Source: Candidatus Cloacimonadales bacterium | Lineage (GTDB): Bacteria; Cloacimonadota; Cloacimonadia; Cloacimonadales; JAIOQZ01 | Assembly (NCBI GenBank): GCA_963665815.1 | Contig: OY762463.1 | Span: forward strand, 917,469 to 981,468 | Reading direction: 5' to 3' | Length of the DNA stretch: 64,000 bases | Shown here: positions 1-64,000 of the stretch, one piece after another | How the letters are laid out: each line of letters opens with the position of its first letter | Numbering within the stretch: position 1 is the stretch's first letter | Position numbers and translations under genes: made by a program | Notes under the pieces: generated by a model | Told to the model about the DNA's origin: nothing | What the model saw: only the letters and a program-made list of their open reading frames with translations | Database searches by the model: none

Positions 1-1
1 C

Positions 2-1255
2 TTATTTCAGTACTCTTTTATTTCCGATATCATCGACGATATACTCTACTCCATTCTCAATCAAGAGTCCTTTTGTCTTCCCGCTTCTCTTAGTAGTGCC
101 ATGTTTGAGATCTATCTTGATCACTTTTCCGTCATAATCTGTAGAAATATCATCCATTACGGTGTGACCAATAACAACTTTGTTGACCTTGAAGAAAGTA
201 AGAACTTCATCCAGAATAGGAGCCTCTATTTTTTTGTAATACTTGTAATCGGTAGCTAAACCTCTATACCACAAAGGCCCCATTCGACTATACAGTGTTT
301 TAGCTGTGATATTTTCCTCAGAGAAATCCGTATCATAGTTATCTCGGATAAATGAGTTTATCTCGTCCAAGTTCATACCAAGATCAATAAGCTCTTTGCT
401 TAATCCCGCGTGTACGAATATATAGTCACCTATTTTCTCAATGACATTTTTTGATCTGAGCCATTTTCCCAGATGACTTTTCTCTGAGAACAGCTCTTTG
501 TAATTATCTCTTTCATCTTCGTGAGTACCAATTAGGACTGCCAGTTTTCTATATTTATCTCGGGCATACCTGAATCTACCCTGAATGTTCATCACATCGT
601 GATTACCCAGAATGAAATGTACTTTTCCTCCAGCTCTTTCTGCCTGATATTCAAGTTTATAAATTAGCCATAGAACGGGTAAAACATTATTACCTCTATC
701 AACCATATCTCCATTTAGTAGCAGTGAGCCTTTTCCGTAAGCCCAGTTATAGTTTTCATCTATCACTTTGTTACTCAGTAGAAACGATGACAATGCATTG
801 AAGTTTCCCTCAATATCAGAAACAGCGATCAGTTTTTCCGGCATTTTGTAGATAGATTTCTGTTTTATCAAAGAATCTGCAAGTCTGACTTTAAACGAAT
901 CCTTATCGTCATTATCTACATTTACAATAATTTCCTCAGTAATCAGTAATTTCCTCTCGAGTGAGTTATTGCCATGCACTACATATAATGAATCACTGAT
1001 AATGTAAGGACCGTCTATTCCATCCAGATCATAGGTTATTTCTTCATTTATGATGAATTTCTTACTCTCTGAGTCGTATTTAAAAAGTATCTTTCCATTA
1101 TTCTCGATTGTTATACTCCCTTTTGTAAGCATAGCTGCTGTGACAAATATTAACGGTATTACCAACAGAACAAGAACAAGAACTACTATGATCGTAATCA
1201 CAGCTTTTTTCATTCCATTATCTTTCAAGACTTCTTTTTGAAAATCGTTAAGCAT
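2..1255 (-). CDS. Membrane-anchored calcineurin-like (PPP-type) metallophosphoesterase
   Basis: 417-aa ORF with stop at 2-4. N-terminal TM helix AVITIIVVLVLVLLVIPLIFV. Metallophosphoesterase motifs GDMVDRG, LGNHD, FVHAG, IGHT. The first motif reads SDIEG, with Glu where GDxHG normally has His. Confidence 0.8.
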   Translation of the reverse strand: MLNDFQKEVLKDNGMKKAVITIIVVLVLVLLVIPLIFVTAAMLTKGSITIENNGKILFKYDSESKKFIINEEITYDLDGIDGPYIISDSLYVVHGNNSLERKLLITEEIIVNVDNDDKDSFKVRLADSLIKQKSIYKMPEKLIAVSDIEGNFNALSSFLLSNKVIDENYNWAYGKGSLLLNGDMVDRGNNVLPVLWLIYKLEYQAERAGGKVHFILGNHDVMNIQGRFRYARDKYRKLAVLIGTHEDERDNYKELFSEKSHLGKWLRSKNVIEKIGDYIFVHAGLSKELIDLGMNLDEINSFIRDNYDTDFSEENITAKTLYSRMGPLWYRGLATDYKYYKKIEAPILDEVLTFFKVNKVVIGHTVMDDISTDYDGKVIKIDLKHGTTKRSGKTKGLLIENGVEYIVDDIGNKRVLK

Positions 1256-1274
1256 TTATCATCCTTATGTGATT

Positions 1275-2351
1275 CTAATTTTTACGTCCCATCTGTCCAA
1301 GAACAGTGTTAGCGATACTTCTCAGGTCAGCACATACACTGTCCGGGAGTGTTCCATTCATCGTATATGTACTCTCCATCGGATTCACCGAGCACAGTTT
1401 GCCTAAAAACATACATGAAGCCAGATAAGTCCCTTGCTGACTCGGGTGAGAACCATCTGCGATATAAAGATCGTACTCGGGATGGTTTTCGACTGTGTAA
1501 GAAAAAGCTCTTCCTACAGGAATCAGTATAGCATCAAGTGAGTCAGCAATATATGTATAGGCACTGTCAAGACCATTTATCATAGGTGGATCGTATTCTC
1601 TTGCCCAGGTCATAAAGAAAGCAGTCTCAGCACCACTCTCGGTTATTACTGAGTCCAGTCTGGCAGCATACTCGTAGAATATATCTGTTTCCAATAAAGG
1701 ACGCTGACTCTGCTCCTGCAGAACAACACAATCATAATCACCTGTAGAGATACTGTTTATTGTTGATTGAGTATTAAAATGACTTTCCAAAGTCAAACCA
1801 CCTCCGGTTATAGCATCCACAACAACTTCTTCCTCAGGATACAACTCCTGTATCATATTAAGAACATGAGCATTGACTCCACCGTTCGTATAAGTATAGC
1901 TATTCCCCAGAAACAAAATCCTGTGAGGAAATTCTTCCGGTTCATTCCAATCAACTATTACAACAAGATTTCCCGGTTCATATTCAACTGTAAGCCTCAG
2001 TTCAGTTGTCTGTCCAGCCAATACTTCTGCGGTACCGCTTCCTCGAGCAATAAGCACTGAATCCTCGTAGACATATACATTGACCTCATAGGTTCCATGT
2101 ACCAGGTCTTCGAATACACCATGAGCAAGTGTCTCTTCGATTTCAAGATTCATAGAATCGAAAAAACTATTTCTGTGGATTGTTACGTAAACACTGTCAA
2201 TTTCATACCCATGTATAAGAGGTTGTTCCAGAGAAATGTTAAGTGGTATATTCCCCCCTTCCATACCTGTATCGCTGGAAGGATTACTATCCGAGCAGCC
2301 AAACATTAACAGCAGTAACAGAACGTAAAATATATGTATAAGTTTTCTCAT
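1275..2351 (-). CDS. Lipoprotein with C-terminal SGNH/GDSL-like hydrolase domain
   Basis: The track ORF starts at TTG 2369. ATG 2351 is preferred (GGAGAG 5 nt upstream). Lipobox LLLLMFGC-S. SGNH block I-like ILFLGNSYTY and late DGSHPS (Asp/His block). Confidence 0.7.
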   Translation of the reverse strand: MRKLIHIFYVLLLLLMFGCSDSNPSSDTGMEGGNIPLNISLEQPLIHGYEIDSVYVTIHRNSFFDSMNLEIEETLAHGVFEDLVHGTYEVNVYVYEDSVLIARGSGTAEVLAGQTTELRLTVEYEPGNLVVIVDWNEPEEFPHRILFLGNSYTYTNGGVNAHVLNMIQELYPEEEVVVDAITGGGLTLESHFNTQSTINSISTGDYDCVVLQEQSQRPLLETDIFYEYAARLDSVITESGAETAFFMTWAREYDPPMINGLDSAYTYIADSLDAILIPVGRAFSYTVENHPEYDLYIADGSHPSQQGTYLASCMFLGKLCSVNPMESTYTMNGTLPDSVCADLRSIANTVLGQMGRKN

Positions 2352-2604
2352 GATTTCTCTCCAAAACAATGATTATGCAAAATTTGCAGAAATTTTCATT
2401 TTAGTCCAGACATTTATTTTACCCTATTAACTAAAAGAAAAACGTCCGAAAATTATAGGGGAATTTTTTTCCTCCCAACTCAGCAAGACAAATTATCCTA
2501 CTTAAAGTTATACTTTATATAGCCCAGCCTATTTTTCTATTTTTATAGCTCTTTAATTACATATTTATATTATTTTAATTGTTTTTTATAAACAAATATT
2601 TAAT

Positions 2605-2620
2605 TGGCACAGAAATTTCT
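2605..2620 (+). promoter_or_regulatory. Candidate sigma-54 (-24/-12) promoter for the glycan operon
   Basis: TGGCAC-agaaa-TTTCT versus consensus TGGCAC-N5-TTGCW. The -24 element is perfect; the -12 element has one mismatch (G to T). It lies 54 nt upstream of ATG 2674, and no TTGACA-type -35 is nearby. Confidence 0.25.
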
Positions 2621-2673
2621 TATTATATTATTGTTTTAAGGAAATTCGCTAATAAACAGGAGTTAATTTAAGC

Positions 2674-4836
2674 ATGGATGCTACCATAGTCGGAATTTCG
2701 ATTTTTTTTGTAACATTGATCCTCAACTGGGGAAAACAATATAAACCGCTTTATGTTGATGATGGTAACTGGTTCTATCAGACTGTCTTTTCAAAAATAG
2801 GAAAAAGGCTTTACTATTACGATAAACACGTGGAAGACATAGAGTTCGATCTATTGAGACCTCATGGATATTTTACCATTGACTGGCTCGCCTCCAAGTT
2901 TCATTTTAAGAATACAGACAACGAAAAGTTCATTCAGCAATTCAAGATGATTTCTTACGCGCTGACCTCTTCCCTGCTTGCTGTCACTAGTTTTTTTCTT
3001 TTTAACAGCTATATTGCCGGAGTTACTGCTGGAGTAATTTTTTCCGTTGCTACCGGATCAGGAAGAACAACTTATTCGGATATAACCTATGCTGAATGGT
3101 TTATAATTTTCCCACTCACTCTCGCCATACTGGTTCTTCATCTGGGAGGAAACGAACTCTGGAGTTTTGCAGCAGCCGGAATCATTTTAGGCTGGTCATT
3201 ACATATTAAAATTACATCTATCGGTTTTGCTGTGATTATTCCTCTGTTCTATCTTTCAGAAAACTGGATTCCGGAAATTGGAATACTGGCTGGAAGTCTG
3301 ACACTGTTGATGTTTTTACCGGTAGTCCTGATTACGATATCAAGGAGCTCGCATAAATCACAAATAATCACATATTACCTGAAGAATTTCTTCAACCCTG
3401 TTATAATAGGAACACTTCTCGTGCTGCAGAAATGCGGAATCTGCAAGATCAAGAAAGGCAATTCTGCCGATAAGCTTATATCTGTTTACGGCACATACAC
3501 AAAAGGCAAATGGGATATCAGCAATTCCTTTAGTAAGGAACTTAAGTCACTGCAAAACATGATCAAACCTATCTGGAAAAATTTTGATATATTTATCCTC
3601 CTCACTTTAGCCGGATCATTAAGCCTGCTTCTGGATTACAACAAGCATGTAATGTTACTGACAATAATACTGGTGGTTAACTTTATCCTGATTCTTATAC
3701 AGAAGAATTATTTCAGACCTAAAATAAATACACTCTGGATGCCTGTATCAATGATAACAGGGTTCCTTCTCACGAAGATGAACTTCAATACAATGGAAGG
3801 ATTACTTATTGCTTTTATTCTGCTTTATGCATTATTGAAAACACTTATACCTGTGATTTCAGGATTGAAGAAGGAAAACAGAGTTAAACTTAACGATTAT
3901 ACGGATGATATCCAGAATCTATTCAGATTGAGTAGAGAAATAGGACAATTCATTAAAAGTATATCCAAACCTGAAGATAACCTGCTGGTATGGGGAAATT
4001 ATTCCAATATTTACATTTATGCTGAACGAAAAGCCCATATGGCATTATATCCGTTTATGTTCCCGAACAATAAGATAATAAACGATAAAATTCTTACCAG
4101 AGCATTTCATAACAAGACAGCTCCTAAATATATCCAGATATTTGACTACAATATTAAAGACAGGTGGAATCCTGACAGAATCCAGATTTATGTGAAAGCT
4201 CCATATAAAGTGATCAAAACATTCAAGTTTACTGATAAAAAGAAGAAAGTACATCCGTTTCACTTGATGGAGAGACAGGATGCCGCTTACAAACAGATAC
4301 TTCTTTCTAAGCTTTCAAGCTGTAAAGAATCTACAGAAAAGGCAATTCTTATCAGAAAACTTAAAAACATTGATATAAATGATTTTGAACTCAAGTATTA
4401 CAATGATACTGAGAGAATGAGTCTTGATCAGAAAATAGAATACATTCATGCTCACCTGAGTAACAATGATAATCAGGCTGTGAAACAAAGCATATTAGGT
4501 CGATTACTCATTGAACTGGGCAATATTGAAGGAGCAATTCAATTGTTGAACAGTGCGTCAGCAGAATATACAGATTACAGAGATTTAATCTCAATGGGCG
4601 AAATAGCCTTCATGCAGGGATCTTTACATATTGCTGCAGACTGCTTCAAGCAGGCTATAGCCTTCAATCCTATATGCGGAGAAGCTTATAATAATCTTGG
4701 CGTATATTTCAACCAGATTGGTGATAGAAAAAACTCAGAAACATGTTTCCGAACAGCTATAATGATCAGCCCGGAATACAACGAAGCAAAAGACAATCTT
4801 AATACACTATTAAAAGAAGTAAACAGGAATAAATAA
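2674..4836 (+). CDS. Polytopic GT-C-like (ArnT/PMT-type) membrane glycosyltransferase with C-terminal TPR repeats
   Basis: 720 aa. About 12 hydrophobic helices in the first ~400 aa. Acidic DD pair (2758-2763) right after TM1, as in GT-C first-loop motifs. The last ~130 aa are TPR-like (AFNPICGEAYNNLGVYF, ISPEYNEAKDNL). Confidence 0.6.
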   Translation: MDATIVGISIFFVTLILNWGKQYKPLYVDDGNWFYQTVFSKIGKRLYYYDKHVEDIEFDLLRPHGYFTIDWLASKFHFKNTDNEKFIQQFKMISYALTSSLLAVTSFFLFNSYIAGVTAGVIFSVATGSGRTTYSDITYAEWFIIFPLTLAILVLHLGGNELWSFAAAGIILGWSLHIKITSIGFAVIIPLFYLSENWIPEIGILAGSLTLLMFLPVVLITISRSSHKSQIITYYLKNFFNPVIIGTLLVLQKCGICKIKKGNSADKLISVYGTYTKGKWDISNSFSKELKSLQNMIKPIWKNFDIFILLTLAGSLSLLLDYNKHVMLLTIILVVNFILILIQKNYFRPKINTLWMPVSMITGFLLTKMNFNTMEGLLIAFILLYALLKTLIPVISGLKKENRVKLNDYTDDIQNLFRLSREIGQFIKSISKPEDNLLVWGNYSNIYIYAERKAHMALYPFMFPNNKIINDKILTRAFHNKTAPKYIQIFDYNIKDRWNPDRIQIYVKAPYKVIKTFKFTDKKKKVHPFHLMERQDAAYKQILLSKLSSCKESTEKAILIRKLKNIDINDFELKYYNDTERMSLDQKIEYIHAHLSNNDNQAVKQSILGRLLIELGNIEGAIQLLNSASAEYTDYRDLISMGEIAFMQGSLHIAADCFKQAIAFNPICGEAYNNLGVYFNQIGDRKNSETCFRTAIMISPEYNEAKDNLNTLLKEVNRNK

Positions 4837-4848
4837 CAGGAGAATAAT

Positions 4849-7800
4849 ATGCTGCAAAAAGATGATCCAAAAGTAATTATGATTTCACCCGATACAATTA
4901 GATATGCAATGATCGAAGAATTCCAGATCAATGAGTACACCGGTGAAGTACTGGATGGAGACTGGGACAGAAAGATTCAGAAATTTGATGACAGAATAGA
5001 TTTCTATGAATCATTCAAGATGAGACTAAAAGATATTCCGTGGCAGGAAACACCATATTTTGAACGAGTTATGAGGGAGATTAATCAAGGCTATGAAAAA
5101 TGGGGTTGTACCACTGAAGAACAGTTTTTGAACAGATGCATTCGTCTGGAAGGAATCTACCTGAACATGAAAGAAAACGGCTACATCCAGAATCCCGATA
5201 AAGATTATGCAGCAGTCAATATCGGTCGAGACGGAGAAATAATTTTTAATAACGGCAGACACAGAATCTGTTTTGCAAAAATCCTGAATATCCCTGAAAT
5301 ACCTGTTAAAATTACTGTTCGTCACAGCGAATGGAATCAGTTCAGAGAAAAAGTACTGACTTATGCATCAAAACATAATGGAGTTGTTTATGCTCCTTTG
5401 AAACACCCTGATTTAAAAGATATCCCTTCTCTGCATGCAGGAAGATTCCCTTATATTAAAAAGCATATCAATCCCGATTCTAAAACAGTCCTTGATATAG
5501 GGACTCACTGGGGTTACATGTGCAGTAAGCTGGAAGAAGAATGCGGTAAAGAGTGCTTTGCCATAGAAAACGGAAAAGGAACTTTCTACTATCTGGAAAA
5601 AATCAGAAAAGCTAATGAGCAGAATTATCACACAATCTTTGCCAACATATTTGATTTTACAAGGAAATACAACAAGTTTGATACAGTATTGGCCCTGGCA
5701 ATATTCCATCATTTTATAAAGACACCTGAATTGCACCAGGAACTTGTAGATATGCTTAACAGGCTGGAAATGAAAGAAATGTTCCTTCAAGCTCACAGAA
5801 CGGATGAACCACAGATGCAGGGCGTTTACAGAAACTACAGTCCTGACGAGTTTGCTCAGTTTATAGTTGATAACTCCTGTCTAACTCACTATAAGGAAAT
5901 ATGTGATTTTGAAGGTAGAAAACTGTTTCATATATACAAGAAAGAAACAGTTCAAATTGGTAGAAAATCCTTCAAAGGTCTCGGTGGTTTGACAATTAAA
6001 ACACACAGAGAAGCTCCTGTAAAAGAATCTCAAAAGTTACCACCTTCAAAAAAAGTGATGTTCCTTGGATTTGTGAATGGAAGCTATCCACAGATTCTTA
6101 ACAAAATCTATAATAAATACAAAGCATTTAAAAAGATTCATAATAACACAGAATTACTGCTGATTGGTAAAGGAGACGATAAACTTCCTGCAGACTTACC
6201 ATTCAAGTACTATGATATCCGCAAGATAATGCCTAAGGCCAATTTCCTGCAGACAATGCAGCTTTCTGTGAGTATTGTCAACTCTTTGATTGATGAGATG
6301 AAGCCGGATTATATATATATGCGTTACCCCTTAGCAAATGAACACACTGTATCATTTGTGAAGAAACATAAAAACCTGATTGTAGAATTCCAGACCAAGC
6401 AGTTTGAAGAATTCGAGAAAAGCAGTCCTAAGCTTTTGAATTTGGAAAAACAATACTGCAAAGAATTTCTGAGTAACATCGATACAATAAGTGCAGTAAC
6501 AAAAGAGATCGCTGATTATGAAAAAAACATATCAGGTAAAAACATTCCAACATTTATTTTTACAAATGGTGTTGATGTAAGCTCCAGACCAGAGAACGAT
6601 GTGCTTCAAGAAGATATTATTCATATAGCTTATGTTTCCATGTATGCACAATACTGGCAGGGAATCGACAGAATTCTGTATGGAATCAGTAACTCAAACG
6701 CAAAAAACATAAAACTGCACTTCATAGGTAATGTAACTGATGATGTAAGATCCATGATTAACCAGCTTGGTTTGAATAACATTGTTGAGCTGCATGGAGT
6801 AATGGATGAGAAAGGCATTGATTCTATTCTGCAAAAATGCTCAGTTGGAATAGGAGCAATGGCTGTACACAGAAAAGGATTGAAAGAAGCTGCAGCAATC
6901 AAACTGAGAGACTACTGCTCACGAGGAATTCCATTCGTTTATAGCGGAGATGACTCTGATTTTTCAACGAACCTTCCATTTGTACATCAGTATCCTCTGA
7001 ATGATGAACCGCTCGATTTCAGTCATATCATAAAACTTGCAAAAGAGCATAACAATTCAGAATCACGCAAAAAGATAAGAGACTATGCATTATCACATCT
7101 GGACTGGAATGTTAAAGCTGAAAAAATAATGAGTTTCCTGTACAGTCTTGATAGCGGTGAGCCTATTGTAGACTCTGCTGATGAATACAACACCTTAAGG
7201 AAGCTGGCTACAAACCTCAAAGCTGATAAAGGAAATCTTGAAATAACCAAACAACTGATTGCCGAAATGCTAAGGAAAAAAGACGAAAAGATCACATCCG
7301 GTCCTTTAGTGTCAGTAGTTATTCCATATTACATGCAGCCTGAAACAATTGTTGAGACACTGCTTTCAGTATATAATCAGTCATACAGGAATTTCGAAGT
7401 AATTCTGGTAAATGATGGAGACACTAAAGAAGTTGAAGATGTTGTAAATAATAATGCTCAGCTCTTCCCTGATCTTAATCTTAAGTATTTCAGAAAGGAA
7501 AACGAAGGACTGGCAGCAACCAGAAACTTTGGTATTTCCAAGGCTGAAGGTAAATATGTGCTTCCTCTTGACTCAGATGACATGCTTGCATCGGATTTTC
7601 TGAAAGAAACAGTCAACTATCTGGAACAGCACAAAGACATAGATTTTGTATTTACTGAAACCCTGTTTTACGGAGCTAAGAATGAGATATGGGCATTCAG
7701 GGATTTTGATCCATCCTATCTGATCAAGCGAAATATGATGACCTGTACAACTCTATTCAGAAAAGAAGTCTGGGTTCAAACAGGTGGATACAGAACAAAC

Positions 7801-10800
7801 ATGAAACATGGATATGAAGACTGGGATTTCTGGATTACAGCTTCGGAAAATGGATTCAAAGGGGGAAACATTCATCTCCCACTCTTCCTCTACAGACGCA
7901 AGAAAGATTCTATGTTAGAAAACAGAGTAAAGTATGACCATATTGCTAAAGCTCAAATAGTTAAAAATCATCCAAATATATTCATTCAGAATCACCCTCA
8001 GGAGGAACAGCTCCTTAAAGAAAAAATCGGATTGATTCCGGAAGCATTACAAAAAAAGCCTTCCGGAGAAGAGCCTGAGCAAAACAGGAATAGTTTCAGC
8101 TACCCTGACATGAGCAATATTAAACAAGAATTATCTGCAAGAAACCTTACACCATCTAATCAGATGCTATCTGGTTCTAAGCCCAGAATCCTCTTTGTCT
8201 GTCACAATTTTCCCCCGCATAAATACGGTGGAGCTCAATTATACGCTATGCATCTGGCAAAGAAGATTAATGAGCTTGGCATTGCTGATGTAGAAATTCT
8301 ATATCCCTTATTCCGGGGAGAAATCCGACAGTTTGGTCTGATTGAAACAGAGTTTGAAGGATTGAAAGTTTTTCAACTTGCCAAAGACTTTTCTAAAGGT
8401 TTTGAGTTAGCAGTTAGGCATCCCTATGTAGAGAAAGTATTCGATAAATTCCTCAGTATGCGTCATTATGATGCTATTCACTTTCATGGACTGGGGCAGT
8501 TGACTCCTGTTCCTATTGAAGTAGCATACAAAAAAGGAATCAAAACTGTCATGACGTTCCATGAGCACTGGTTCCTGTGCTTCTTCTGGTTCTTGATGTC
8601 AAATCGTGATTCCGAAATATGTTCAGGCCCTGAAAGCATAGATAAATGCACAAAGTGTGTACTGCAAAAATATCAGAGTATACCTGATATCAGAAAAAAC
8701 TATAATGATGTACGTCATTTTATTGCATCCAGATTCGAGTATTACAAAATGATGTTCGATATTATTGATTACAAGTTTGCACCGAGTCAATATCTTATTA
8801 ACAAGTTCGAGGAATATGATTTTAGAGGTATTCAGGTAAATAATCTCGGTATGGAACCTATGGAATATGTTGCAAAGAAAAAACATTCCGGTATAAGATT
8901 CGGGATTATCGGTCAGATTTCACCAAGAAAAGGAACGGATATTCTTCTAAGAGCTTTTCAAAGTCTGAGCAAATCCGAAAAAGACAAACTTCACGTACAC
9001 GGAAAATGTTATTTTGAAGGTTACATGAACATGATTCTTCAAATGATTTCAACAACCACAGGAGCTGAGTATCAAGGTGCTTATACACCTGAAGATCTTC
9101 CACATATCCTTTCTGAAATCGATGTCCTTATTGTTCCATCTTTATGGGAAAACTATCCACTTGTTGTACAGGAAGCATTTCTATGTAAAGTCCCCGTGAT
9201 AACAAGTAATACAGGTGGATTTCCAGAAGTTGTAAAACATGGAACAAACGGACTTCTCTTCAAAGCTGGATCTTATATAGACCTTGCAGAAAAAATGCAG
9301 TACATTTTAGATAATCCTAATAAAGTTCTTGAATTCAGCAATAATATCAAACCTGTAAAAACACTTACTGAAGATGCAGAGTACTACACCAGTTTATACA
9401 AGAAAAAAATAGAAAGATGTAATGACACAAAATTCAGTGCTGCTCATGTAAATAGCATATCCCCAGAAAAGAGAGAACTGAAAAACCTGACTGTACAATT
9501 TTATATGCAGAAGTCTGTTCACTGGCCAATATATGAGAATTTATATGAACATGTGAAACTGCAGCCGGAAGTTGATAAGATTGTCTTTTGTATTCCACGA
9601 CTTACTGAAGTGGTAAACTCAGGGTATTATGATGAAATTTCCAGACTAATTGACAAGGTTGACGAAGTTGTTATGCATCCCGCAGATGCAAATGCAGATG
9701 TTACTTTTATTGCCAGCACTGTACAAGGTAAAGTCTGGAATTGCGGTAAGGTTGTCAGTATAGGTCACGGAACCATATCTAAAGGATTTTTCTTCAGCGA
9801 TAATGTCTGGGTACATAGAGAAAACTGGGTAGACTTGCTTTGCGTTCCCGGTAACTATGCTTATCAGCTCTATAAGAAAATATTGTCTACAAACATTGCT
9901 GCAACTGGCATGCCTAAACTGGATTCAGCTTTCAATAAAGATTATGATAAAAGCTATCTCTGTCAAAAATACAATCTTGACCCCAACAAAAAAATCGTGC
10001 TGTATGCTCCAACATTCAATACCAATCTCAGCAGTGTGTATAATTTTGCAGAAAGATTCCATGAACTTGACCAGATGGGTTTCTATACACTTGTAAAACT
10101 ACATGGAACAACTCTGCCAAGAATGTTCAGCCATTACAGAGCACTTGGAGCAAATTTCAGTAACATTGTTTTTGTGGAGGAGTCAAATCTTGCCTATCTT
10201 CTTGCCGGCTCAGACATTATGATTTCTGATGTATCTTCGGCATTTATGGAGTTTATGGCTCTGGATAAACCTGTAATTCTGTATAATAATCCGGAAAGAT
10301 TCCAATATCACGGTTTCCATGAAACAGATATTGAATGGGCATGGCGAGATCTTGGAACCCAGATAAACAGCTTTGATGAACTGCTCAGGATACTTCCCGG
10401 TATTCTCAGGAATGGAGACGGCAAATCTGCTATCAGAAAAAAATATGCTGAAACGCTCTTGGCTGATCTGGAAGGAAAGGCATCAGAAAGAGTTTGGAAT
10501 GCTGTTAGGGAAGTCTTACCTGCTGAATCAACTGTTGATGTAAGTCTGCTATCTTTTGTGATAGTGGTTACTGACGATAACTGGATTGTTACAAGAACTC
10601 AGATTCAAGCCTGTGATAAATATTTCCGAGTTCCAATGGAAATTGTTGTTGTCAGGAATGGAGTCTCAGACGAAACCGCAAAATCAATGCAATACCTCAT
10701 AGACTACCACGAATACATTAATTTCAGATTAATCGATATAGATGAGACATCCTGGCACAATGCGTTTGAGAGGGGAGTGGAAGATACTTCTGGAAACATT

Positions 10801-12537
10801 GTTTTCACGATGAAAGAAAATGCTCAACTATTCTCAAATTTCGACTTTGTTCTGGAAAAAACCTTCCGTAAAAACCCTGAAGTTCAATACCTTACTGGTA
10901 TATCAACAAATCCCGATAGTTTTAATTTCTATGAGAAATATATCAAAAAAGAAGGAGGAGACAAGTCTGATCATGATTTTTCTTATGATGTTTACAACCA
11001 TTTTAAAGGAGAGGAAGTTTCTGAATTATTCCTCACAAGTATCCCTGAATTCTTTGCATTCAGGAAAGATGCAGTATCCGTACGAGAAGTATTCAGCAGC
11101 AGGAAAATATCAATAGCATTATCACTCCTATACCATGAAAGCAATATGACCAGCATAATGAAATACTGGAATCAGAGAGACAAGATTCCTCCAAAAGAAT
11201 TTCTGGAGAGTATGCTGGATGTGCTTACATATTACATAATGCCTGATCTTGCACAATACATTGTAGACGAATATGTCAGAGGTCATATTGACGAAGCATT
11301 AATGTTTAAAGCCCTCCCTCTTGCATTGAGTGGTAGATACTATGACATAAATTATAAAAAACATCTGATAAATGTAGTTAAAAATGAACCTATCAGAAAA
11401 ACGCTGCAGAGCGACCTTGATCTGATTTCCCGAATTGGAGGAAAAAGGAAAAGCAACACCAGCCTGAAAAATGGCTTTTCTGGCAAGAAAGCGCTCTTCT
11501 ATTTCTTCAAGAACGTCCATATACCAATCCTTGAACCTGTTTACAGGAAACTAAAGGAATTACACCCCGAAATCGAAATCGGCTTCAGCATAATGGAATA
11601 TGCTCCTCAGATCAGAGCAGGTTTTACTCCATCCGAAAGAGAATACATTGTCGGAATGGGTGAAAGAGTATATGCATCACCACAGGCATTCAAGCCTGAT
11701 ATAACTTTCATTGCAGATTCGATTTACCCGATTGTGAAAGGCTGCGGCAAAATTGTCAATATCGGTCATGGTGTTCTCTCAAAGGGACAATACTACACCG
11801 ATACTCCTGTTGCAAGAAGAGAAGAAGAAGCCGACCTGGTATGCGTCCCGGGTAAGTTCCATGAAGACATAATGAGAAAGATCATCTCTACTCCGGTTAA
11901 AGCAACTGGTATGGCTAAACTTGATCCTGTTTTCTCCGGTGAAATAACTCGAGAATCAGTTATCAATAAATACGGACTTCCGGCAGACAAAAAATATATT
12001 CTTTTCGCTCCCACATTTAATGATGAACTATCTGCTCTACCCTATCTGGCAGACAGAATTAATGAAGTCATACCTGACGACAATACAATCATGATTGTGA
12101 AGCTGCATGGATCAACAGCAGAGCATTACAAACATACCATTAGAGAATTGGTCAGCAGGGACATTAGAATTGTCTTTGCCGAAGCTGACGAGTATGATAT
12201 TACACCTTTTATGGCTCTGGCTGATGTTCTTATCTCAGATTTTTCTTCTGCTATGATGGAATTCGCAGCTCTTGATAAACCAGTCGTATTGTTCAATAAT
12301 CCTAAATGGAGAAATTACAAGTATTTCAACCCGAATGATATTGGCTTCAAATGGCGTGATATCGGAATTGAAGTGAAATCGATTGAAGAGACTAAATATG
12401 CTGTAGAACAATGTTTTGCATCTCCTGAATTCAAGTCAGACATCAGAAAGAAATATACAGATCAATTATTCGCAAATAAATATGGCAGATCAGCTGCTGA
12501 AGCTATAATCAATGAGTCACTAACCCTGCTCAATTAA
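4849..12537 (+). CDS. Giant (2,562 aa) multi-modular glycan-assembly enzyme (methyltransferase + several glycosyltransferases + two TagF-like phosphotransferase modules)
   Basis: Uninterrupted 7,689-nt ORF in an AT-rich genome. AGGAG lies 6 nt upstream of ATG. The module motifs are listed as separate features below. Confidence 0.9.
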   Translation: MLQKDDPKVIMISPDTIRYAMIEEFQINEYTGEVLDGDWDRKIQKFDDRIDFYESFKMRLKDIPWQETPYFERVMREINQGYEKWGCTTEEQFLNRCIRLEGIYLNMKENGYIQNPDKDYAAVNIGRDGEIIFNNGRHRICFAKILNIPEIPVKITVRHSEWNQFREKVLTYASKHNGVVYAPLKHPDLKDIPSLHAGRFPYIKKHINPDSKTVLDIGTHWGYMCSKLEEECGKECFAIENGKGTFYYLEKIRKANEQNYHTIFANIFDFTRKYNKFDTVLALAIFHHFIKTPELHQELVDMLNRLEMKEMFLQAHRTDEPQMQGVYRNYSPDEFAQFIVDNSCLTHYKEICDFEGRKLFHIYKKETVQIGRKSFKGLGGLTIKTHREAPVKESQKLPPSKKVMFLGFVNGSYPQILNKIYNKYKAFKKIHNNTELLLIGKGDDKLPADLPFKYYDIRKIMPKANFLQTMQLSVSIVNSLIDEMKPDYIYMRYPLANEHTVSFVKKHKNLIVEFQTKQFEEFEKSSPKLLNLEKQYCKEFLSNIDTISAVTKEIADYEKNISGKNIPTFIFTNGVDVSSRPENDVLQEDIIHIAYVSMYAQYWQGIDRILYGISNSNAKNIKLHFIGNVTDDVRSMINQLGLNNIVELHGVMDEKGIDSILQKCSVGIGAMAVHRKGLKEAAAIKLRDYCSRGIPFVYSGDDSDFSTNLPFVHQYPLNDEPLDFSHIIKLAKEHNNSESRKKIRDYALSHLDWNVKAEKIMSFLYSLDSGEPIVDSADEYNTLRKLATNLKADKGNLEITKQLIAEMLRKKDEKITSGPLVSVVIPYYMQPETIVETLLSVYNQSYRNFEVILVNDGDTKEVEDVVNNNAQLFPDLNLKYFRKENEGLAATRNFGISKAEGKYVLPLDSDDMLASDFLKETVNYLEQHKDIDFVFTETLFYGAKNEIWAFRDFDPSYLIKRNMMTCTTLFRKEVWVQTGGYRTNMKHGYEDWDFWITASENGFKGGNIHLPLFLYRRKKDSMLENRVKYDHIAKAQIVKNHPNIFIQNHPQEEQLLKEKIGLIPEALQKKPSGEEPEQNRNSFSYPDMSNIKQELSARNLTPSNQMLSGSKPRILFVCHNFPPHKYGGAQLYAMHLAKKINELGIADVEILYPLFRGEIRQFGLIETEFEGLKVFQLAKDFSKGFELAVRHPYVEKVFDKFLSMRHYDAIHFHGLGQLTPVPIEVAYKKGIKTVMTFHEHWFLCFFWFLMSNRDSEICSGPESIDKCTKCVLQKYQSIPDIRKNYNDVRHFIASRFEYYKMMFDIIDYKFAPSQYLINKFEEYDFRGIQVNNLGMEPMEYVAKKKHSGIRFGIIGQISPRKGTDILLRAFQSLSKSEKDKLHVHGKCYFEGYMNMILQMISTTTGAEYQGAYTPEDLPHILSEIDVLIVPSLWENYPLVVQEAFLCKVPVITSNTGGFPEVVKHGTNGLLFKAGSYIDLAEKMQYILDNPNKVLEFSNNIKPVKTLTEDAEYYTSLYKKKIERCNDTKFSAAHVNSISPEKRELKNLTVQFYMQKSVHWPIYENLYEHVKLQPEVDKIVFCIPRLTEVVNSGYYDEISRLIDKVDEVVMHPADANADVTFIASTVQGKVWNCGKVVSIGHGTISKGFFFSDNVWVHRENWVDLLCVPGNYAYQLYKKILSTNIAATGMPKLDSAFNKDYDKSYLCQKYNLDPNKKIVLYAPTFNTNLSSVYNFAERFHELDQMGFYTLVKLHGTTLPRMFSHYRALGANFSNIVFVEESNLAYLLAGSDIMISDVSSAFMEFMALDKPVILYNNPERFQYHGFHETDIEWAWRDLGTQINSFDELLRILPGILRNGDGKSAIRKKYAETLLADLEGKASERVWNAVREVLPAESTVDVSLLSFVIVVTDDNWIVTRTQIQACDKYFRVPMEIVVVRNGVSDETAKSMQYLIDYHEYINFRLIDIDETSWHNAFERGVEDTSGNIVFTMKENAQLFSNFDFVLEKTFRKNPEVQYLTGISTNPDSFNFYEKYIKKEGGDKSDHDFSYDVYNHFKGEEVSELFLTSIPEFFAFRKDAVSVREVFSSRKISIALSLLYHESNMTSIMKYWNQRDKIPPKEFLESMLDVLTYYIMPDLAQYIVDEYVRGHIDEALMFKALPLALSGRYYDINYKKHLINVVKNEPIRKTLQSDLDLISRIGGKRKSNTSLKNGFSGKKALFYFFKNVHIPILEPVYRKLKELHPEIEIGFSIMEYAPQIRAGFTPSEREYIVGMGERVYASPQAFKPDITFIADSIYPIVKGCGKIVNIGHGVLSKGQYYTDTPVARREEEADLVCVPGKFHEDIMRKIISTPVKATGMAKLDPVFSGEITRESVINKYGLPADKKYILFAPTFNDELSALPYLADRINEVIPDDNTIMIVKLHGSTAEHYKHTIRELVSRDIRIVFAEADEYDITPFMALADVLISDFSSAMMEFAALDKPVVLFNNPKWRNYKYFNPNDIGFKWRDIGIEVKSIEETKYAVEQCFASPEFKSDIRKKYTDQLFANKYGRSAAEAIINESLTLLN
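4876..5343 (+). other. Module 1 of giant ORF: ParB/sulfiredoxin-fold-like domain
   Basis: VNIGRDGEIIFNNGRHRICFAKILNIPEIPVKI resembles the ParB-N pattern (x-DGhHR-x-A-x-LG-x-IPV). GRHR is encoded at 5254-5265. Confidence 0.45.
5446..5943 (+). other. Module 2: class I SAM-dependent methyltransferase
   Basis: Motif I VLDIGTHWGY (5488-5517), followed by the acidic-loop CFAIEN and FDTVLALAIFHHF (motif III-like). Confidence 0.7.
6046..7158 (+). other. Module 3: GT-B-like (group-1-type) glycosyltransferase region, weakest assignment
   Basis: Rossmann-like alternation. IHIAYVSMYAQYWQGIDRIL, IKLHFIGN and KGLKEAAAIKLRDYCSRGIPFVYSGDD resemble the donor-binding half of GT-B enzymes. Confidence 0.4.
7300..7968 (+). 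other. Module 4: family-2 (GT-A) glycosyltransferase
   Basis: VSVVIPYYMQPETIVETLLSVYNQSYRNFEVILVNDGD (from 7309). DxD-type DSDD at 7570-7581. YEDWDFWI. Confidence 0.85.
8176..9378 (+). other. Module 5: family-4 (GT-B) glycosyltransferase
   Basis: PRILFVCHNFPPHKYGGAQ (from 8182). EX7E motif with E codons at 9148 and 9172 (SLWENYPLVVQEAF). GGFPEVVKHGTNGLLF. Confidence 0.85.
9475..10518 (+). other. Module 6: TagF-like CDP-alditol (glycerol/ribitol) phosphotransferase #1
   Basis: SIGHGTISKG (His codon 9766), KKIVLYAPTFN (Y at 10003), VKLHGTT, MISDVSSAFMEFMALDKPVILYN (from 10225). These are hallmarks of the Glyphos_transf family. Confidence 0.75.
10546..11118 (+). other. Module 7: degenerate GT-A-like insert
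   Basis: SFVIVVTDDNW...MEIVVVRNGVSDET follows the GT2 N-terminal pattern. The DxD position reads GNIVFTMKENA, so no acidic pair is present. Confidence 0.4.
11485..12534 (+). other. Module 8: TagF-like CDP-alditol phosphotransferase #2 (paralogous to module 6)
   Basis: NIGHGVLSKG (His codon 11767), KKYILFAPTFN (F at 12004), VKLHGST, LISDFSSAMMEFAALDKPVVLFN (from 12235). Colinear with module 6. Confidence 0.75.
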
Positions 12538-12551
12538 TAAAGGATGCTGAT

Positions 12552-13580
12552 ATGGTTAAATTTTTAGTGCTGGCAACCCAGAGATCCGGAACAGTCTTTC
12601 TGGAATCCATCCTTAACAGTCACCCTGACATTTACTGTACAGGTGAAAGACTTCTTTATAACAATGTAAACTCTTTTATTGATTACTGGGAAGAGAAGGT
12701 TAAAGAAAATAAAATCAACCTGACCCCAAAGTATTCATCAAAAGTACTATATGATTTTATGGATGAGTACTTTAATGCTCGAACAGAAAAAGCTGTTGGA
12801 TTTGATATTAAATACAATCAGTACTTTACAATTGCGAACATGCATTCTGTTTTGCAGAAACACAATATAAAAATTATTCATCTGGTAAGAGAAAACATCC
12901 TTAAGACTCTGATTTCACTCAGGTTAAATGTAATGCAAAGAGAACTACACAGGAAATCTCACACAAAAGAAAAAGTCAAAGCAGTGAAAATCCGACTCGA
13001 AACCGGAAATAAACTGATTAAAGAACTGAATCGCAGAGATGAGCAGATTCAATATTTCAAACAGCTCTTGAGTAGTTATTTTCCATATCTTGAGCTTCAT
13101 TATGAAAAGTTCTTCCCTGAGAATCAGGGAGAGGCTCAGACTATACGTCCTGAAATCCTCAGCAGTGTAACAGAATTTCTGGAAGTCGATCTGGGTGAAA
13201 ACAAAATGTCTACACCATACCGTAAGACCAATCCCGTAGGATTAAGAGATCTTCTTGAAAACTATGATGAAGTATATAATACTCTCATTAACACCAGATT
13301 TGCCCATCTCCTAAATGAATCTGTTCCCAATGATAATTTTGTAAACAGGATTAATCAGGGAGAAAAGCTGTTTTCAGAAAATAGAATACAAGAAGCTCTT
13401 GACTCTTTCTACAAAATGTTCGAGACTTATCCGGAAAATGCCAGATTATGTAACAATATCGCAGTATGTTACTGGCAGCTGCATAATAATCAAAAAGCTG
13501 AGGAGTTCATGAAACACGCTATCCGTATTGAGCCTGAAAATCCTCAATACAGGCAAAACCTGCAAGATATGAAAATATGA
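12552..13580 (+). CDS. Sulfotransferase-family protein with C-terminal TPR repeats
   Basis: N-terminal PAPS-binding-loop-like LATQRSGTVFLESILNSHPDI. IIHLVRENILKTLIS (3-prime PB-like). C-terminal TPRs (NARLCNNIAVCYWQLHNNQKAEEFMKHAIRIEPENPQY). Confidence 0.65.
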   Translation: MVKFLVLATQRSGTVFLESILNSHPDIYCTGERLLYNNVNSFIDYWEEKVKENKINLTPKYSSKVLYDFMDEYFNARTEKAVGFDIKYNQYFTIANMHSVLQKHNIKIIHLVRENILKTLISLRLNVMQRELHRKSHTKEKVKAVKIRLETGNKLIKELNRRDEQIQYFKQLLSSYFPYLELHYEKFFPENQGEAQTIRPEILSSVTEFLEVDLGENKMSTPYRKTNPVGLRDLLENYDEVYNTLINTRFAHLLNESVPNDNFVNRINQGEKLFSENRIQEALDSFYKMFETYPENARLCNNIAVCYWQLHNNQKAEEFMKHAIRIEPENPQYRQNLQDMKI

Positions 13581-14701
13581 GACTACTTATTCTGAATTAT
13601 GAATATCCTCCTATTGGTGGAGGTGCTGCAATGCAGACAAAACTGCTTGCTGAGAAATTTGCAGAACGTGGTCATAAAGTAACTGTGATTACTTCTCACT
13701 TCAAGAACCTGCCATGGATAGAGCTGAAAGAAAACTTGCAGATTATCAGAGTACCGGCAGGACGTAAAAGAGCCGACCGCAGCACAATGCCAGAGATGCT
13801 TATGTATCTGATGATGGCGAAACTCGTCTATCTGTATCAGTTAGTCTTTAACAGACCTGTCGCTGTACTGAACTTTTTTCTTATGCCAACCGGAGCATTG
13901 GGATTCCTTTGCAAGATGTTGTTCAGAATACCCTTTATTGTATTGTTGAGAGGAGCTGATGTTCATGGATTCATTGTTCCGGAACACAGACGTAAACTTA
14001 AGTACTTCAAACCTTTTTCAACATTTCTGGCACATTATGCTGATAAACTTGTTGCCGTCAGCAGAGATCTTGCTGATATGGCAGAAGATATATTTAATGT
14101 AAAAAACGTAAATGTTATAGAAAACTCAGTTCCTTTATGCCATGGAGAGCGAAAAATACCATCCGAATTTACCAGATTCCTTTTTGTTGGTAGACTTTCT
14201 CTGGAAAAAAGTATTGATGATATAATAACAGCATTCTCAAAAACCGAAAACAGCGTTCTGGAAATACTGGGTGACGGACATATGAGAGAGAGTCTGGAAA
14301 GACTTGTTCATAAGCTGAGGATTGAGGACAGAGTCAACTTTCATGGCTGGGTTTCCCGAGAAGAAGTAAACAGCTGGATGTTAAAATCTCATTGTCTCGT
14401 ACTCTACTCCAGAGTAGAAGGCATGTCGATGTCCGGGTTAACTGCTTTCAGCAGCGGTTTGCCAATTATTGGAAGCAATGCAGCCGGAATGAGAAATTTC
14501 GTGATTGACAAAGTGAATGGCTTCATAGTTGAATTGGGTAACCCTGATGCACTCGCAGAGCTGATGATAGAAATCACCGAGAAAAAGTATAATCTTGAGG
14601 AAATGAGTGCAAATTGTCGCAGAATCGTTGAGGAAAAGTACTCAGTTGATAAAGCTGCTGATAAATATCTTACTCTGATAAATCAGATGATTGGGAGATA
14701 A
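13577..14701 (+). CDS. Glycosyltransferase family 4
   Basis: MRLLILNYEYPPIGGGAAMQTKLLAEKFAERGHKVTVITS. C-terminal SRVEGMSMSGLTAFSSGLPIIGSN. 4-nt overlap with the upstream gene. Confidence 0.85.
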   Translation: MRLLILNYEYPPIGGGAAMQTKLLAEKFAERGHKVTVITSHFKNLPWIELKENLQIIRVPAGRKRADRSTMPEMLMYLMMAKLVYLYQLVFNRPVAVLNFFLMPTGALGFLCKMLFRIPFIVLLRGADVHGFIVPEHRRKLKYFKPFSTFLAHYADKLVAVSRDLADMAEDIFNVKNVNVIENSVPLCHGERKIPSEFTRFLFVGRLSLEKSIDDIITAFSKTENSVLEILGDGHMRESLERLVHKLRIEDRVNFHGWVSREEVNSWMLKSHCLVLYSRVEGMSMSGLTAFSSGLPIIGSNAAGMRNFVIDKVNGFIVELGNPDALAELMIEITEKKYNLEEMSANCRRIVEEKYSVDKAADKYLTLINQMIGR

Positions 14702-14702
14702 A

Positions 14703-16544
14703 ATGAAAATAGATACCGCCGCTGAAAAACTGAAAGAGAAGATTTTAAATCTGGATATAAATTCCCTGAATGCATCAGATTACTTTAAAAACTACCTGAG
14801 ATCTTATCAGGATGATATTGATGCCGTAATTCCGCGTTATGTACGGATTTTGAAAGAATCACTTAAAGGTCATAGACGTTCATGTACAGCCTTTCTGGAC
14901 TATGGTGGAGGAAGCGGATTCCTGACGATGCTTGCCAAGCTGTCAGGTATCCACAGAGTAGTATATATGGATATCTCTGAGGAAATCCGCAATGGGGCGG
15001 CAGAACTTTCTTCCGTGCTGAGTATACCTGTTGACGCTTATTATACCGGCACCTATGAGAGTTTGGAGATCGATGAGAAGTTTGATGTTATAGCTAACTA
15101 TGACGTACTTGAACATGTCTATGATCCGTTTAAGGCATTTAAAGCTTTATCTGAGCTGCTTACTGTAAATGGTACAATATACATGGCTTCCGGAAGTAAC
15201 ACTTACCATCCTGTAATCTACTGGATGATGACAAAGAAGCACGAAATATCTGAATATTCAGGCACGGTATCCGGTAAAAAAATGGACGCCAAAGAACCTT
15301 TCTTTGAGATTAGAAAAACAATAATTAAAACAAATTTTCCATCTCTTTGTGAAGATGAAATTTCAAAGCTGGCAGAGAAAACCAGAGGTTTCAGAGAAGA
15401 AGATATCATCTCTATTGTTGATATGTATACTAAATCCGATTTGATGCCATTAAAAGTGCATAAAAACAATACCTGTGATCCATATACAGGAAACTGGGAT
15501 GAAAACCTGATATCCTATTTCAGTCTGGCGCGCAAACTCAGAACGCTTTTTAAGAGAGTTGAAATTCTCCCGGGATACTATCCTGAAGTAGACGCGGAGT
15601 TCAAGCGAACTCCGGATGTTAAGGATAAAAACATTATAAACAAAGTTTATCCATATCTCAGCTACCTGTCTGTAAAGCTTGCTCCGTTTCTAAATTCCCT
15701 GATAAGACTTCTTCCGGGAAATTCGAAGTTTACTGTTGCACCATATTATGTCATTAAAGCCTCTTATAAAAAGAACCATGCTGATGATTCTACCCAAAAA
15801 ATAGCAGAAATTTATGATAAATGGGATGCTTGGAATGAAGATGTAAAGCCCATGGATATAACTCTACCATACACTCCGGGAATTTCATTGAAGAAAGTCG
15901 TGGAATTTCTTGATAAGAAGAAGTTTTCAAAAGAATCGGCTATACTTGATGCAGGTTGCGGCAATGGAAATGCTGTTTTAACAATGAAGAATATGGGCTA
16001 CAATCCGGAAGCGTGCGATATATCGAAGCAGGCATCCGTTGTACTGAACAACTTTAAGCAGGGAAGTGTTACCGACTTACCATACAATGATGAAAACTTT
16101 GATCTGGTTTACTCACTTTCTGTTCTACACCATCTGGATGATATAGAGCAGGGACTTCGGGAATTTGCCCGAGTACTGAAAACAGGTGGTTACTTCATTG
16201 CTTCCTTCCATACCAGAAATTCTCTTTACTATCTGGAAACACTTGTTAAAAGAAAACTATTTCCGAAGAAGTTTAAACATTACGATTATGTGACTTTCTC
16301 TACCGTTTCGGAACTCCTTGATATGTTCCGTAAAAATGGTTTTGCCGTTGAAAGTTTTGATGGAATTCATCCTTTCTGGCTGATTAACAAGTTTATAGAG
16401 ATAAGCGAGTTTCTTAAAAGAAAAGGTATTGTAAATTCTAACCCCTTTGTTAAGCTCGAAAAAATACTGTCCGGACTTATTCCACAAAGAATGAAAACCG
16501 AAATTTCTTATCACGCCATATTTGTATGTAAAAAGGTGAAATAA
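14703..16544 (+). CDS. Tandem double class I SAM-dependent methyltransferase
   Basis: The track start 14691 is TTG. ATG 14703 is preferred (GGGAGA 4 nt upstream). Two motif-I copies are present: FLDYGGGSGFL and ILDAGCGNGNAV, followed by FDLVYSLSVLHHL. Confidence 0.8.
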   Translation: MKIDTAAEKLKEKILNLDINSLNASDYFKNYLRSYQDDIDAVIPRYVRILKESLKGHRRSCTAFLDYGGGSGFLTMLAKLSGIHRVVYMDISEEIRNGAAELSSVLSIPVDAYYTGTYESLEIDEKFDVIANYDVLEHVYDPFKAFKALSELLTVNGTIYMASGSNTYHPVIYWMMTKKHEISEYSGTVSGKKMDAKEPFFEIRKTIIKTNFPSLCEDEISKLAEKTRGFREEDIISIVDMYTKSDLMPLKVHKNNTCDPYTGNWDENLISYFSLARKLRTLFKRVEILPGYYPEVDAEFKRTPDVKDKNIINKVYPYLSYLSVKLAPFLNSLIRLLPGNSKFTVAPYYVIKASYKKNHADDSTQKIAEIYDKWDAWNEDVKPMDITLPYTPGISLKKVVEFLDKKKFSKESAILDAGCGNGNAVLTMKNMGYNPEACDISKQASVVLNNFKQGSVTDLPYNDENFDLVYSLSVLHHLDDIEQGLREFARVLKTGGYFIASFHTRNSLYYLETLVKRKLFPKKFKHYDYVTFSTVSELLDMFRKNGFAVESFDGIHPFWLINKFIEISEFLKRKGIVNSNPFVKLEKILSGLIPQRMKTEISYHAIFVCKKVK

Positions 16545-16545
16545 G

Positions 16546-17763
16546 ATGGGAAAAAAGTTTTTGATTACTGGAGTATCCCTAAGGAGTAAAGGCGGTTCTG
16601 CCATGGTACAGGCTGCCTGTAATCTCATAGGTAAACAGCATAACTACAGTGTTCTCAGTTTCTATCCGGAGCTGGATAAGGCTGCAATATCAAGTATTCG
16701 GGATACCCACAGAATCAATGTAATATCCTATTCAACTTCATTAGGCAGAAAAATAGCTTTTAAATTAGAAGCATTATTGATGCTGCTTGATTACATATTT
16801 GGTTATATCTCAGGGAATAAGCTTCTTGTTAAACTCAGCAGATACAGTAGAGAGATTTCAAATGTAAACGGAATTCTGGAGATTCACGGAATAGCTTTTT
16901 CGGATTACTATGGATTTAATGATGCTCTTACTTCATTTCTGAAAATGAAAATTGCCAAATTCAGTAAAACACCTTTTTTCTGCTTACCTCAGTCCTATGG
17001 TCCCATATCGTCTAATCTGAACAGAAAATTAGCTGAATATGCCCTTGAAAGTACGGAGTTAGTCCTTCCAAGAGGAATGAAATCACTGAAACTCGTTGAA
17101 GAGTTCAGATTGAATAATCCACATGTGGAATTCATGCCAGACCTAGCTTTTGCATTTAATAATCCACTTGAAGAAAACACACTTAATTTACTGAATAAAT
17201 TAAATATAGACAAGCACAGTAAATACGCTGCAATAATTCCAAACATACTTTTTCTGAGATGGGGATTTCCGGAAACTGTTACTTATTATGCTGAGATCAT
17301 CGACCATTTTCATAATAAATACGGATATAAATTGATCCTGATTCCACATCAGTATAATGACGCTGGAACAGACGACAGAACATTCAATCAGGAGATATAC
17401 AATAAAGTATCTGACAAAAGCTGCCTGATTAAAATAGATGATATGCTGACAGCCAATGAGATAAAGTCACTGATTTCAGTTTGTGATTTCACATTGTGCT
17501 CAAGATTCCATGGTATGATCTCATCTCTGAAAATGGGAGTTGAACCGTTTGTAATCAGCTGGGCAGAGAAATATCATGAGATCATGGATTTGTATGGTCT
17601 CATTGAAAACGTTCAGGACCATAAGCAAGTAAATGTTAAAAACTTTATTGATAGAATAGAATCGCGTCTCAAAGTTGAATCAAAAGAACAGATAATGACT
17701 AAGAATGAGGAGTTTATGAAAACACTCAAGGAACTCCGGGAATACCTACGTACGAGGTGTTAA
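16546..17763 (+). CDS. Polysaccharide pyruvyl transferase family protein (WcaK/CsaB-like)
   Basis: PQSYGPI and CSRFHGMISSLKMGVEPFVISWAEKYHEI match the conserved R-x-H-G/A...G-V-P block of PS_pyruv_trans proteins. Confidence 0.7.
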   Translation: MGKKFLITGVSLRSKGGSAMVQAACNLIGKQHNYSVLSFYPELDKAAISSIRDTHRINVISYSTSLGRKIAFKLEALLMLLDYIFGYISGNKLLVKLSRYSREISNVNGILEIHGIAFSDYYGFNDALTSFLKMKIAKFSKTPFFCLPQSYGPISSNLNRKLAEYALESTELVLPRGMKSLKLVEEFRLNNPHVEFMPDLAFAFNNPLEENTLNLLNKLNIDKHSKYAAIIPNILFLRWGFPETVTYYAEIIDHFHNKYGYKLILIPHQYNDAGTDDRTFNQEIYNKVSDKSCLIKIDDMLTANEIKSLISVCDFTLCSRFHGMISSLKMGVEPFVISWAEKYHEIMDLYGLIENVQDHKQVNVKNFIDRIESRLKVESKEQIMTKNEEFMKTLKELREYLRTRC

Positions 17764-17764
17764 A

Positions 17765-18415
17765 TTGCTGAAAAAACTATCTCAATATATAGCAAGAAAA
17801 AGATTCAGAAATCACATTATCCAACCCTGGACAAGTTCTGAGTTCAAAGAGCAGCTTGTCAGAGCAAGATCAAGACTGGACAATGAGAGAAACCATATTC
17901 TCCGAGAATTCCTGCAGCATGCTTTAAAACAACAGGGAGATGTCGCTGAATTCGGTGTATACAAAGGTGGAACAGCCTGGCTTATGGCTGAGATTATGCA
18001 AAAGACAGATAAAAAGCTGCACCTTTATGATACGTTTGAAGGTTCCCCTGAAAAATCGGGAAATGATGTTGGTGAAAGAAAGGTCTTTTATCGTGATGTT
18101 AGCCTGAAAGAATTGAAAGATCAATTTCATACATTCAGCTTTGTTAATTTCCATGCAGGACTTTTGCCGGACTCAATCGGATCAGCGGATTTTACTCAAT
18201 TATGCTTTGCCCACCTGCATCTGAATCTTCATGAAGGCACCAGAGGTACTCTTGATTATATTTTCAGTAAAGTGGTTGATAAAGGAATCATTCTTATTGA
18301 AGATTATGGGATTATTGAATGCTCAGGTGTCAGAAAAGCTGTAGATGAGTTCTGTGAGTCGAATGAACTAAAACTAATCTATCTTCCAACATGTCAGGGA
18401 GTTATAATAAAATGA
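17765..18415 (+). CDS. TylF/MycF-family O-methyltransferase
   Basis: GDVAEFGVYKGGTAWLMAEIM and LHLYDTFEGSPE are family hallmarks. TTG start 1 nt after the upstream stop; no nearby in-frame ATG. Confidence 0.7.
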   Translation: MLKKLSQYIARKRFRNHIIQPWTSSEFKEQLVRARSRLDNERNHILREFLQHALKQQGDVAEFGVYKGGTAWLMAEIMQKTDKKLHLYDTFEGSPEKSGNDVGERKVFYRDVSLKELKDQFHTFSFVNFHAGLLPDSIGSADFTQLCFAHLHLNLHEGTRGTLDYIFSKVVDKGIILIEDYGIIECSGVRKAVDEFCESNELKLIYLPTCQGVIIK

Positions 18416-19761
18416 AACACATAGGATTTGTACCGGAGAATGGCTTATGTACCGGATGTGGTGCCTGCACAGGGATTTGCCCTGTTAATGCAATTACACC
18501 GGTATGGGATAAATACGGTGACAGAGTACCAGAAGTTGATAGCGCAAAATGTATTTCCTGCGGACTCTGCGTGAAGGTCTGTCCCGGGTACAAGGTTGAC
18601 TATAAACATCTCAATCTAGAATGCCATATACAGGAATCTGACACGCTCAAAGTAGGTGTTGGCTCATGTAAATCCTGCGATATAATATACACTGAGAACA
18701 GAGAATCATTTCAGGAAGCAACATCCGGCGGAGTTGTGCGTGAATTACTTGCCACTCTTATTGAGAAAGGTGAAATCAACGGAGTATTGATGATAACAGC
18801 TCAGGAAAAATTGAGTTTTCCTTTCTATGCCCCATATAAAGTATTTACTGATCCCGATGAGATCCGCAAGCATAAAGTTCATTCCCGATATTGCCCTGCC
18901 CCACTTTTGGAAGGACTCAAGGAAATTGAGAGTGATGATAAAGTGTATGCTATTGTAACCCTCCCATGCCACACGCACGCAATACGGAATTTACAGGCTG
19001 AGAAGCCGGTCTGGAAGAAAAAGCTAAAATACCTGTTTGGGCTGATATGCAGCGGCACACCAACAGCAAATGCCAATGCTTATCTATTTGCTGATAATGG
19101 GGTTGATGAAACTACCCTGGACTGGGTTGATTATCGTTACGGTGAATGGCCCAAAGGTGTTTACGGTAGAGACAACGAAGGCAAAATGCACAACGTTCGT
19201 AAAATGGGTGGACTAAAAGAGCAGAACAGATTATTCCAGATGATCGGAATGGTTTATATGAGTCCATACTTCTGGAGACGACGATGTCTTTTCTGTGCTG
19301 ACTTTTTCAATCAATATGCAGATATAGCCTGCGGTGACCCTTGGGTCAGAAAGTACTGGAAAGGCTCGATAAAAGACGGTCTCAAGGGTGGAACTCTCAC
19401 AATCATCAGAACTGAGCATGTTCAAAAGCTGGTAGATGAAATGCTTGCAGCCGGAAAGCTGGACAAAAGAATGGAAGTTGAACCTGACGACATTCATGTT
19501 TCCATGGGTGTTTTCCAGCATAAAAGAATCAAACCGTTTGAATCATACAAAAAGCATGTACATAAATTTAACATGGAATTCCCTGATCATCAGCACTTTG
19601 AAAATCCATATAATGATTTGAATAAGCGGGAAGGATACTTCAATCTTTTGAAAAGTCAACTAACATTAAAGCGAAGTCGATGGTGGATATTTAAGTACAT
19701 TCAATTTGTTGAAGAAGGCTTTGCTTTCATAAAACGTAAAATCAAACGAGAAATAGCATAG
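18412..19761 (+). CDS. FrhB/FdhB-like (coenzyme F420 hydrogenase beta-type) Fe-S flavoprotein, copy 1
   Basis: ATG 18412 (ATGA overlap with the upstream stop) matches the paralog's N-terminus. Two ferredoxin motifs: CTGCGACTGICP and CISCGLCVKVCP. Conserved TLPCHTHA and CLFCADFF...ACGDPW. Confidence 0.75.
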   Translation: MKHIGFVPENGLCTGCGACTGICPVNAITPVWDKYGDRVPEVDSAKCISCGLCVKVCPGYKVDYKHLNLECHIQESDTLKVGVGSCKSCDIIYTENRESFQEATSGGVVRELLATLIEKGEINGVLMITAQEKLSFPFYAPYKVFTDPDEIRKHKVHSRYCPAPLLEGLKEIESDDKVYAIVTLPCHTHAIRNLQAEKPVWKKKLKYLFGLICSGTPTANANAYLFADNGVDETTLDWVDYRYGEWPKGVYGRDNEGKMHNVRKMGGLKEQNRLFQMIGMVYMSPYFWRRRCLFCADFFNQYADIACGDPWVRKYWKGSIKDGLKGGTLTIIRTEHVQKLVDEMLAAGKLDKRMEVEPDDIHVSMGVFQHKRIKPFESYKKHVHKFNMEFPDHQHFENPYNDLNKREGYFNLLKSQLTLKRSRWWIFKYIQFVEEGFAFIKRKIKREIA

Positions 19762-19770
19762 GTAATATAG

Positions 19771-21123
19771 ATGGAACATATTGGATTTGTCCCTGAAAAC
19801 GGAATGTGTACCGGATGCGGTGCCTGCACAGGAGTTTGCCCGACCGGAGCAATATCTTCCGTCTGGGATGAGTACGGTGACAGAGTCCCCAAAGTAGATG
19901 AAGACAAATGCATTGAGTGCTCTTTATGCGTATTAGTGTGCCCCGGACATAATGTAGATTATGCAAAGCATGCTGAGCAATGCAGCTTTACTACCATGAA
20001 AAGTCTGCAGTCAGGTTTACAGAGTACCGATAAATGTTCTGTACTTTATGCAAAAGATGAAGAGTTACTCAGCACATCAACATCAGGAGGTCTGGCAAGA
20101 GAACTGGCAGCTTCTCTCATTGAAGAAGGAAAAGTAGACGGAGCATTGATGATTGTCTCTGAGAACCATGTAAAACTGCCGTTATATGCAAAATACAAAG
20201 TATTCACTGATCCTGAAGAGATCAGATCACAGGATAAACATTCCATGTATTGCCCTGCCCCACTTCTGGAAGGTTTGAAAGATATTGATGATGATGACAA
20301 AACCTATGTTATAGTTACACTCCCCTGTCATACACATGCAATTCGAAAATTACAGGCAGAAATGCCACGCTGGCAGAAGAAGATAAAGTATGTTATTGGG
20401 CTTCTATGCGGAGGAACTCCCACTGCAAAAGCAAGCATGTTTCTGTTTGAAGAAAATGGAATTGACTACCACGACATTGACTGGATTGACTACCGATACA
20501 AAGGTGCGAGAGAAGGTGTTTACGGTCGAGATTCATCAGGAGAACTGCACAACGTACGTATCTTTGGTGGACTGAACGACAACAGTCGAAAAAAGCAGAT
20601 GACCGGAGCAATATTTATGAGCCCCTATTTCTACCGCAGAAGATGCCTTTTTTGTGCAGACTATTTTAATGCTTATGCAGATGTTTCCTGCGGTGATCCA
20701 TGGATAAAGAGCTTCTGGAAAGACTCTCTTAAAAAAGGAGATAACTGGGGAACACTTACAATCACCAGAAACCAGGAAATTGACGATTTTCTTAAAAAAC
20801 TACAATCTAATGGCGTTCTGGAGACACGACTGGAACTGACTGCCGAACAAGTCACTGAATCAATGAGTCCTTTCCAGAGAAAAAAGATTAAGTTGTTCAA
20901 CTGCTACAGAAAATATACCGGGTTGTTCAACATGATGTTCCCGGAACATGTCGGACTGAAAAATCCACATAGAAACTACTCATCGTTCAGAGCTTTTATC
21001 AATCTTCTTAAAAACAAATTTGCACTGAATCAAGAGTTATGGTGGACATTCAAGTATGTTCAGTTCCTGGAAGAAGCTGCAGCTCTTATCAAAAGAAAAC
21101 TAAGAATTAATTCTCCGGATTAA
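19771..21123 (+). CDS. FrhB/FdhB-like Fe-S flavoprotein, copy 2 (tandem paralog)
   Basis: Colinear with copy 1 along its full length (MEHIGFVPENGMCTGCGACTGVCP, CIECSLCVLVCP, TLPCHTHA, CLFCADYF...SCGDPW). Confidence 0.75.
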   Translation: MEHIGFVPENGMCTGCGACTGVCPTGAISSVWDEYGDRVPKVDEDKCIECSLCVLVCPGHNVDYAKHAEQCSFTTMKSLQSGLQSTDKCSVLYAKDEELLSTSTSGGLARELAASLIEEGKVDGALMIVSENHVKLPLYAKYKVFTDPEEIRSQDKHSMYCPAPLLEGLKDIDDDDKTYVIVTLPCHTHAIRKLQAEMPRWQKKIKYVIGLLCGGTPTAKASMFLFEENGIDYHDIDWIDYRYKGAREGVYGRDSSGELHNVRIFGGLNDNSRKKQMTGAIFMSPYFYRRRCLFCADYFNAYADVSCGDPWIKSFWKDSLKKGDNWGTLTITRNQEIDDFLKKLQSNGVLETRLELTAEQVTESMSPFQRKKIKLFNCYRKYTGLFNMMFPEHVGLKNPHRNYSSFRAFINLLKNKFALNQELWWTFKYVQFLEEAAALIKRKLRINSPD

Positions 21124-21125
21124 AC

Positions 21126-22421
21126 ATGTTTATAATACACGTACCTGAATTTAATTACAATAAAATACAATATATATTTAAAGTTTTACTTGAAGTATGG
21201 TCAGACCTGAAACCAGTCTACTACAAGCATGAATTTAACTACATTGAAATATCTTCTGAGCAAGGTAAAATCAGGCTGCATTCTGAGATGTTCAATATCA
21301 TCAAAGAGCGGAATCTGGTAAAGGAAGACCTCAGTATTAATAATATTGAGGTTGAGAACATCAGAACTAAAACCCTGTTTAAATCCGACAAACCGGCTCT
21401 TGTCATAAAAGATGGATTGATTGAAGTAAATGCGGATATAATCGGATCAGCCTTTTTCCTGCTGACAGGATATGAATCCGCAATCCACAATCCTCTCGAT
21501 AAGCATGGACGATTTGAAGCTAAAAACTCGCTCATTGAAGATGTAATAGATAAGCCTGTCGTTCACGATTATTGCAATATCATCCTTAGTCTACTGAGAA
21601 AAATCCATCTCAATATTGATGTTCCGAAAAACGGTTTCAAAGTCATTCCAACTCACGATGTTGATCATCCGACTGAGTATATGAACCTACCTCTGCCCCA
21701 CCTGCTCAAGAACTGTGCAGGAGATGTAATCCTGAGAAAGCAGAGCTTTGTTCCAAGGCTATTGAACTATACAAAGAGCAGATCATCAAGCTTTGCAGAT
21801 CCTTTTGACACATTCGACTATATGCTCGATCAAGAGAAAGACTTTGAATCAATCTATTACTTTTTCTTTGGTGATTTTAACTGGGATAACCCATCATACA
21901 GAATCGATGAGTTTATACCATTGCTTGAAAGAATAAGAAAGCAACTGAACAGTAATATAGGAATCCACTTTGGATTGGGGACATACAATAATCAAGCAAA
22001 GATGACAGCTGAGATGAAGAAAGCAATCTCGTTAGTTCCAGGGCTTAAACATTCAAGACAGCACTATTTATCGCTTAATGTTCCTGAAACTTTGTGTAAT
22101 CTGTCAGAGACAGGAATCAAAATGGATTCTACTTTTGCATTCAGGGATAAAGCCGGATTCCGCTGTGGCGCTTGCCGACCTTTCCCACTATACGACTATA
22201 AGAATGATTCAATACTGGAAACATGGGAGAAACCCTTGATACTGATGGAGTCTCAAATAATCGATAACCCTGAATTAACCTGTTTAGAGAAAGCTGAGCA
22301 AATATTATCCGTTAAAAACACAGTAAAAGAATATGAAGGTGAGTTTGTATTCTTATGGCATAATCACAGGTTAGTTGAGGAGAATGAGAAACACCTTTAT
22401 GAGCTGACAATTAAGGGATAA
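21126..22421 (+). CDS. Putative polysaccharide deacetylase-like protein (CE4-superfamily-like, THDVDHP motif)
   Basis: 431 aa. IPTHDVDHP metal-site-like motif after a ~170-aa N-terminal domain. Operon context. Assignment is from memory of similar EPS-locus proteins. Confidence 0.45.
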   Translation: MFIIHVPEFNYNKIQYIFKVLLEVWSDLKPVYYKHEFNYIEISSEQGKIRLHSEMFNIIKERNLVKEDLSINNIEVENIRTKTLFKSDKPALVIKDGLIEVNADIIGSAFFLLTGYESAIHNPLDKHGRFEAKNSLIEDVIDKPVVHDYCNIILSLLRKIHLNIDVPKNGFKVIPTHDVDHPTEYMNLPLPHLLKNCAGDVILRKQSFVPRLLNYTKSRSSSFADPFDTFDYMLDQEKDFESIYYFFFGDFNWDNPSYRIDEFIPLLERIRKQLNSNIGIHFGLGTYNNQAKMTAEMKKAISLVPGLKHSRQHYLSLNVPETLCNLSETGIKMDSTFAFRDKAGFRCGACRPFPLYDYKNDSILETWEKPLILMESQIIDNPELTCLEKAEQILSVKNTVKEYEGEFVFLWHNHRLVEENEKHLYELTIKG

Positions 22422-22432
22422 AGGGTAATGAA

Positions 22433-23608
22433 ATGAAAATAATTATGATTGGTCATATTAATTCGGAAACAAGTGATGCAACCAGCATCCACTTCAGCGA
22501 AACTGCAAACGCTTATAGCAGACTTGGACATTCTGTGAGTGTTATCAGTCCACAGGTAACACGAGATATTTACGATACTGAGATAGAAATCAAAGATTAT
22601 CCTGTTAAGTATGAGGAATCGCTTAAAAATGCCTTCTTGCACAGCTTTTGGATATATAAAAAGTTGTTTAAGGTCATAACACCGGATACCGATCTGATAC
22701 ATGTTCGCTGGCGACTATTTCCTGCAATATTAGTCCGATTGCTCTGTTGGCTGAAGGGTTGTTTCCCGCATATTCTGACAGAACACAATGGTTGGCTTGA
22801 TCTGGAAATTAAGATTCAGAGAAGCTCAAAACTGATTGCCTGGATTGGCAAAGCGCTACAGATAGCTGACGCAATGACAGCCGACCAGACCCTGACTGTG
22901 ACAGATGGAATTCGTAAACTGCTTATTGACTCTGGAATACTGCCTGATAAGATTTTCACAGTTGGAAACGGTACAAATATTTCTCACTTCTATCCTTTGG
23001 AAAACAAATCCGGATTGAAACAATCGCTACTGGGAGTAGATGGTACAATTATTGGTTTTATCGGCAATATTTCAAAGTGGCAAGGTATTGATGATATTGT
23101 TGATAGCTTTGCTAAAGTAAACTGTAACTTTAATAATGTTTATCTGCTGATTGCCGGTTCCGGAATGTATAAGGAAGAGCTGGAGAAGAAAATCCGGCAG
23201 ACTGATTATGCTGATAAAATCATACTTAAACCCAACATACCTTATGACAAGGTAAATGAATGGATGAATGTAATAGATATTGCTGTTGCTCCCAAAACGA
23301 AGAAGCTTAACATTGTGGGCTACTCCCCTCTCAAAATCCGTGATTATGCGGCAGCAGGTTGTGCTGTTGTTTCAACGGATGTAAACGGTATTTTAGAGCT
23401 GGAAGAGCATGGATGGCTCAAGACATATAATCCCGACAACCCGGAGAGCATGGAAATCCTGCTTTCCAACATGCTTCTGAACAATGATCATGAGGAAATG
23501 GGTAGAAAAGCCAGAAAATACGCCGAAGAGCATTTCAGCTGGATTAAGATTGCAGAGGCTATAATCGGGAATTTACCTGTAAAGGTAACTAATTCGAGAA
23601 GTAGGTAG
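22433..23608 (+). CDS. Glycosyltransferase family 4
   Basis: GNISKWQGIDDIV, LLIAGSG, IAVAPK...GYSPLKIRDYAAAGCAVVSTDVNG. Last gene of the co-directional block. Confidence 0.8.
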   Translation: MKIIMIGHINSETSDATSIHFSETANAYSRLGHSVSVISPQVTRDIYDTEIEIKDYPVKYEESLKNAFLHSFWIYKKLFKVITPDTDLIHVRWRLFPAILVRLLCWLKGCFPHILTEHNGWLDLEIKIQRSSKLIAWIGKALQIADAMTADQTLTVTDGIRKLLIDSGILPDKIFTVGNGTNISHFYPLENKSGLKQSLLGVDGTIIGFIGNISKWQGIDDIVDSFAKVNCNFNNVYLLIAGSGMYKEELEKKIRQTDYADKIILKPNIPYDKVNEWMNVIDIAVAPKTKKLNIVGYSPLKIRDYAAAGCAVVSTDVNGILELEEHGWLKTYNPDNPESMEILLSNMLLNNDHEEMGRKARKYAEEHFSWIKIAEAIIGNLPVKVTNSRSR

Positions 23609-23844
23609 AGGTAACGCTTCGTATCATCATGTGATCAGGTAAATCACGAGAATCAAGGTTCGGACATTAAGATGAGACAAACGGCTGTATCCCTCTAAGC
23701 GGTTGGTTGAGCTGTACAAGCTTTCACGATTTAGATGATTATTTCTACCAATACATCGACTGTGGATTATGGCTGATTAACGCACAGGTGGAGTATTCTT
23801 ATAAGAGAACTTTAGTCATTCCTGATGTATTCACCCAGAAACAT

Positions 23845-24252
23845 CTACGCTAGTTCTGGATGTGTTCCTTCTAATTTTATCTTTTGAATAAAATCCTCGG
23901 TAGTATACATAAAAAAAGTATTGTACTTGTTGATTATCTCTTTTTTACCGTTTATTGCATTTATCTGCCTGAGAAAATCCCTATTATCTGACTTTACATG
24001 AACTTTGACATTGCCAATGAAAACAAAACCAATCTGCTTTCCGCATACCGGTGTCATAAGATAAAAATATCCATTATAAAATGAAATATTTGCAGCATTA
24101 TTGACATAATCCAGTTTTTTTACTTTATACACCTGCGATTCATCAAAACTGATTTCAGATATATCTTCAATGAATCCATTAAGACTTACATTAGACTCAT
24201 TCTGTAGTTCATCTCCCGAAAGACTTCCGAATCCCATAAAATAATGACACAT
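23845..24252 (-). CDS. Small ORF homologous to the N-terminal domain of the adjacent M1-like protein (domain-only paralog or gene remnant)
   Basis: GNVKVHVKSDNRDFLRQINAINGKK aligns with GNVHFMLKSDAEEAVRQFRNATNK of the 760-aa neighbour, and the flanking blocks are also colinear. It has no signal/TM and no peptidase body. Confidence 0.4.
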   Translation of the reverse strand: MCHYFMGFGSLSGDELQNESNVSLNGFIEDISEISFDESQVYKVKKLDYVNNAANISFYNGYFYLMTPVCGKQIGFVFIGNVKVHVKSDNRDFLRQINAINGKKEIINKYNTFFMYTTEDFIQKIKLEGTHPELA

Positions 24253-24286
24253 GACAGTAATATTTTACTGATTATAATGTTCTTCA

Positions 24287-26569
24287 TTATTTCTTCTCTT
24301 TTAATATCACAGTGTTAAACGGATCAAATATCAATTCTTTCATTTCCATAGGCAGCTTCAGTTTCTTTGTATATGTTTTACCAATCACATCCACATTGAA
24401 TGTTGATGCTGCTCCATTCTGATAAACGACCTGTAGTGGAATTCTGGATATGAAGTTATCCCCCACTCCCGATTGTGTTATCTCTAAATTCAGATAGTTA
24501 ACGCCATTTTCCTGAGTTCCGGAGTAATCATACTCAATTTCAGGAAGCTTGTTACCATATACCCACTGATCGAAGAACCAACTCATGTCTGTACCGGTTA
24601 TGCTATTTACAGTCCTAATGAAGTCTTTTGTACTTGCTTTTTTCCCTTTGTATTCAGAGTAGAAATTCCTCAAGATTGTCAGGAAAACATCATCATTCTT
24701 CCCTTGAAGATTCATAAGGTAATATCGCAACATGTGCATTACATAAGTAGATCTTGATCCTGAATTGTTATCGTATACAGCATCAGGAAGCATTCCGCAA
24801 CTGACAGATGCTTTATAGTATTCTCTAACAGAATCATTGGATAATGTAATATTATCATTATATATTTCTTCTCCGCTTGAATCACACTTATGTATAAGTA
24901 AAATAGACGTAATCTTCGCTAAAGAGTTTATAAGCCATGAATCATTTGATCTGAAAGGCTTAACACTTTTTCCCCACCAAAGCTCTGCAACTGAAACAAC
25001 CGGATAAGCAATCAGCAAATTATTGAGCTGTTTTATATATAGTGGATTGCCAATGTTAGCGGGAAGCTCAGGAAATCCAAATACAACATAATCAGGTATT
25101 GCAATATCATATCCATACGATTCAATAAAGCTGACTTTACTTGATTCTAACTTCCCTAATATGTTAGACATAATCTCCATCAGATTCATTAGCCTTTCTA
25201 CTTCATCATCCCTGTCCTTATCCATAAAAACTGTTACCTCCGGCACTCCCTCTCGAGTTTTAACGCTTTGTTTGCAATCTCCCAGAGAGAAATCAATGTG
25301 ACCAACAGGTTGCCTTGTCTTCCAGACTGCTGTTTTCATTTTTCCAACTTTTTCTTCAGAAATTTTATCTCCGACACAAAACAAATTGTACTTCTTGGGA
25401 TATGTGAATTTAAGATTAGCATGAAAGTATGTTTCTGATGGAATATAAGGGAACCAGAACAAATGAGATGCAGTTGTATTCAACGTGTAATGGTATGTAT
25501 AAATGTATGGAGCCTGATATTTAATCTTCAACTGATACTTCCCATCAGTAACATTCTCCGGTAATTTAACCCATAAGTATTCTTCTTTAAGAAAATGATC
25601 CAGAGGATAATCATTTGAATCTCTGACAAACTCAAGCTCGAATTTTTTCATATTTAACAAGTATCCAACTTCAATTTTCAACCATTGAGAATGCCCATCC
25701 CTTACATTAAAAAAAATACTCCCATCACACACAAGAATTTTATTTCGGGTTATTTCAATATCCAGGTCATATTTCTCCACATCAGTAGAAAGGATTTTAA
25801 CAGGGGCAGGAATATTGCCATACTTATGATAATCTTCTAATTTGTTGAATAATATGTTATTGGAAAGAGATTTCTTGAACTTGTTATTTGCAGGTATAAA
25901 GTGAAGAAAATTCTCTCTGTCTCTTTCAGGATCATACGAATAATTTACTACCTTTATTCTATTATGATTGTTCAGTAAGCAATATCTGATAAAACCTTTA
26001 GAGTTATCTTCAATTATCTTTTCAACAATGTAGTCCCATAATACTAAATCCGATCCATCACTAATGCTCATCTTGTTCATTCTCACATCGATGTTTTTGT
26101 ATTCCGGATAATTATCTAACTTCTGAAACTTACTTCTCACCTCATTAACTAATCCTCGTGTATCAGTTATAAATACCTCATCATAATCATCCTCAAAAAA
26201 ATCTTTATTTGTTGCATTTCTGAATTGCCTGACAGCCTCTTCTGCATCTGATTTAAGCATAAAATGTACATTACCTCTGAATGCACTGAAAACATTTTGA
26301 TTGTTAACGGGGCAATATACATACAGAAATCCATCCTTCAGCACCAGTATCGAAGCATCGACTTTAACTTCCAGACTATCTATCTGATAGACTTCCATAT
26401 TTTTCGTGCTCAAATCTTTGAATTCAGTATAGATTCGCTCTATCTCAGTCATCCCCTCATCAGCTCCCAGATTTACACATAATAATAAAATAGATATCAA
26501 AATCCCTAAAATCACAATAAACTCCTGAAAAAAAATATTTACTATGAAATCTTCGCATAAATGTTTCAA
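24287..26569 (-). CDS. M1-family (aminopeptidase N-like) homolog lacking the HExxH zinc motif, N-terminal membrane anchor
   Basis: The C-terminal DMSWFFDQWVYGNKLPEIEY is typical of the M1 fold. The position expected for HExxH-x18-E reads VSVAELWWGKSV...WLINSLA. No HExxH occurs anywhere in the 760 aa. Confidence 0.6.
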   Translation of the reverse strand: MKHLCEDFIVNIFFQEFIVILGILISILLLCVNLGADEGMTEIERIYTEFKDLSTKNMEVYQIDSLEVKVDASILVLKDGFLYVYCPVNNQNVFSAFRGNVHFMLKSDAEEAVRQFRNATNKDFFEDDYDEVFITDTRGLVNEVRSKFQKLDNYPEYKNIDVRMNKMSISDGSDLVLWDYIVEKIIEDNSKGFIRYCLLNNHNRIKVVNYSYDPERDRENFLHFIPANNKFKKSLSNNILFNKLEDYHKYGNIPAPVKILSTDVEKYDLDIEITRNKILVCDGSIFFNVRDGHSQWLKIEVGYLLNMKKFELEFVRDSNDYPLDHFLKEEYLWVKLPENVTDGKYQLKIKYQAPYIYTYHYTLNTTASHLFWFPYIPSETYFHANLKFTYPKKYNLFCVGDKISEEKVGKMKTAVWKTRQPVGHIDFSLGDCKQSVKTREGVPEVTVFMDKDRDDEVERLMNLMEIMSNILGKLESSKVSFIESYGYDIAIPDYVVFGFPELPANIGNPLYIKQLNNLLIAYPVVSVAELWWGKSVKPFRSNDSWLINSLAKITSILLIHKCDSSGEEIYNDNITLSNDSVREYYKASVSCGMLPDAVYDNNSGSRSTYVMHMLRYYLMNLQGKNDDVFLTILRNFYSEYKGKKASTKDFIRTVNSITGTDMSWFFDQWVYGNKLPEIEYDYSGTQENGVNYLNLEITQSGVGDNFISRIPLQVVYQNGAASTFNVDVIGKTYTKKLKLPMEMKELIFDPFNTVILKEKK

Positions 26570-26728
26570 TTTATCAGATGATGATTGACTCTACTATTGT
26601 GCAAAAATCTCACATTTCAGAATTTCATGATCAAATAATTTCAGTCAATAAATTAATTTTTCATTTGATCAATTTATATCGATAAAAACAATGACATCAT
26701 ATTATGATTTCTATTAGATGAGGTAAGT

Positions 26729-28669
26729 ATGAACTTAAAAAAACTGAGGTTAGCCCCAACGGACACATTTTTCCTGAAAATGTATCTGCTGCTGCTGGCT
26801 TTCTTTGCATTGTTTAGAATTTTCTTTGTAATAAGATATCATGGTCAATACTCAGGTGTCCCCTTTGGAGATATCCTTACAGCTTTTTTCTATGGAGCAC
26901 GTTTCGACACTGTTATAATTGGCTATTATCTTGCACCCTTCTTCCTTATCGGGCACATTCCCTATATAGGAATCGAGTTTTCTAAGATAATGAGGATTAC
27001 CGTTCAGGTATTGATGCTTATACTGCTTATAGTCTATACAGGAGCAATGATCGGGAATCTTGAGTTTTTCGAGGAATACAATTCTCATCTTGATTATACA
27101 TCCATTGAATACTCCGATACACCGGATCTGATTGTGTACACAATCTGGAATGAATATCCGGTTATACCTTATCTGTTTCTCATGTTCTTAGTTGTTGGAT
27201 CATTTGGTTATCTTCAACACAGGTTGTTCAAAAAGCTGCAATATAAAAAAACTCACTATATAAACAGATCAGTCACATTCCTGATTTTAGCAGGACTATT
27301 GTTTCTTGGTGTCAGAGGACGAACCGGTACAGCGTCCATCAACTGGGGTGTAGGCTTCACAAGCCAGTACAACATTGCAAACCAGACTGCCGTTAACCCT
27401 ATATTCAATTTTATTCGAGACGTTTATGACCACGAAAAGCGTCCGCAATACATTTCTGATAAGGAAGCTATTGAAGTTACTAAAGAAATTATCATGCCGA
27501 ATGAAGAGCCAATTGTGAAGGAATATCCTTTCTTTAGAGAGTTTAAAACTGATGAACCGCAAAAAAAGATGAATGTAGTGCTTATTCTTCTGGAATCGTT
27601 TTCTGCTGAATTTGTTGGCTGCCTCGGTTCGGATCTTGGACTTACTCCAAATTTCGACAAGCTTTCTGAAGATGGCGTCCTGTTTACAAATTTCTACAGT
27701 AATGGACAGCGAAGTGCCAGAGCTTTTAATACCAGCTATTGTTCTTATCCCGTACTTACAGGCAAATCTCTTATAAAGCAGGTACAGGCTCAGCAGAAGA
27801 TACCTTCTATAAGTCAGATGCTAAAAGACTCAGGCTATTCAACTCACTTCATATATGGTGGGGATATTGAATTTGACAATATGAGAGGATTTCTGGTATC
27901 AAAGGGTGTAGATAACTTTGTAGGTCAGACAGATTTTGATCCTGATACTTTCATCAATAAATGGGGAGCTCCCGATCATGTTGTTTTCGAAAGAACAATA
28001 GAAGAAATAGATAAATTACCTGCTGATAAGCCATTCTTTTTATCTGTATTCTCAACAACAAACCATCCACCATATACAATCCCGGATGTTGATTTCGGAA
28101 AAGTAGAAACTGGTGGTGAGTTAAACGGAAACTACAATACTTTTAAATACATGGACTATGCTCTCGGACAATTTTTTGATAAAATAAAAGGCAAACCGTA
28201 TTTTAACAACACTCTATTTATTGTTACAGGTGATCATTCCAAGAATTATCATCATGATATTCCTTTTGATCACAGAGCGTCCTATGTTCCATGCCTGTTC
28301 TACAGTCCGGGAAATCTTGCACCGGCAAGATATGATTATGTAACGAGTCAGGTTGACATTCCACCAACACTTCTTAACTATTTGCATATTTCTGCCAGAC
28401 ATTCTTTCTTTGGAAAAGACATGTTGAATGGAAATCCCGACAACAGATTTGCCCTGATTGTTAAACACAACAACATTGGTTGGCTTGAAGACAAGTATTT
28501 TTTTAGTGGAAAAATCGGACAAGGATCTCAACTGTATAATCTTGAAAATGAAAAGTTTATTGATATCAAGAATGCTGAGAAAGAGCTTCATGACAGGCTT
28601 CAGAGGAAAGCGTATTCAATGGAGCAGGCAGTGTTCTATCTTTTTAAGAAGCGAAGAATAGCATTTTGA
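26729..28669 (+). CDS. LTA-synthase/phosphoglycerol-transferase family protein (LtaS/OpgB-like sulfatase-fold)
   Basis: Five N-terminal TM helices plus an extracytoplasmic sulfatase-type domain: NVVLILLESFSAEFVG, GQRSARAF, TTNHPPYTIP, VTGDHS. Confidence 0.85.
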   Translation: MNLKKLRLAPTDTFFLKMYLLLLAFFALFRIFFVIRYHGQYSGVPFGDILTAFFYGARFDTVIIGYYLAPFFLIGHIPYIGIEFSKIMRITVQVLMLILLIVYTGAMIGNLEFFEEYNSHLDYTSIEYSDTPDLIVYTIWNEYPVIPYLFLMFLVVGSFGYLQHRLFKKLQYKKTHYINRSVTFLILAGLLFLGVRGRTGTASINWGVGFTSQYNIANQTAVNPIFNFIRDVYDHEKRPQYISDKEAIEVTKEIIMPNEEPIVKEYPFFREFKTDEPQKKMNVVLILLESFSAEFVGCLGSDLGLTPNFDKLSEDGVLFTNFYSNGQRSARAFNTSYCSYPVLTGKSLIKQVQAQQKIPSISQMLKDSGYSTHFIYGGDIEFDNMRGFLVSKGVDNFVGQTDFDPDTFINKWGAPDHVVFERTIEEIDKLPADKPFFLSVFSTTNHPPYTIPDVDFGKVETGGELNGNYNTFKYMDYALGQFFDKIKGKPYFNNTLFIVTGDHSKNYHHDIPFDHRASYVPCLFYSPGNLAPARYDYVTSQVDIPPTLLNYLHISARHSFFGKDMLNGNPDNRFALIVKHNNIGWLEDKYFFSGKIGQGSQLYNLENEKFIDIKNAEKELHDRLQRKAYSMEQAVFYLFKKRRIAF

Positions 28670-28750
28670 ATAAAAACTTTATAAATAAAGCTGGACATTA
28701 CAGCCGTGCCTTTAGGATTTTGACACACTGATTAATCACAGGAGATTGTA

Positions 28751-30295
28751 ATGTTGGAAAACGTTGAAAAAAAACAAGATGAAATGGTTGGAACTGATAC
28801 AGTTCAGAGTGAAAACAAAGTCGAAGAAAAAGTAGAAATTACTGAAACTGCAGATACTGCAACAGAAGAAAGTTCTGAAGACATGGAAACATTAATCGAG
28901 CAGTCAATTGCTGAAGCATTTGAAACAACTGAAGGTGACCTTGTAACAGGTACAGTTGTTAATGTTAACGATTCATATGTATTCGTAACCCTCGGAGATA
29001 AACTTGATGCACATGCTGAAGTTTCTGAATTTAAAGATGAAAATGGTAATGTTACCGTAAAAGTTGGTGATGAAATTACTGCTTACGTAGTTAAGAAAAA
29101 TGATGTAGAAACTGTAATTTCCAAAAGATATTCAAAAGCTAATGTAGACAAGTCTGCATTGAAAGATGCTTTTGAAAGAAAAATTCCTGTGACTGGAAAA
29201 GTTGTCAAAATTATAAAAGGCGGATTCCAAATAGATGTTCTTAATGCAAGAGCATTCTGTCCATCTTCACAAATCAGTTTATTCCCTCTTAAAGATCAAA
29301 ATTCAGTTCTCGGACAAAGCTTTGACTTCCAGATTATTGATTATACTGATAAAGGAAGAAACATTGTTGTTTCCCATAGAGTTCTTGCAGAACAAGAAGC
29401 AGCTGAGAAGAAAACTGAAGCACTTAAAAAGCTTGAAGTTGGTATGGTTATTGAAGGAATAGTGACCAGATTAACCGGTTTCGGTGCATTCATCGATCTC
29501 GGTGGAATCGAAGGTCTTGCTCATGTTTCTGAAATTTCATGGACAAGAATTGCTAAACCATCTGACGCACTTGAAACAGGTCAGAAAGTTCAAGTAAAAG
29601 TTATCAAACTCGATGGCGAAAAGATTTCTCTCAGTATCAAGCAACTTACAGAAAACCCTGTAAACGCAGCTATGAGAGAACTTAAAGAAGATCAGATTGT
29701 TAATTGCCGCGTAGTTAAAAACGAATCTTTCGGTTCATTCGTAGAAATCATGCCTGGCGTTCAAGGTCTTATTCCTATCTCAGAGATGAGAAGAGGTAAA
29801 AGAGTTAACAAGCCTTCAGAAGTTGTTTCAGTTGGACAACTTGTTGAAGCTCAGATCCTCAGAGTAGATGTAGAGAAAAAGAAAATTTCTCTTTCACTTA
29901 AAGCTCTCCAGCCTGATCCATGGGATAACATTGATGAATTCCTTAAAGAAGGTGAACTTGTTCAGGGAACAATCGATGGTGTATCTGAATTCGGTACATT
30001 CGTAAAAGTAGCTGAGGGTCTTACAGGATTAATGCCTAAGTCTAAACTTGCAATTGCAAAAGTAGTTCATGCAAAAGAAAACGTTGGTGAAGCTATTACT
30101 GTAAGAGTTATCAACATTGATGAAGCTAAAAAGAGAATATCTCTTGAGCCTTCTGAAATGCCTGAACAGCCTCAACAGCAAGAAAGACCTCAGTACAACG
30201 AAAGACGAAGAAATAACGATAACAGAGGTGAATGGAAACGTTATGCAAATGAAAACTGGGACAACCAGATTGACAGTCCATTCAAAGATTTATAG
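28751..30295 (+). CDS. rpsA: 30S ribosomal protein S1
   Basis: Repeated S1 domains (GTVVNVNDSYVFVTLG, GIVTRLTGFGAFIDLGGIEGLAHVSEISW, GSFVEIMPGVQGLIPISEM, GTFVKVAEGLTGLMP). Confidence 0.9.
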   Translation: MLENVEKKQDEMVGTDTVQSENKVEEKVEITETADTATEESSEDMETLIEQSIAEAFETTEGDLVTGTVVNVNDSYVFVTLGDKLDAHAEVSEFKDENGNVTVKVGDEITAYVVKKNDVETVISKRYSKANVDKSALKDAFERKIPVTGKVVKIIKGGFQIDVLNARAFCPSSQISLFPLKDQNSVLGQSFDFQIIDYTDKGRNIVVSHRVLAEQEAAEKKTEALKKLEVGMVIEGIVTRLTGFGAFIDLGGIEGLAHVSEISWTRIAKPSDALETGQKVQVKVIKLDGEKISLSIKQLTENPVNAAMRELKEDQIVNCRVVKNESFGSFVEIMPGVQGLIPISEMRRGKRVNKPSEVVSVGQLVEAQILRVDVEKKKISLSLKALQPDPWDNIDEFLKEGELVQGTIDGVSEFGTFVKVAEGLTGLMPKSKLAIAKVVHAKENVGEAITVRVINIDEAKKRISLEPSEMPEQPQQQERPQYNERRRNNDNRGEWKRYANENWDNQIDSPFKDL

Positions 30296-30323
30296 AAAAT
30301 TAATTTCGATATAATAACTTAAG

Positions 30324-30351
30324 AGCTGCGTTTTAATACGCAGCTTTTTTT
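30324..30351 (+). terminator. Rho-independent terminator of rpsA
   Basis: Stem agctgcg (30324-30330) / cgcagct (30339-30345), 8-nt loop, then a T7 run. Confidence 0.8.
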
Positions 30352-30495
30352 ATATGATATTGATCCATTAGATATATTGACTGAATACATTCTCAACAAC
30401 AAGTATTTACATATAGTCAGGAGAAACATTAATCACTCAAAACTCTGAACAGAACGAAAAACCCTTACATTCATACTGACAATTCAGATATTAAA

Positions 30496-30858
30496 TTAAT
30501 TCATTTTATGAGTTTTCTTGTAAAACTTATCTGCTCTGATTATAGATCTTACAGGAATCCACAATAATGAAAGAATAATTAGTAGTTTTATACTGAATTG
30601 AATTGGATGAGGTCTGTAAGCAAATGGCAGTTTAGCAAAGTCATCTTTCGTCAGATCATGCTCACCCAGTGTATCTGTGAATTCAAAATCCGCACCAGTA
30701 TAATCCTTTAATGACCTTGATGTAACATGGTAAATCCTCAGAGCATCGCCAATAGTTGTCTCATCGTCTATATTGTGAACAATTATGAATTTGTTAATAT
30801 CCGCAATAAATGTAGCAACGACAATTACAATGAACAAGATTGCATACAAAATCAACAT
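30496..30858 (-). CDS. Hypothetical small membrane protein (two TM helices)
   Basis: 120-aa ORF with hydrophobic N- and C-terminal helices. The start codon lies 9 nt from the IS3 end. Confidence 0.45.
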   Translation of the reverse strand: MLILYAILFIVIVVATFIADINKFIIVHNIDDETTIGDALRIYHVTSRSLKDYTGADFEFTDTLGEHDLTKDDFAKLPFAYRPHPIQFSIKLLIILSLLWIPVRSIIRADKFYKKTHKMN

Positions 30859-30867
30859 CGTGTAAGG

Positions 30868-30899
30868 TGCACCCCATTGTCCAGACCATTATTTAATTT
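30868..30899. repeat. IS3 terminal inverted repeat (orfB-proximal end)
   Basis: tgcacccCATTGTccagaccATTATttaa matches the reverse complement of 32141-32172 (tgcacccTGAAATTcagaccAGTGTttaa) at about 23 of 32 positions. Confidence 0.7.
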
Positions 30900-30911
30900 G
30901 TTTAAGTTTGT

Positions 30912-31775
30912 TTAAGATACATTTTTAAGTTCCAGATATTCAAAATATACTTCATTTGGTGTTTTGTATTTAAGAGATTGATGTAATCTTTTATTATTAA
31001 AGAAGTTGAAGTAATATTCCAGTGCGTTTCGACATTTTCTCATGTTCTCATATTCATTGAGGTAGATTTCTTCATACTTTACTGACCTGAACGTCCTTTC
31101 AACAAATATGTTGTCCAGAGCTCTTCCTTTTCCATTCATACTTATATTGATCTGGTTGCTATTTAAAATTTCGGTAAATTCATTACTCGTAAACTGGCTG
31201 CCCTGATCGGTATTGAAAATCTCAGGATATCCATATTTGCTGATTGCTTCCTGTAGGGCTTCAATGCAGAAAAATCTATCGAGGGTATTACTAACTTTCC
31301 AGCTTAGTATTTTTCTGCTGTACATATCCACGACTATTACAAGGTACATCCTTCCGGAAGAAAGATTAATATAAGTAATATCTGCCCCCCATACCTGATT
31401 AATTCGACTTATATTTATACCTTTAAGAAGATAAGGATATTTCTTATGAGCCTTATTAGGCTTGCTGAGATTAATCTTGGGATAAACTGCTTTTATATTC
31501 ATTTCTTTCATCAGTCTTTGCACTTTCTTGTGATTTACAAGAATTCCGTCTCGTTGTATACTTTTGGTTATCCTTCTATAGCCGTAAAATGGATATTGCA
31601 AATACAATTCCTCAATTTTACTCTGAACTTTACTATCATCAGTATGCATGGTTTTCTTATAGTATAGGGTACTTCTGTTTACATCAAGTAGCTTACACTG
31701 CCGTCTTATAGATAATTTTTCATGATCCTTTTCAATTAATCCGGATCTTTCCCATATATTTGTCTGTACTTTTTT
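30912..31775 (-). CDS. IS3 transposase OrfB (DDE integrase), expressed as OrfAB by -1 frameshift
   Basis: The -1 frame is open from the slippery site: KVQTNIWERSGLIEKDHEKLSIRRQCKLLDVNRSTLYYKKT-MHTDD. DDE residues sit in VWGADITYI, FNTDQGSQFTS and FVERTFRSVKYEE. Confidence 0.85.
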   Translation of the reverse strand, partial: KKVQTNIWERSGLIEKDHEKLSIRRQCKLLDVNRSTLYYKKTMHTDDSKVQSKIEELYLQYPFYGYRRITKSIQRDGILVNHKKVQRLMKEMNIKAVYPKINLSKPNKAHKKYPYLLKGINISRINQVWGADITYINLSSGRMYLVIVVDMYSRKILSWKVSNTLDRFFCIEALQEAISKYGYPEIFNTDQGSQFTSNEFTEILNSNQINISMNGKGRALDNIFVERTFRSVKYEEIYLNEYENMRKCRNALEYYFNFFNNKRLHQSLKYKTPNEVYFEYLELKNVS

Positions 31776-32032
31776 CGCAGGAAGTCCCTCTCAACTTGAA
31801 GCTGTCCGATCTTTTTATACAAATCATCCGTAGTTTCCTCCCTCTTCTTGTTTTCTTTTTTCCGCTTATCTGAAAATATACTTGAAGCACTCTCCAGAAA
31901 CTTGGTTTTCCAGTTGGTTATCAAATTGGGGTGCACATCGAATTTCGCTCCAAGTTCTACAATACTCATCTCTCCCTTTATTGCTTCAATAGCTACTTTT
32001 GCCTTAAATTCAGACGTGTAGGACTTTCTCAT
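31736..32032 (-). CDS. IS3 transposase OrfA (HTH)
   Basis: MRKSYTSEFKAKVAIEAIKGEMSIVELGAKFDVHPNLITNWKTKFLE is a typical IS3/IS911 OrfA. Confidence 0.9.
   Translation of the reverse strand: MRKSYTSEFKAKVAIEAIKGEMSIVELGAKFDVHPNLITNWKTKFLESASSIFSDKRKKENKKREETTDDLYKKIGQLQVERDFLRKKYRQIYGKDPD
31769..31775 (-). promoter_or_regulatory. Programmed -1 ribosomal frameshift heptamer A AAA AAG
   Basis: The minus strand reads cgA AAA AAG tac in the orfA frame, which is the canonical IS3-family slippery sequence. Confidence 0.8.
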
Positions 32033-32140
32033 TATAATACTCCTTAATTTACTCTTTTACTCTGAAAATTTCTCTAAAATAAAAAAGAAAAATTGAAAAG
32101 AGAAATTTTCTGAGTTAATAGTTTAACGATCGAAAATCCA

Positions 32141-32172
32141 AACTTAAACACTGGTCTGAATTTCAGGGTGCA
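32141..32172. repeat. IS3 terminal inverted repeat (orfA-proximal end)
   Basis: Partner of 30868-30899. Confidence 0.7.
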
Positions 32173-32477
32173 TTATAGTGCTATGTGGATTTAGCGAAGA
32201 TTCATCATTATAATCATCAAACATGAATAGTTCCCCCAGAATTCCGTTTATAGTTTTATATCAGTTTTAAAAATTTATATGTCAAGTAAAATGCCTGATA
32301 GTTTTTTACCATATATTTGTATCTACTTTCCTTTTATTTACTTTTATCCTCATTTCATATCTATATTCTATCTGCTTCAGTCATAAATTTATAGAATCAT
32401 ATACAGCAATTTTATCAAATTACTGCGGATATCCAATTCTTATGATAAAGACTGAAACTAACATCTATAAATGTTTC

Positions 32478-32506
32478 TTGACAAACTGAAACGGTCAAAT
32501 TATCAT
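32478..32506 (+). promoter_or_regulatory. Sigma-70-type promoter (TTGACA-17-TATCAT)
   Basis: TTGACA 32478-32483, 17-nt spacer, TATCAT 32501-32506. Lies 40 nt upstream of ATG 32547. Confidence 0.5.
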
Positions 32507-32546
32507 TTGAATGTGACGTGGAAGAGTCATATTGTAAGGAGTGAAA

Positions 32547-32774
32547 ATGCAAAACCAGTATATGGATAGACTTGATAAAATTATCGAAATCATGAAGCCA
32601 ATCAGTGAATATTTTGAGCAGGAATTACTTGAAAAACTATCACCTGAGGAGAAAGAACTCAGGATAATTGAAGGAAACAACAAAGTTACAAGATCATTAC
32701 CGGAGGGAGAACTAAGAAATCGCAGAATTGAACTTGCGAGGAGTATCATAAAAAATCTTAATAAAGAATTGTAA
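32547..32774 (+). CDS. Hypothetical small helical protein
   Basis: ATG 32547 with AGGAG 5 nt upstream (the track start GTG 32541 overlaps the RBS). Own promoter and terminator. Confidence 0.5.
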   Translation: MQNQYMDRLDKIIEIMKPISEYFEQELLEKLSPEEKELRIIEGNNKVTRSLPEGELRNRRIELARSIIKNLNKEL

Positions 32775-32805
32775 TCTATACCCGGCTCTTCCCAGCTTAT
32801 AAAGC

Positions 32806-32834
32806 AAAAAAGGCTGCATAATCTGCAGCCTTTT
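32806..32834. terminator. Bidirectional rho-independent terminator between convergent genes
   Basis: Stem ggctgca (32812-32818) / tgcagcc (32824-32830), with an A-run upstream and a T-run downstream. Confidence 0.7.
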
Positions 32835-32855
32835 AATGTTTATATGATTCTGATA

Positions 32856-34415
32856 TTATTTAATCATTATCATTTTCTTAACAACTGATGTTTCAGGAGT
32901 TTGAACTTTATAGAAGTATACACCTGATGTTACATCGTTATTATTATTGTCTTTACCGTTCCAAACAACACTGCGTTCACCTGCTTTGTAAGCTTGCTTA
33001 GCAAAAGTCTTAACCAATTGACCTTTTACATTGTAAACACTTACTTCAACGTTTGTATCATTTTTAAGTGAAAAAGCAATGTTTGTCATTGGGTTGAAAG
33101 GATTTGGATAGTTGTTAACTGCAAATACTTTTGCTTTGTTAACATCTTCAAATGTAGCTGTTCCAGTTGTACCCATAACAAGAATATTATCAACTTCCCA
33201 TGTAGCTGATTCAGTATCAGTTGATGTGAACTTAAAACCAACATAAATATTCTGATTTAAATAGTTCATAAGGTCAATATCACCTGATTCTGTCCATGTC
33301 CAGCTTCCAGGGCAAAGTGTAGCCTGAATTGGAGTCCATGTAGCAGTTGTAACGTTTCCTGCAAAATCTGTAGAAATGAAGACTTCAAGTGGATTACCTG
33401 TATAGCTCATTGCTGTCCAGAATGTCAATGTAGCAGCATTAACTGTTGAAAGATCAATAGCTGGAGTAATCATCCAGTCTTCATTAGCATTAAATCCATT
33501 ATCATAACCAGAAACTTTAGCACAGCTTGATCCATCGACGCCATGAGTTGTATCCAATCCCCATGTTTGATTACCGGTAACGCTTATTGTTGTAACATTA
33601 TCAATTCCATTTGCTTCGAAATCTTCTGTATAAAGAACTACTGATGAAGCAGAAGTTACTTCAATATAGTCTTCCATTGTTACAACTTCGTCACCTGAAG
33701 CATAACTTGCTGTAAGAACTACAGTATAAACACCTTGATTCTGGTATGTGTAAGAAGGGTTAGCTGAAGTTGCATCTTCTGTACCGTCGTTATCGAAATC
33801 CCAGCTGTAAGCTGTTGGAGTTCCAACAGTAATTGATGTGAATTGAACTGTAAGTGGAGCTGGTCCGAGAGTTACATCTGCAGTTAAGCCAGTCATTGAA
33901 TTCATTTCACCTGGAGTTCCACCGAAAACAAAGCTTGCATGCCAGTTAGCAGCAACATTGTTGTCAGCAGCAGGATCGATAAGCTCAAGAGAGGCGTCTG
34001 AACCATTAGGTTCTGTTGGCCATGGAGCTGTTACACCATAGTCAACGTTATCAATAAGATTACCTGCACCGTCTCTTAATTCAAGGTGTTTCCCTGAATT
34101 TCCAAGTCCGAAGTAAGTACCTGCAGCAATTACCGGGCACTGAAGATTAGCATAAACTGAATCGTTTTGTGCGATAACTACATATCCGCCAGCTTGAATC
34201 TGAGCAGAAAATGCAACAGGAGTGCTCATTGTCGTATCAGCGATAGTCCAGTTTGTCATATCAACAACTGCAGTACCGGTGTTATACAGTTCGAGAAATT
34301 CATAGTAAGTGTCTGGTCCAACACTCGGATTATAATGAATTTCATTAATTACTATGTCAGCAAAACAAGTTGCTGAAACTAAAAGTAGGATAAAAAGTAT
34401 GAGACTATTTCTCAT
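32856..34415 (-). CDS. Secreted T9SS cargo: lamin-tail domain + PKD + choice-of-anchor-J-like domain + C-terminal sorting domain
   Basis: Signal peptide. LTD: DIVINEIHYNPS...YYEFLELYNTG. PKD: PLTVQFTS...YSWDFDNDGTEDA...YTYQNQGVYTVVLTAS. EDFE...EDWMITPAIDL...WEVDNILV. CTD: NYPNPFNPMTNIAF...SGVYFYKV. Confidence 0.8.
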   Translation of the reverse strand: MRNSLILFILLLVSATCFADIVINEIHYNPSVGPDTYYEFLELYNTGTAVVDMTNWTIADTTMSTPVAFSAQIQAGGYVVIAQNDSVYANLQCPVIAAGTYFGLGNSGKHLELRDGAGNLIDNVDYGVTAPWPTEPNGSDASLELIDPAADNNVAANWHASFVFGGTPGEMNSMTGLTADVTLGPAPLTVQFTSITVGTPTAYSWDFDNDGTEDATSANPSYTYQNQGVYTVVLTASYASGDEVVTMEDYIEVTSASSVVLYTEDFEANGIDNVTTISVTGNQTWGLDTTHGVDGSSCAKVSGYDNGFNANEDWMITPAIDLSTVNAATLTFWTAMSYTGNPLEVFISTDFAGNVTTATWTPIQATLCPGSWTWTESGDIDLMNYLNQNIYVGFKFTSTDTESATWEVDNILVMGTTGTATFEDVNKAKVFAVNNYPNPFNPMTNIAFSLKNDTNVEVSVYNVKGQLVKTFAKQAYKAGERSVVWNGKDNNNNDVTSGVYFYKVQTPETSVVKKMIMIK

Positions 34416-34447
34416 TTTAAAACCTCCGTAATATTGTGTAGCTTTTC

Positions 34448-34476
34448 ATAATGTTTATTGCGATCTTTCTTGTCAA
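34448..34476 (-). promoter_or_regulatory. Sigma-70-type promoter (TTGACA-17-CATTAT) of the LTD cargo gene
   Basis: The minus strand has TTGACA (34476-34471), a 17-nt spacer and CATTAT (34453-34448). GGAGG RBS before ATG 34415. Confidence 0.5.
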
Positions 34477-34731
34477 GTTAATCTAACAGATATTGATATC
34501 AAATTATTATTATTTTAAATTAGTTAATTATAAACTGAATGTTAACTTTCGAAAATTATTATATTCTGAATACTTAAGTTTTTTAATGATTTTTTCTATT
34601 CCGTACTTCTATGCTTTTTTTTAGAATATTACTCATTTAATGATTGTTAGTCAACTTTTTTCTCAAACTTCTCAGTATAGATATACCTCAAACAAAGCAG
34701 TATTCATTTCATATTGAAGATAACAGCTATA

Positions 34732-36639
34732 TTAAAACATTAGTTTAAGACTGAAAGTAGTACCTTTATCAACTTTGCTTTCTACTGTAATTTCACCGTT
34801 ATGAATATCAATAAAATCTTTAACAAGAATTAATCCCAGTCCCGAACCTTTCTCAAGATTTGTCCCTGAAGTTGTATATGGCTTGGATGTATCAAACAAG
34901 AAATGTAGTTTATCTTCTGGAATACCGAGTCCGCTATCTGCAATTTTTATGACCAGAAAATCATCTTTCGCTTCCCATCTGACATGCACTTCACTTTCAG
35001 GGTGACTAAATTTAAGAGCATTACTCATAAGATTCCTGAAAACTGTCTTCATCATATTCGCATCAACTTTGATTTCATAATCAGGTCCATTGAATACAAA
35101 GTCTACCCTTTTCTTTTCTGAAGAAGTCTTTATAAACGAAAAGGATTCCTGAACAAGTTTGTATATTGATACCGGTTCAGGAGAAAAAGTCAGTTTCCCG
35201 GTCTGGCTTCTCGCCCATTCGAGCAGGTTATTAAGAAGTTCTGTAACCCTGCTGCTAGCAGATTTAACTTTTCCAAATTTTTCCAGAAGTTCATCTCTTG
35301 AAATACTGTCTCTCGTCAATTCAATAAAGTCAGCAACCAGATTTATGTTATGTAAAGGGATTCTCAAGTCATGAGCAATGATAGACATGATTCTTGATTT
35401 AAGATCTATCGCTTCATTAAGTTCAATATTGAGCACTTCCAGTGTATGGTTCAGCTTTTCCAGTTCCCTGTTTTTGTTTCTGACAAGTTCGTTTTCTCTT
35501 TCTTTCTGATCAAGCTCAAATTCAGATCTCGACTGAGCAATTCTTTCACTGAGGGTTTCATTAAAAATCTCATCTTTCACATTGACCATCATGTGCGAAT
35601 ACTCAAGAGCTTTTTCAAAGTTCTTTCTCTCAGCTTCAAGATCCGATAATGATTTATAACAGTTTATCAATTGATCCTTTGCCCCAATTTCTCTAGAGAG
35701 ATTTACAACTATCTGAAAATATTCATTAGCTCTTTCCAGCATACCTTCCATAAGATAAGAGTCTCCAATATTAAGGGATGTTACAGTTTTCCCGTACATA
35801 TCACCTAATTTCTCTCTAAGTTCCAATGACTTATAGAGATATTCCCTGGCAAGTTCATAATTACCGGTAGCATTGTAAATAGCACCTATATTATTAGAAA
35901 TGACAGCAATACCCTTCACTTCATTTATTTCCTGTTTTAGTTCAAGAGACTCATTGTAGAAATTTATTGCAGTAGAATAATCTTTTCTCCTGTTATAGAT
36001 ATTACCTATATTGTTCAAAGCTATGGACAAACCTCTTTTATCACCTATTTCTCTTTTGATATCGATAGATTTTTGCAAGTATTCTTCGGCATCATTAAGT
36101 TTATCAAGTGCAAGATAGATTACAGCAATATTACTATATGTGGTTGATATTGTTTCCTTTTCGCCAAGCTCTTCTCTTATTCTCAAGCTTTTTTGTAGTG
36201 TTTCAAGAGCATCTGCAAACTTGCCCTGCCTTTTATTGAGCATACCCAGATTGTTAAGAAGACTTGAATAGTCCCTCTTGTTTTTTACAGGATCAATCAA
36301 AACAAGAGCTTTATTCATGTACTCCTGAGACCTCTTATAGTCTCCTGTCTGCAGGTAACTGTTTGATTTTAACTGATAAAGATTTCTCATGATGGAAGGG
36401 AATTCACCTTTATAATTCAGTAAAAGCCTTTCTGCTTCAGAAACAATTCTGATTGTATCGAGAAAATCAGATTTAACAGCAAGAGCCACTGCGTAATAAT
36501 AGTAGGCCGCAAATGTTTCTTTGACAGGTTTTGCCTTACTTTCATTGATAAAGTCTAAAGCAGCCTTGCCGTATACATCAGGCTTTTTCTCTTTAAAAGC
36601 TGTTCGCAGAATTTCAATCAATTCATTAGTATCTTGCAA
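34732..36639 (-). CDS. Cytoplasmic TPR-repeat sensor histidine kinase (orphan)
   Basis: About 7 TPR units, a coiled coil, H-box IIAHDLRIPLHNI, N-box FRNLMSNALKFS, G-boxes DSGLGI and GSGLGL. No TM segment and no adjacent response regulator. Confidence 0.85.
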   Translation of the reverse strand: MQDTNELIEILRTAFKEKKPDVYGKAALDFINESKAKPVKETFAAYYYYAVALAVKSDFLDTIRIVSEAERLLLNYKGEFPSIMRNLYQLKSNSYLQTGDYKRSQEYMNKALVLIDPVKNKRDYSSLLNNLGMLNKRQGKFADALETLQKSLRIREELGEKETISTTYSNIAVIYLALDKLNDAEEYLQKSIDIKREIGDKRGLSIALNNIGNIYNRRKDYSTAINFYNESLELKQEINEVKGIAVISNNIGAIYNATGNYELAREYLYKSLELREKLGDMYGKTVTSLNIGDSYLMEGMLERANEYFQIVVNLSREIGAKDQLINCYKSLSDLEAERKNFEKALEYSHMMVNVKDEIFNETLSERIAQSRSEFELDQKERENELVRNKNRELEKLNHTLEVLNIELNEAIDLKSRIMSIIAHDLRIPLHNINLVADFIELTRDSISRDELLEKFGKVKSASSRVTELLNNLLEWARSQTGKLTFSPEPVSIYKLVQESFSFIKTSSEKKRVDFVFNGPDYEIKVDANMMKTVFRNLMSNALKFSHPESEVHVRWEAKDDFLVIKIADSGLGIPEDKLHFLFDTSKPYTTSGTNLEKGSGLGLILVKDFIDIHNGEITVESKVDKGTTFSLKLMF

Positions 36640-36672
36640 TCTATCTTACTCCAACGTAAATATCATTCGGTA

Positions 36673-37665
36673 TTAAATAACTCCGATTGTTTTTCTCAAT
36701 TTTTGTATTTTACGATCCGCAATATTTCTTGCTTTTTCAGATCCTTCTTTTAACACTCTGTCTATATAGGCTGTATCGGCCATCAGATCATTGTACTTCT
36801 CTCTGATCGGAGTCAGCACGGAATTCAGTTTTTCGAACAGAATCTGCTTCGCAGTCCCCCAGCCCATTCCACCTGCTCTGTATTGCTCCGCAAGAGCTTT
36901 CTGTTCCTCTTCAGTTGCAAAAAGTTTGTATAAGGTAAACACATTACAGTTCTCGGGATCTTTAGGTTCATCAACAGTCTGTGAATTAGTAACTATTTTC
37001 ATTATTGTTTTTCTAAGCTTCTTTTCTGTCAAGAACATTGGTATTGTGTTGCTGTAACTTTTACTCATTTTCCGGCCGTCCAATCCTGTAACAGTCATTG
37101 AGTTCTCTCTGAGTAAAGGCTGAGGAAGTTTGAATACCTGTTTTCCGTAATTATGATTTATAGTCTGGGCTATATCATTTGTCATTTCCACATGCTGAAG
37201 CTGATCTTTTCCCACCGGGATTATATCGGCATCAAATAACAGAATATCGGCTGCCATAAGAACTGGATAAGTAAACAACCCAATATTTACACCATCATCA
37301 ATGTCTTTGTTCATTTCTTTATTATTGGCAATCATAGCTTTGTACGCATGAGCCCTGTTCATCAGTCCTTTAGGTGTGAAAGCTGCGAGTAATGTAGCCA
37401 GTTCAAATGTTTCGGGCACGTGAGACTGTTTATAAAATACAACTTTTTCAGTATCTAATCCACAGGCAAGCCAGGCAGCAGCGATCTCAAGACTCATCTT
37501 TCTGAGTTCTTTAGGATCTCTCATTGAATTCAGTGCATGATAATCTGCAATGAAATAAAAACTTTTGTACTGCTCAGATAATTCCAGACCCGGTTTTATT
37601 GCTCCGAGATAATTTCCGATATGCGGATCACCGGTCGGCTTTATTCCTGTTAAAGATACTTTCAT
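36673..37665 (-). CDS. trpS: Tryptophan--tRNA ligase
   Basis: HIGH-type motif TGDPHIGNY and KMSKS motif GRKMSKS. Start moved to ATG 37665 (GGAGA 5 nt upstream). The 33-codon upstream extension in the track has no support. Confidence 0.9.
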   Translation of the reverse strand: MKVSLTGIKPTGDPHIGNYLGAIKPGLELSEQYKSFYFIADYHALNSMRDPKELRKMSLEIAAAWLACGLDTEKVVFYKQSHVPETFELATLLAAFTPKGLMNRAHAYKAMIANNKEMNKDIDDGVNIGLFTYPVLMAADILLFDADIIPVGKDQLQHVEMTNDIAQTINHNYGKQVFKLPQPLLRENSMTVTGLDGRKMSKSYSNTIPMFLTEKKLRKTIMKIVTNSQTVDEPKDPENCNVFTLYKLFATEEEQKALAEQYRAGGMGWGTAKQILFEKLNSVLTPIREKYNDLMADTAYIDRVLKEGSEKARNIADRKIQKLRKTIGVI

Positions 37666-37914
37666 TAGATTCTCCAAATTATTTTTTGAGAACTTGCATA
37701 AATCAATAGTGCACACCCTATATTTCTCTCTATATATACGAGTAAATGAAGTTTTCTGTATCAAGGTTACATCTAAAATTCATTAATTTAAAAGAACTTT
37801 CAGGAGTAGTCAGAATTTTTTCATAAAACCTCTTATGCCGCAACCGACTGTTCCTGCATTTATGCAAAGTTCTCTTTTGTAAAAAAAAATTCCCTGACAT
37901 TTTTAGTCAATGAT

Positions 37915-37944
37915 TTCTCACTTGAAAAAAGTACTTGCTATAAA
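37915..37944 (+). promoter_or_regulatory. Candidate extended -10 promoter of iorAB
   Basis: TGc-TATAAA at 37936-37944, with a weak -35 TTCTCA at 37915-37920 (18-nt spacer). Confidence 0.3.
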
Positions 37945-37994
37945 TCAGTTACGAAAAATATTAGGGAAAAACAATAAAATTGAAGGAGATAAAC

Positions 37995-39593
37995 ATGCAA
38001 AAACTGCTTTTGTTAGGCGATGAAGCTTTTGCGCAGGGAACTCTTGATGCTGGTTTATCTGGATTCTACGGTTATCCGGGAACTCCATCAACCGAGATCG
38101 GTGAGTATATTCAGCATTCTAAGCAGGCAAAGGAAAGAAACGTACACAGAACCTGGTCTGCAAATGAAAAAACAGCTATGGAAGCTGCTATCGGTATGTC
38201 TTATGCCGGTAAAAGAGCTATTGTAACCATGAAACACGTTGGACTTAATGTAGCGGCTGATCCTTACATGAATTCAGCTCTTACCGGAGCTAATGGAGGA
38301 TTAATCGTTGCTGTTGCAGACGATCCATCTATGCACTCTTCCCAAAACGAACAGGATTCAAGATTTTACGGCAAGTTCGCATTACTACCTTATTTTGAGC
38401 CGGCAAATCAGCAGGAAGCCTATGACATGGCAAGACATGGTTTCGAACTTTCTGAGAAATATAACATTCCTGTACTCTTCCGTCTCACAACAAGATTAGC
38501 TCACTCCAGAGCCGGTGTTAAGAGAATTGAAGAAATTGCTGAAAATGAAATGCATCTTCCTGAAAACAGAAGACAATTCATGCTCTTACCAGCTATAGCA
38601 AGACAGAAATATAAAAGACATCTTAAAATACAGGACGATCTTGTAACTGAGTCAGAAAACTCTCCATTCAATTCTTATCGTGATGGTGAAGATAAAAAAC
38701 TCGGTGTTATTGCCTGTGGATTAGCATACAATTATCTTATGGAAAACGTTGATGAAAACTTCAACCACCCAATCCTTAAAGTTTGTCAATACCCATTACC
38801 TAAAAAATATGTAGAAAAGATTTCTGCAGAATGTGACGAAGTTTTAGTACTTGAAGAAGGTATGCCGCTCGTAGAAGAAATGCTGAAAGGTTATTTCGGA
38901 GCCGGAACAAGGATTACAGGTAGATTAAGCGGAGCTATACCACGTGATGGTGAATTAAATCCTGCAATCGTCAGAAAAGGACTTGGACTTCCTGAATATG
39001 ATAACAACCCTATGCCTGAACTCGTTACAGGCAGACCACCTGCACTTTGTGTTGGCTGTCCTCATATCGACTCTTATGTTGCCCTTAATGAAGCTCTTGA
39101 ACCATACGGTAAAGGTCATGTATTCTCAGATATTGGTTGTTACACACTCGGTTATCAACCACCTTACGATGCAATTGATTCATGTGTTGATATGGGTGCT
39201 TCAGTTACTATGGCTATCGGTGCTGCAGATGCAGGTTTATTCCCATCTGTTGCTGCAATCGGTGATTCAACTTTCGGTCACTCAGGTATTACCGGTCTCC
39301 TTGATGCAGTTGAAAAGAATGCAAATGTTGTAATCCTTATTCTGGATAATGACACTACTGCAATGACAGGTATGCAAGACTCGGCAGTTACAGGAAAACT
39401 TGAAAAAATCTGCCTTGGTCTCGGAGTAGAAGAAGAACACCTCAGAGTAATTACTCCTCTTAAAAACAAACACGACGAAAACGTAAAAGTGTTTACCGAA
39501 GAATTCAATTACAATGGTGTTTCAGTTGTTATTGCAAGAAGACCTTGTATTCATGTATTTGCTAAAAGAAAGCGTGCCGGAGGTAACAAATGA
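37995..39593 (+). CDS. iorA: Indolepyruvate:ferredoxin oxidoreductase alpha subunit
   Basis: LLGDEAFAQGTLDAGLSGFYGYPGTPSTEI, TPP-domain CVGCPH, GDSTFGHSG. ATG 37995 with AAGGAG 6 nt upstream. Confidence 0.85.
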   Translation: MQKLLLLGDEAFAQGTLDAGLSGFYGYPGTPSTEIGEYIQHSKQAKERNVHRTWSANEKTAMEAAIGMSYAGKRAIVTMKHVGLNVAADPYMNSALTGANGGLIVAVADDPSMHSSQNEQDSRFYGKFALLPYFEPANQQEAYDMARHGFELSEKYNIPVLFRLTTRLAHSRAGVKRIEEIAENEMHLPENRRQFMLLPAIARQKYKRHLKIQDDLVTESENSPFNSYRDGEDKKLGVIACGLAYNYLMENVDENFNHPILKVCQYPLPKKYVEKISAECDEVLVLEEGMPLVEEMLKGYFGAGTRITGRLSGAIPRDGELNPAIVRKGLGLPEYDNNPMPELVTGRPPALCVGCPHIDSYVALNEALEPYGKGHVFSDIGCYTLGYQPPYDAIDSCVDMGASVTMAIGAADAGLFPSVAAIGDSTFGHSGITGLLDAVEKNANVVILILDNDTTAMTGMQDSAVTGKLEKICLGLGVEEEHLRVITPLKNKHDENVKVFTEEFNYNGVSVVIARRPCIHVFAKRKRAGGNK

Positions 39594-40159
39594 AAATAGA
39601 TATAATTTTAGCCGGAGTCGGTGGACAGGGAATCCTCTCTATCGCTGCAATCATTGGTTATGCTGCTGTTGAATCCGGACTGCACCTGAAGCAGGCTGAA
39701 GTTCATGGTATGAGCCAGCGAGGAGGAGACGTTCAATCTCACCTCAGAATCTCCGATACAGAAGTATTCTCAGATCTCGTTCCATTAGGTCAGGCAGATA
39801 TGATTCTCTCCGTTGAACCTATGGAAGCCCTCAGATATATGCCTTATCTTGCTACAAACGGCTGGATTGTTACCAACACAACACCTGTACTTAACATTCC
39901 TAATTACCCGGAAGTTGACTCTGTACTTGGTGAAGTTAAAAATGTTAAAAATCATGTTGCTTTCGATGCAGACTCACTCGCAGCAGAACTTGGATCAAAA
40001 AGATCCATGAACATGGTTATCCTTGGTGCTGCCAGTAAACATATAGACATCCCTGTTGAAAAATTCGAAGAAGGAATCAAATTCCTCTTTGGACGTAAAG
40101 GTGATGAAGTTGTTGAATCTAACATCAAGGCATTCCATGCAGGAAGAGAAAAAGCATAA
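39590..40159 (+). CDS. iorB: Indolepyruvate:ferredoxin oxidoreductase beta subunit
   Basis: ILAGVGGQGILSIAAIIG...EVHGMSQRGG. 4-nt overlap with iorA. Confidence 0.85.
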   Translation: MKIDIILAGVGGQGILSIAAIIGYAAVESGLHLKQAEVHGMSQRGGDVQSHLRISDTEVFSDLVPLGQADMILSVEPMEALRYMPYLATNGWIVTNTTPVLNIPNYPEVDSVLGEVKNVKNHVAFDADSLAAELGSKRSMNMVILGAASKHIDIPVEKFEEGIKFLFGRKGDEVVESNIKAFHAGREKA

Positions 40160-40184
40160 TCGTTAATTCGTATTATATATCAAG

Positions 40185-40212
40185 GAACCCGATTTGATCG
40201 GGTTCTTTTTTT
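40185..40212 (+). terminator. Rho-independent terminator of iorAB
   Basis: Stem gaacccgat / atcgggttc with loop ttg, then a T7 run. Confidence 0.8.
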
Positions 40213-40463
40213 ATGTAGACTATAGAGAAAACACAAATATTTTGCTTTACAGGTCTTGATTGCACAGACATTGCTCATCACTTCAGCTATATGAACTATT
40301 TTTTCCTTATAACCCAATAATGTATTTAACTAATATTCAATCTTCTGCAACAAGAATTGTCTTGACAAATTGGATAACGGATAACTCTTTTTGAAAATAA
40401 TCTCTAATGAATCTCATTCCTGAATCATGTTGAAATTTCAAATGCAAATATAGAGGAGAAAAA

Positions 40464-41144
40464 ATGAAGATAATCAAAATATTATTTCTATTAATAATTA
40501 TTTCTCTTATTATCGGCTGTGCTTCGATGGTTCCTTATTCCATTCCAAAAGAGAATTGTTTTTATTATGAAGATTTTCGTAGCACACAGGAAGGAACACT
40601 TCCCCAAAACTGGATAGGTGGTTCTACGCTTGCTGTAAACTCATCAAATCGCTTAACTCCCTTCAAAGAAGCTGATTGGAAAACAGGACATCAAGTAACA
40701 GTTGATAACATCGAATTTCCAGATAACTTTGTATTTGAATTCGATATTGCATCATATAAAACCAAAACTAATATATTTAACAAAGGTATGAACTTCTCTA
40801 TAGGAAATCTATCTCTCAGCATTTCTTCAAGAGGAGTATATTTCGGAGAAAGCAAGTTAAATACAAAACATGGTATTCATAAATTTTATGTCATACCGGA
40901 AGATAATAGTGGTAATGTTCTTTATTGGGACACAAACTTCCAGGGAGCTATTTACATGAGAAACATGAAAATCAGAATAGAAAGAAAAGCTCAGGTCTTC
41001 ACACTATATATATATGGCAAAAAATGCAAAGTAATACGAAAAGATGATTTCTCCGGCTCAACATTCTCTATTAACTCATTTGTTGATTTTTCAATACGTA
41101 AAATATATGGTTATGACCCAGGTGAAGTAGGTACCAATGAATAA
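40464..41144 (+). CDS. Hypothetical lipoprotein with a beta-rich domain shared with the next gene
   Basis: Lipobox LIIGC-A. YYEDFRSTQEGTLPQNWIGGSTLAV is paralogous to FEDFSSTEEGMLPGNWIGGSTLMV in the neighbour. Confidence 0.6.
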   Translation: MKIIKILFLLIIISLIIGCASMVPYSIPKENCFYYEDFRSTQEGTLPQNWIGGSTLAVNSSNRLTPFKEADWKTGHQVTVDNIEFPDNFVFEFDIASYKTKTNIFNKGMNFSIGNLSLSISSRGVYFGESKLNTKHGIHKFYVIPEDNSGNVLYWDTNFQGAIYMRNMKIRIERKAQVFTLYIYGKKCKVIRKDDFSGSTFSINSFVDFSIRKIYGYDPGEVGTNE

Positions 41145-42183
41145 AATAATAATCGCAGTATTAATTTTCATCACCATTTCATGCTCAACGCAGCAGATTT
41201 CAGCAAATGTGAGTCAAAATGAATCGAACAACACTTTTAGTTACAATATTAACGTTATAGCCAATCAACTCATTGATGGACTGAATAATGGTGGATATAA
41301 AAGAATTGCTATCCTTACATTCTATGATATTGATAATAATCAGACTAACCTGAGTAAATTGTTGGTTGAAGAGTTAACAACTAAGCTATTCATGACAAAG
41401 AAATTTGTTTTAATTGAAAGAAATTTAATAAATTCCTTACTTGAAGAACAGAGTATGAATTTAAGCGGAAATATTGATGAAGAAACTTCTGTAAGTATTG
41501 GGAAAATTTTGGGTGTTGAAGCTGTTGTAGTTGGAACAACAATTTTATTAAATGATGGGATCAAAGTTAATGCAAGATTGATTTCAGCAGAAACAGGTGA
41601 GTTAATATCTGTGGCATCATCAAGTTTACCAAAGAATAACCAGCTAACCACAATGTTAAGCACCATTACTAACAAATCTACAGTCTCTTCCATATCCCAC
41701 AATTCCACAATTAAATCCGGTTCCAGTAATAGTGATTTTTATTTCGAAGACTTTTCATCAACTGAAGAGGGAATGCTTCCAGGTAATTGGATAGGTGGTT
41801 CAACATTGATGGTAAAGAAAGTTAATGCAAAATCAGTTTTATCAACTTTCAAAGGTAAAAAGCATAATTTTACTATACCGGAAGTTAATTTCCCTGAAAA
41901 TTTCAAGCTTTCATTTTACTTAAAGAATAATGATAATGATTTAAAGATAACGGTAGGTAACTTAAGTTTTGGTGTGAGTCAGCTAAACGGAAATAAATTC
42001 CATTCCTCACAAAGTAATGAACTTTTTATATTAGAATTAGTAAAAGACAAATCAATATTCAAGGTTTTCATCAATGGTAAAGAAAAGAAAATGATAAGAT
42101 TCTCTGAATTCAAACATGATAATACAATTGAGTTTAAGTCATCAAATTGCTATATTGATAAAATTGTTGGGAAATACTTATAA
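41137..42183 (+). CDS. Lipoprotein: CsgG/FlgO/LpoB-like N-domain + shared C-terminal domain
   Basis: Lipobox ITISC-S. KRIAILTFYDIDNN...LVEELTTKLF...FVLIERNLINSLLEEQSMNLSGNID...IGKILGVEAVVVGT is the typical FlgO/CsgG-like pattern. 8-nt overlap with the upstream gene. Confidence 0.6.
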   Translation: MNKIIIAVLIFITISCSTQQISANVSQNESNNTFSYNINVIANQLIDGLNNGGYKRIAILTFYDIDNNQTNLSKLLVEELTTKLFMTKKFVLIERNLINSLLEEQSMNLSGNIDEETSVSIGKILGVEAVVVGTTILLNDGIKVNARLISAETGELISVASSSLPKNNQLTTMLSTITNKSTVSSISHNSTIKSGSSNSDFYFEDFSSTEEGMLPGNWIGGSTLMVKKVNAKSVLSTFKGKKHNFTIPEVNFPENFKLSFYLKNNDNDLKITVGNLSFGVSQLNGNKFHSSQSNELFILELVKDKSIFKVFINGKEKKMIRFSEFKHDNTIEFKSSNCYIDKIVGKYL

Positions 42184-42207
42184 ATATAATGTTTTAAATT
42201 TCAAGCA

Positions 42208-42236
42208 GGAACCTGATAATGTCGGGTTTCTTTTTT
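42208..42236 (+). terminator. Probable rho-independent terminator of the lipoprotein pair
   Basis: 8-bp stem (ggaacctg / cgggtttc, two G-U pairs), 7-nt loop, T6 run at 42231-42236. Confidence 0.5.
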
Positions 42237-42438
42237 GATGATACAAATGTCACACCATTGCCAAAGGTTCTCAACCATTGGAAAGGTGTCCAAGAGAGCA
42301 ATCCTGCTTTCAGTGTCATTTCGTTTTTTTCCGTTGTTTAATTGTCATGAGTCAACCGTCCGGTTGCCTCTACGCGTCAGGCAGATCAGCACAAGCCAGT
42401 GCAGAATAGTAAATCCTACAGGGCGATGAAAGCCTTAA

Positions 42439-43644
42439 TCACTTCATCAATACAATCTTGCGTGTTTCCACCTGTTGACCGGATACCAGTCTGAGAAAAT
42501 AAACACCGGATGAAACATCCTTACCGGAATCAGTCTCACCATTCCAGATTGTGCTGTGAGATCCGGCAGAAACCTGAGCGTCTACCAGAGTCTTTACTTT
42601 TTGTCCTTTGAGATTATAAATCTCAAGACATACTTCTCCGGGATTGTTCAGACTGTATTGTATGGTTGTTTCAGGATTGAATGGGTTCGGGTAGTTGGTC
42701 AGTAAAAATACAGGTGCTGGTGCATTTTCAGTTACAACGGTTACTGCCACATATGTAAAAACATCCCTGAAGGATTCAAGCCACAGTCCTCCAGAATAAA
42801 TTTCAGAATCAAGCCGCACAAGTCGCATTTCGTTATCATAGCTATATCTATATCTCATTTCAGGAGTCCACAAACTGTCCTGCCAGACATAATAATTACA
42901 TACTGACGGTAAATCTCCATTTAGTTGATATTCAAGCTTTGATCTGTTGTATAATATTGTGTCATCATTTATATCATAATTCTGCTTAAGTCTTTCGGTA
43001 ATTGCAGTACCATTGTGAGTAATTGTATAAAGTGTGCTACTTATCCATGTTCCACTGAAGTACTTTCTACATATTCCAATTGTGTTTGCTGAATATGTCA
43101 GTTCGTATTTTGTGTAGTTTTCCCACTGCCCGGCATTTTTTATTTCATGTAGAACCTCTGTAATTCTATCCTGATCGTAAGTAAAGATTCTTCTTTCTGT
43201 ATCAAACCAGCTTGGATCCTGAAAGTTCTGTTTAGTTATCCGTGTCAGATTACCATTTGAATCATGAGCTAAAATGTATCTGCATTGCAAAACACTACTC
43301 AAATCATCAATCACATAGTTATATAATTCATCAATATTACCATTACTCCACACTACACCATAAATTTTTTGAGAGCCAATTATGTTTGGATATGCTCCTG
43401 AGACCGAGTCTATTTTCCCATTTGAGTAATACATGTTTACATCTGTAAAGATTGAATCATTAGAATCTAAAAGTGTCCACGAGCTAACAGCCTTTTCATT
43501 CCAGTTAAAAACATCAACATAATGACCTTCACCGACATAACCCATGATCGTTTTGTAAAAAGCCTGTCTTTCACTGTTTTGAGAAAATAAGCTTCCAACA
43601 GGCACAAGCAATAAAACTACAAGGAAAAAGTTAAATCTTTTCAT
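42439..43644 (-). CDS. Secreted T9SS cargo with degenerate YD-like repeats
   Basis: ATG 43644 (GGAGG 5 nt upstream) preferred over 43656. Signal peptide. FTYDQDRITEV and RYSYDNEMRLVRLD repeats. CTD: NYPNPFNPETTIQYSL...SGVYFLRL. Confidence 0.75.
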   Translation of the reverse strand: MKRFNFFLVVLLLVPVGSLFSQNSERQAFYKTIMGYVGEGHYVDVFNWNEKAVSSWTLLDSNDSIFTDVNMYYSNGKIDSVSGAYPNIIGSQKIYGVVWSNGNIDELYNYVIDDLSSVLQCRYILAHDSNGNLTRITKQNFQDPSWFDTERRIFTYDQDRITEVLHEIKNAGQWENYTKYELTYSANTIGICRKYFSGTWISSTLYTITHNGTAITERLKQNYDINDDTILYNRSKLEYQLNGDLPSVCNYYVWQDSLWTPEMRYRYSYDNEMRLVRLDSEIYSGGLWLESFRDVFTYVAVTVVTENAPAPVFLLTNYPNPFNPETTIQYSLNNPGEVCLEIYNLKGQKVKTLVDAQVSAGSHSTIWNGETDSGKDVSSGVYFLRLVSGQQVETRKIVLMK

Positions 43645-43665
43645 AATTTCCTCCATTTATCCAAG

Positions 43666-43693
43666 ATCGTAGCTTATCTTATATTATTGTCAA
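43666..43693 (-). promoter_or_regulatory. Candidate sigma-70 promoter (TTGACA-16-TACGAT)
   Basis: The minus strand has TTGACA (43693-43688), a 16-nt spacer and TACGAT (43671-43666). Confidence 0.4.
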
Positions 43694-43835
43694 GCAATCT
43701 TTTATTGCATTAAATTGAGATTTTATATAAAAATGGTCGCAACTTAGTAAACTTCATAAGTCTCTTGAGGCAGAATAGGTATTCTTACAAAAGGTCGTTT
43801 GTCTCCAGAGGAGAATCCTTAAATCAGGTTAGAAC

Positions 43836-43865
43836 AAAAAAGGCTGTCAGAATACTAACAGCCTT
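43836..43865 (-). terminator. Rho-independent terminator of the XRE gene
   Basis: Stem aaggctgt (43840-43847) / acagcctt (43858-43865). The plus-strand A-run at 43836-43840 gives a T-run on the minus strand. Confidence 0.65.
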
Positions 43866-43908
43866 TGTTCAAATCTTGTACAAAGCAAGTCTTAACAGTA
43901 GTCACACC

Positions 43909-44238
43909 TTAACGATTACGTCTTAATTCATCAATAAGAATATCCTGCAGTTTGATAATTTTATCTTTTTCTGCAATTATTGCATCCTTGTTATCGATGA
44001 TTCTTTCATAGAACTTTGTCTTTTCGTCATCAAGTTCCTCAACAGGTGATTTGTAAAAATAAGACTCTTCAACGTCAAAGAATTCGGCAAGTTTCTGAGC
44101 ATTTCTTTTGCTGATTTTACTTCCGTTTTCATAAGCTGACAGAGTAGGTCTGGATATTTGAACTTCACTGCTTAATGCATGTTGAGAAAGACCACTTTTA
44201 ATCCTGAGTACGCGTAAACGATCACCTGAACCTCTCAT
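43909..44238 (-). CDS. XRE-family helix-turn-helix transcriptional regulator
   Basis: LRVLRIKSGLSQHALSSEVQISRPTLSAYENGSKISKRNAQKLAEFFDV, followed by a coiled-coil tail. Confidence 0.8.
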   Translation of the reverse strand: MRGSGDRLRVLRIKSGLSQHALSSEVQISRPTLSAYENGSKISKRNAQKLAEFFDVEESYFYKSPVEELDDEKTKFYERIIDNKDAIIAEKDKIIKLQDILIDELRRNR

Positions 44239-44265
44239 AATATCTCCATTAGTTTAATATTGGGT

Positions 44266-44295
44266 TAAATATGAAGGGACATGACAAATTGTCAA
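44266..44295 (-). promoter_or_regulatory. Candidate XRE promoter (TTGACA-18-TATTTA)
   Basis: The minus strand has TTGACA (44295-44290), an 18-nt spacer and TATTTA (44271-44266). Confidence 0.4.
44282..44294. promoter_or_regulatory. Perfect palindrome TGACAA-a-TTGTCA overlapping the -35 (candidate autoregulatory operator)
   Basis: tgacaa (44282-44287), a, ttgtca (44289-44294). A third ttgtca half-site lies at 44308-44313. Confidence 0.35.
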
Positions 44296-44843
44296 TAAGA
44301 ATTTACATTGTCAGTCATAAAAATCTTACATCTTTTGTATCTCATTACATATTATGTTATATCACAATATGTTATAATGTTTACTTTTGCTTGACACTCA
44401 ATCAATTTTATTATCATAGCATTATTCAAAGCATGCTTAAAAATGAATATACTTTCAATAAAACGTTCTTTTTTCAGACATGATTCGACATTTTTGTACA
44501 CTTTGAGTTATCGACGCATTTACAATAGATACTGCTTTCTGATCCACTTTTTCAATCTTGAAAATTTAGCCCGAGTATAATAACGGGATAATTATAGTTT
44601 GTCTCAAATACCTCGATGATATTGCTGAATATGGATGTTTTTTTGTAACTATAAAAGCAGGGCTCCGTTAAAAAGACGACTGGGGATTTTTGACTTATAA
44701 TTTTTAAATATGCAAAGATTTCAGCAGCATACAATCTCGTTTTACTATCTTTAGAAAACCTGAATATTGTGAAACAGTTAAAAAATGCTTTACTTTAATG
44801 AATTATTGAAAATTCATGACTTGAATAATTCCACGGGGGATCC

Positions 44844-47072
44844 ATGAAGAAGTTTATTGTCTTAATTGTAATATTATTAAGCCTGAGCGGGGCAATTTAT
44901 GCAGCCGGCTCAAATGTTATTTCTGAAATTAAAATTCAGGGAACAACAGTAATTGATGAAGATCTTATCAGATCGGTAATCACATTTAAAATTGGTGAAT
45001 TTATTGATCAGAATGAAGTATCTAAATCAATTCGTAACCTTTATCAGCTTGGTGTTTTCGATAACATTAATATCAGTGCAGACGAAACTGATCTTGGTAT
45101 TGGTATTGTAATAACGGTTAAAGAGTATCCTGTAATAAAGAAGACCAAAATCAAGGGTAACAAAAAATACTCAAAGGATAAAATTGAGAATGAAGCAGGT
45201 TTTGTGGAAGGAGCTTACTGGTCTCCATTCCTGAAAGCAGAGATTACCAAAGAAGTTAAAAAACACTATAGAGATCTTAGTTACCATTATGCTGAAGTTG
45301 AATTTGAAATTGAAGAAAACGAAGACAACACTGTGAATATTCTTCTTCAGGTCAATGAAGGGCAGAAAGTTAAAATTAAGAAAGTAAGTATAAACGGTAA
45401 TAAACTTGTAACTGCAAAAGAATTGATTAAAAAGATGAAAACCAAGAAATCCAGTCTTTTCAGAAGCGGGAAATTCAAGGAAGAAGATTTCAATGAAGAT
45501 CTGGAAAAAATCATTGCATATTATAACAAAAAGGGATTCATTGATGCCAGAATCATTTCTCATAATAAAGAAATTGAAGGCAAACACATGTTTATTGAAA
45601 TCAATCTTTTTGAAGGACAGCAGTTTAAGTTTGGTAAACTTGAAATAACAGGTAATGAAAGATTTATAACAGATGTATTAATGGAAAAATTCACATTCGA
45701 AAAAGGCGATATATTTGATCTTGGACAATTCGATATGGAACTCCAGAGTTTATCGGAAATGTATTATGAAGACGGTTATATCTACTCCAGCTTCGATCAT
45801 ATTATTGAGAAAAACGGTGATTTTATTAATATTATTATTGAAGTAAGAGAAAACACAAGAGCAAAAATTCACAAGATACATATTGCAGGAAACAGGAAAA
45901 CAAAAGAAAAAGTTATCAGAAGACAAATTACTCTTTCCCCGGGAGAATACTATAAACAGTCAAAAGTAATTCAATCATTAAGAAATGTTTACAACCTGGG
46001 ATTTTTTGAAGCAGATCTTCATCATACTCCGGAACCAATAAATTCTAACGGTGATATTGATCTGACATTCCATTTGAATGACAAACCTTCAGGTACAGCA
46101 AATGGCGGGATTGGATACAACAGCCAGGACAGTTTTGTGGGAATGCTCAGCATGTCTATGAACAACCTCCTTGGCAATGCCTGGTCATCAAGTTTTTCAT
46201 GGGAATTCGGTGGATCAACTCAGGACTTTGAGCTCGATTTTACCAATCCTTACGTATACGATACAAATATACTTGCAGGATTAAGCCTGCACCATACTAA
46301 AAAAGAATGGGACTCCTTTAACTATAATGTACTTACAAGCGGAGGATCAGTCAGAGTAGGTAAACACCTTGAATCACTGAATTTCTCAAAGCTGATATTC
46401 TCCTACTCCCTTACATCGAAAAAATACGAATTACAGGACGATGACGATGACGCTTCATCATACCTTCTGGAATTAACTGAAAAGGGTTATCAGCATAACA
46501 GCTCAGTAAGTGTTACATTCTCTCGTGACAGCAGAGATAATTATTTCTTTGCAACCGGAGGAACTCAACTCACACTTTATAATGAGATTGCAGGCGGAGC
46601 ACTTCAGGGAGACTTTGATTACTACAAAGCTATAGGGGAATTCAGATGGTATGTTCCCACATTCTGGAAGCTTGTACTCAGATCTAAGCTCAGAATGGGA
46701 TACGCAACTGCTTTCGGCAGTTCAGAAGAAGTTCCACCTGAAGAAAGATTCTATCTTGGCGGAACAGGTTCTGACGGTATCAGAGGTTATGCGGACAGAT
46801 CTATTGGACCTCAGGATGGAGGTATTAGAGAGATCTTATTCTCGACAGAATATGCATTCCCTATAGCCCCGGAAACTGTCATAGGGCTCTTATTCTTTGA
46901 TTCAGGTAACAGTTATAATAATTTTGAAGAATTTAATCTCTGGGAGCTTAAAAAAGGTGCAGGGGCAGGTGTAAGAATAAAAACACCTCTCGGACTCATA
47001 GGATTTGACTTAGCTCGCAATTTTGAAGACAAATCATGGGAACCTCACTTTCAGTTCGGTACAACTTTCTAA
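44844..47072 (+). CDS. bamA: Outer membrane protein assembly factor BamA
   Basis: Signal peptide. POTRA repeats (IKIQGTTVIDEDLI, IKGNKKYSKDKI, INGNKLVTAKEL, ITGNERF, IAGNRKTKEKVIRRQI). Omp85 barrel with RFYLGGTGSDGIRGY and a terminal F. Confidence 0.9.
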   Translation: MKKFIVLIVILLSLSGAIYAAGSNVISEIKIQGTTVIDEDLIRSVITFKIGEFIDQNEVSKSIRNLYQLGVFDNINISADETDLGIGIVITVKEYPVIKKTKIKGNKKYSKDKIENEAGFVEGAYWSPFLKAEITKEVKKHYRDLSYHYAEVEFEIEENEDNTVNILLQVNEGQKVKIKKVSINGNKLVTAKELIKKMKTKKSSLFRSGKFKEEDFNEDLEKIIAYYNKKGFIDARIISHNKEIEGKHMFIEINLFEGQQFKFGKLEITGNERFITDVLMEKFTFEKGDIFDLGQFDMELQSLSEMYYEDGYIYSSFDHIIEKNGDFINIIIEVRENTRAKIHKIHIAGNRKTKEKVIRRQITLSPGEYYKQSKVIQSLRNVYNLGFFEADLHHTPEPINSNGDIDLTFHLNDKPSGTANGGIGYNSQDSFVGMLSMSMNNLLGNAWSSSFSWEFGGSTQDFELDFTNPYVYDTNILAGLSLHHTKKEWDSFNYNVLTSGGSVRVGKHLESLNFSKLIFSYSLTSKKYELQDDDDDASSYLLELTEKGYQHNSSVSVTFSRDSRDNYFFATGGTQLTLYNEIAGGALQGDFDYYKAIGEFRWYVPTFWKLVLRSKLRMGYATAFGSSEEVPPEERFYLGGTGSDGIRGYADRSIGPQDGGIREILFSTEYAFPIAPETVIGLLFFDSGNSYNNFEEFNLWELKKGAGAGVRIKTPLGLIGFDLARNFEDKSWEPHFQFGTTF

Positions 47073-47157
47073 AAAAAGTTGAAATAAATATTGACACAGA
47101 AACGTCGGTTTTATTTGTTGTCAGAGTGCTTCAGCAATGAGGTTTGACTAAATGCTA

Positions 47158-47236
<79 letters not shown>

Positions 47237-47243
47237 TTTTAAT

Positions 47244-47319
47244 GGGTGTTTAGCTCAGTTGGGAGAGCACCTGCCTTACAAGCAGGCTGTCAGGGGTTCA
47301 AGTCCCTTAACACCCACCA
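47244..47319 (+). tRNA. tRNA-Val (anticodon TAC), CCA encoded
   Basis: Acceptor gggtgtt/aacaccc, D arm gctc/gagc, anticodon stem cctgc/gcagg with loop ctTACaa, T loop ttcaagt. Confidence 0.9.
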
Positions 47320-47325
47320 TTTTAA

Positions 47326-47353
47326 AGGAAGTCTTTTGACTTCCTTTTTTTTT
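47326..47353 (+). terminator. Rho-independent terminator after the tRNA pair
   Basis: Stem aggaagtc / gacttcct, loop tttt, T9 run. Confidence 0.85.
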
Positions 47354-47409
47354 ATTTACATTTTCGAAGCTGTATTTTACATTCTACAAAAAAAAATGAG
47401 GACTCTCAC

Positions 47410-48579
47410 ATGAACATAAATATCAAATCCTTCTACTCCGAGTTTACTCAGCCGGAACAGATACGCAGAATCACCTCTGCCCTGTCAGCTATCATGTCTG
47501 AAAACGATATTACTTTTTCCGAAGCAGATAATCCTGATGCTCTTCTCATCCTCTCGGGAGGAACAGAGAATCTCGTCATAGAATTCCTGAACAATTTAGC
47601 TGTAAGTAATACAGTTTACTTACTCACACACCGCAGTAATAATTCACTCCCAGCTGCTCTGGAAATATCAGCCTGGCTGCAGCAGAATGATATTGATTCA
47701 CATATCATTGATCTGGAATATGCAAATGCTTCAGAAGAACTGAGAGAAATCATTGTTGAGAAACAACCGCTTTCCGGAAAGAGAATCGGTGTTATAGGCA
47801 AACCTTCCGACTGGCTTATTGCCAGCTCACATTCTGCGGACATCGTTAAAAGCCAATGGGGAGCTGATTTGGTAGAAATCTCTCTTGCTGATTTCATAAA
47901 GAATTTTCAGACAGAAATGCAATTAATCAAATCTCATTCACTCGATAGATTTTCAGAAAACTATGTTGAACCGGATAATCTGGATAAACTCAGGGCCCAA
48001 GCTGTATATAATGTCTTAAAAGCAATGATAAACATTGAAAAACTTGATGCAATCACTATCCGATGCTTTGATCTTGTTAAAGAGCTCAAAACAACCGCCT
48101 GTTACGCTCTTGCCAGACTCAATAGTGAAAATATACCTGCAGGCTGCGAAGGCGATATACCAAGCATTATCGGAATGCTGTGGGCAAAGGAACTTACAGG
48201 CAAGATTCCATGGATGGCTAATCCATCTGTAATAAACAGCGAAACCGGATCAATTATTCTGGCACACTGCACTGCACCACTCCAATATTTAAGCAATATT
48301 GTCTACAGATCTCATTACGAATCATCCTGTGCAGTAGGAATACAGGGTAATCTTAATTTCAAAGAAGTAACTATCTTCAGACTTGGTGGTAAAAAACTGG
48401 ATAAGATATTCTGTTTCGAAAGCAAAGTAATACGTCACCAGAATAAACAGGATTTATGCAGAACACAGATAGAATTATCAATACCGGACAATGCAGTGAA
48501 GGAACTGCTGAGAAATCCACTGGGGAATCACTTACTTGTATTACCGGGAAAACACAGCACGTTATTGTTAAAAAATTGA
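47410..48579 (+). CDS. Hypothetical; L-fucose/L-arabinose isomerase-like family protein
   Basis: RCFDLVKELKTTACYALARLNSENIPAGCEGDIPSIIGMLW resembles the CE-x-D region of FucI/AraA-like proteins. Recognised from memory only. Confidence 0.4.
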   Translation: MNINIKSFYSEFTQPEQIRRITSALSAIMSENDITFSEADNPDALLILSGGTENLVIEFLNNLAVSNTVYLLTHRSNNSLPAALEISAWLQQNDIDSHIIDLEYANASEELREIIVEKQPLSGKRIGVIGKPSDWLIASSHSADIVKSQWGADLVEISLADFIKNFQTEMQLIKSHSLDRFSENYVEPDNLDKLRAQAVYNVLKAMINIEKLDAITIRCFDLVKELKTTACYALARLNSENIPAGCEGDIPSIIGMLWAKELTGKIPWMANPSVINSETGSIILAHCTAPLQYLSNIVYRSHYESSCAVGIQGNLNFKEVTIFRLGGKKLDKIFCFESKVIRHQNKQDLCRTQIELSIPDNAVKELLRNPLGNHLLVLPGKHSTLLLKN

Positions 48580-48591
48580 ATCACCTGAGTT

Positions 48592-49506
48592 TTAGACTAC
48601 TTTAGTCTTTGATGCTTTCTTCGTCTTATGTGTTATCAGGTATCCTGCGGCAATGATAAGTATTCCACCTATTACAAGGTTTGTGTTAAGCTGCAGATTA
48701 AGGAAAAGATACTCGTTTATTGTAGTAAACAGAATAGTGAAGACAAATAGAATAGATGTCAGATTTACCGGCAGATATTTCATTGCATAGTTCCAGAACA
48801 GATATGATAAACCACTCTGGAAAACTCCCATTTCAATCAGCCAGAACCATTGTACGGCTGTATATGGCTTTTGTCCGGAAGTAAATATGAAAGGAATCAT
48901 TGTAACAGATGAGATGACAAATATCTTGAACAGGAATTGAATTACTCCAACCGGATTCCCCTGCACGGCTTTAACCAGAACAGATGAGAAAAACGTATAG
49001 AATCCAAATGTTATTCCAGTAGCTGCTCCGAGTATGACTCCAACCAGATATTTATCCGAGGACAAATCGAGATTCCCTTTACCGTATACAATCAGGATCA
49101 ATCCCGCAAAGGCCGTGAGGAATGAAAATATTTCTTTCTTGGCAGGAGCTATTTTATAGATAGCAAAACTCATCATAAAAACAAATATCGGTGACAGATT
49201 TTCCAGAATCATCACCAGTGTCCCCGGTAAATACTTTAGAGCCATATGATAAATGATTGAGTTCCCTGTAAGTCCAATCAGGGAAACGAAAATAGTCAGT
49301 TTAGCATTGCTTTTCCAATTTATTTTCATTTCTCTTTTAGCGAGAAGAAATAATCCGAAGACAATTGTCCCAATCCAGAACCTGAAACCTGTCACGAAAT
49401 ACATATCTACACCCTGTAAAGCAAGATACCGGCCTGCGGGTCCGTGTATACCCCATGAAAACAATGCTATAAAAGCAAATAACAATCCTTTAGTTCTATC
49501 ACTCAT
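48592..49506 (-). CDS. EamA/DMT-superfamily transporter
   Basis: 304 aa, about 10 TM helices in two EamA-like halves. Confidence 0.75.
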   Translation of the reverse strand: MSDRTKGLLFAFIALFSWGIHGPAGRYLALQGVDMYFVTGFRFWIGTIVFGLFLLAKREMKINWKSNAKLTIFVSLIGLTGNSIIYHMALKYLPGTLVMILENLSPIFVFMMSFAIYKIAPAKKEIFSFLTAFAGLILIVYGKGNLDLSSDKYLVGVILGAATGITFGFYTFFSSVLVKAVQGNPVGVIQFLFKIFVISSVTMIPFIFTSGQKPYTAVQWFWLIEMGVFQSGLSYLFWNYAMKYLPVNLTSILFVFTILFTTINEYLFLNLQLNTNLVIGGILIIAAGYLITHKTKKASKTKVV

Positions 49507-49768
49507 AATTTGCTACCTGATATCTTCGCATAACTACGAAAATTTACCGATTTTTGATAAATCCAAAAGGTAGAAACCGAAAATCTTTGTCTATAAGTAA
49601 TTAACAAACTGAGAGAGGTCTTTATATATTTTGTGTTTTCCCAATTAATAAGATTCAAGTTATACTTTGTTGACAAAGCTGTTTATAATGCTATTGAAGA
49701 TAGAATACAGTTGGATAGAGTTTGAAATATTGAAGTGTAATTATGCAATAAGAGACTGAAAACCCAAA

Positions 49769-49792
49769 GCAGAGAGCTCTCCTTATCTCTGC
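49769..49792. terminator. Hairpin downstream of the DUF1801 gene (possible terminator)
   Basis: gcagaga (49769-49775) / tctctgc (49786-49792). There is a T-run on the plus side and a T-rich tract on the minus side. Confidence 0.4.
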
Positions 49793-49797
49793 TTTTT

Positions 49798-50250
49798 TTA
49801 TTTCCTGCTCTCTTTATAAATGTCAACCCATTCATCAGCAGTCAGAACACGACATACTTCACCAATGAGTTCATAAGGTATATCGTTCATTCTCTTTAGA
49901 CGGAGACAGCTCTTCCCCATATCCACCTTGTATCTGGAGGTCTTGCTGTATTCTTCTTTAAACCAGTCATAGAGCTTGTCTCCCATGTACATTCCCATGT
50001 GATAAAATCCTATGAAGTTCTTCTGATTAGCAATACTTATAAATGGTAGAGGCTGATCAGGATTATTCAGGTAACCTTCCGGATACTCACTTAAAGGTAC
50101 TACATAACCAATCATACCATAGTTTATAGCCTCATTGAACCCCTCAGGAAGATTCTCAAGAATAACCTGTCTGAGTTTATTGAAGGCATCTTTCCTTTCA
50201 TCTGGAATTTTTGTGATATATTCTTCGGGTGTAGCGGCTTCAATTCTCAT
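49798..50250 (-). CDS. DUF1801 (YdhG-like) domain protein
   Basis: PEEYITKIPDERKDAFNKLRQVILENLPEGFNEAINYGMIGY fits the DUF1801 pattern. Confidence 0.5.
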   Translation of the reverse strand: MRIEAATPEEYITKIPDERKDAFNKLRQVILENLPEGFNEAINYGMIGYVVPLSEYPEGYLNNPDQPLPFISIANQKNFIGFYHMGMYMGDKLYDWFKEEYSKTSRYKVDMGKSCLRLKRMNDIPYELIGEVCRVLTADEWVDIYKESRK

Positions 50251-50299
50251 AATTATCTCCTTGAATATATATGATAATCAAAGTCACACTTCTTAACAA

Positions 50300-51148
50300 C
50301 TATCTTTTTTCTAAAGCACTTAGAATCTCTTTCTTTTCATCATCTGTCAAATTTGAAATCTTATTAATAAGTCGTTTCACTCTGGATTTATCACGACACG
50401 AGTATTCTTCAATAGCTTCATTGAAACCTGAAGCCAGAATTCCTGCCGGTAATGCATACATACCTATCCCTAAAGAAGCTATAATTGATCCTATTATTTT
50501 GCCAATAGTTGTCACAGGATATACATCTCCATACCCCACAGAGGTTAATGCTGCCACTCCCCACCACATTGCAGCCGGGATACTGCCAAATGCTTGAGGT
50601 TGTGCCTGATTCTCCACAATATATAATACAGATGAAGCAATAATCAAAATAACAAGCATGGTTGCTGCTGTCATTACAAGTTGTTCTTTTTTGTTTTTAA
50701 GAACTATACTGAATATTGTTAAAGACTCAATATAGCGTCCCATCTTAAGAACTCTGAACATTCTGAATAACCTGAGAATTCTCAACATACGGAGATCAAC
50801 TTTTATCAGTACCGGAAGATAGAATGGCAGTATAGCAAGAAGATCAATTATAGCAGATAGTGAAAAAAAATATTTTACTCTACCAGGCATACCTGAATAC
50901 TTATTATCGTTTTCAGCAGCAGTCCACAGTCGCAGAAAATATTCAATAGTGAAAACGACAATGGAGAAAACCTCAAATTTTCTGAAATAATTTCCCATAG
51001 AGCTTTCAATGCTCTTCACGGTTCCGAGAATAACAGTCAGTAAATTCAGGATAATCAACAGCATGATAAAAATATCTACAACTTTACTCATTGACTTTGA
51101 GTCTTGTGACGGATTCAATAATTCGTTTATATAGGCTTTCAACACCAT
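50300..51148 (-). CDS. Voltage-gated (6-TM, Kv-type) potassium channel
   Basis: S4 with periodic Arg (RMLRILRLFRMFRVLKMGR). Selectivity filter TSVGYGD. Confidence 0.85.
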   Translation of the reverse strand: MVLKAYINELLNPSQDSKSMSKVVDIFIMLLIILNLLTVILGTVKSIESSMGNYFRKFEVFSIVVFTIEYFLRLWTAAENDNKYSGMPGRVKYFFSLSAIIDLLAILPFYLPVLIKVDLRMLRILRLFRMFRVLKMGRYIESLTIFSIVLKNKKEQLVMTAATMLVILIIASSVLYIVENQAQPQAFGSIPAAMWWGVAALTSVGYGDVYPVTTIGKIIGSIIASLGIGMYALPAGILASGFNEAIEEYSCRDKSRVKRLINKISNLTDDEKKEILSALEKR

Positions 51149-51315
51149 TTTTCCTCCTTAGTACAATAATGCTTAAGAATTTAACCGGTTTTAAAAAAGT
51201 CAATTCATTACCAAATCATAACCATTCAAACTTTATTAATGCCCCTTCATTATTTTTTTTAAGACAATTAGTAAAAATAACGTACTATTGATTAAACATT
51301 GTCAGGAGTTTTAAA

Positions 51316-51831
51316 ATGAATACAACAGAAACAGCACAGCAATCGATATTGTTCATAAATTTTTCTCAAGGATGGGGTGGTGGAGAAAACTGGCACCTTT
51401 TAAACTGTATGCAAATGATTGCCAAAGGTCTAAACGCCATATTGCTGGTAACAAGAAATTCTAAGTTGGAGCAGAAGGCCAGAGCACAAAATATTCGGGT
51501 CTACTCAATTGATAAGCCTTCACTCTGGAATCCTGCAACTCTGCTTATGGTGAATAAAATTTTAAAAGAGCTAAAACCCTCTGTAGTTATACTTAACGGA
51601 ACAAAAGAATTAAAAATCTGTTCCAGGATTGCAAAGTCCACAGGAGTTCAAAAAGTTATATTCAGACGAGGTATTCAAAAATGTGTCAGTAAATCAAGTA
51701 CAAAATACCTTAAGAAATATGTGACCGATGTTGTTCTGAACTCACAAGCAACATATATTGCTATGCGAAATTCTCTTAAATGCTCAGGACTATATCCCGG
51801 GGTAATCATACACAACGGAATAATAATCTAA
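51316..51831 (+). CDS. GT4 glycosyltransferase, N-terminal half only (split or frameshifted gene)
   Basis: ILFINFSQGWGGGENWHLL...VILNG...VIIHNGIII then a stop. It ends exactly where GT4 enzymes continue (NG-x-D), within an aat/ata repeat. Confidence 0.6.
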   Translation: MNTTETAQQSILFINFSQGWGGGENWHLLNCMQMIAKGLNAILLVTRNSKLEQKARAQNIRVYSIDKPSLWNPATLLMVNKILKELKPSVVILNGTKELKICSRIAKSTGVQKVIFRRGIQKCVSKSSTKYLKKYVTDVVLNSQATYIAMRNSLKCSGLYPGVIIHNGIII

Positions 51832-51842
51832 AAGGTTATAAA

Positions 51843-53240
51843 ATGAATGCAAAACATTTTGTTTCCAATGATGCTGTTAAAAGTACTTTGTGTAAAAAGA
51901 CAGATTTAAGAGAGTTTACAATCGCAGTAATTGCCAGACTTTCCTGTGAGAAAGGCATAGATATTGCAATAAGAAGTATGGTCAATATTGTAAGCATTTT
52001 TCCGTACACGAAAATGTTAATTGTTGGAAATGGTAAGCAGGAAGAACAGCTGAAGACGTTAGCTGTCGACATGGGTTTATCAGGAAACATTGAATTTACT
52101 GGTTTTGTGGAAAATGTCGATAGATATATTGAAGCATGTAATGTTTTTCTGTTGCCTTCGAGATCTGAAGGTTTCGGATTTGTTCTTCTGGAAGCTATGA
52201 AGCATAAGAAAGCATGTATAGCTTTCGAAGATACGGCTGCCAGAGAAATAATTGACCATATGGGTACTGGAATACTTTTACCAAGAAATGAAAATCCTGA
52301 AGCTGCAATATCATCAGCAGTAAGAATGTTGATAGAGAAACCTGAATTATCAAAAGCATTGGGTATTAAGGGATATGAAAAATTATGCAGAAGATTCACT
52401 GTCAGCAAATCAACAGATAAACTTGAAAGAGTCTTTAAGCCTGAGCAACAGCTGAAGCTTCCAAATCTACATATATTTATGTATCATTACGTGAAACGGG
52501 CTCCAAAATCAAATGACAATAAGAAAATAATAAAAGGTCTCTATGTGAAACCGGAGCATTTTTCTTATCAGATGCACATATTGGAGAAGTACAAAATAAA
52601 CGTCATGAACACGAATGAGTTAGGGAATAAAGAAATGAAGTCTCCAAATGTGATGATTACTTTTGATGATGGTTGCTCATCAATTTATGAGTATGCATAT
52701 CCGTTTTTGAAGAAACATAACTTCAGTGCAATTGTTTTTCCTATTGTTGAGCTGATAAACAAAAAAGAAGTGTATCCTGGTGGTACTAATCAGGCAAAAA
52801 CAAATATGCTAACGGAATCAGAAATTAAGGAAATGCACTCGAATAGTATTGAGATTGGATCTCACATGATGAATCATGTCCACCTGGACAGTGTCAATCC
52901 AGAAAATCTCAATTTTGAGATGAAAGCATCAAAAATAATTCTTGAAAAAATGACAGGAAGTAAGGTTAATTTGATATGCTATCCCTTTGGTAGTTATAAC
53001 TCATTTGTACTTGAAAAAGCGGAATCTCTGGGCTACAAGTACGGATTCACTACAAAATCTGAGCCAAATACTCTCGTGAAACCACTTGAGTTAAGAAGAG
53101 TACCGGTTAAAGGACAATCTAACAGAGACATGTATAAGTTCCTTTATATGGTAAACAGCAAAATTTTGAGACGTAATCCTATCAGCAGTTGCATCAATTC
53201 AGTAATTGAATTGTTTAATTTTATCTTCTCAAACTCATAA
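51843..53240 (+). CDS. GT4 C-terminal half fused to a NodB/CE4 polysaccharide deacetylase domain
   Basis: FTIAVIARLSCEKGIDIAI...LIVGNG...FLLPSRSEGFGFVLLEAMKHKKACIAF (GT-B donor half), then NVMITFDDGCSSIYEYAYPFLKKHNF and IEIGSHMMNHVHL (CE4 motifs). Its frame differs from 51316-51831. Confidence 0.75.
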   Translation: MNAKHFVSNDAVKSTLCKKTDLREFTIAVIARLSCEKGIDIAIRSMVNIVSIFPYTKMLIVGNGKQEEQLKTLAVDMGLSGNIEFTGFVENVDRYIEACNVFLLPSRSEGFGFVLLEAMKHKKACIAFEDTAAREIIDHMGTGILLPRNENPEAAISSAVRMLIEKPELSKALGIKGYEKLCRRFTVSKSTDKLERVFKPEQQLKLPNLHIFMYHYVKRAPKSNDNKKIIKGLYVKPEHFSYQMHILEKYKINVMNTNELGNKEMKSPNVMITFDDGCSSIYEYAYPFLKKHNFSAIVFPIVELINKKEVYPGGTNQAKTNMLTESEIKEMHSNSIEIGSHMMNHVHLDSVNPENLNFEMKASKIILEKMTGSKVNLICYPFGSYNSFVLEKAESLGYKYGFTTKSEPNTLVKPLELRRVPVKGQSNRDMYKFLYMVNSKILRRNPISSCINSVIELFNFIFSNS

Positions 53241-53300
53241 ACTATATTAAGCAAAAGGATAGCATGTTCAATCCCGAAAGTATGTATCAATCAATATTCC

Positions 53301-53329
53301 TTGACATATTTTGGCAGAGTGCAATAAAT
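53301..53329 (+). promoter_or_regulatory. Sigma-70-type promoter (TTGACA-17-ATAAAT)
   Basis: TTGACA 53301-53306, 17-nt spacer, ATAAAT 53324-53329. Lies 28 nt upstream of ATG 53358. Confidence 0.45.
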
Positions 53330-53357
53330 TCAGCAAAACATGAAGAAGTAGGAATAA

Positions 53358-54341
53358 ATGACAAAAATTGCTGCTATTGATATTGGTTTTTCCAGAATTA
53401 AGATTTTATCAGGAACTAAAAGCAAAAAAGACATCTCAATTGATGAATTCAGAACAATTGCGTTCAGGAATGAGCTTCTTGAGAATGTCGGTCACTTAAA
53501 GTTCGATCCTGTAGAATTTTACAGAATCAATATAGAATCAATACTGGAAATACTGATGGCTGAAATTGAGACACTGCACCCTAAAACAAGATATTACTTC
53601 ACTTTCAACAGCTTATACTCGGATATCTATCTCAAATCAATTGATGCCGGAAACATGAAGAAGCTCAAGTATATCTGCGAATTCTACATGGATAAAATCA
53701 AAGGTGTTGACTCAGAATCTAATTACCAGATAATCAATTATGATAAATCCAGCAAAACCGGTGAAGTCCTGTTATTTAACTATCAGGTAAGTCCGTTTGA
53801 AAACCTTCTTGAGATTATTAATCAGCTTGGAGTACATGTTGAAGGAGTAGAGTTTGATGCTTTATGTCTCGCTAATGCTCTGGATAACATGTCAGAATTT
53901 TCCGACAATACGAACCTGCTTATTGATTTCGGATCATCCAAAACCACTCTGATTACCATGAAGTATCAGAAGATCATCTCCCTGAAGATCCTGCCTGTTT
54001 CCCTGCTTAATGTCTGGGAAAAAATCAGCAAGCGAAACAATGTAACACTTGCAGTTGCAGAAAATCTGATGAGAGAAGAATCAAGAGTAATCTTACCGGA
54101 GACACCTATTTTCTTCCTTTCAAAATTCTTCTCAAAAGTATGCGAAGAAATACAGGAGCTGGAAGAATTTGATTCAATCAATCAGGTATTCGTTTCCGGT
54201 GGTGCAATGAATTCAAACCATTATATCACTATGCTCAGTGATTTAATTAATAAAAAAGTCATGGTATTCGATCCGTTTTCAGACTCATCCACGACTAATC
54301 TCACCGGTTATTCTGCAGCATACGGGCTATTCATAAGGTAA
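53358..54341 (+). CDS. PilM-like actin-fold (type IV pilus/T2SS assembly) protein
   Basis: IAAIDIGFSRIKIL, LLIDFGSSKTTLI and VFVSGGAMN match the PilM/FtsA-type phosphate and adenosine motifs. Confidence 0.6.
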   Translation: MTKIAAIDIGFSRIKILSGTKSKKDISIDEFRTIAFRNELLENVGHLKFDPVEFYRINIESILEILMAEIETLHPKTRYYFTFNSLYSDIYLKSIDAGNMKKLKYICEFYMDKIKGVDSESNYQIINYDKSSKTGEVLLFNYQVSPFENLLEIINQLGVHVEGVEFDALCLANALDNMSEFSDNTNLLIDFGSSKTTLITMKYQKIISLKILPVSLLNVWEKISKRNNVTLAVAENLMREESRVILPETPIFFLSKFFSKVCEEIQELEEFDSINQVFVSGGAMNSNHYITMLSDLINKKVMVFDPFSDSSTTNLTGYSAAYGLFIR

Positions 54342-54346
54342 GTAAT

Positions 54347-54796
54347 ATGGGAAAATATTCTTTTAATCTTATTAATAAATTCGAAAAGATGAATAATTCA
54401 ATAAAATGGATTATAATAAGCCTTTCCGTTGTTGTTATAACCGTTGTACTCCTTATTGGAGTTGTACCAAAACTGAGAAGTTCAAAACCAAAGATCAAAC
54501 AACCTGTACATCAACAGGTAGCATCCAATGCTACAGTAGATGTTAATCCGGATCTTCTGTCTACCAACGAGCAAATGCTTCAGGTAAATTTTGTCAATGA
54601 GTTCCAGGGATACCGAATTACAGGTATAAGCGTTGAGAAGAATAACTCTGTTGTCTATCTGGAAAAAGATCAATCTACTCAGGAATACAGAATCGGTGAT
54701 GTTGTAATCGGGAACTTCTTTATCAATGATATTCACTGGGCTCATATTATTCTGACAGACAATAATACTATTGTACATCTGAATAACACTAACTAA
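54347..54796 (+). CDS. Bitopic protein: PilN-like N-terminal peptide + TM + PilP/GspC-like beta domain
   Basis: YSFNLINKF (compare the PilN INLLP motif), TM WIIISLSVVVITVVLLIGVV, then YRITGISVEKNNSVVYLEK...EYRIGDVVIGNFFINDIHWAHIILTD. Confidence 0.45.
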   Translation: MGKYSFNLINKFEKMNNSIKWIIISLSVVVITVVLLIGVVPKLRSSKPKIKQPVHQQVASNATVDVNPDLLSTNEQMLQVNFVNEFQGYRITGISVEKNNSVVYLEKDQSTQEYRIGDVVIGNFFINDIHWAHIILTDNNTIVHLNNTN

Positions 54797-54817
54797 ACTT
54801 TATAAACTCTTATCAGC

Positions 54818-55480
54818 ATGTTTTTAACAGATATTCATAATCTGCTTCTCAGGCATTACGGAAATCTTAACTGGTGGCCAGGAGACTCGCAGGACGAAAT
54901 CATCATCGGAGCAATTCTCACTCAAAATACATCCTGGACACAAGTAGAAAAAGCAATTCAAAACCTTAAAGATGCAAATTTGTTATCTCTGAATAAACTT
55001 CTTATTTCTGAAGCTGCCGTGATTGAAGAAGCAATTAAGCCAAGCGGTTTCTTCAAGCAGAAAACAGGCTACCTGAAAAACACGGCTGAGTTCTTTACTA
55101 AAACAGAAGTAAAAGAGCTAAACAATAAGGTATTCAGAAAAAAACTTCTGTCTGTAAAAGGAATCGGACAGGAAACAGCAGATTCTATTCTACTTTACGC
55201 ATTCAATATCCCATTTTTCGTCATAGATGCCTATACTAAGAGGATATTTTCCCGTCTTGGATTCTGTGACAAAACGATTAAATATACTAACCTGCAAAAG
55301 CGTTTTATGCAGGAAATAGAGCCTGATCACGAACATTACAACAATTATCACGCAATGATAGTCAATCTGGCAAAGGACAACTGCCGAACTAAACCAATCT
55401 GCAGTTCATGCTGCTTGAGATCAAAATGCAGAACATATAAGGAGATAAAGACTAATGAAAGCTGTAATACAAAGAGTTAA
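54818..55480 (+). CDS. Endonuclease III-related HhH-GPD protein with Fe-S cluster loop
   Basis: LTQNTSWTQVEKA, HhH KGIGQETADSILLY, C-terminal CRTKPICSSCCLRSKC. Confidence 0.75.
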   Translation: MFLTDIHNLLLRHYGNLNWWPGDSQDEIIIGAILTQNTSWTQVEKAIQNLKDANLLSLNKLLISEAAVIEEAIKPSGFFKQKTGYLKNTAEFFTKTEVKELNNKVFRKKLLSVKGIGQETADSILLYAFNIPFFVIDAYTKRIFSRLGFCDKTIKYTNLQKRFMQEIEPDHEHYNNYHAMIVNLAKDNCRTKPICSSCCLRSKCRTYKEIKTNESCNTKS

Positions 55481-55904
55481 ATCGGCATCAGTAATGGTGG
55501 ATAATGAAATTGTCGGCGATATAGGCACCGGACTTCTTATACTTCTCGGAGTAACACATAACGATACAGATATAGATCTGGAAAAATTCTGCCAGAAAAT
55601 TACTGATCTGAGAATCTTTCCGGATGATAAAAAACCTATGAATCAGTCTGTAACCGATATCGGTGGTGAACTCCTTATCGTTTCCCAGTTTACACTGTAT
55701 GCAGGATGCAAAAAAGGTCGTCGCCCTGATTTCATGCAGGCAGCAAAACCTGATGTTGCAGAAGATATTTATGAAGAAGTTATTGACATTCTTCAGAGAA
55801 CAGGTTTAAAATTAGAAACAGGTGTCTTTGGAGCTCATATGGATGTATCGCTTGTGAATGACGGACCTGTAACAATAATACTGGATTCTGAAGATATCTG
55901 TTAA
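55455..55904 (+). CDS. dtd: D-aminoacyl-tRNA deacylase
   Basis: MKAVIQRVKSASV...GLLILLGV...SQFTLYA...GRRPDF...GPVTIILD. AAGGAG RBS. 26-nt overlap with the upstream gene. Confidence 0.9.
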   Translation: MKAVIQRVKSASVMVDNEIVGDIGTGLLILLGVTHNDTDIDLEKFCQKITDLRIFPDDKKPMNQSVTDIGGELLIVSQFTLYAGCKKGRRPDFMQAAKPDVAEDIYEEVIDILQRTGLKLETGVFGAHMDVSLVNDGPVTIILDSEDIC

Positions 55905-55949
55905 TGTTATCACTTAGCAAAGGCATAATTGTAAAAGGTAGAGGATTTA

Positions 55950-56975
55950 ATGAGAAAAAACTCAGAATGCAGAAAGGTTAGACCAATCACAATAATTTTA
56001 AAGCCATTTCAATTGGCATTATACATAATTATTCAATTATTATTCATACCGTTAGCAATAGCAGGTTTAATCGTAGCCGTCCATAAAGAATTTAAACTAA
56101 GCAAGAAATACAAAGTCTCATTCTCAGGCATAAAAGCTTTGCAGTACAGGTGGTTTATGCACTATTTCGAAACAAGACCGGATTCATTATCTGTCAATTT
56201 CACAAAACACTTCCCCTGTGAATCCCACTGGGGTATGATGTCGCTTATGGGGCCATTAATCATAGCTCAAAAGTTTTTCGGATTCAGGACAAAGATAGGA
56301 AAACTGGTTGAGCCCGGTGAAGAAACTATTGAGTCAGCCTCCGGCATAAGGGTTCTCAGGTTTGACACGATCATGGAGAAATACATTGATCAGGTTGAAC
56401 AGGTAGTAATCCCGGGAGCAGGTTTCGATCTGATTGCTCTACACTACACTAAAAACAGGAATGTGAAGGTCTATGAGTTGGACCAGACGCATACTCTACA
56501 GATAAAGCTTGATACAATGAGGAAAGCTGGAATTGCTCATGACTGGATTACATATATTCCTGTGGACTATTCAACGGAATTCTGGATTGATAAACTTCTC
56601 GAAGCAGGATTTGATAAAACAAAGAAAACTTTATTCCTCTGGCAGAGCGTATCACTTTATCTTGATGAGCAAACAGTAAAACAAACTCTCAGAGAAATGG
56701 CAGAGTTAAGCTGCCCGGGCAGTATTATTGCTCAGGACTTCTATTCTACAGCTTTGTTTACGGGTGAAATATCCAAATCAGCAATGAGAATAATGAATAT
56801 GATAAACAAAATGGGAGAGCCCTGGAAATTCACTATTGATATGTCAGAAGGTGCAGACAATGCGATTGGAACGTTTCTCAGCGAATGTGGATTAAAAATG
56901 ACATCCTGCGATCAGTTTGGGAAAAAACTGGATATACCCCCATATTATTGTATTATTGAGTGTGAGAAGGAGTAG
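55950..56975 (+). CDS. Membrane-anchored class I SAM-dependent methyltransferase (LCM/O-MTase-like)
   Basis: N-terminal TM. VVIPGAGFDLIALHY, VYELDQTHTLQIK and LFLWQSVSLYLDE resemble the leucine carboxyl methyltransferase family. Confidence 0.6.
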   Translation: MRKNSECRKVRPITIILKPFQLALYIIIQLLFIPLAIAGLIVAVHKEFKLSKKYKVSFSGIKALQYRWFMHYFETRPDSLSVNFTKHFPCESHWGMMSLMGPLIIAQKFFGFRTKIGKLVEPGEETIESASGIRVLRFDTIMEKYIDQVEQVVIPGAGFDLIALHYTKNRNVKVYELDQTHTLQIKLDTMRKAGIAHDWITYIPVDYSTEFWIDKLLEAGFDKTKKTLFLWQSVSLYLDEQTVKQTLREMAELSCPGSIIAQDFYSTALFTGEISKSAMRIMNMINKMGEPWKFTIDMSEGADNAIGTFLSECGLKMTSCDQFGKKLDIPPYYCIIECEKE

Positions 56976-57025
56976 ATGTTATGCATATCTAGGATATTAA
57001 AAAAATGAATCTCGATACTCTTTGA

Positions 57026-57946
57026 TCATTTACTTTCTTTCGCTTCTCGTTCAATCTTTTTAATCTCGCTTAGTTCAATATTTACTCTGCCATCGCTGGT
57101 TCTTGGAGTATTGTTAATTATCTTTTTAATTTTTTTGACAGCTTTTTCTTCCTTAATTACTATACCTTTTGAATATAAGTCTTTTATGGACAATACCCTT
57201 AAGTGTTTGTTCTGTATAGAAAACATTATAACCAGACATAAGTAGTTTTCTTCATCATCCTGATATACTAATACAATGCTGTAAAGGTTGTTATCAACAA
57301 TCTGGAATAAGTATTTCTTTATTACAGAAATGCTTTTTAACATATCTATTTCATCTTGATTCACGAGAGATAAATAATTCTTCATCATTGCTAAATTTTT
57401 GTTTTTTAGCGCTTTTTTAAGTGATCTTAAAAAAAATGTAATTTTCTGATCAATTTCTGGAAGAATCAGATCGTTTCCATATTTGTAACCTTTATCGATA
57501 TTGATTCTTGCATTAATCTTTTTCTTCAGAATTGAAACTTTTTTCCTTATCGAATCATTTGAGAGTCCATATTCCGAAATTAACTCTGATCTTTCTATGT
57601 TAGAAAAATACTTCAGAAGAAATTCCAATTCATCAGTTTCAAGATAAGTGCTAATCTGATTAAAACATCTGAGTGGCTCTTCAGTTTCAAAATCAATAAT
57701 CAGCTTTTTTTGCTCTAAAATTTCTTCTTCTTTCAAATATTTCTTATAGCTTTTCTTGAAGAGATTAGAGCTGACTTTAATAATCCATGCATCTGGATTT
57801 TTTATTGAATCCTTACTTAAGTAGTATTGATATATTGCACTTGCAGAAATTTCTCTTGCTAAGTCATGGTTTGACGTTAAAGAATATGTGTATGTAAAAC
57901 TTCTTTTCAGTAATTTTTTTATCTTTTTTTCTTCAAACTCAATCAC
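57026..57946 (-). CDS. ECF-type sigma-70 family factor with a ~150-aa C-terminal extension
   Basis: Region 2-like: NHDLAREISASAIYQYYLSKDSIKNPDAWIIKVSSNLFKKSYKK. Region 4-like: ELEFLLKYFSNIERSELISEYGLSNDSIRKKVSILKKKI. GTG start. Confidence 0.5.
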   Translation of the reverse strand: MIEFEEKKIKKLLKRSFTYTYSLTSNHDLAREISASAIYQYYLSKDSIKNPDAWIIKVSSNLFKKSYKKYLKEEEILEQKKLIIDFETEEPLRCFNQISTYLETDELEFLLKYFSNIERSELISEYGLSNDSIRKKVSILKKKINARINIDKGYKYGNDLILPEIDQKITFFLRSLKKALKNKNLAMMKNYLSLVNQDEIDMLKSISVIKKYLFQIVDNNLYSIVLVYQDDEENYLCLVIMFSIQNKHLRVLSIKDLYSKGIVIKEEKAVKKIKKIINNTPRTSDGRVNIELSEIKKIEREAKESK

Positions 57947-58283
57947 AAATCATCCACCTTTCGACACTATAATTATAAAAAGAGATTATTTTCACACAAA
58001 AATCTTATTAATTTTACTATGTTGTCAATAATTTTTCAGCCTATCGAACCAGTATAAGGCTATCGGGATGAGGCTTATTGATAGTATGTTGCAAAAAGAA
58101 AAAAATAAGAAATATCGTCAGATCAGGGTCAGAAACTTGTAATCAGAAATGATAATTTTTTGTTAAGAAAAGGTGGCATAAATACCTGTAGTGGCAATCT
58201 GAAACATGGGAGGGCATTTCCAGTTTCGCATTGGACTCTGTATGTACACAACTAAACGGAATAAGTATAATGTTAAAATATCC

Positions 58284-58337
58284 CCTCACTACTCACGAGT
58301 AATCAGAGATTTAATACCCATGGAATAATCTCCAAAT
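58284..58337 (+). repeat. 54-bp copy of the 3-prime end of gene 59926-60546 (remnant)
   Basis: The core 58299-58326 is identical to 59939-59966 at 27 of 28 positions. The minus strand encodes FGDYSMGIKSLITRE-stop versus RFEDHSMGIKYLITCEE-stop. Confidence 0.6.
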
Positions 58338-58849
58338 ATACTTAAAAAAAGGCTAATAATTAGGCTATCTTTACAACATGCATCCCCCCGAAACCCAAAT
58401 ACAATGTATGTATAACCTATTATAAATAAAAGTTTTGAAACAGTAAATCAGTGGAAAATATAAATCAATGTAATAGCTTTGAACTAAGTATGATTGTTTT
58501 TAATTGATGGTATTTTATCTTTTTTGTCCGTATAGTAAATTTTCCCGCTAAGAAATCCTGAAGCCTTGGAAGGATTTTAGGGAGGATTTACGGTTTCAGC
58601 TTGCTGAAAATACATTTAGATGAAATTCACTAATTTCATCAACTATTACAACTGTTCTTTTGCTTCGTTTTCTTTGGCACCAAAGAAAATGAAGAGTGCA
58701 TTTTTCTAAGAAATGTCTGCTAAAAATCCTTCCAGTTATCTTGAATTCAGATTTTCAAGAAAAAACGGGAGGATTCAAAATCCTTACAAACATTGACAAG
58801 AAACATTGAATATGTCAATTGTTGTCCAATTCTTAATAAAGGAGAAACT

Positions 58850-59707
58850 ATGTTTTATGTATTTATTTCAATCATAGCATTTCTATTTGTTTTTGTTATG
58901 GGTGCTAAAATTGTTCGTCCAACCGAAAGAGCTTTAATTGAGACCCTCGGACGCTATTCAAGATTTTCGTTACCCGGATTTCACTGGATATTTCCCGGTA
59001 TACAAAAAATGTTCAAAGTGAATGTAACAGAAATTATGGCAGATATAGAGCCTCAGGAGATAATTACTAAAAATAGAATGAATGCTCAGGTAGATCTGGT
59101 CATATATTACAGAGTAAGAGCTGACGAAGAATCCGTTAAAAAATCTCAATATAACGTAAACGACTTTCACTCCGAAATTGTAATGCTTGCTAAAACAACA
59201 GCAAGAAACGTAATCGGTGAGTTAATTTTTGAAGATGTAAACAGCAAGAGAAATGAGTTGAACAAGAAACTGCAGTTGATTCTGGACCATGAAAGCGATG
59301 CCTGGGGTGTTCAAGTTGTAAGAGTTGAGCTAAAAGAGATTCTACCACCTCACGATGTTCAGGAAACAATGAACAACGTAATTAAGGGCGAGAATAAAAA
59401 AACTGCAGCTATTGATTTTGCTTCTGCAAAGGAAATTGAAGCTGACGGAACAAGAAGAGCTCTAGTTAAAGTTGCCGAAGGTAAAAAACAGGCTGCAATT
59501 CTGGAAGCTGAAGGAAAGGCAAAATCTTATGAATTGATTAACAAATCATTTATAGGAAATGCACAGGAGCTGAAACGATACGAAATCACCGAGAATTCTC
59601 TGGTGAATAACTCGAAAATCATCCTGACCGATAAAGGTATCTCTCCACAATTAATTCTGGGAGATATCCCGATTACTAAGAAAACCGAAGCTCCTGCAGA
59701 CAGTTAG
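58850..59707 (+). CDS. SPFH/band-7 (stomatin/prohibitin-like) membrane protein
   Basis: ATG 58850 with AGGAG 5 nt upstream (the track TTG 58793 is rejected). TM, then IVRPTERALIETLGRYSRFSLPGFHWIFP and a C-terminal coiled coil AEGKKQAAILEAEGKA. Confidence 0.85.
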   Translation: MFYVFISIIAFLFVFVMGAKIVRPTERALIETLGRYSRFSLPGFHWIFPGIQKMFKVNVTEIMADIEPQEIITKNRMNAQVDLVIYYRVRADEESVKKSQYNVNDFHSEIVMLAKTTARNVIGELIFEDVNSKRNELNKKLQLILDHESDAWGVQVVRVELKEILPPHDVQETMNNVIKGENKKTAAIDFASAKEIEADGTRRALVKVAEGKKQAAILEAEGKAKSYELINKSFIGNAQELKRYEITENSLVNNSKIILTDKGISPQLILGDIPITKKTEAPADS

Positions 59708-59773
59708 GAGTGAACACTGACCAGACAGATAATAAATCAGACTGTTTGAGTTAATAAATCAATTATCATCAAT

Positions 59774-59805
59774 AGCAATGAGACCAAAAACTCATTGCTT
59801 TTTTG
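59774..59805 (+). terminator. Rho-independent terminator of the SPFH gene
   Basis: Stem agcaatgag / ctcattgct, 8-nt loop, T6 run. Confidence 0.75.
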
Positions 59806-59925
59806 GTAATTCTCACGAAATTAGAGATTGGTCATCAATAAAAGAAGCTATTTTAACAACACTTTTATTGACAGGCTGTGATGAGAGAGAGTTTCTACCA
59901 ATTCAATCTGTGTTAACTTTGCCTC

Positions 59926-60546
59926 TTACTCCTCACAGGTAATCAGATATTTAATACCCATGGAATGGTCCTCAAATCGCCTCAACTTGATAATCATATT
60001 ATCTTCTGATTTGGACAAGCTGACACAATTCAGTTGAATGTCCATCCCTATTGACGGCTTTTTATCGTATTTTATAAATTTCTCTTTATCAACACAGCTA
60101 TAGTAATTCCCAACATACACACCAAAGTATTTCTTGTTTATGTTTGAGCCGTCCTCTCTGCCCTCAGAAAGCAATTTCATCGACTCTCTATAGAGGTTGA
60201 TACAGATTGTCTCATGGACATCGTACTTTACGTTACATTGATCCAGATTAGAAAACATCACAACACCATTCTTGTCCGTTTTTTTTGTGTCGGTAGTAGA
60301 AAAGTACTTCAGATCGGCTCCACCTAAAGGCATCAGGTTGATGCATCTGGCACGCATCTTTCTTTCAACAAGAGAATAAAAGACTTCAATGTTCTCTAAA
60401 GGCTTTCCTGTCTTCGCATCAACTACGGTTATCTTTAATGGCCGTGTTTTCCCGGCTATTGTACAACCGAATATGAGTACCATAACCAGGAGCAGGAACA
60501 TTATCTTTATGCATTTGAGCTTTGCAAGCCTTATCTTATCATTCAT
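59926..60546 (-). CDS. Hypothetical lipoprotein with carboxypeptidase-regulatory-like beta domain
   Basis: Lipobox LIFGC-T. KITVVDAKTGKPLENIEVFY is typical of CarboxypepD_reg-like folds. Confidence 0.55.
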   Translation of the reverse strand: MNDKIRLAKLKCIKIMFLLLVMVLIFGCTIAGKTRPLKITVVDAKTGKPLENIEVFYSLVERKMRARCINLMPLGGADLKYFSTTDTKKTDKNGVVMFSNLDQCNVKYDVHETICINLYRESMKLLSEGREDGSNINKKYFGVYVGNYYSCVDKEKFIKYDKKPSIGMDIQLNCVSLSKSEDNMIIKLRRFEDHSMGIKYLITCEE

Positions 60547-60787
60547 TTCATCTCCTTTCTGTCCAGATCTGTTTATCAGAAAGAAATTGCAGATATTGTC
60601 TATAATGAGAGAGACTCATAAAAACAGCAAGATAATTTTTTGCAGCTCTTAATTACTCCCAAAACAAAAAACTTGCCCTCATGCTCTATACATTCATATT
60701 TTAGTTATAGTGACAATATGTGTTCTTTGCATAATTGCAGTAGCTGACTCGATTTCAGACAGCAACCAATAGTTAGAAGGTGTTAAG

Positions 60788-62623
60788 ATGGAACTAAAAA
60801 AAGATATAAATTTTTTCGGGGTTTTCAGTATTGCCACCGGAGCAATGATCAGCTCAGGTATTTTCATTCTTCCGGGATTAGCGTTCACTATGGCAGGTCC
60901 TGCAATATTCCTTACCTACCTGCTGGCAGGTGTTCTTGCTCTGGCGGGAGTATTAAGCGTTATTGAACTGGCAACAGCCATGCCAAAATCCGGTGGAGAT
61001 TTCTACTTCATCAACAAAACATTCGGTCCGTTGTTGGGGACAATTTCCGGATTCCTCGGTTGGTTTACCCTCTCACTAAAAAGTGCGTTTGCAATCTTCG
61101 GTATATCGGAGATTGTGTTCCTGTTCTGGGGTATCAGTCCGTTAATATCCGGTCTTGTATTATGTACAATCTTTGTGATTATCAACATATTCGGAGTCAA
61201 GGAAGCTGTAGCCTTTCAGAATATACTTGTTGCCGGTTTACTGGCTTTAATGCTGGCTTACATCTCTTTCGGGCTGCCAAATGTGGATGCATCCAGAATA
61301 ACAAATGTGCTCTCAACAGGTTTTAACACAATCGTTATCACTGCCGGATTCGTTTTTATAGCCTATGGCGGCCTACTCCAGGTTGTAAACGTTTCCGAGG
61401 AAATAAATAACCCTAAAAGGAATATACCGCTGGGAATTATCTCCTCAATCACCGTAGTAACAATTATTTATACTATCATAACTTATATCATTACAGGTAC
61501 ACTACCTGCAAAAGAGTTCAGCGGATCTCTCACACCGGTCGCTGACTCTGCCAGATTATTCATGGGAAGCCCCGGATTCTGGGCAATCAGTATTGCCTCA
61601 CTCATTGCTTTTGTTACAACTGCCAATGCCGGAATTATGGCTGCTTCCAGATATCCTTTGGCTCTCAGTAGAGAACACCTTCTTCCGAGTGCGATCTCGA
61701 AAATCAACAAGAAGTTTAAGACTCCGTCCATAGCAATTATCCTGACAGGTGTCTTCATATATGTTTCACTCCTTCTACCTCTGGAGATGCTTGTAAAAGC
61801 AGCGTCTACAGTCGTTCTCACATCCTATGTACTGACTAATATAGCTGTGATAATCTTTAGAGAAAGCAGAATCACAAACTATAAGCCAAGCTTTAAATCA
61901 CCCTTTTATCCATGGCTGCAGATTATTACAATTATATCATTCCTGCTGATCATTGCTGATATCGGAATGCAGGCTGTGGAAATCAGTTTGTCCCTGTTGG
62001 TCATCAGTATAGGTATCTACTTTGCCTATGGAAGGAAAGCCAAAAACAAGGAATACGCCTTCCTTCACCTGATGAAACGCTTTGTTGATGATAAGCTGAC
62101 CGATAATCTTCTCGAAGACGAACTCAGGGATGTAGTTATTAATAGAGACAGTATTGAGCAGGATAGCTTCGATAAACTGATCAAGTCTGCAGAAATCATT
62201 GATATGGAGAACCAGGGTGATTACGAATATATGCTGAAGTCAATAATGAATCAACTTGTGGAAAAGACTCAGATGGATCCGAAAGAACTGCTGAATAAAT
62301 ACTTGAATGCTCAGAAGGAAACTAATTTTGCTATATCAGAATTTCTGGCTATCCCCCACATTGTTATAGATGGAACAGATAAATGCTTCCTGCTGATTAT
62401 CAGAAACAAAAAGGGGATTAAGTTCACCGAGAATGAGAATAAGGTTAATGCAGTTTTCGTGCTTGGTGGAACTAAAGACAAACGAGTCGTTCACCTGAGA
62501 AACATTGCATCAATCGCCTCCCTGGTGTATGAAGAGGACTTCCAAAAGAAGTGGATTAATGCTGAGAATGAGACTGAATTGAAAAACCTGATGCTTCTGA
62601 GTAGTAGGAAGAGGTATTTTTAG
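60788..62623 (+). CDS. APC-superfamily amino acid permease fused to a C-terminal PTS EIIA-2 (PtsN-like) domain
   Basis: About 12 TM helices (FSIATGAMISSGIFILPGLAF...). C-terminal FLAIPHIVIDG (His codon 62357-62359), AVFVLGGTKDKRVVHLRNIASIASLV. Confidence 0.75.
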   Translation: MELKKDINFFGVFSIATGAMISSGIFILPGLAFTMAGPAIFLTYLLAGVLALAGVLSVIELATAMPKSGGDFYFINKTFGPLLGTISGFLGWFTLSLKSAFAIFGISEIVFLFWGISPLISGLVLCTIFVIINIFGVKEAVAFQNILVAGLLALMLAYISFGLPNVDASRITNVLSTGFNTIVITAGFVFIAYGGLLQVVNVSEEINNPKRNIPLGIISSITVVTIIYTIITYIITGTLPAKEFSGSLTPVADSARLFMGSPGFWAISIASLIAFVTTANAGIMAASRYPLALSREHLLPSAISKINKKFKTPSIAIILTGVFIYVSLLLPLEMLVKAASTVVLTSYVLTNIAVIIFRESRITNYKPSFKSPFYPWLQIITIISFLLIIADIGMQAVEISLSLLVISIGIYFAYGRKAKNKEYAFLHLMKRFVDDKLTDNLLEDELRDVVINRDSIEQDSFDKLIKSAEIIDMENQGDYEYMLKSIMNQLVEKTQMDPKELLNKYLNAQKETNFAISEFLAIPHIVIDGTDKCFLLIIRNKKGIKFTENENKVNAVFVLGGTKDKRVVHLRNIASIASLVYEEDFQKKWINAENETELKNLMLLSSRKRYF

Positions 62624-62629
62624 GGGGAG

Positions 62630-62851
62630 TCAATCCACCCTCAGCTTCCCCATGAAACGGATATAGTTTGTTTCTTTCGCCCCAATACGATGACCACAGT
62701 TTGGACAAAGGACATCATCATTTTCCTCTATGCAGTAGCTTTTCCGGATACAGGAATAATACATGCGGATTAGAGAGCCTTTCCCCACTTTCCTGTAGCG
62801 AAAGAGCTTCTGCTTGCAATCAGGACATTTGATAGTTATGATTTTTTCCAT
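62630..62851 (-). CDS. Small zinc-ribbon protein
   Basis: 73 aa with CPDC...CPNC pairs. Confidence 0.5.
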   Translation of the reverse strand: MEKIITIKCPDCKQKLFRYRKVGKGSLIRMYYSCIRKSYCIEENDDVLCPNCGHRIGAKETNYIRFMGKLRVD

Positions 62852-63393
62852 ACCTTATCTAAGCTGAGTATACAATAGAGTCAAGGATTTATAAGTTGGT
62901 GCTAAAACATGACTTTTTCCCTTGGGATCAGCACACAGTGTGTATAAAAACAGATTTTGTCGCTTCACTCACTCAAAAACTACTTCCCTTCGACTCCGCT
63001 CAGGGTACTTACAACTCTAACTTTTTCAGTAAGTTAAGCTGATTGAGTCCCGAATAATCGGGAAAATCTACGACATAAATTATTGAAAATTTCAAGATAT
63101 TTCGCGTTTTCACACAGTCTGTCAATCAACATAGATTATTCATCAAGAATTCTTATTCACTTCTTATAACTTCACTTAACATAACTTAAGAAAAGTTATT
63201 TTATATTAAGTATATTTTCTTTAATTTAAATTTTTGCTTGACAAATTATATGAATTATGTTTTCTGTCTCATCGAATGTTTTTAAACAACGAGAGCATGG
63301 TTCAACACAAATCAATATGGTGTGACATTGATTAGATTTCAATCGAGTTAAAACTTACAAAGATAATAATTACTTTATGCAGGAGGTGACAAC

Positions 63394-63840
63394 ATGACCC
63401 ATGAAGACTACAGTAACACAGCAAATGAGGAAACTCAGGATATTCAGCATTCAGAACAGCATGCAGATAGTGAGAGATCTGTAGAGCAATCCAGAATTGA
63501 TCTTTTGGAGAATGAAGTTGCGAGATATCGTGAGCAGGAATGGAATAAGTATGTTAAGTACTTCAAGGATGATGAGTACAGCAGAGACTTTGCCTTTCTA
63601 CAAAAACGAACAGACGAATTTTCATTTTCCGAAAATGGAAAATCGCTTACTCCGGTTCAGTTAAAAAACAACCTTGAAAAGCTTAAGCCCTACATTGAAG
63701 CAGATGTATTCGGAGTCCTCAACAATCGTGTAAGACAAAAGACCGGGGCATTTAATCATTCGGAAAATAAACGTGCAATTCCATTCAAGAGTAACCAGAA
63801 AACAAGTTTTGCAGAGATTTTCAACATCTTTGACAACTAA
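63394..63840 (+). CDS. Hypothetical acidic coiled-coil protein (phage scaffold-like)
   Basis: GGAGG RBS. Acidic N-terminus, heptad-like LLENEVARYREQEW. Immediately precedes the capsid-like ORF. Confidence 0.5.
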   Translation: MTHEDYSNTANEETQDIQHSEQHADSERSVEQSRIDLLENEVARYREQEWNKYVKYFKDDEYSRDFAFLQKRTDEFSFSENGKSLTPVQLKNNLEKLKPYIEADVFGVLNNRVRQKTGAFNHSENKRAIPFKSNQKTSFAEIFNIFDN

Positions 63841-63857
63841 TACAAAGGAGAGCAAAT

Positions 63858-64000
63858 ATGCAACAGGCAACATTAATCAAACTTGCAGCAGCACATTCAT
63901 TACCTGATCAGAAATCGATTATCGATTCTCTCGTTAACGAGTCCGGATTACTGAGAACCATGCCGTTCCAGAAGGCGAGTCACGGATTATTCCACAAGTA
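63858..64000 (+). CDS. Partial ORF (5-prime end only), N-terminus reminiscent of HK97-fold major capsid proteins
   Basis: AGGAG 7 nt upstream. MQQATLIKLAAAHSLPDQKSIIDSLVNESGLLRTMPFQKASHGLFHK is open to the window edge. The pattern x-I-I-D-x-L-V-x-E-S-x-L-L-x-x-M-P-F resembles MCP N-termini as I recall them. Confidence 0.4.
   Translation, partial: MQQATLIKLAAAHSLPDQKSIIDSLVNESGLLRTMPFQKASHGLFHK

Follow-up and report, generated by a model that had tools for sequence, protein, structure and literature searches.

A compact, operon-like gene block in an uncultured Cloacimonadales bacterium that may build a multiply anionic glycan and hand it over to a GT-C enzyme

The wall teichoic acid pathway of Gram-positive bacteria comprises TagO, TagA, TagB, TagF, TagGH and LCP, and the pneumococcal teichoic acid route is of the Wzx type. 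TagF-like capsule polymerases of Gram-negative pathogens (Cps3D, Cps7D, Cps1B and CslB) have also been characterised (PMC5974469, PMC11666461). Teichoic-acid-like polymers in diderm bacteria are therefore already known from these enzymes, and the one that a preliminary description of the locus analysed here had proposed would not be new in kind. TagF-like domains can transfer hexose-phosphate as well (PMC5974469), so that the absence of CDP-alditol synthesis, which had been proposed as a refutation of the model, would not refute it. TfpW of Pseudomonas aeruginosa is a pilin arabinosyltransferase/oligosaccharyltransferase that joins GT-C to TPR, so that a GT-C enzyme with TPR in the periplasm has a precedent in bacteria (bioRxiv 10.1101/2020.04.19.049825). 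In Porphyromonas gingivalis, the Wbp/Vim pathway makes the linking sugar of A-LPS (PMC7468200).

We analysed a 64-kb stretch of DNA, referred to as the window, from an uncultured, diderm Cloacimonadales bacterium that also encodes T9SS cargo proteins. The listing of open reading frames of at least 100 aa gives 11 plus-strand genes at positions 2674-23608, instead of the 13 claimed before, and leaves no space for extra genes. The block (g01 to g11) and its divergent flank are made up as follows.

2..2369, minus strand: divergent flank, a lipoprotein gene and a phosphoesterase gene
2-1255, minus strand: membrane-anchored Metallophos phosphoesterase (Pfam; N-terminal TM anchor)
1275-2369, minus strand: lipoprotein (lipobox at the N-terminus; weak Pfam match to DUF4886)
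2674..4836, plus strand: g01, GT-C glycosyltransferase, 720 aa (TM region, alpha/beta domain, C-terminal TPR)
4849..12537, plus strand: g02, giant fused enzyme, 2,562 aa (Pfam and NCBIfam domain matches)
12552..13580, plus strand: g03, cytoplasmic sulfotransferase with C-terminal TPR, 342 aa (Sulfotransfer_3, 35 bits, cutoff 27; TPR matches)
13577..14701, plus strand: g04, GT4 glycosyltransferase (Pfam)
14703..16544, plus strand: g05, two class I methyltransferase domains (Methyltransf_11, two matched stretches)
16546..17763, plus strand: g06, polysaccharide pyruvyl transferase (PS_pyruv_trans, E 5.5e-29)
17765..18415, plus strand: g07, TylF-type O-methyltransferase (TylF, E 1.3e-20)
18412..19761, plus strand: g08, FrhB-like protein with two [4Fe-4S] motifs (Fer4, FrhB_FdhB_N, FrhB_FdhB_C)
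19771..21123, plus strand: g09, second FrhB-like protein, paralog of g08 (Pfam; 53% identical to g08)
21126..22421, plus strand: g10, DUF7033/VimE-like deacetylase of the CE4 type (DUF7033, E 1.5e-20)
22433..23608, plus strand: g11, GT4 glycosyltransferase directly downstream of the deacetylase gene g10 (Pfam)

All items of the gene content listed in the preliminary description were recovered with Pfam and NCBIfam matches, and the arrangement on one strand with gaps of at most 14 nt or overlaps was found as described. The gaps across the block are 12, 14, 1, 1, 1, 9, 2 and 11 nt, and genes overlap by 4 nt at two junctions (13577/13580 and 18412/18415). The 1-nt gap between g04 and g05 presumes that g05, whose reading frame opens with TTG at 14691, starts at the likely ATG at 14703, downstream of a GGGAG motif, and the second overlap presumes that g08 starts with ATG at 18412 to give MKHIGFVPENG, parallel to its paralog g09. 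No terminator-like sites were seen on the plus strand between the 11 genes. g01 is the only polytopic protein of the block, and all of the assembly and decorating enzymes (g02-g11) lack a signal peptide or membrane span and should therefore work at the cytoplasmic face.

On balance, we consider it somewhat probable that the cytoplasmic enzymes of this operon-like unit assemble a complex, multiply anionic glycan, which then passes to a GT-C enzyme acting in the periplasm. The product is most likely a surface sugar chain decorated with phosphate, sulfate, pyruvate and methyl groups. The chain would be started on a polyprenyl carrier by a priming enzyme whose gene lies elsewhere, the cytoplasmic enzymes would extend it there to a phosphodiester-containing oligosaccharide or polymer, and the lipid-linked product would cross the membrane via a conventional exporter whose gene is likewise not in the block. 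A putative periplasmic transfer, in which the glycan would be ligated to its final acceptor or further glycosylation would take place, would be carried out by g01. This enzyme is ArnT/PglB/TfpW-like, the Asp of its first loop is invariant, and its TPR domain would hold the acceptor; the TPR of the sulfotransferase g03 would probably dock the latter enzyme to the assembly complex. Support for this reading comes from the compact same-strand layout, the domain assignments, the motif conservation in g02 and its His584/His2420 alignment with TagF, the assignment of g01 to GT-C, and the TfpW precedent. It also comes from related loci, designated L001 and so on: the co-occurrence of block genes in L016, the unfused modules in L009, the Wzx-like gene in L003 and L004 with a syntenic flank, and Wzm/Wzt in L020.

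The giant enzyme g02 joins a methyltransferase domain to five transferase domains that are well conserved, namely two TagF-like ones, a GT2, a GT4 and a divergent GT-B. It has neither TM segments nor TPR, the repeats being on g01 and g03 instead. Its domains are arranged as follows, with per-domain comparisons referring to an ortholog from a distant Cloacimonadota MAG.

4849..5448, plus strand: residues 1-200, domain with no family assigned (IFNNGRHR motif conserved)
5455..5787, plus strand: residues 203-313, class I SAM methyltransferase (Methyltransf_25, E 6.7e-5; 73% identical to the ortholog)
6046..7218, plus strand: residues 400-790, divergent GT-B (Glycos_transf_1, E 3.7e-5 when scanned alone)
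7291..7953, plus strand: residues 815-1035, GT2 (GT-A) with intact DSDD (Glycos_transf_2, E 1.2e-31)
8164..9393, plus strand: residues 1106-1515, GT4 (GT-B) with an EX7E motif (Glycos_transf_1, E 4.3e-35; Glyco_transf_4)
9481..10518, plus strand: residues 1545-1890, TagF-like phosphotransferase domain 1, GHG and VKLHG motifs (Pfam Glyphos_transf)
10531..11148, plus strand: residues 1895-2100, degenerate GT-A-like domain without DxD (weak Glycos_transf_2, E 0.0036)
11464..12534, plus strand: residues 2206-2562, TagF-like phosphotransferase domain 2 (Glyphos_transf, 71.1 bits alone, cutoff 22.1)

A word-indexed search of 5.8 billion proteins gave only three homologs of g02. The ortholog is 54% identical over the full length and keeps the catalytic motifs, at 50-73% identity per domain, including the DSDD of the GT2 domain and the ENYPLVVQE motif of the GT4 domain. 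Residues 1-200 gave no Pfam match at E <= 1 and no PDB sequence match, and are 56% identical to the ortholog with the IFNNGRHR motif retained. The degenerate GT-A-like domain is only 25% identical and has MKEN at the DxD position. In L009 the modules of g02 occur unfused, as individual genes, with the GT-B domain as a stand-alone homologous gene of 377 aa. The solved structure nearest to the GT2 domain is chondroitin synthase (2z86).

By sequence, two domains of g02 are assigned to the TagF-like family (PF04464), as proposed before. Glyphos_transf matched two stretches of the whole protein with 145.6 bits, above its gathering score, and the solved structures nearest to domain 1 are Cps3D (8qoy, E 1.2e-7) and TarL (8va1); TagF is also among the nearest solved structures to these domains, which are 38.5% identical to each other. 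His2420 in the VKLHG motif of domain 2 aligned with His584 in the LRMHY stretch of TagF, which we take to be its second catalytic histidine, and domain 1 has VKLHG at the paralogous position as well. A GHG..SKG motif is common to both domains and the ortholog and aligns with Cps3D His500; the first catalytic histidine of TagF is presumably His444. The block resembles the wall teichoic acid pathway in its predicted TagF-type phosphodiester chemistry, including a His584 equivalent suggested by the alignment, and differs from it in the diderm host, in the absence of TagO, TagA, TagB, TagGH and LCP genes from the block, and in a predicted glycan that is heavily decorated with sulfate, pyruvate and methyl.

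With the TagF-like group 2 capsule polymerases, the block shares a TagF-like domain fused to GT-A or GT-B, TPR in the system and a diderm host, and Cps3D is the best solved-structure match of domain 1. g02 differs from them in uniting two TagF-like domains, three GT domains and a methyltransferase in one chain of 2,562 aa, and the TPR of the block lies on neighbouring proteins and not in the polymerase chain. The block also lacks the kpsMT/CS/DE context and has a GT-C enzyme and a sulfotransferase as partners of g02. This likeness bears on a different explanation, which we regard as rather unlikely, namely that the product is a polymer exported by an ABC transporter, as group 2 capsules and O9a-type O-antigens are, with g02 as a processive TagF-like polymerase, a sulfotransferase or methyltransferase that caps the chain, and a GT-C enzyme that only adds side-chain sugars after export. 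In three-component systems, side-chain sugars are added by YfhO, ArnT and Gtr enzymes. The GT-B/TagF and GT-A/TagF pairs of g02 do mirror two capsule-polymerase architectures (PMC5974469), L020 contains Wzm, Wzt with a Wzt_C domain, and sulfotransferases, and the GT2 domain could make a polyprenyl-phosphate sugar. In NCBIfam, this GT2 domain matched EpsE and TuaG best, and not polyprenyl-phosphate sugar synthases. Against this explanation, the second TagF-like domain has the degenerate GT-A as its partner, the scanned ORFs of the window (the majority of those with 100 aa or more) include no ABC transporter or KpsC/S/D/E, the block has no small GtrA/ArnEF-like flippase, its gaps of at most 14 nt being too short for a small membrane ORF, and the candidate exporter near the loci of the closest relatives is Wzx-like and not an ABC transporter.

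The preliminary description had called the first gene GT-C-like, and three lines of evidence show that g01 is indeed a GT-C enzyme. Pfam matched only the TPR repeats of g01 and nothing in its membrane part, PMT_2 included. However, weak tail matches of a phmmer search with g01 carry PMT_2 above its cutoff, and profile comparison of g01 with these proteins by hhalign gave a probability of 99.9 (E 4e-36, 421 columns), with the DDG of g01 aligned with their DEG. In addition, a Foldseek search with the AF2 model (pLDDT 90.7) matched Stt3 (E 1e-6), DPY19, PglB, AglB, AftA and ArnT, with TM-scores of 0.38-0.49 when normalised by target length. The protein has about 11-12 TM helices, a DDGNWFY motif after TM1, an alpha/beta domain at approximately residues 400-560 and TPR repeats at approximately 580-720. 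In 36 sequences, D29, G31, G169, K179, Y275, G441 and Y511 do not vary. The family of g01 is rare (57 representative clusters in 1.84 billion proteins) and forms a distinct clade found mainly in Cloacimonadota. Residues 1-396 show 10 hydropathy peaks versus about 12 modelled helices; counts of 10, 11 and 12 are all defensible and the C-terminal domain may lie on either side of the membrane, which counts against the periplasmic hand-over that we favour.

g01 is like TfpW in size, in its approximately 11 TM helices, in the first-loop DDx (essential in TfpW), in the C-terminal TPR and in its ArnT-like fold, and unlike TfpW in having an extra alpha/beta domain ahead of the TPR and no adjacent pilin or D-Araf (DprE1/2) genes. 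With ArnT and other PMT_2 enzymes (GT83/GT39), it shares the GT-C fold, the first-loop acidic motif and profile-profile homology to PMT_2-bearing proteins, and it is set apart by the lack of a direct Pfam PMT_2 match and by its distinct clade. The layout of GT-C plus TPR is also that of the eukaryotic TMTC1-4 O-mannosyltransferases (PMC7801869).

Aside from the two GT4 enzymes that accompany g02 (g04 and g11), the block encodes a decorating set of a sulfotransferase, a pyruvyl transferase, three methyltransferase domains beyond that of g02 (four in total, with two in g05 and one being g07), a VimE-like deacetylase and two FrhB-like redox proteins. The sulfotransferase g03 is of the PAPS type with a TQRSGTVF loop, and its catalytic domain begins at residue 5, leaving no signal peptide. 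The NCBIfam matches of g06 to CsaB and WcaK are both under cutoff, and the top NCBIfam match of g11 is TIGR04063, a PEP-CTERM-associated GT. Homologs of g04 with 30-34% identity adjoin g01-family genes in L006, L009, L010, L011 and L016.

g01 is the only gene conserved across the family loci. The distant locus L016 has seven of the genes in changed order, of which the GT-C gene is 26% identical and the other six are 34-48% identical (among them g05 45%, g06 45%, g08 48%, g10 37% and g11 46%); g04-g06 and g08-g11 are kept there with the g01 homolog. Its giant enzyme differs from g02 and shows no visible TagF-like domain. L001 has only g01-g02-g03, with g03 at 55% identity, followed by a gene on the opposite strand. 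These two loci are what could be expected if at least two independent modules had been joined by chance, a g01-g02-g03 core and a decoration/linker set (g04-g11) serving another glycan. We nevertheless find this doubtful, since the 11 genes lie at most 14 nt apart or overlap with no plus-strand terminator-like site between them, and the accessory set stays with the g01 homolog in L016. The recurrence of the gene set, rearranged, in distant relatives indicates a functional unit, beyond chance. The block is not the one fixed 21-kb unit described before but modular, with the giant enzyme swapped and the GT-C and accessory genes retained.

Pfam and NCBIfam searches of the block gave no match to a flippase, polymerase, ABC transporter or phosphoglycosyl transferase, and none of its proteins has a Walker A motif; with g01 as the only polytopic protein, the reported absence of Wzx/Wzy, ABC and priming genes from the block stands. 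The preliminary description had concluded from it that the route lies outside the Wzy, ABC and synthase pathways, with a hand-over at a GT-C enzyme. On this model, the GT-C enzyme would be the hand-over or translocation device, a multifunctional flippase-transferase as proposed for TfpW. In agreement with this, g01 is the only polytopic protein of the block and the only one kept across the family loci, no exporter was found within 10 kb on either side in most of them, and TfpW has been proposed, as a proposal only, to flip, polymerise and transfer. The conventional exporter of our preferred reading has against it this result for the family loci, and also that the scanned ORFs of the window (the majority of those with 100 aa or more) include no exporter or priming enzyme. 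However, this proved to be the weak step. In L003 and L004, the two closest relatives, the minus-strand flank run extends to a Wzx-like gene some 4.7 kb upstream of the g01 ortholog, and by synteny this gene is expected 2-3.4 kb past the left edge of the window. The gene, known from these relatives and not from this genome, aligned with NCBIfam WZX_like over the full length (E 5.9e-8), but weakly, with 32 bits versus a cutoff of 300, and had no Pfam or PDB support. In L020, a g01-family member divergently adjoins the Wzm and Wzt genes. The absence of an exporter from the block is thus no support for a new export route. Export and priming genes are, moreover, often unlinked from glycan clusters, and no solved GT-C enzyme is known to translocate a polymer. 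The model with g01 as the translocation device is very unlikely, and the missing export genes probably lie outside the block.

The order of g10 and g11, a VimE-family deacetylase followed by a GT4, is that of vimE-vimF in P. gingivalis; the T9SS cargo of the host and the AsnB-like genes that recur in the related loci are further points of likeness. g10 aligned with NCBIfam VimE over nearly the whole length with 131.7 bits, short of the cutoff of 440, and Pfam searches of the block gave no vimA (Acetyltransf_6/VimA-like) and no WbpA/B/D/E-like protein. A more speculative idea, which we hold to be improbable, is that g01 founds a new TfpW/TMTC-like clade of GT-C ligases, mainly in Cloacimonadota, which take a glycan made in the cytoplasm and couple it to proteins of the periplasm or the surface. 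The acceptors may be, for example, T9SS cargo or S-layer proteins selected by the TPR domain, and the glycan may be teichoic-acid-like with sulfate, pyruvate and methyl groups. If true, proteins or the surface would here be glycosylated by a system not known before, which in function would correspond to the A-LPS anchor in Bacteroidota, and the swappable giant enzymes would create a serotype-like diversity of glycans. In other loci, TPR is carried by a methyltransferase or a GT2 rather than by the sulfotransferase.

The block at window positions 2674-23608 on the plus strand holds 11 ORFs of at least 100 aa, two fewer than the 13 genes of the preliminary description. Count aside, the gene content described there was fully borne out when the proteins were annotated with Pfam and NCBIfam HMMs, as listed below.

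g01, 2674..4836 (+), 720-aa membrane protein with C-terminal TPR
g02, 4849..12537 (+), 2,562-aa fusion enzyme
g03 (+), Sulfotransfer_3 with TPR
g04 (+), GT4
g05 (+), two class I methyltransferase domains
g06 (+), PS_pyruv_trans
g07 (+), TylF-type methyltransferase
g08 and g09 (+), FrhB-like, 2x[4Fe-4S] each, 53% mutual identity
g10 (+), DUF7033/VimE-like deacetylase (NCBIfam VimE, 131.7 bits against a cutoff of 440)
g11 (+), GT4

The tight same-strand packing was also confirmed, since both overlaps (13577/13580 and 18412/18415) are present and measure 4 nt, and the remaining junctions are gaps of 12, 14, 1, 1, 1, 9, 2 and 11 nt, figures that presuppose the likely ATG starts of g05 at 14703 and of g08 at 18412. 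AGGAG- or GGGAG-like motifs precede several of the gene starts, and the GC content of 35-41% is unremarkable. Scans of the block for sigma-70 promoters and terminators gave counts at or below shuffled expectation and were uninformative; the terminator scan found no plus-strand terminator between block genes. Literature searches gave nothing usable that connects FrhB-like proteins with pyruvyl transferases.

In g01, Pfam and NCBIfam scans recognised only the TPR repeats and nothing in the membrane part. An exhaustive phmmer search with residues 1-580 returned just 57 matches in 1.84 billion representative proteins, and its weak tail consisted of proteins with Pfam PMT_2 above cutoff. Searches with a full-length family profile, against proteins as well as against the PDB, were swamped by unrelated TPR proteins. 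Local hhalign comparison of 35 g01-family members with the PMT_2 proteins of this tail gave a probability of 99.9 (E 4e-36, 421 columns), and paired DDGNWFY in the first loop with DEGEYAY. An early AlphaFold2 model from a 3-sequence alignment (pLDDT 50.7), for which Foldseek returned TPR noise and a faint DPY19 match, was superseded by one from a 36-sequence alignment (pLDDT 90.7, pTM 0.89), whose best non-TPR Foldseek matches were all GT-C enzymes (Stt3, DPY19, PglB, AglB, AftA, ArnT). Together, the PMT_2 tail matches, the profile alignment and the structural model place g01 in the GT-C superfamily as a predicted member. Asp29, Gly31, Gly169, Lys179, Tyr275, Gly441 and Tyr511 are invariant in the family. 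Hydropathy gives 10 helix peaks and the model about 12 helices, and a reading with 11 helices would make all invariant residues periplasmic. The nearest bacterial precedent for this architecture is Pseudomonas aeruginosa TfpW, a protein of 11 TM helices whose C-terminal TPR domain lies in the periplasm and whose periplasmic loop 1 carries an essential DDx motif (bioRxiv 10.1101/2020.04.19.049825), and the eukaryotic TMTC1-4 proteins have their layout in common with g01 (PMC7801869). The locus defines a rare, unannotated family of predicted GT-C plus TPR proteins without a Pfam model for the membrane part.

The giant enzyme g02 could be divided as follows.

residues 1-200, domain with a conserved IFNNGRHR motif, no Pfam or PDB match
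residues 203-313, SAM methyltransferase
residues ~400-790, divergent GT-B
residues 815-1035, GT2 with DSDD motif
residues 1106-1515, GT4 with EX7E motif
residues 1545-1890, TagF-like domain 1
residues 1895-2100, degenerate GT-A-like stretch without DxD, only 25% identical to the ortholog
residues 2206-2562, TagF-like domain 2

A ParB/Srx-like identity for residues 1-200, prompted by 'GRHR', was supported neither by Pfam nor by the PDB. TagF-like domains 1 and 2 share 38.5% identity, the solved structures closest to them are those of Cps3D (a capsule polymerase), TarL and TagF, and His2420 aligns with TagF His584. When g02 is compared with its ortholog in a distant Cloacimonadota MAG, to which it is 54% identical, identity is 50-73% in the catalytic domains and 23-29% in the linkers, a difference in conservation which argues that all catalytic domains are functional. 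TagF-like capsule polymerases of Gram-negative pathogens occur in two architectures, and these are mirrored by the GT-B/TagF and GT-A/TagF pairs in g02 (PMC5974469). Such capsule-polymerase-like pairs would suit a processive polymerase. g02, which would make the predicted glycan, is among the largest fused glycan-assembly enzymes. Its domains are candidate tools for producing teichoic-acid-like polymers enzymatically; vaccine antigens are already made with TagF-like capsule polymerases (PMC11666461).

Relatives of g01, the nearest of which is 86% identical, were found almost only in MAGs of Candidatus Cloacimonadales and Cloacimonadota; the few exceptions come from Syntrophus and deltaproteobacterial MAGs. 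In a distant MAG (loci L001/L005) only the core is kept, with g01, g02 and g03 at 45, 54 and 55% identity, followed by an AsnB-like gene on the opposite strand. Another locus, L016, has the order AsnB, methyltransferase-TPR, g04-, g05- and g06-like genes, one FrhB-like gene, g10- and g11-like genes, the g01 homolog and a different giant protein; its g04- to g11-like genes share 34-48% identity with those of the window, and its g01 homolog 26%. This giant protein, of at least 2,504 aa, carries GT4, WbsX, TPR, two methyltransferase and two GT2 domains, and no TagF-like domain is visible up to the contig end. In locus L009, the g02 modules are separate genes (TPR-GT2, GT-B and a GT4-TagF fusion) around the g01 homolog, and in other family loci g01 is recurrently followed by GT4, AsnB and GT4. 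From this recurrence and rearrangement across loci we infer that the gene set of the block is a real functional association. The block is also modular, the putative GT-C enzyme and accessory enzymes being stable and the large transferase variable, and the swapping of giant enzymes against this conserved set suggests that glycans are diversified by a cassette system.

Genes of the asparagine-synthase-like AsnB/WbpS type are recurrent neighbours of the g01 family (L001, on the opposite strand, L009, L016, L017, L018, L020 and L022) and are absent from the window block. In L017 (3297-13673), a family member with AsnB, a carbamoyltransferase, a B12-radical SAM protein and GT2-TPR lies directly upstream of fliC-fliD-fliS, an arrangement that may point to a connection with flagellin glycosylation there. 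After the glycan block, the window has a Peptidase_M1-like gene on the opposite strand (24287-26569), similar to one with a FlgD_ig domain that follows a distant g01-family locus on a JGI contig (P0034).

The preliminary description had found no export or priming genes in the block, and domain scans agree: the block and the other scanned ORFs of the window yielded neither an exporter nor a priming enzyme, g01 is the only polytopic protein of the block, and none of the 11 block proteins has a Walker A motif. Its proposal of a non-classical route, built on the missing exporter, is undercut by two findings in related loci.

L004 3949-5322 (-) and L003 3856-5226, Wzx-like 457-aa protein (NCBIfam WZX_like)
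L020 7558-9724 (-) and 10001-12256, g01-family/Wzm-Wzt region

In L004 and L003, the loci of the two closest relatives, the Wzx-like protein has about 9-12 TM helices, and its gene lies upstream of the g01 ortholog at a distance of about 4.7 kb. The match to the O-unit flippase-like model (E 5.9e-8) spans residues 33-431 and model positions 2-414 of 429; it is weak, scoring 32 bits where the cutoff is 300, and is supported neither by Pfam nor by the PDB. Because positions 1-2700 of the window and L004 7327-10027 are 86% identical at the DNA level, a homolog should lie 2-3.4 kb beyond the left window edge. The nearby Wzx-like gene, together with seven transferase domains or proteins and one degenerate GT-A, would suit the alternative to a processive polymerase, g02 as a single-pass assembly line for a defined oligosaccharide. 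In L020, a family member divergently adjoins Wzm (ABC2_membrane) and Wzt (ABC_tran and Wzt_C), after which come two sulfotransferases, methyltransferases, a radical SAM protein, GT10 and GT2. Since most other g01-family loci have no exporter within 10 kb, the linkage between exporter and g01 is loose, as is common in glycan clusters.

The Wzx-like gene ends a minus-strand run diverging from g01, which also encodes a lipoprotein, a membrane-anchored Metallophos phosphoesterase, an Aminopep-family protein and a 310-aa protein. A cytidylyltransferase-like gene upstream in L004, considered as a TagD candidate, proved to be RfaE domain II (207 bits, above cutoff), and other membrane or Walker A proteins in related loci were unrelated (7TM-HD receptor, CNNM, AI-2E transporter, ClpX, methyltransferases). 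On the minus strand of L001, the stretch 3491-6588 encodes a UbiA-family prenyltransferase-like protein (502 aa, ~11 TM helices), ~3.4-6.5 kb upstream of g01-g02-g03, and next to it a 530-aa signal-peptide TPR protein whose C-terminal part, judged by eye, may be a beta-barrel. Some GT-C enzymes use lipid-linked donors made by UbiA-type enzymes.

The mechanism that we propose, to which we give a slightly better than even chance, comprises cytoplasmic assembly and decoration, conventional export and periplasmic transfer. In the cytoplasm, g02, g04 and g11 would build a phosphodiester-containing glycan on a lipid carrier, to which g03 would add sulfate, g06 pyruvate, possibly processed by the FrhB-like g08/g09, and g05, g07 and the g02 methyltransferase domain methyl groups, while g10 would N-deacetylate. 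A conventional exporter, unlinked or loosely linked, would follow, and g01 would then catalyse periplasmic transfer to an acceptor held by its TPR domain. The preliminary description had made the proposal depend on a CDP-alditol supply; this is no strict requirement, since TagF-like domains are able to use nucleotide sugars as donors of hexose-phosphate (PMC5974469).

The individual enzyme families are all known, as are teichoic-acid-like polymers in diderm bacteria (PMC5974469, PMC11666461). New are the extreme fusion in g02, its pairing with a sulfotransferase-TPR protein, the rare unmodelled clade of predicted GT-C plus TPR proteins, and the cassette-like exchange of giant enzymes. The VimE-like deacetylase g10 adjoining a GT4 recalls vimE-vimF of the Porphyromonas gingivalis A-LPS linking-sugar pathway (PMC7468200); however, the block lacks vimA and the wbp genes, and g10 scores far below the VimE equivalog cutoff, so that the resemblance is a lead and does not indicate membership. 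The locus predicts an unusually anionic glycan with phosphodiester, sulfate and pyruvate ketal groups. Cloacimonadota, which abound in anaerobic digesters, are uncultured syntrophs about whose cell-surface chemistry, to our knowledge, nothing is known.

Elsewhere, the window encodes pyruvate:ferredoxin oxidoreductase and the following proteins.

32856-34415 (-), T9SS cargo protein with Por_Secre_tail
42439-43656 (-), T9SS cargo protein with Por_Secre_tail
44844-47072 (+), BamA

This fits an anaerobic diderm of the FCB group, and BamA and the two cargo proteins confirm the diderm, T9SS-bearing host described earlier. A GT4-polysaccharide deacetylase fusion appears split on the plus strand (51316-51831 and 51780-53240), with the N-terminal GT4 half in a separate frame and a 52-nt overlap, which suggests a frameshift, pseudogene or assembly error. 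About 7 kb downstream of the block, the minus strand encodes an IS3-type transposase (30912-31649; HTH_21 and rve integrase core).

Follow-up and report, generated by a model that had tools for sequence, protein, structure and literature searches.

A 2562-aa multi-enzyme protein with glycosyltransferase and TagF-like modules in an uncultivated Cloacimonadota bacterium

Results and discussion

We used domain and PDB profile searches, AF2 models compared by Foldseek, and orthologues from related genomes to examine the gene at 4849..12537 (+) of the 64-kb window (the whole stretch of DNA that was analysed). The gene encodes a genuine, conserved multi-enzyme protein of 2562 aa in an uncultivated Cloacimonadota (Cloacimonadales-like) bacterium. 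Judged from its sequence, the chain holds six modules with catalytic-motif support, a ParB/Srx-fold module of putative activity and one module that is probably non-catalytic, so that the eight enzyme modules of the preliminary description are an overcount. Even so, six or seven sugar-polymer-building enzymes in one chain exceed any studied enzyme of the kind. As for the claim of a record module number, we found no characterised enzyme with this architecture, the nearest NCBI record being named just "glycosyltransferase", but an uncharacterised relative of 4956 aa (locus L005) has still more modules than the window protein.

Gene integrity and conservation of the family

The frame starts with ATG, with AGGAG 6 nt 5' of it, and is the sole long ORF at the site, its 7,689 nt being intact as first described. 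It contains no ambiguous bases. Hydropathy analysis gave no convincing transmembrane segment in the protein, the single hydrophobic stretch being a GT-A-like beta-strand, and the modules are joined by linkers of 20-70 aa containing Pro and Gly. Continuous frames of the same architecture were found in L002 (2563 aa, 88% identity), in L001/L003 (2503 aa, 54% identity), in L004 (open over at least 2792 aa and leaving the contig at its end) and in L005. Outside the closest relative, whole-protein identity among the orthologues is 43-55%.

The genome is metagenome-derived. Repeated glycosyltransferase modules can misguide assemblers, and adjacent genes might have been fused by a misjoin or by sequencing errors deleting stops. 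This explanation is effectively refuted. Independent assemblies with the continuous architecture number at least four, with identities of 43-88% and contigs of up to 1.8 Mb. Since unbroken orthologues are present in four further Cloacimonadota genomes, an assembly artefact does not explain the fusion, which the preliminary description had held to be real in this assembly. Moreover, the terminal stop is the sole one in the coding frame, whereas the other five frames have 83-254 stops each; at the base composition (37% GC, stop probability of ~0.071 per codon), 2562 stop-free codons would arise with a probability of ~1e-82. GC and GC3 are even along the gene, and the linkers are in frame and alignable.

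Comparison of the five genomes shows a chassis that stays fixed while the glycosyltransferase cassette within it varies. The E-x7-E of GT4, the His pairs of the two TagF-like domains and motif I of the methyltransferase are unchanged in all five, whereas the GT2 module is missing in L004 and multiplied in L005, and the N-terminal ParB/Srx-methyltransferase unit is present in two copies in L004.

Glycosyltransferase modules

Every motif named in the preliminary description was found in its place. The GT2, GT4 and two TagF-like domains are strong calls that Pfam recovered, their catalytic residues being invariant, and the methyltransferase and the divergent GT-B domain are marginal but consistent ones. 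Module 4 (aa 810-1060, 7276..8028, +) is a GT2 glycosyltransferase module of GT-A fold (PF00535, 1e-28, 100.8 bits against a cutoff of 23.3), with VSVVIPYY at aa 821 (nt 7309), NDGD at 855, DSDD at 908 (nt 7570) and YEDWD at 989. Its match in the PDB is the chondroitin synthase K4CP (2z87, 1.5e-18), and D908-S-D910-D911 is kept in the three orthologues aligned over the module. Module 5 (aa 1105-1525, 8161..9423, +) is a GT4 glycosyltransferase module of GT-B fold, matching Glyco_transf_4 plus Glycos_transf_1 (PF13439 plus PF00534, 30.8 and 99.5 bits, 2e-28). The two glutamates of its E-x7-E motif, E1434 and E1442 (nt 9148 and 9172), are invariant in the five genomes. The same module also carries an invariant cluster of four cysteines (C1244, C1258, C1267 and C1270).

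Module 3 (aa 395-790, 6031..7218, +), described earlier as a GT-B-like region, is a more divergent, GT4-like candidate with an E680-x7-[D/E]688 motif. Its Glycos_transf_1 score is marginal (26.9 bits against a cutoff of 26.4) and a sequence search gave no PDB match. However, E-x7-[D/E], K685 and R687 are kept in six sequences, and although its AF2 model is of low confidence (pLDDT 56), all Foldseek matches of that model are GT-B enzymes, with E down to 1e-9, led by the GT4 glycosyltransferases BshA, MshA, PimA and WaaG.

Module 7 (aa 1896-2095, 10534..11133, +) is a GT-A-like domain whose PF00535 match of 18 bits is below cutoff. Its DxD site reads KEN, KEN, DEA, EAN and RDD across the orthologues and its "VVDDG" site has become VVRNG; both motifs are thus lost and unconserved, and its earlier description as a degenerate GT-A insert holds. 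The domain is kept in every orthologue even though its catalytic motifs are gone, with an identity of 72% in L002 and 24-29% among orthologues outside this closest relative. It is probably non-catalytic.

TagF-like modules

The two TagF-like domains, module 6 (aa 1540-1895, 9466..10533, +) and module 8 (aa 2216-2562, 11494..12537, +), are paralogous, with 33-45% identity. Both belong to PF04464 (Glyphos_transf), for which the cutoff is 22.1 bits: module 6 scores 83.8 bits (1.6e-23, aa 1661-1886) and module 8 scores 70.1 bits (2.3e-19, about aa 2320-2560). In the PDB, module 6 matches Cps3D best (8qoy, 1.4e-7), followed by TarL (8va1, 4.3e-5), and module 8 matches TarL, Cps3D and TagF (3l7i). 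The conserved blocks are GHG, CVPG, TGMxKLD, [YF]APTFN, K[LC]H and SD[VF]SS, which in module 6 are the invariant GHG, CVPG, TGMxKLD, YAPTFN, KLH and SDVSS. YAPTF begins at aa 1719 (nt 10003) and SDVSS at aa 1793 (nt 10225) in the first domain, and FAPTF at aa 2386 (nt 12004) and SDFSS at aa 2463 (nt 12235) in the second. Each domain has two histidines, H1640 (nt 9766) and H1752 in module 6 and H2307 (nt 11767) and H2420 in module 8, and all four are invariant in the 10 domain copies of the five genomes. H1640 aligns with the His of the Cps3D "H-A-N-V-S" segment and the KLHG His with the MH of TagF "LRMHY". By alignment, both pairs are the predicted equivalents of TagF H444 and H584, the residues proven essential (PMC5974469). 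Between module 7 and module 8 lies a conserved region with a YDINYKK motif (aa 2096-2215, 11134..11493, +), which we provisionally read as helical; it has no Pfam match and occupies the same position in all orthologues.

The N-terminal ParB/Srx-methyltransferase unit

Module 1 (aa 1-200, 4849..5448, +) had been called ParB/Srx-like from its GRHR motif, and its predicted structure backs this call. The AF2 model (pLDDT 88.3, pTM 0.80) has ParB/Srx-fold proteins as all of its top 49 Foldseek matches in the PDB, namely Srx, KorB, ParB, Noc, PadC, SbnI, Atu1540 or 1vk1, with probabilities up to 0.98, weak E-values of ~1e-2 and 58-110 alignment columns. This modelled fold is uniformly ParB/Srx, at weak E-values. 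Profile searches are nearly silent: no Pfam or NCBIfam family matches at E<=1, ParBc (PF02195) is not recognised, and the four weak PDB matches include SbnI (second and third, E 1.1) as the sole ParB/Srx protein. The motifs are DGDWD (aa 36-40), IGRDGE (aa 125-130), the GRHR P-motif (aa 136-139, nt 5254) and IPV (aa 151-153). Across 13 homologues of the module, D36 and D40 of DGDWD and R139 of the P-motif are invariant and G136 is nearly so.

Module 2 (aa 201-375, 5449..5973, +) is a candidate class I SAM methyltransferase whose motif I, VLDIGTHWGYMC, is atypical; the VLDIGTHWGY stretch starts at aa 214 (nt 5488). As an isolated segment it scores 27.8 bits with Methyltransf_25 (cutoff 27) and 24.3 bits with Methyltransf_9 (cutoff 23.8), and it has a weak PDB match to CmoB (7ct8). 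The earlier assignment thus stands at a marginal Pfam score and with a conserved sequence, motif I (VLDIGTHWG) and the acidic E240 being invariant in the five genomes.

Modules 1 and 2 form a discrete unit. They share 62-77% identity with an orthologue that is 54% identical overall, and the same pair also occurs as stand-alone proteins of ~410-450 aa in glycosyltransferase-rich operons at ~15 metagenome loci. Homologues of module 1 alone lie within glycosyltransferase clusters of Natronomonas, of a Trueperaceae MAG and of one metagenome contig. As in other members of the ParB/Srx superfamily (sulfiredoxin and the serine kinases SerK/SbnI), the fold includes a strand-turn-strand, a GxxR P-motif helix and IPV, and fusion to a SAM methyltransferase is known there, such fusions being reported as ATP binders (PMC12704722). 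In contrast to that superfamily, Pfam ParBc is silent here, there is an extra N-terminal subdomain with the invariant DGDWD, and the context is glycan synthesis, not DNA, phage or amino-acid metabolism; a 2025 survey of the ParB-CTPase fold nowhere mentions glycosyltransferases or polysaccharides (PMC12704722).

Genomic neighbourhood

Immediately upstream, at 2674..4836 (+), a 720-aa membrane protein with C-terminal TPRs is encoded by a gene that ends 12 nt before the ATG of the 2562-aa gene. It has ~9-10 hydrophobic segments (aa 1-395) and is rare, with 57 relatives among 1.84e9 cluster representatives. The family consensus KPLSEDDGNWFY contains a "DDG" motif that includes D29, and D29, G31, E141 and K179 are invariant. 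The window protein itself has no Pfam match at E<=10, and one of its 28 relatives matches PMT_2 (5.9e-5); we tentatively call it GT-C-like. Downstream, starting 14 nt past the stop, a 342-aa sulfotransferase (Sulfotransfer_3) with a C-terminal TPR is encoded at 12552..13580 (+). Both flanking genes are syntenic in L001, L002 and L003, that is, in three assemblies and in the two other lineages whose two flanks were readable, whereas the L004 and L005 loci have no 720-aa TPR homologue beside the giant gene.

The same-strand cluster continues over 13577..23608 (+) with a GT4, a 617-aa double methyltransferase, a polysaccharide pyruvyl transferase, a TylF-type O-methyltransferase, two FrhB-like Fe-S proteins, a DUF7033 protein and a second GT4. 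Most of this gene set is kept in L001/L003 at 44-65% identity, with one FrhB-like gene and only a weak match to the first GT4. Among the ORFs of at least 120 aa in the 64-kb window there is no CDP-glycerol/CDP-ribitol cytidylyltransferase, no ABC transporter, Wzx/Wzy, KpsC/KpsS or KpsD/KpsE homologue and no initiating phosphoglycosyltransferase; because of these absences, donor supply and export are not accounted for by the window genes. The window also encodes outer-membrane machinery, including a BamA-like Omp85 and T9SS sorting domains.

Comparison with known systems

Proven capsule polymerases exist in which a single chain joins a TagF-like domain to a GT-A or GT-B domain (PMC5974469). These group 2 enzymes, from Gram-negative pathogens (Cps1B, Cps3D/Cps7D, CslB, Cps12B and Ccs2; PMC5974469, PMC11666461), have as their product either poly(oligosaccharide phosphate) or poly(glycosyl-alditol phosphate). 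The protein described here likewise keeps both catalytic His and combines the same kinds of domain, and its GT-A-like domain directly ahead of the second TagF-like domain matches their GT-A/TagF-like architecture, although here that GT-A-like domain is degenerate. Group 2 polymerases have ~1,100-1,250 aa and two catalytic domains, compared with 2,562 aa and six or seven; they have one TagF-like domain instead of two; and the GT4 ahead of the first TagF-like domain reverses their TagF-like/GT-B order. In many group 2 members the polymerase itself contains TPRs, which Cps3D requires for elongation (PMC11666461), whereas the 2562-aa protein has no TPR match, TPRs being located on its 720-aa and 342-aa neighbours. 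It also differs in the lack of a kps-type ABC transporter or KpsC/KpsS in the window and in its host, an environmental anaerobe.

The precedent cited earlier, Bcs3 of H. influenzae type b, does unite three enzymes in one chain and, with its TagF-like domain (CroT), makes a sugar/alditol-phosphate polymer (PMC10299916). Bcs3 has 1,215 aa, comprising CroT, the phosphatase CrpP, the PRPP-dependent CriT, an SH3b domain and an amphipathic helix bundle (PMC10299916); domain and PDB profile searches detected no CrpP, CriT or SH3b in the 2562-aa protein. The TagB/TagF and TarF/TarL enzymes of wall teichoic acid synthesis are likewise of the PF04464 family, TarL and TagF being PDB sequence matches, and two paralogues in one pathway recall their primase-plus-polymerase pairs. 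In Gram-positives, however, these are separate proteins of ~380-730 aa, whereas here one chain holds both paralogues and the organism has outer-membrane machinery.

The N-terminal unit resembles those of WbdD and Klebsiella O7 ORF6, in which a SAM methyltransferase is paired with a second, poorly annotated nucleotide-dependent domain (PMC3482155, PMC11231755). For ORF6, experiments have established that one chain unites a methyltransferase-kinase terminator with glycosyltransferase modules (PMC11231755). The second domain here differs from theirs in fold, being of the ParB/Srx type instead of the protein-kinase or aminoglycoside-kinase type, and its kinase role is putative. WbdD and ORF6 act on ABC-transporter-dependent O-antigens; the present gene has no ABC transporter nearby, and its unit is duplicated in L004. 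Pro/Gly-free stretches of the protein reach at most 48 aa, the longest falling within folded domains, so by this crude coiled-coil test there is no coiled-coil "ruler" as in the characterised terminators.

Proposed function and alternative readings

We think it likely that the 2562-aa protein is a soluble or peripheral membrane enzyme that builds a teichoic-acid-like phosphoglycan on a lipid-linked acceptor, with synthesis assumed to take place on the cytoplasmic side of the inner membrane. The divergent GT-B, GT2 and GT4 modules would use nucleotide sugars to form as many as three glycosidic bonds, and each TagF-like module would form one phosphodiester bond, using alditol-phosphate from CDP-alditol or hexose-1-phosphate from UDP-hexose. 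The lipid-linked product would be a poly(oligosaccharide phosphate) or a poly(glycosyl-alditol phosphate). The degenerate GT-A-like domain and the aa 2096-2215 region may be structural or acceptor-binding, the sulfotransferase-TPR protein, further methyltransferases and pyruvyl transferase of the operon would decorate the product, and the GT-C-like membrane/TPR protein would act on the exported lipid-linked glycan. Polymer versus oligomer, donors, the sequence in which the modules act, what the ParB/Srx domain does, topology and export are features that we infer, and polymerase activity and repeat-unit methylation have the same standing. For the N-terminal unit we propose that the glycan, at its end or on the repeat, is first phosphorylated in an NTP-dependent reaction and then methylated, on the model of ParB/Srx-fold kinases (SerK, SbnI, sulfiredoxin) as well as of the kinase-methyltransferase terminators WbdD and Klebsiella O7 ORF6. 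The duplication of the unit in L004 fits decoration of a repeat unit better than a single terminal cap.

It is possible, although we lean against it, that the ParB/Srx domain is no kinase and serves as an NTP-gated switch or a substrate or partner binder, the methyltransferase O-methylating a repeat sugar with no methyl-phosphate formed. NTP-binding switches make up the majority of ParB-fold proteins, and of the 28 tested, 17 showed no NTP binding at all (PMC12704722); module-1 homologues lacking the methyltransferase exist, the unit is duplicated in L004, and the operon already contains several further O-methyltransferases. On the other hand, the invariant D36, D40 and R139 look catalytic more than merely structural, the ~15 stand-alone proteins show a tight coupling between the ParB/Srx domain and the methyltransferase, and the non-DNA-binding ParB/Srx proteins of known chemistry, SerK, SbnI and Srx, are all phosphotransferases (PMC12704722), SbnI being among the weak PDB profile matches.

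We consider it unlikely that the protein is a single-pass assembly line in which each transferase acts once, yielding a defined lipid-linked phospho-oligosaccharide. Such a product (a linkage unit, a core, or a protein or S-layer glycan) would be flipped and then transferred en bloc by the GT-C-like protein as an oligosaccharyltransferase or ligase. This reading would suit five different transferase modules instead of one alternating pair, the syntenic GT-C-like multi-pass protein with its DDG motif and TPRs, the absence from its surroundings of an ABC transporter, a chain-length regulator and a coiled-coil ruler, and a TagF family that includes single-addition primases, CpsA adding one Gro3P and CpsC making a short linker (PMC11666461). 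But the nearest solved relatives of both TagF-like domains (Cps3D, TarL and TagF) are polymerases, the GT-C call depends on a PMT_2 match in a single relative and on a motif, and L004 and L005 do without the 720-aa protein at the locus. Very improbable, in our assessment, is a partly decayed scaffold in which GT2, GT4 and one TagF-like domain are active and module 3, the methyltransferase, the ParB/Srx domain and one TagF paralogue are pseudo-enzymes that serve only the architecture. The retention of module 7 stripped of its motifs offers a model for this, and module 3, which has no PDB sequence match, and the methyltransferase score barely at Pfam thresholds; yet the marginal modules are among the best-conserved parts, modules 1-2 exceeding the overall identity, their predicted catalytic residues are invariant, and both TagF paralogues retain both His in all five genomes.

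A bolder reading of the phosphoglycan enzyme, which we regard as quite unlikely as a whole, is that of a "megasynthase" family in which module content is colinear with glycan structure and the ParB/Srx domain is a new class of glycan kinase installing methyl-phosphate. Its chassis would run ParB/Srx-methyltransferase, GT-B, GT4, TagF, pseudo-GT-A and TagF, with glycosyltransferase and methyltransferase cassettes gained or lost around it, from no GT2 in L004 and one in the window to the ~2,600 extra residues of L005. If true, such colinearity would amount to an NRPS/PKS-like logic for glycans, and a ParB/Srx kinase and its fused methyltransferase would jointly add methyl-phosphate to a glycan.

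Conservation of the fused gene and its module order

The giant multi-module protein is encoded by an uninterrupted frame (4849-12537, + strand) of 2562 codons plus the stop codon, with an ATG start and an AGGAG 6 nt 5' of it, in a region of 37% G+C with 0 ambiguous bases. The coding frame contains its terminal stop only, against 83-254 stops in the other five frames, and the chance of 2562 stop-free codons, computed from base composition, is ~1e-82. Both G+C and GC3 stay uniform from one end of the gene to the other and match those of its neighbours. A word-index search of 5.8e9 proteins gave four matches, namely the giant itself, a fragment (88% identical), a 2503-aa orthologue (54% identity, 99% coverage) and an unrelated 1952-aa multi-domain protein. 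Full-length relatives in a one-genome-per-species scan were confined to Candidatus Cloacimonadota MAGs. The orthologue of L002 (2563 aa, 88% identity) is fully syntenic, that of L001 and L003 is 2503 aa long, that of L004 (1893-10268) stays open for at least 2792 aa and exits the end of a 10-kb contig, and that of L005, a Cloacimonadales relative (5510-20380), reaches 4956 aa on a 1.8-Mb contig. An asparagine-synthase-like gene, not a TPR membrane protein, lies upstream of the L004 gene, and a RIO1/APH double-kinase gene (21114-22799) lies downstream of that of L005.

All the independently assembled genomes, whose proteins are 43-88% identical, retain a single frame, and this excludes both a misjoin and a loss of stop codons; together with the ORF statistics, the four full-length orthologues from separate assemblies effectively rule out an assembly artefact. 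From the distribution of relatives, the source organism is almost certainly a Cloacimonadota (Cloacimonadales-like) bacterium. The fusion is genuine, as the preliminary description had held, and its eleven motif coordinates all proved exact. We also reject the giant being an already characterised enzyme, given so few word-index matches and an orthologue whose NCBI name is merely 'glycosyltransferase'. A literature search on glycosyltransferases of Cloacimonadota gave, to judge by titles and abstracts, general genomic surveys only.

When the window's modules were aligned locally with the orthologues, their order proved constant. This chassis begins with one or two ParB/Srx-methyltransferase units, followed by module 3 (GT-B), a variable region and the GT4 module, and continues C-terminally with the first TagF-like domain (TagF#1), a pseudo-GT-A module (module 7), a conserved intervening region and the second TagF-like domain (TagF#2). 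The variable region is empty (no GT2 module) in L004, holds one GT2 in the window, L002 and L001, and extends to ~2,600 residues in L005, with several GT2, extra methyltransferases and a WbsX-type domain. In L004 the ParB/Srx-methyltransferase unit is present as a tandem duplicate (aa 153-516 and 550-916).

Glycosyltransferase and TagF-like modules

Pfam profiles recovered the GT2, GT4 and two TagF-like domains that had been recognized by eye, and family tests assign the giant to PF04464, GT2 and GT4. The GT2 module (aa 822-1010) matches PF00535 (1e-28) and the chondroitin synthase K4CP (1.5e-18) and carries the motifs NDGD, DSDD and YEDWD, while the GT4 module (aa 1126-1500) matches PF13439 and PF00534 (2e-28), with E1434-x7-E1442. 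Within the N-terminal half of the GT4 module (8578-8661), four cysteines (C1244, C1258, C1267 and C1270, in 'CSGPESIDKCTKCV') are invariant in 5/5 genomes, a pattern suggestive of an insertion that binds metal (Zn). The two TagF-like domains, which are paralogous (33-45% identity), match PF04464 at 1.6e-23 and 2.3e-19 and, in sequence searches, the solved polymerases Cps3D (8qoy), TarL (8va1) and TagF (3l7i). TagF H444 and H584 are essential by mutagenesis (PMC5974469); their equivalents, H1640/H1752 in TagF#1 and H2307/H2420 in TagF#2, are kept in all ten TagF-like copies of the five genomes, as are the CVPG, TGMxKLD, [YF]APTFN and SD[VF]SS blocks. The giant has no credible transmembrane segment.

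The remaining two regions are more divergent. Module 3 (aa 395-790) matches Glycos_transf_1 marginally (26.9 against a cutoff of 26.4), with E680-x7-[D/E]688, K685 and R687 conserved, and a profile search against PDB gave zero matches. Its AF2 model, built from only 4 sequences and of low confidence (pLDDT 56), has an alternating beta-alpha pattern in two Rossmann halves; the Foldseek matches of this low-confidence model are all GT-B (E down to 1e-9), with the GT4 glycosyltransferases BshA, MshA, PimA and WaaG leading the list. Module 7 (aa 1896-2095) scores 18 bits with the GT2 profile, below threshold, reads VVRNG at the 'VVDDG' position, and has KEN, KEN, DEA, EAN and RDD at the DxD position across the five genomes, with orthologue identity of only 24-29% except in the closest relative. 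An active GT-A is rejected for this module, as the DxD and DD motifs are gone and the positions are not conserved; judged by its sequence, it is a degenerate GT-A remnant. Since it is kept at the same place in every orthologue, a structural or binding role is probable.

The N-terminal ParB/Srx-methyltransferase unit

The first 200 residues have no Pfam or NCBIfam match even at E<=1, and their homologues, likewise lacking Pfam domains, are hypothetical proteins of 217-322 aa encoded in a haloarchaeon (Natronomonas), a Trueperaceae MAG and metagenomes. Residues D36, G37, W39, D40, W65, T68, G111, I125, R127, G129, R139, L146, P152 and H159 are invariant. An AF2 model built from the homologue alignment is confident (pLDDT 88.3, pTM 0.80), and its best 49 Foldseek matches in PDB all have the ParB/Srx fold, with probability up to 0.98 but E of only ~1e-2 over 58-110 aligned columns. 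They comprise sulfiredoxin, KorB, ParB, Noc, PadC, the serine kinase SbnI, Atu1540 and 1vk1. The sequence profile gave four weak matches to PDB entries, among which SbnI is the sole ParB/Srx protein (E 1.1), aligned over the G-x-H-R...IPV segment. The by-eye ParB/Srx call is thus borne out at the fold level, and on its predicted structure aa 1-200 is a divergent, unannotated ParB/Srx branch with an extra N-terminal subdomain bearing DGDWD. The adjoining class I methyltransferase module is a marginal Methyltransf_25 match (27.8 bits against a cutoff of 27) with an atypical but invariant motif I, VLDIGTHWGYMC.

With two methyltransferase motifs as seeds, a scan of metagenomes detected the ParB/Srx-methyltransferase module at ~24 loci (31-45% identity). 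At ~15 complete loci it is a stand-alone protein of ~410-450 aa, with a short N-terminal extension preceding the ParB/Srx and methyltransferase domains. The ParB/Srx-family loci include L010 (7001-7837), L011 (7001-7807), L012 (7001-7726) and L013-L034 (e.g., L015 2857-4113, L020 2836-4131 and L027 2818-4167). Neighbours of the stand-alone units encode GT2-methyltransferase fusions, GT4, UDP-glucose dehydrogenase, Wzy_C, PMT_2 (GT-C) and AsnB-like proteins, and a crude Walker-A/LSGGQ regex found no ABC ATPase near them; such mixed neighbourhoods do not decide between a terminator and a repeat-unit role. Homologues of module 1 only are likewise found in glycosyltransferase operons, and the start of two of these genes overlaps the end of a GT4 gene. 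All family examples examined, from Bacteria and one haloarchaeon, lie in glycosyltransferase operons. The ParB/Srx and methyltransferase domains together form a self-contained unit associated with glycan synthesis.

Genomic context

The giant belongs to a same-strand, tightly spaced gene cluster (2674-23608) encoding, in order, a 720-aa membrane/TPR protein (TPR720), the giant, a sulfotransferase-TPR protein, a GT4, a 617-aa double methyltransferase, a polysaccharide pyruvyl transferase, a TylF-type O-methyltransferase, two FrhB-like Fe-S proteins, a DUF7033 protein and a second GT4. The FrhB/FdhB-like genes (18391-21123), which closely follow those for the pyruvyl transferase and the TylF-type methyltransferase, are tandem paralogues with 2x 4Fe-4S and F420-hydrogenase beta-like domains. 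Most of the cluster is conserved in L001/L003 (44-65% identity), where the portion downstream of the sulfotransferase is inverted, one FrhB-like gene is present compared with two in the window, and the first GT4 is matched weakly only. The trio of TPR720, giant and sulfotransferase-TPR genes is contiguous there as well. A few kb upstream of the L001 cluster are UbiA-family prenyltransferase-like and TPR genes (1264-4391, - strand), absent from the window, which recall polyprenyl-phosphate sugar donor systems supplying GT-C enzymes.

TPR720 (2674-4836, + strand) has ~9-10 hydrophobic segments within aa 1-395 and C-terminal TPRs, with no Pfam match at E<=10. Only 57 relatives were found among 1.84 billion cluster representatives. 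Near the N-terminus they share an invariant acidic 'DDG' motif; KPLSEDDGNWFY is the consensus after the first hydrophobic segment, and D29, G31, E141 and K179 do not vary. The family profile against PDB was swamped by TPR repeats and was uninformative. One of 28 relatives gave a weak PMT_2 match. These sequence features point weakly to a GT-C-type glycosyltransferase, and the family may be a new GT-C-like one.

Among the ORFs of at least 120 aa scanned in the 64-kb window, there was no CDP-glycerol or CDP-ribitol cytidylyltransferase, no ABC transporter, Wzx or Wzy, and no initiating phosphoglycosyltransferase. Promoter and terminator scans gave nothing above shuffled expectation. Elsewhere in the window (51316-53240), a 171-aa ORF with the N-terminal GT4 half only overlaps, in another frame, a 486-aa ORF in which the C-terminal GT4 half is joined with a polysaccharide deacetylase; a frameshift, whether real or due to sequencing error, appears to have divided a single gene here. 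Outer-membrane machinery is represented by a BamA-like Omp85 and T9SS C-terminal sorting domains, the latter on secreted proteins and thus indicating that the organism has type IX secretion. Three - strand genes (30912-31649, 32856-34415 and 42439-43656) encode an IS-type integrase (rve) and two secreted proteins with T9SS sorting domains, one of which also carries lamin-tail and PKD domains.

Proposed function and alternatives

Polymerase activity is proven for single chains in which a TagF-like domain is paired with GT-A or GT-B domains; their products are poly(oligosaccharide phosphate) or poly(glycosyl-alditol phosphate), and the phosphodiester step uses either CDP-alditols or UDP-hexoses (PMC5974469). 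The three enzymes of Bcs3 are able to work as one machine (PMC10299916). Our analysis shows the domain identities, conserved catalytic residues, fold and context of the giant; by extension from the known enzymes, we infer that it would be a cytoplasmic or peripheral synthase acting on a lipid-linked acceptor, and would work like a TagF-like capsule or teichoic-acid polymerase. Per cycle, module 3, GT2 and GT4 could form up to three glycosidic bonds and the two TagF-like domains two phosphodiester bonds, and the product would be decorated by the giant's own N-terminal unit together with sulfo-, methyl- and pyruvyl-transferases of the operon. The N-terminal unit is best compared with kinase-methyltransferase terminators such as WbdD (PMC3482155), and we propose that it may carry out NTP-dependent phosphorylation followed by methylation. 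Klebsiella O7 ORF6, another such terminator, joins a methyltransferase, a cryptic kinase and two GT modules in a single chain (PMC11231755). In a 2025 survey of the ParB-CTPase fold, SAM-methyltransferase fusions bind ATP, the non-DNA members of known chemistry (SerK, SbnI and Srx) perform ATP-dependent phosphotransfer, and glycosyltransferases or polysaccharides are nowhere mentioned (PMC12704722). That the ParB/Srx domain is instead a non-catalytic NTP switch or binding module appears possible, if short of probable.

Several observations fit poorly with a plain polymerase carrying a terminator. Cps3D elongation requires TPR (PMC11666461), and the giant has none in cis; this and the lack of a kps locus among the window ORFs scanned set it apart from the 'group 2 TagF-like capsule polymerase' set of pathogens. 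A coiled-coil ruler between terminator and polymerase was not found in the giant, in contrast to the O-antigen terminator set, and the window ORFs scanned include no transporter or donor-supply genes nearby. In addition, the doubled N-terminal unit of L004 is more in keeping with decoration of a repeat unit than with a single cap. The main rival to the polymerase reading is a single-pass assembly line, whose product, a defined phospho-oligosaccharide, would be moved en bloc by the GT-C-like/TPR neighbour; we consider this rather unlikely. A partly decayed scaffold is less likely because the marginal modules rank among the best-conserved parts of the giant.

Comparison with known systems and significance

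Characterised single-chain glycan polymerases that we reviewed (TagF-like capsule polymerases, Bcs3, WbbB and O7 ORF6) have two to four catalytic modules, with O7 ORF6 at the top (~four: methyltransferase, kinase and two GTs), compared with six or seven in the giant. The earlier statement that it exceeds any characterised polymerase in module number therefore appears correct, whereas its count of eight enzymes should be lowered to six to seven; the assembly-line interpretation is supported, with the function itself reached by analogy. Giant TagF-containing multi-module proteins also occur elsewhere among uncharacterised metagenomic sequences, namely in L005 (4956 aa) and as P0004 (L047 3968-11859, 1,952 aa). 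The unrelated P0004, encoded in an assembly of a sequencing run, combines methyltransferase, TPR, GT2, WbsX and TagF-like domains, and, unlike in the giant's window, two IspD-like nucleotidyltransferase genes lie directly upstream. Such enzymes thus exist outside the giant's family, here with donor-synthesis genes adjacent.

Six or seven modules would considerably extend the single-chain principle, and the 4,956-aa relative would take it further still. The more original by-products are the ParB/Srx-fold domain family of glycan clusters and the chassis-plus-cassette organisation. The former, unannotated, present in Bacteria and Archaea and often fused to a methyltransferase, is a candidate for a new activity in glycan modification that can be put to direct test. 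The orthologue series, with no GT2, one GT2 or many extra modules, constitutes a natural experiment that could reveal how module content maps to glycan structure, and this would be useful for glyco-engineering of phosphodiester-linked antigens. Overall, these data give an initial view of how envelope polymers may be made in an uncultivated phylum abundant in anaerobic digesters.
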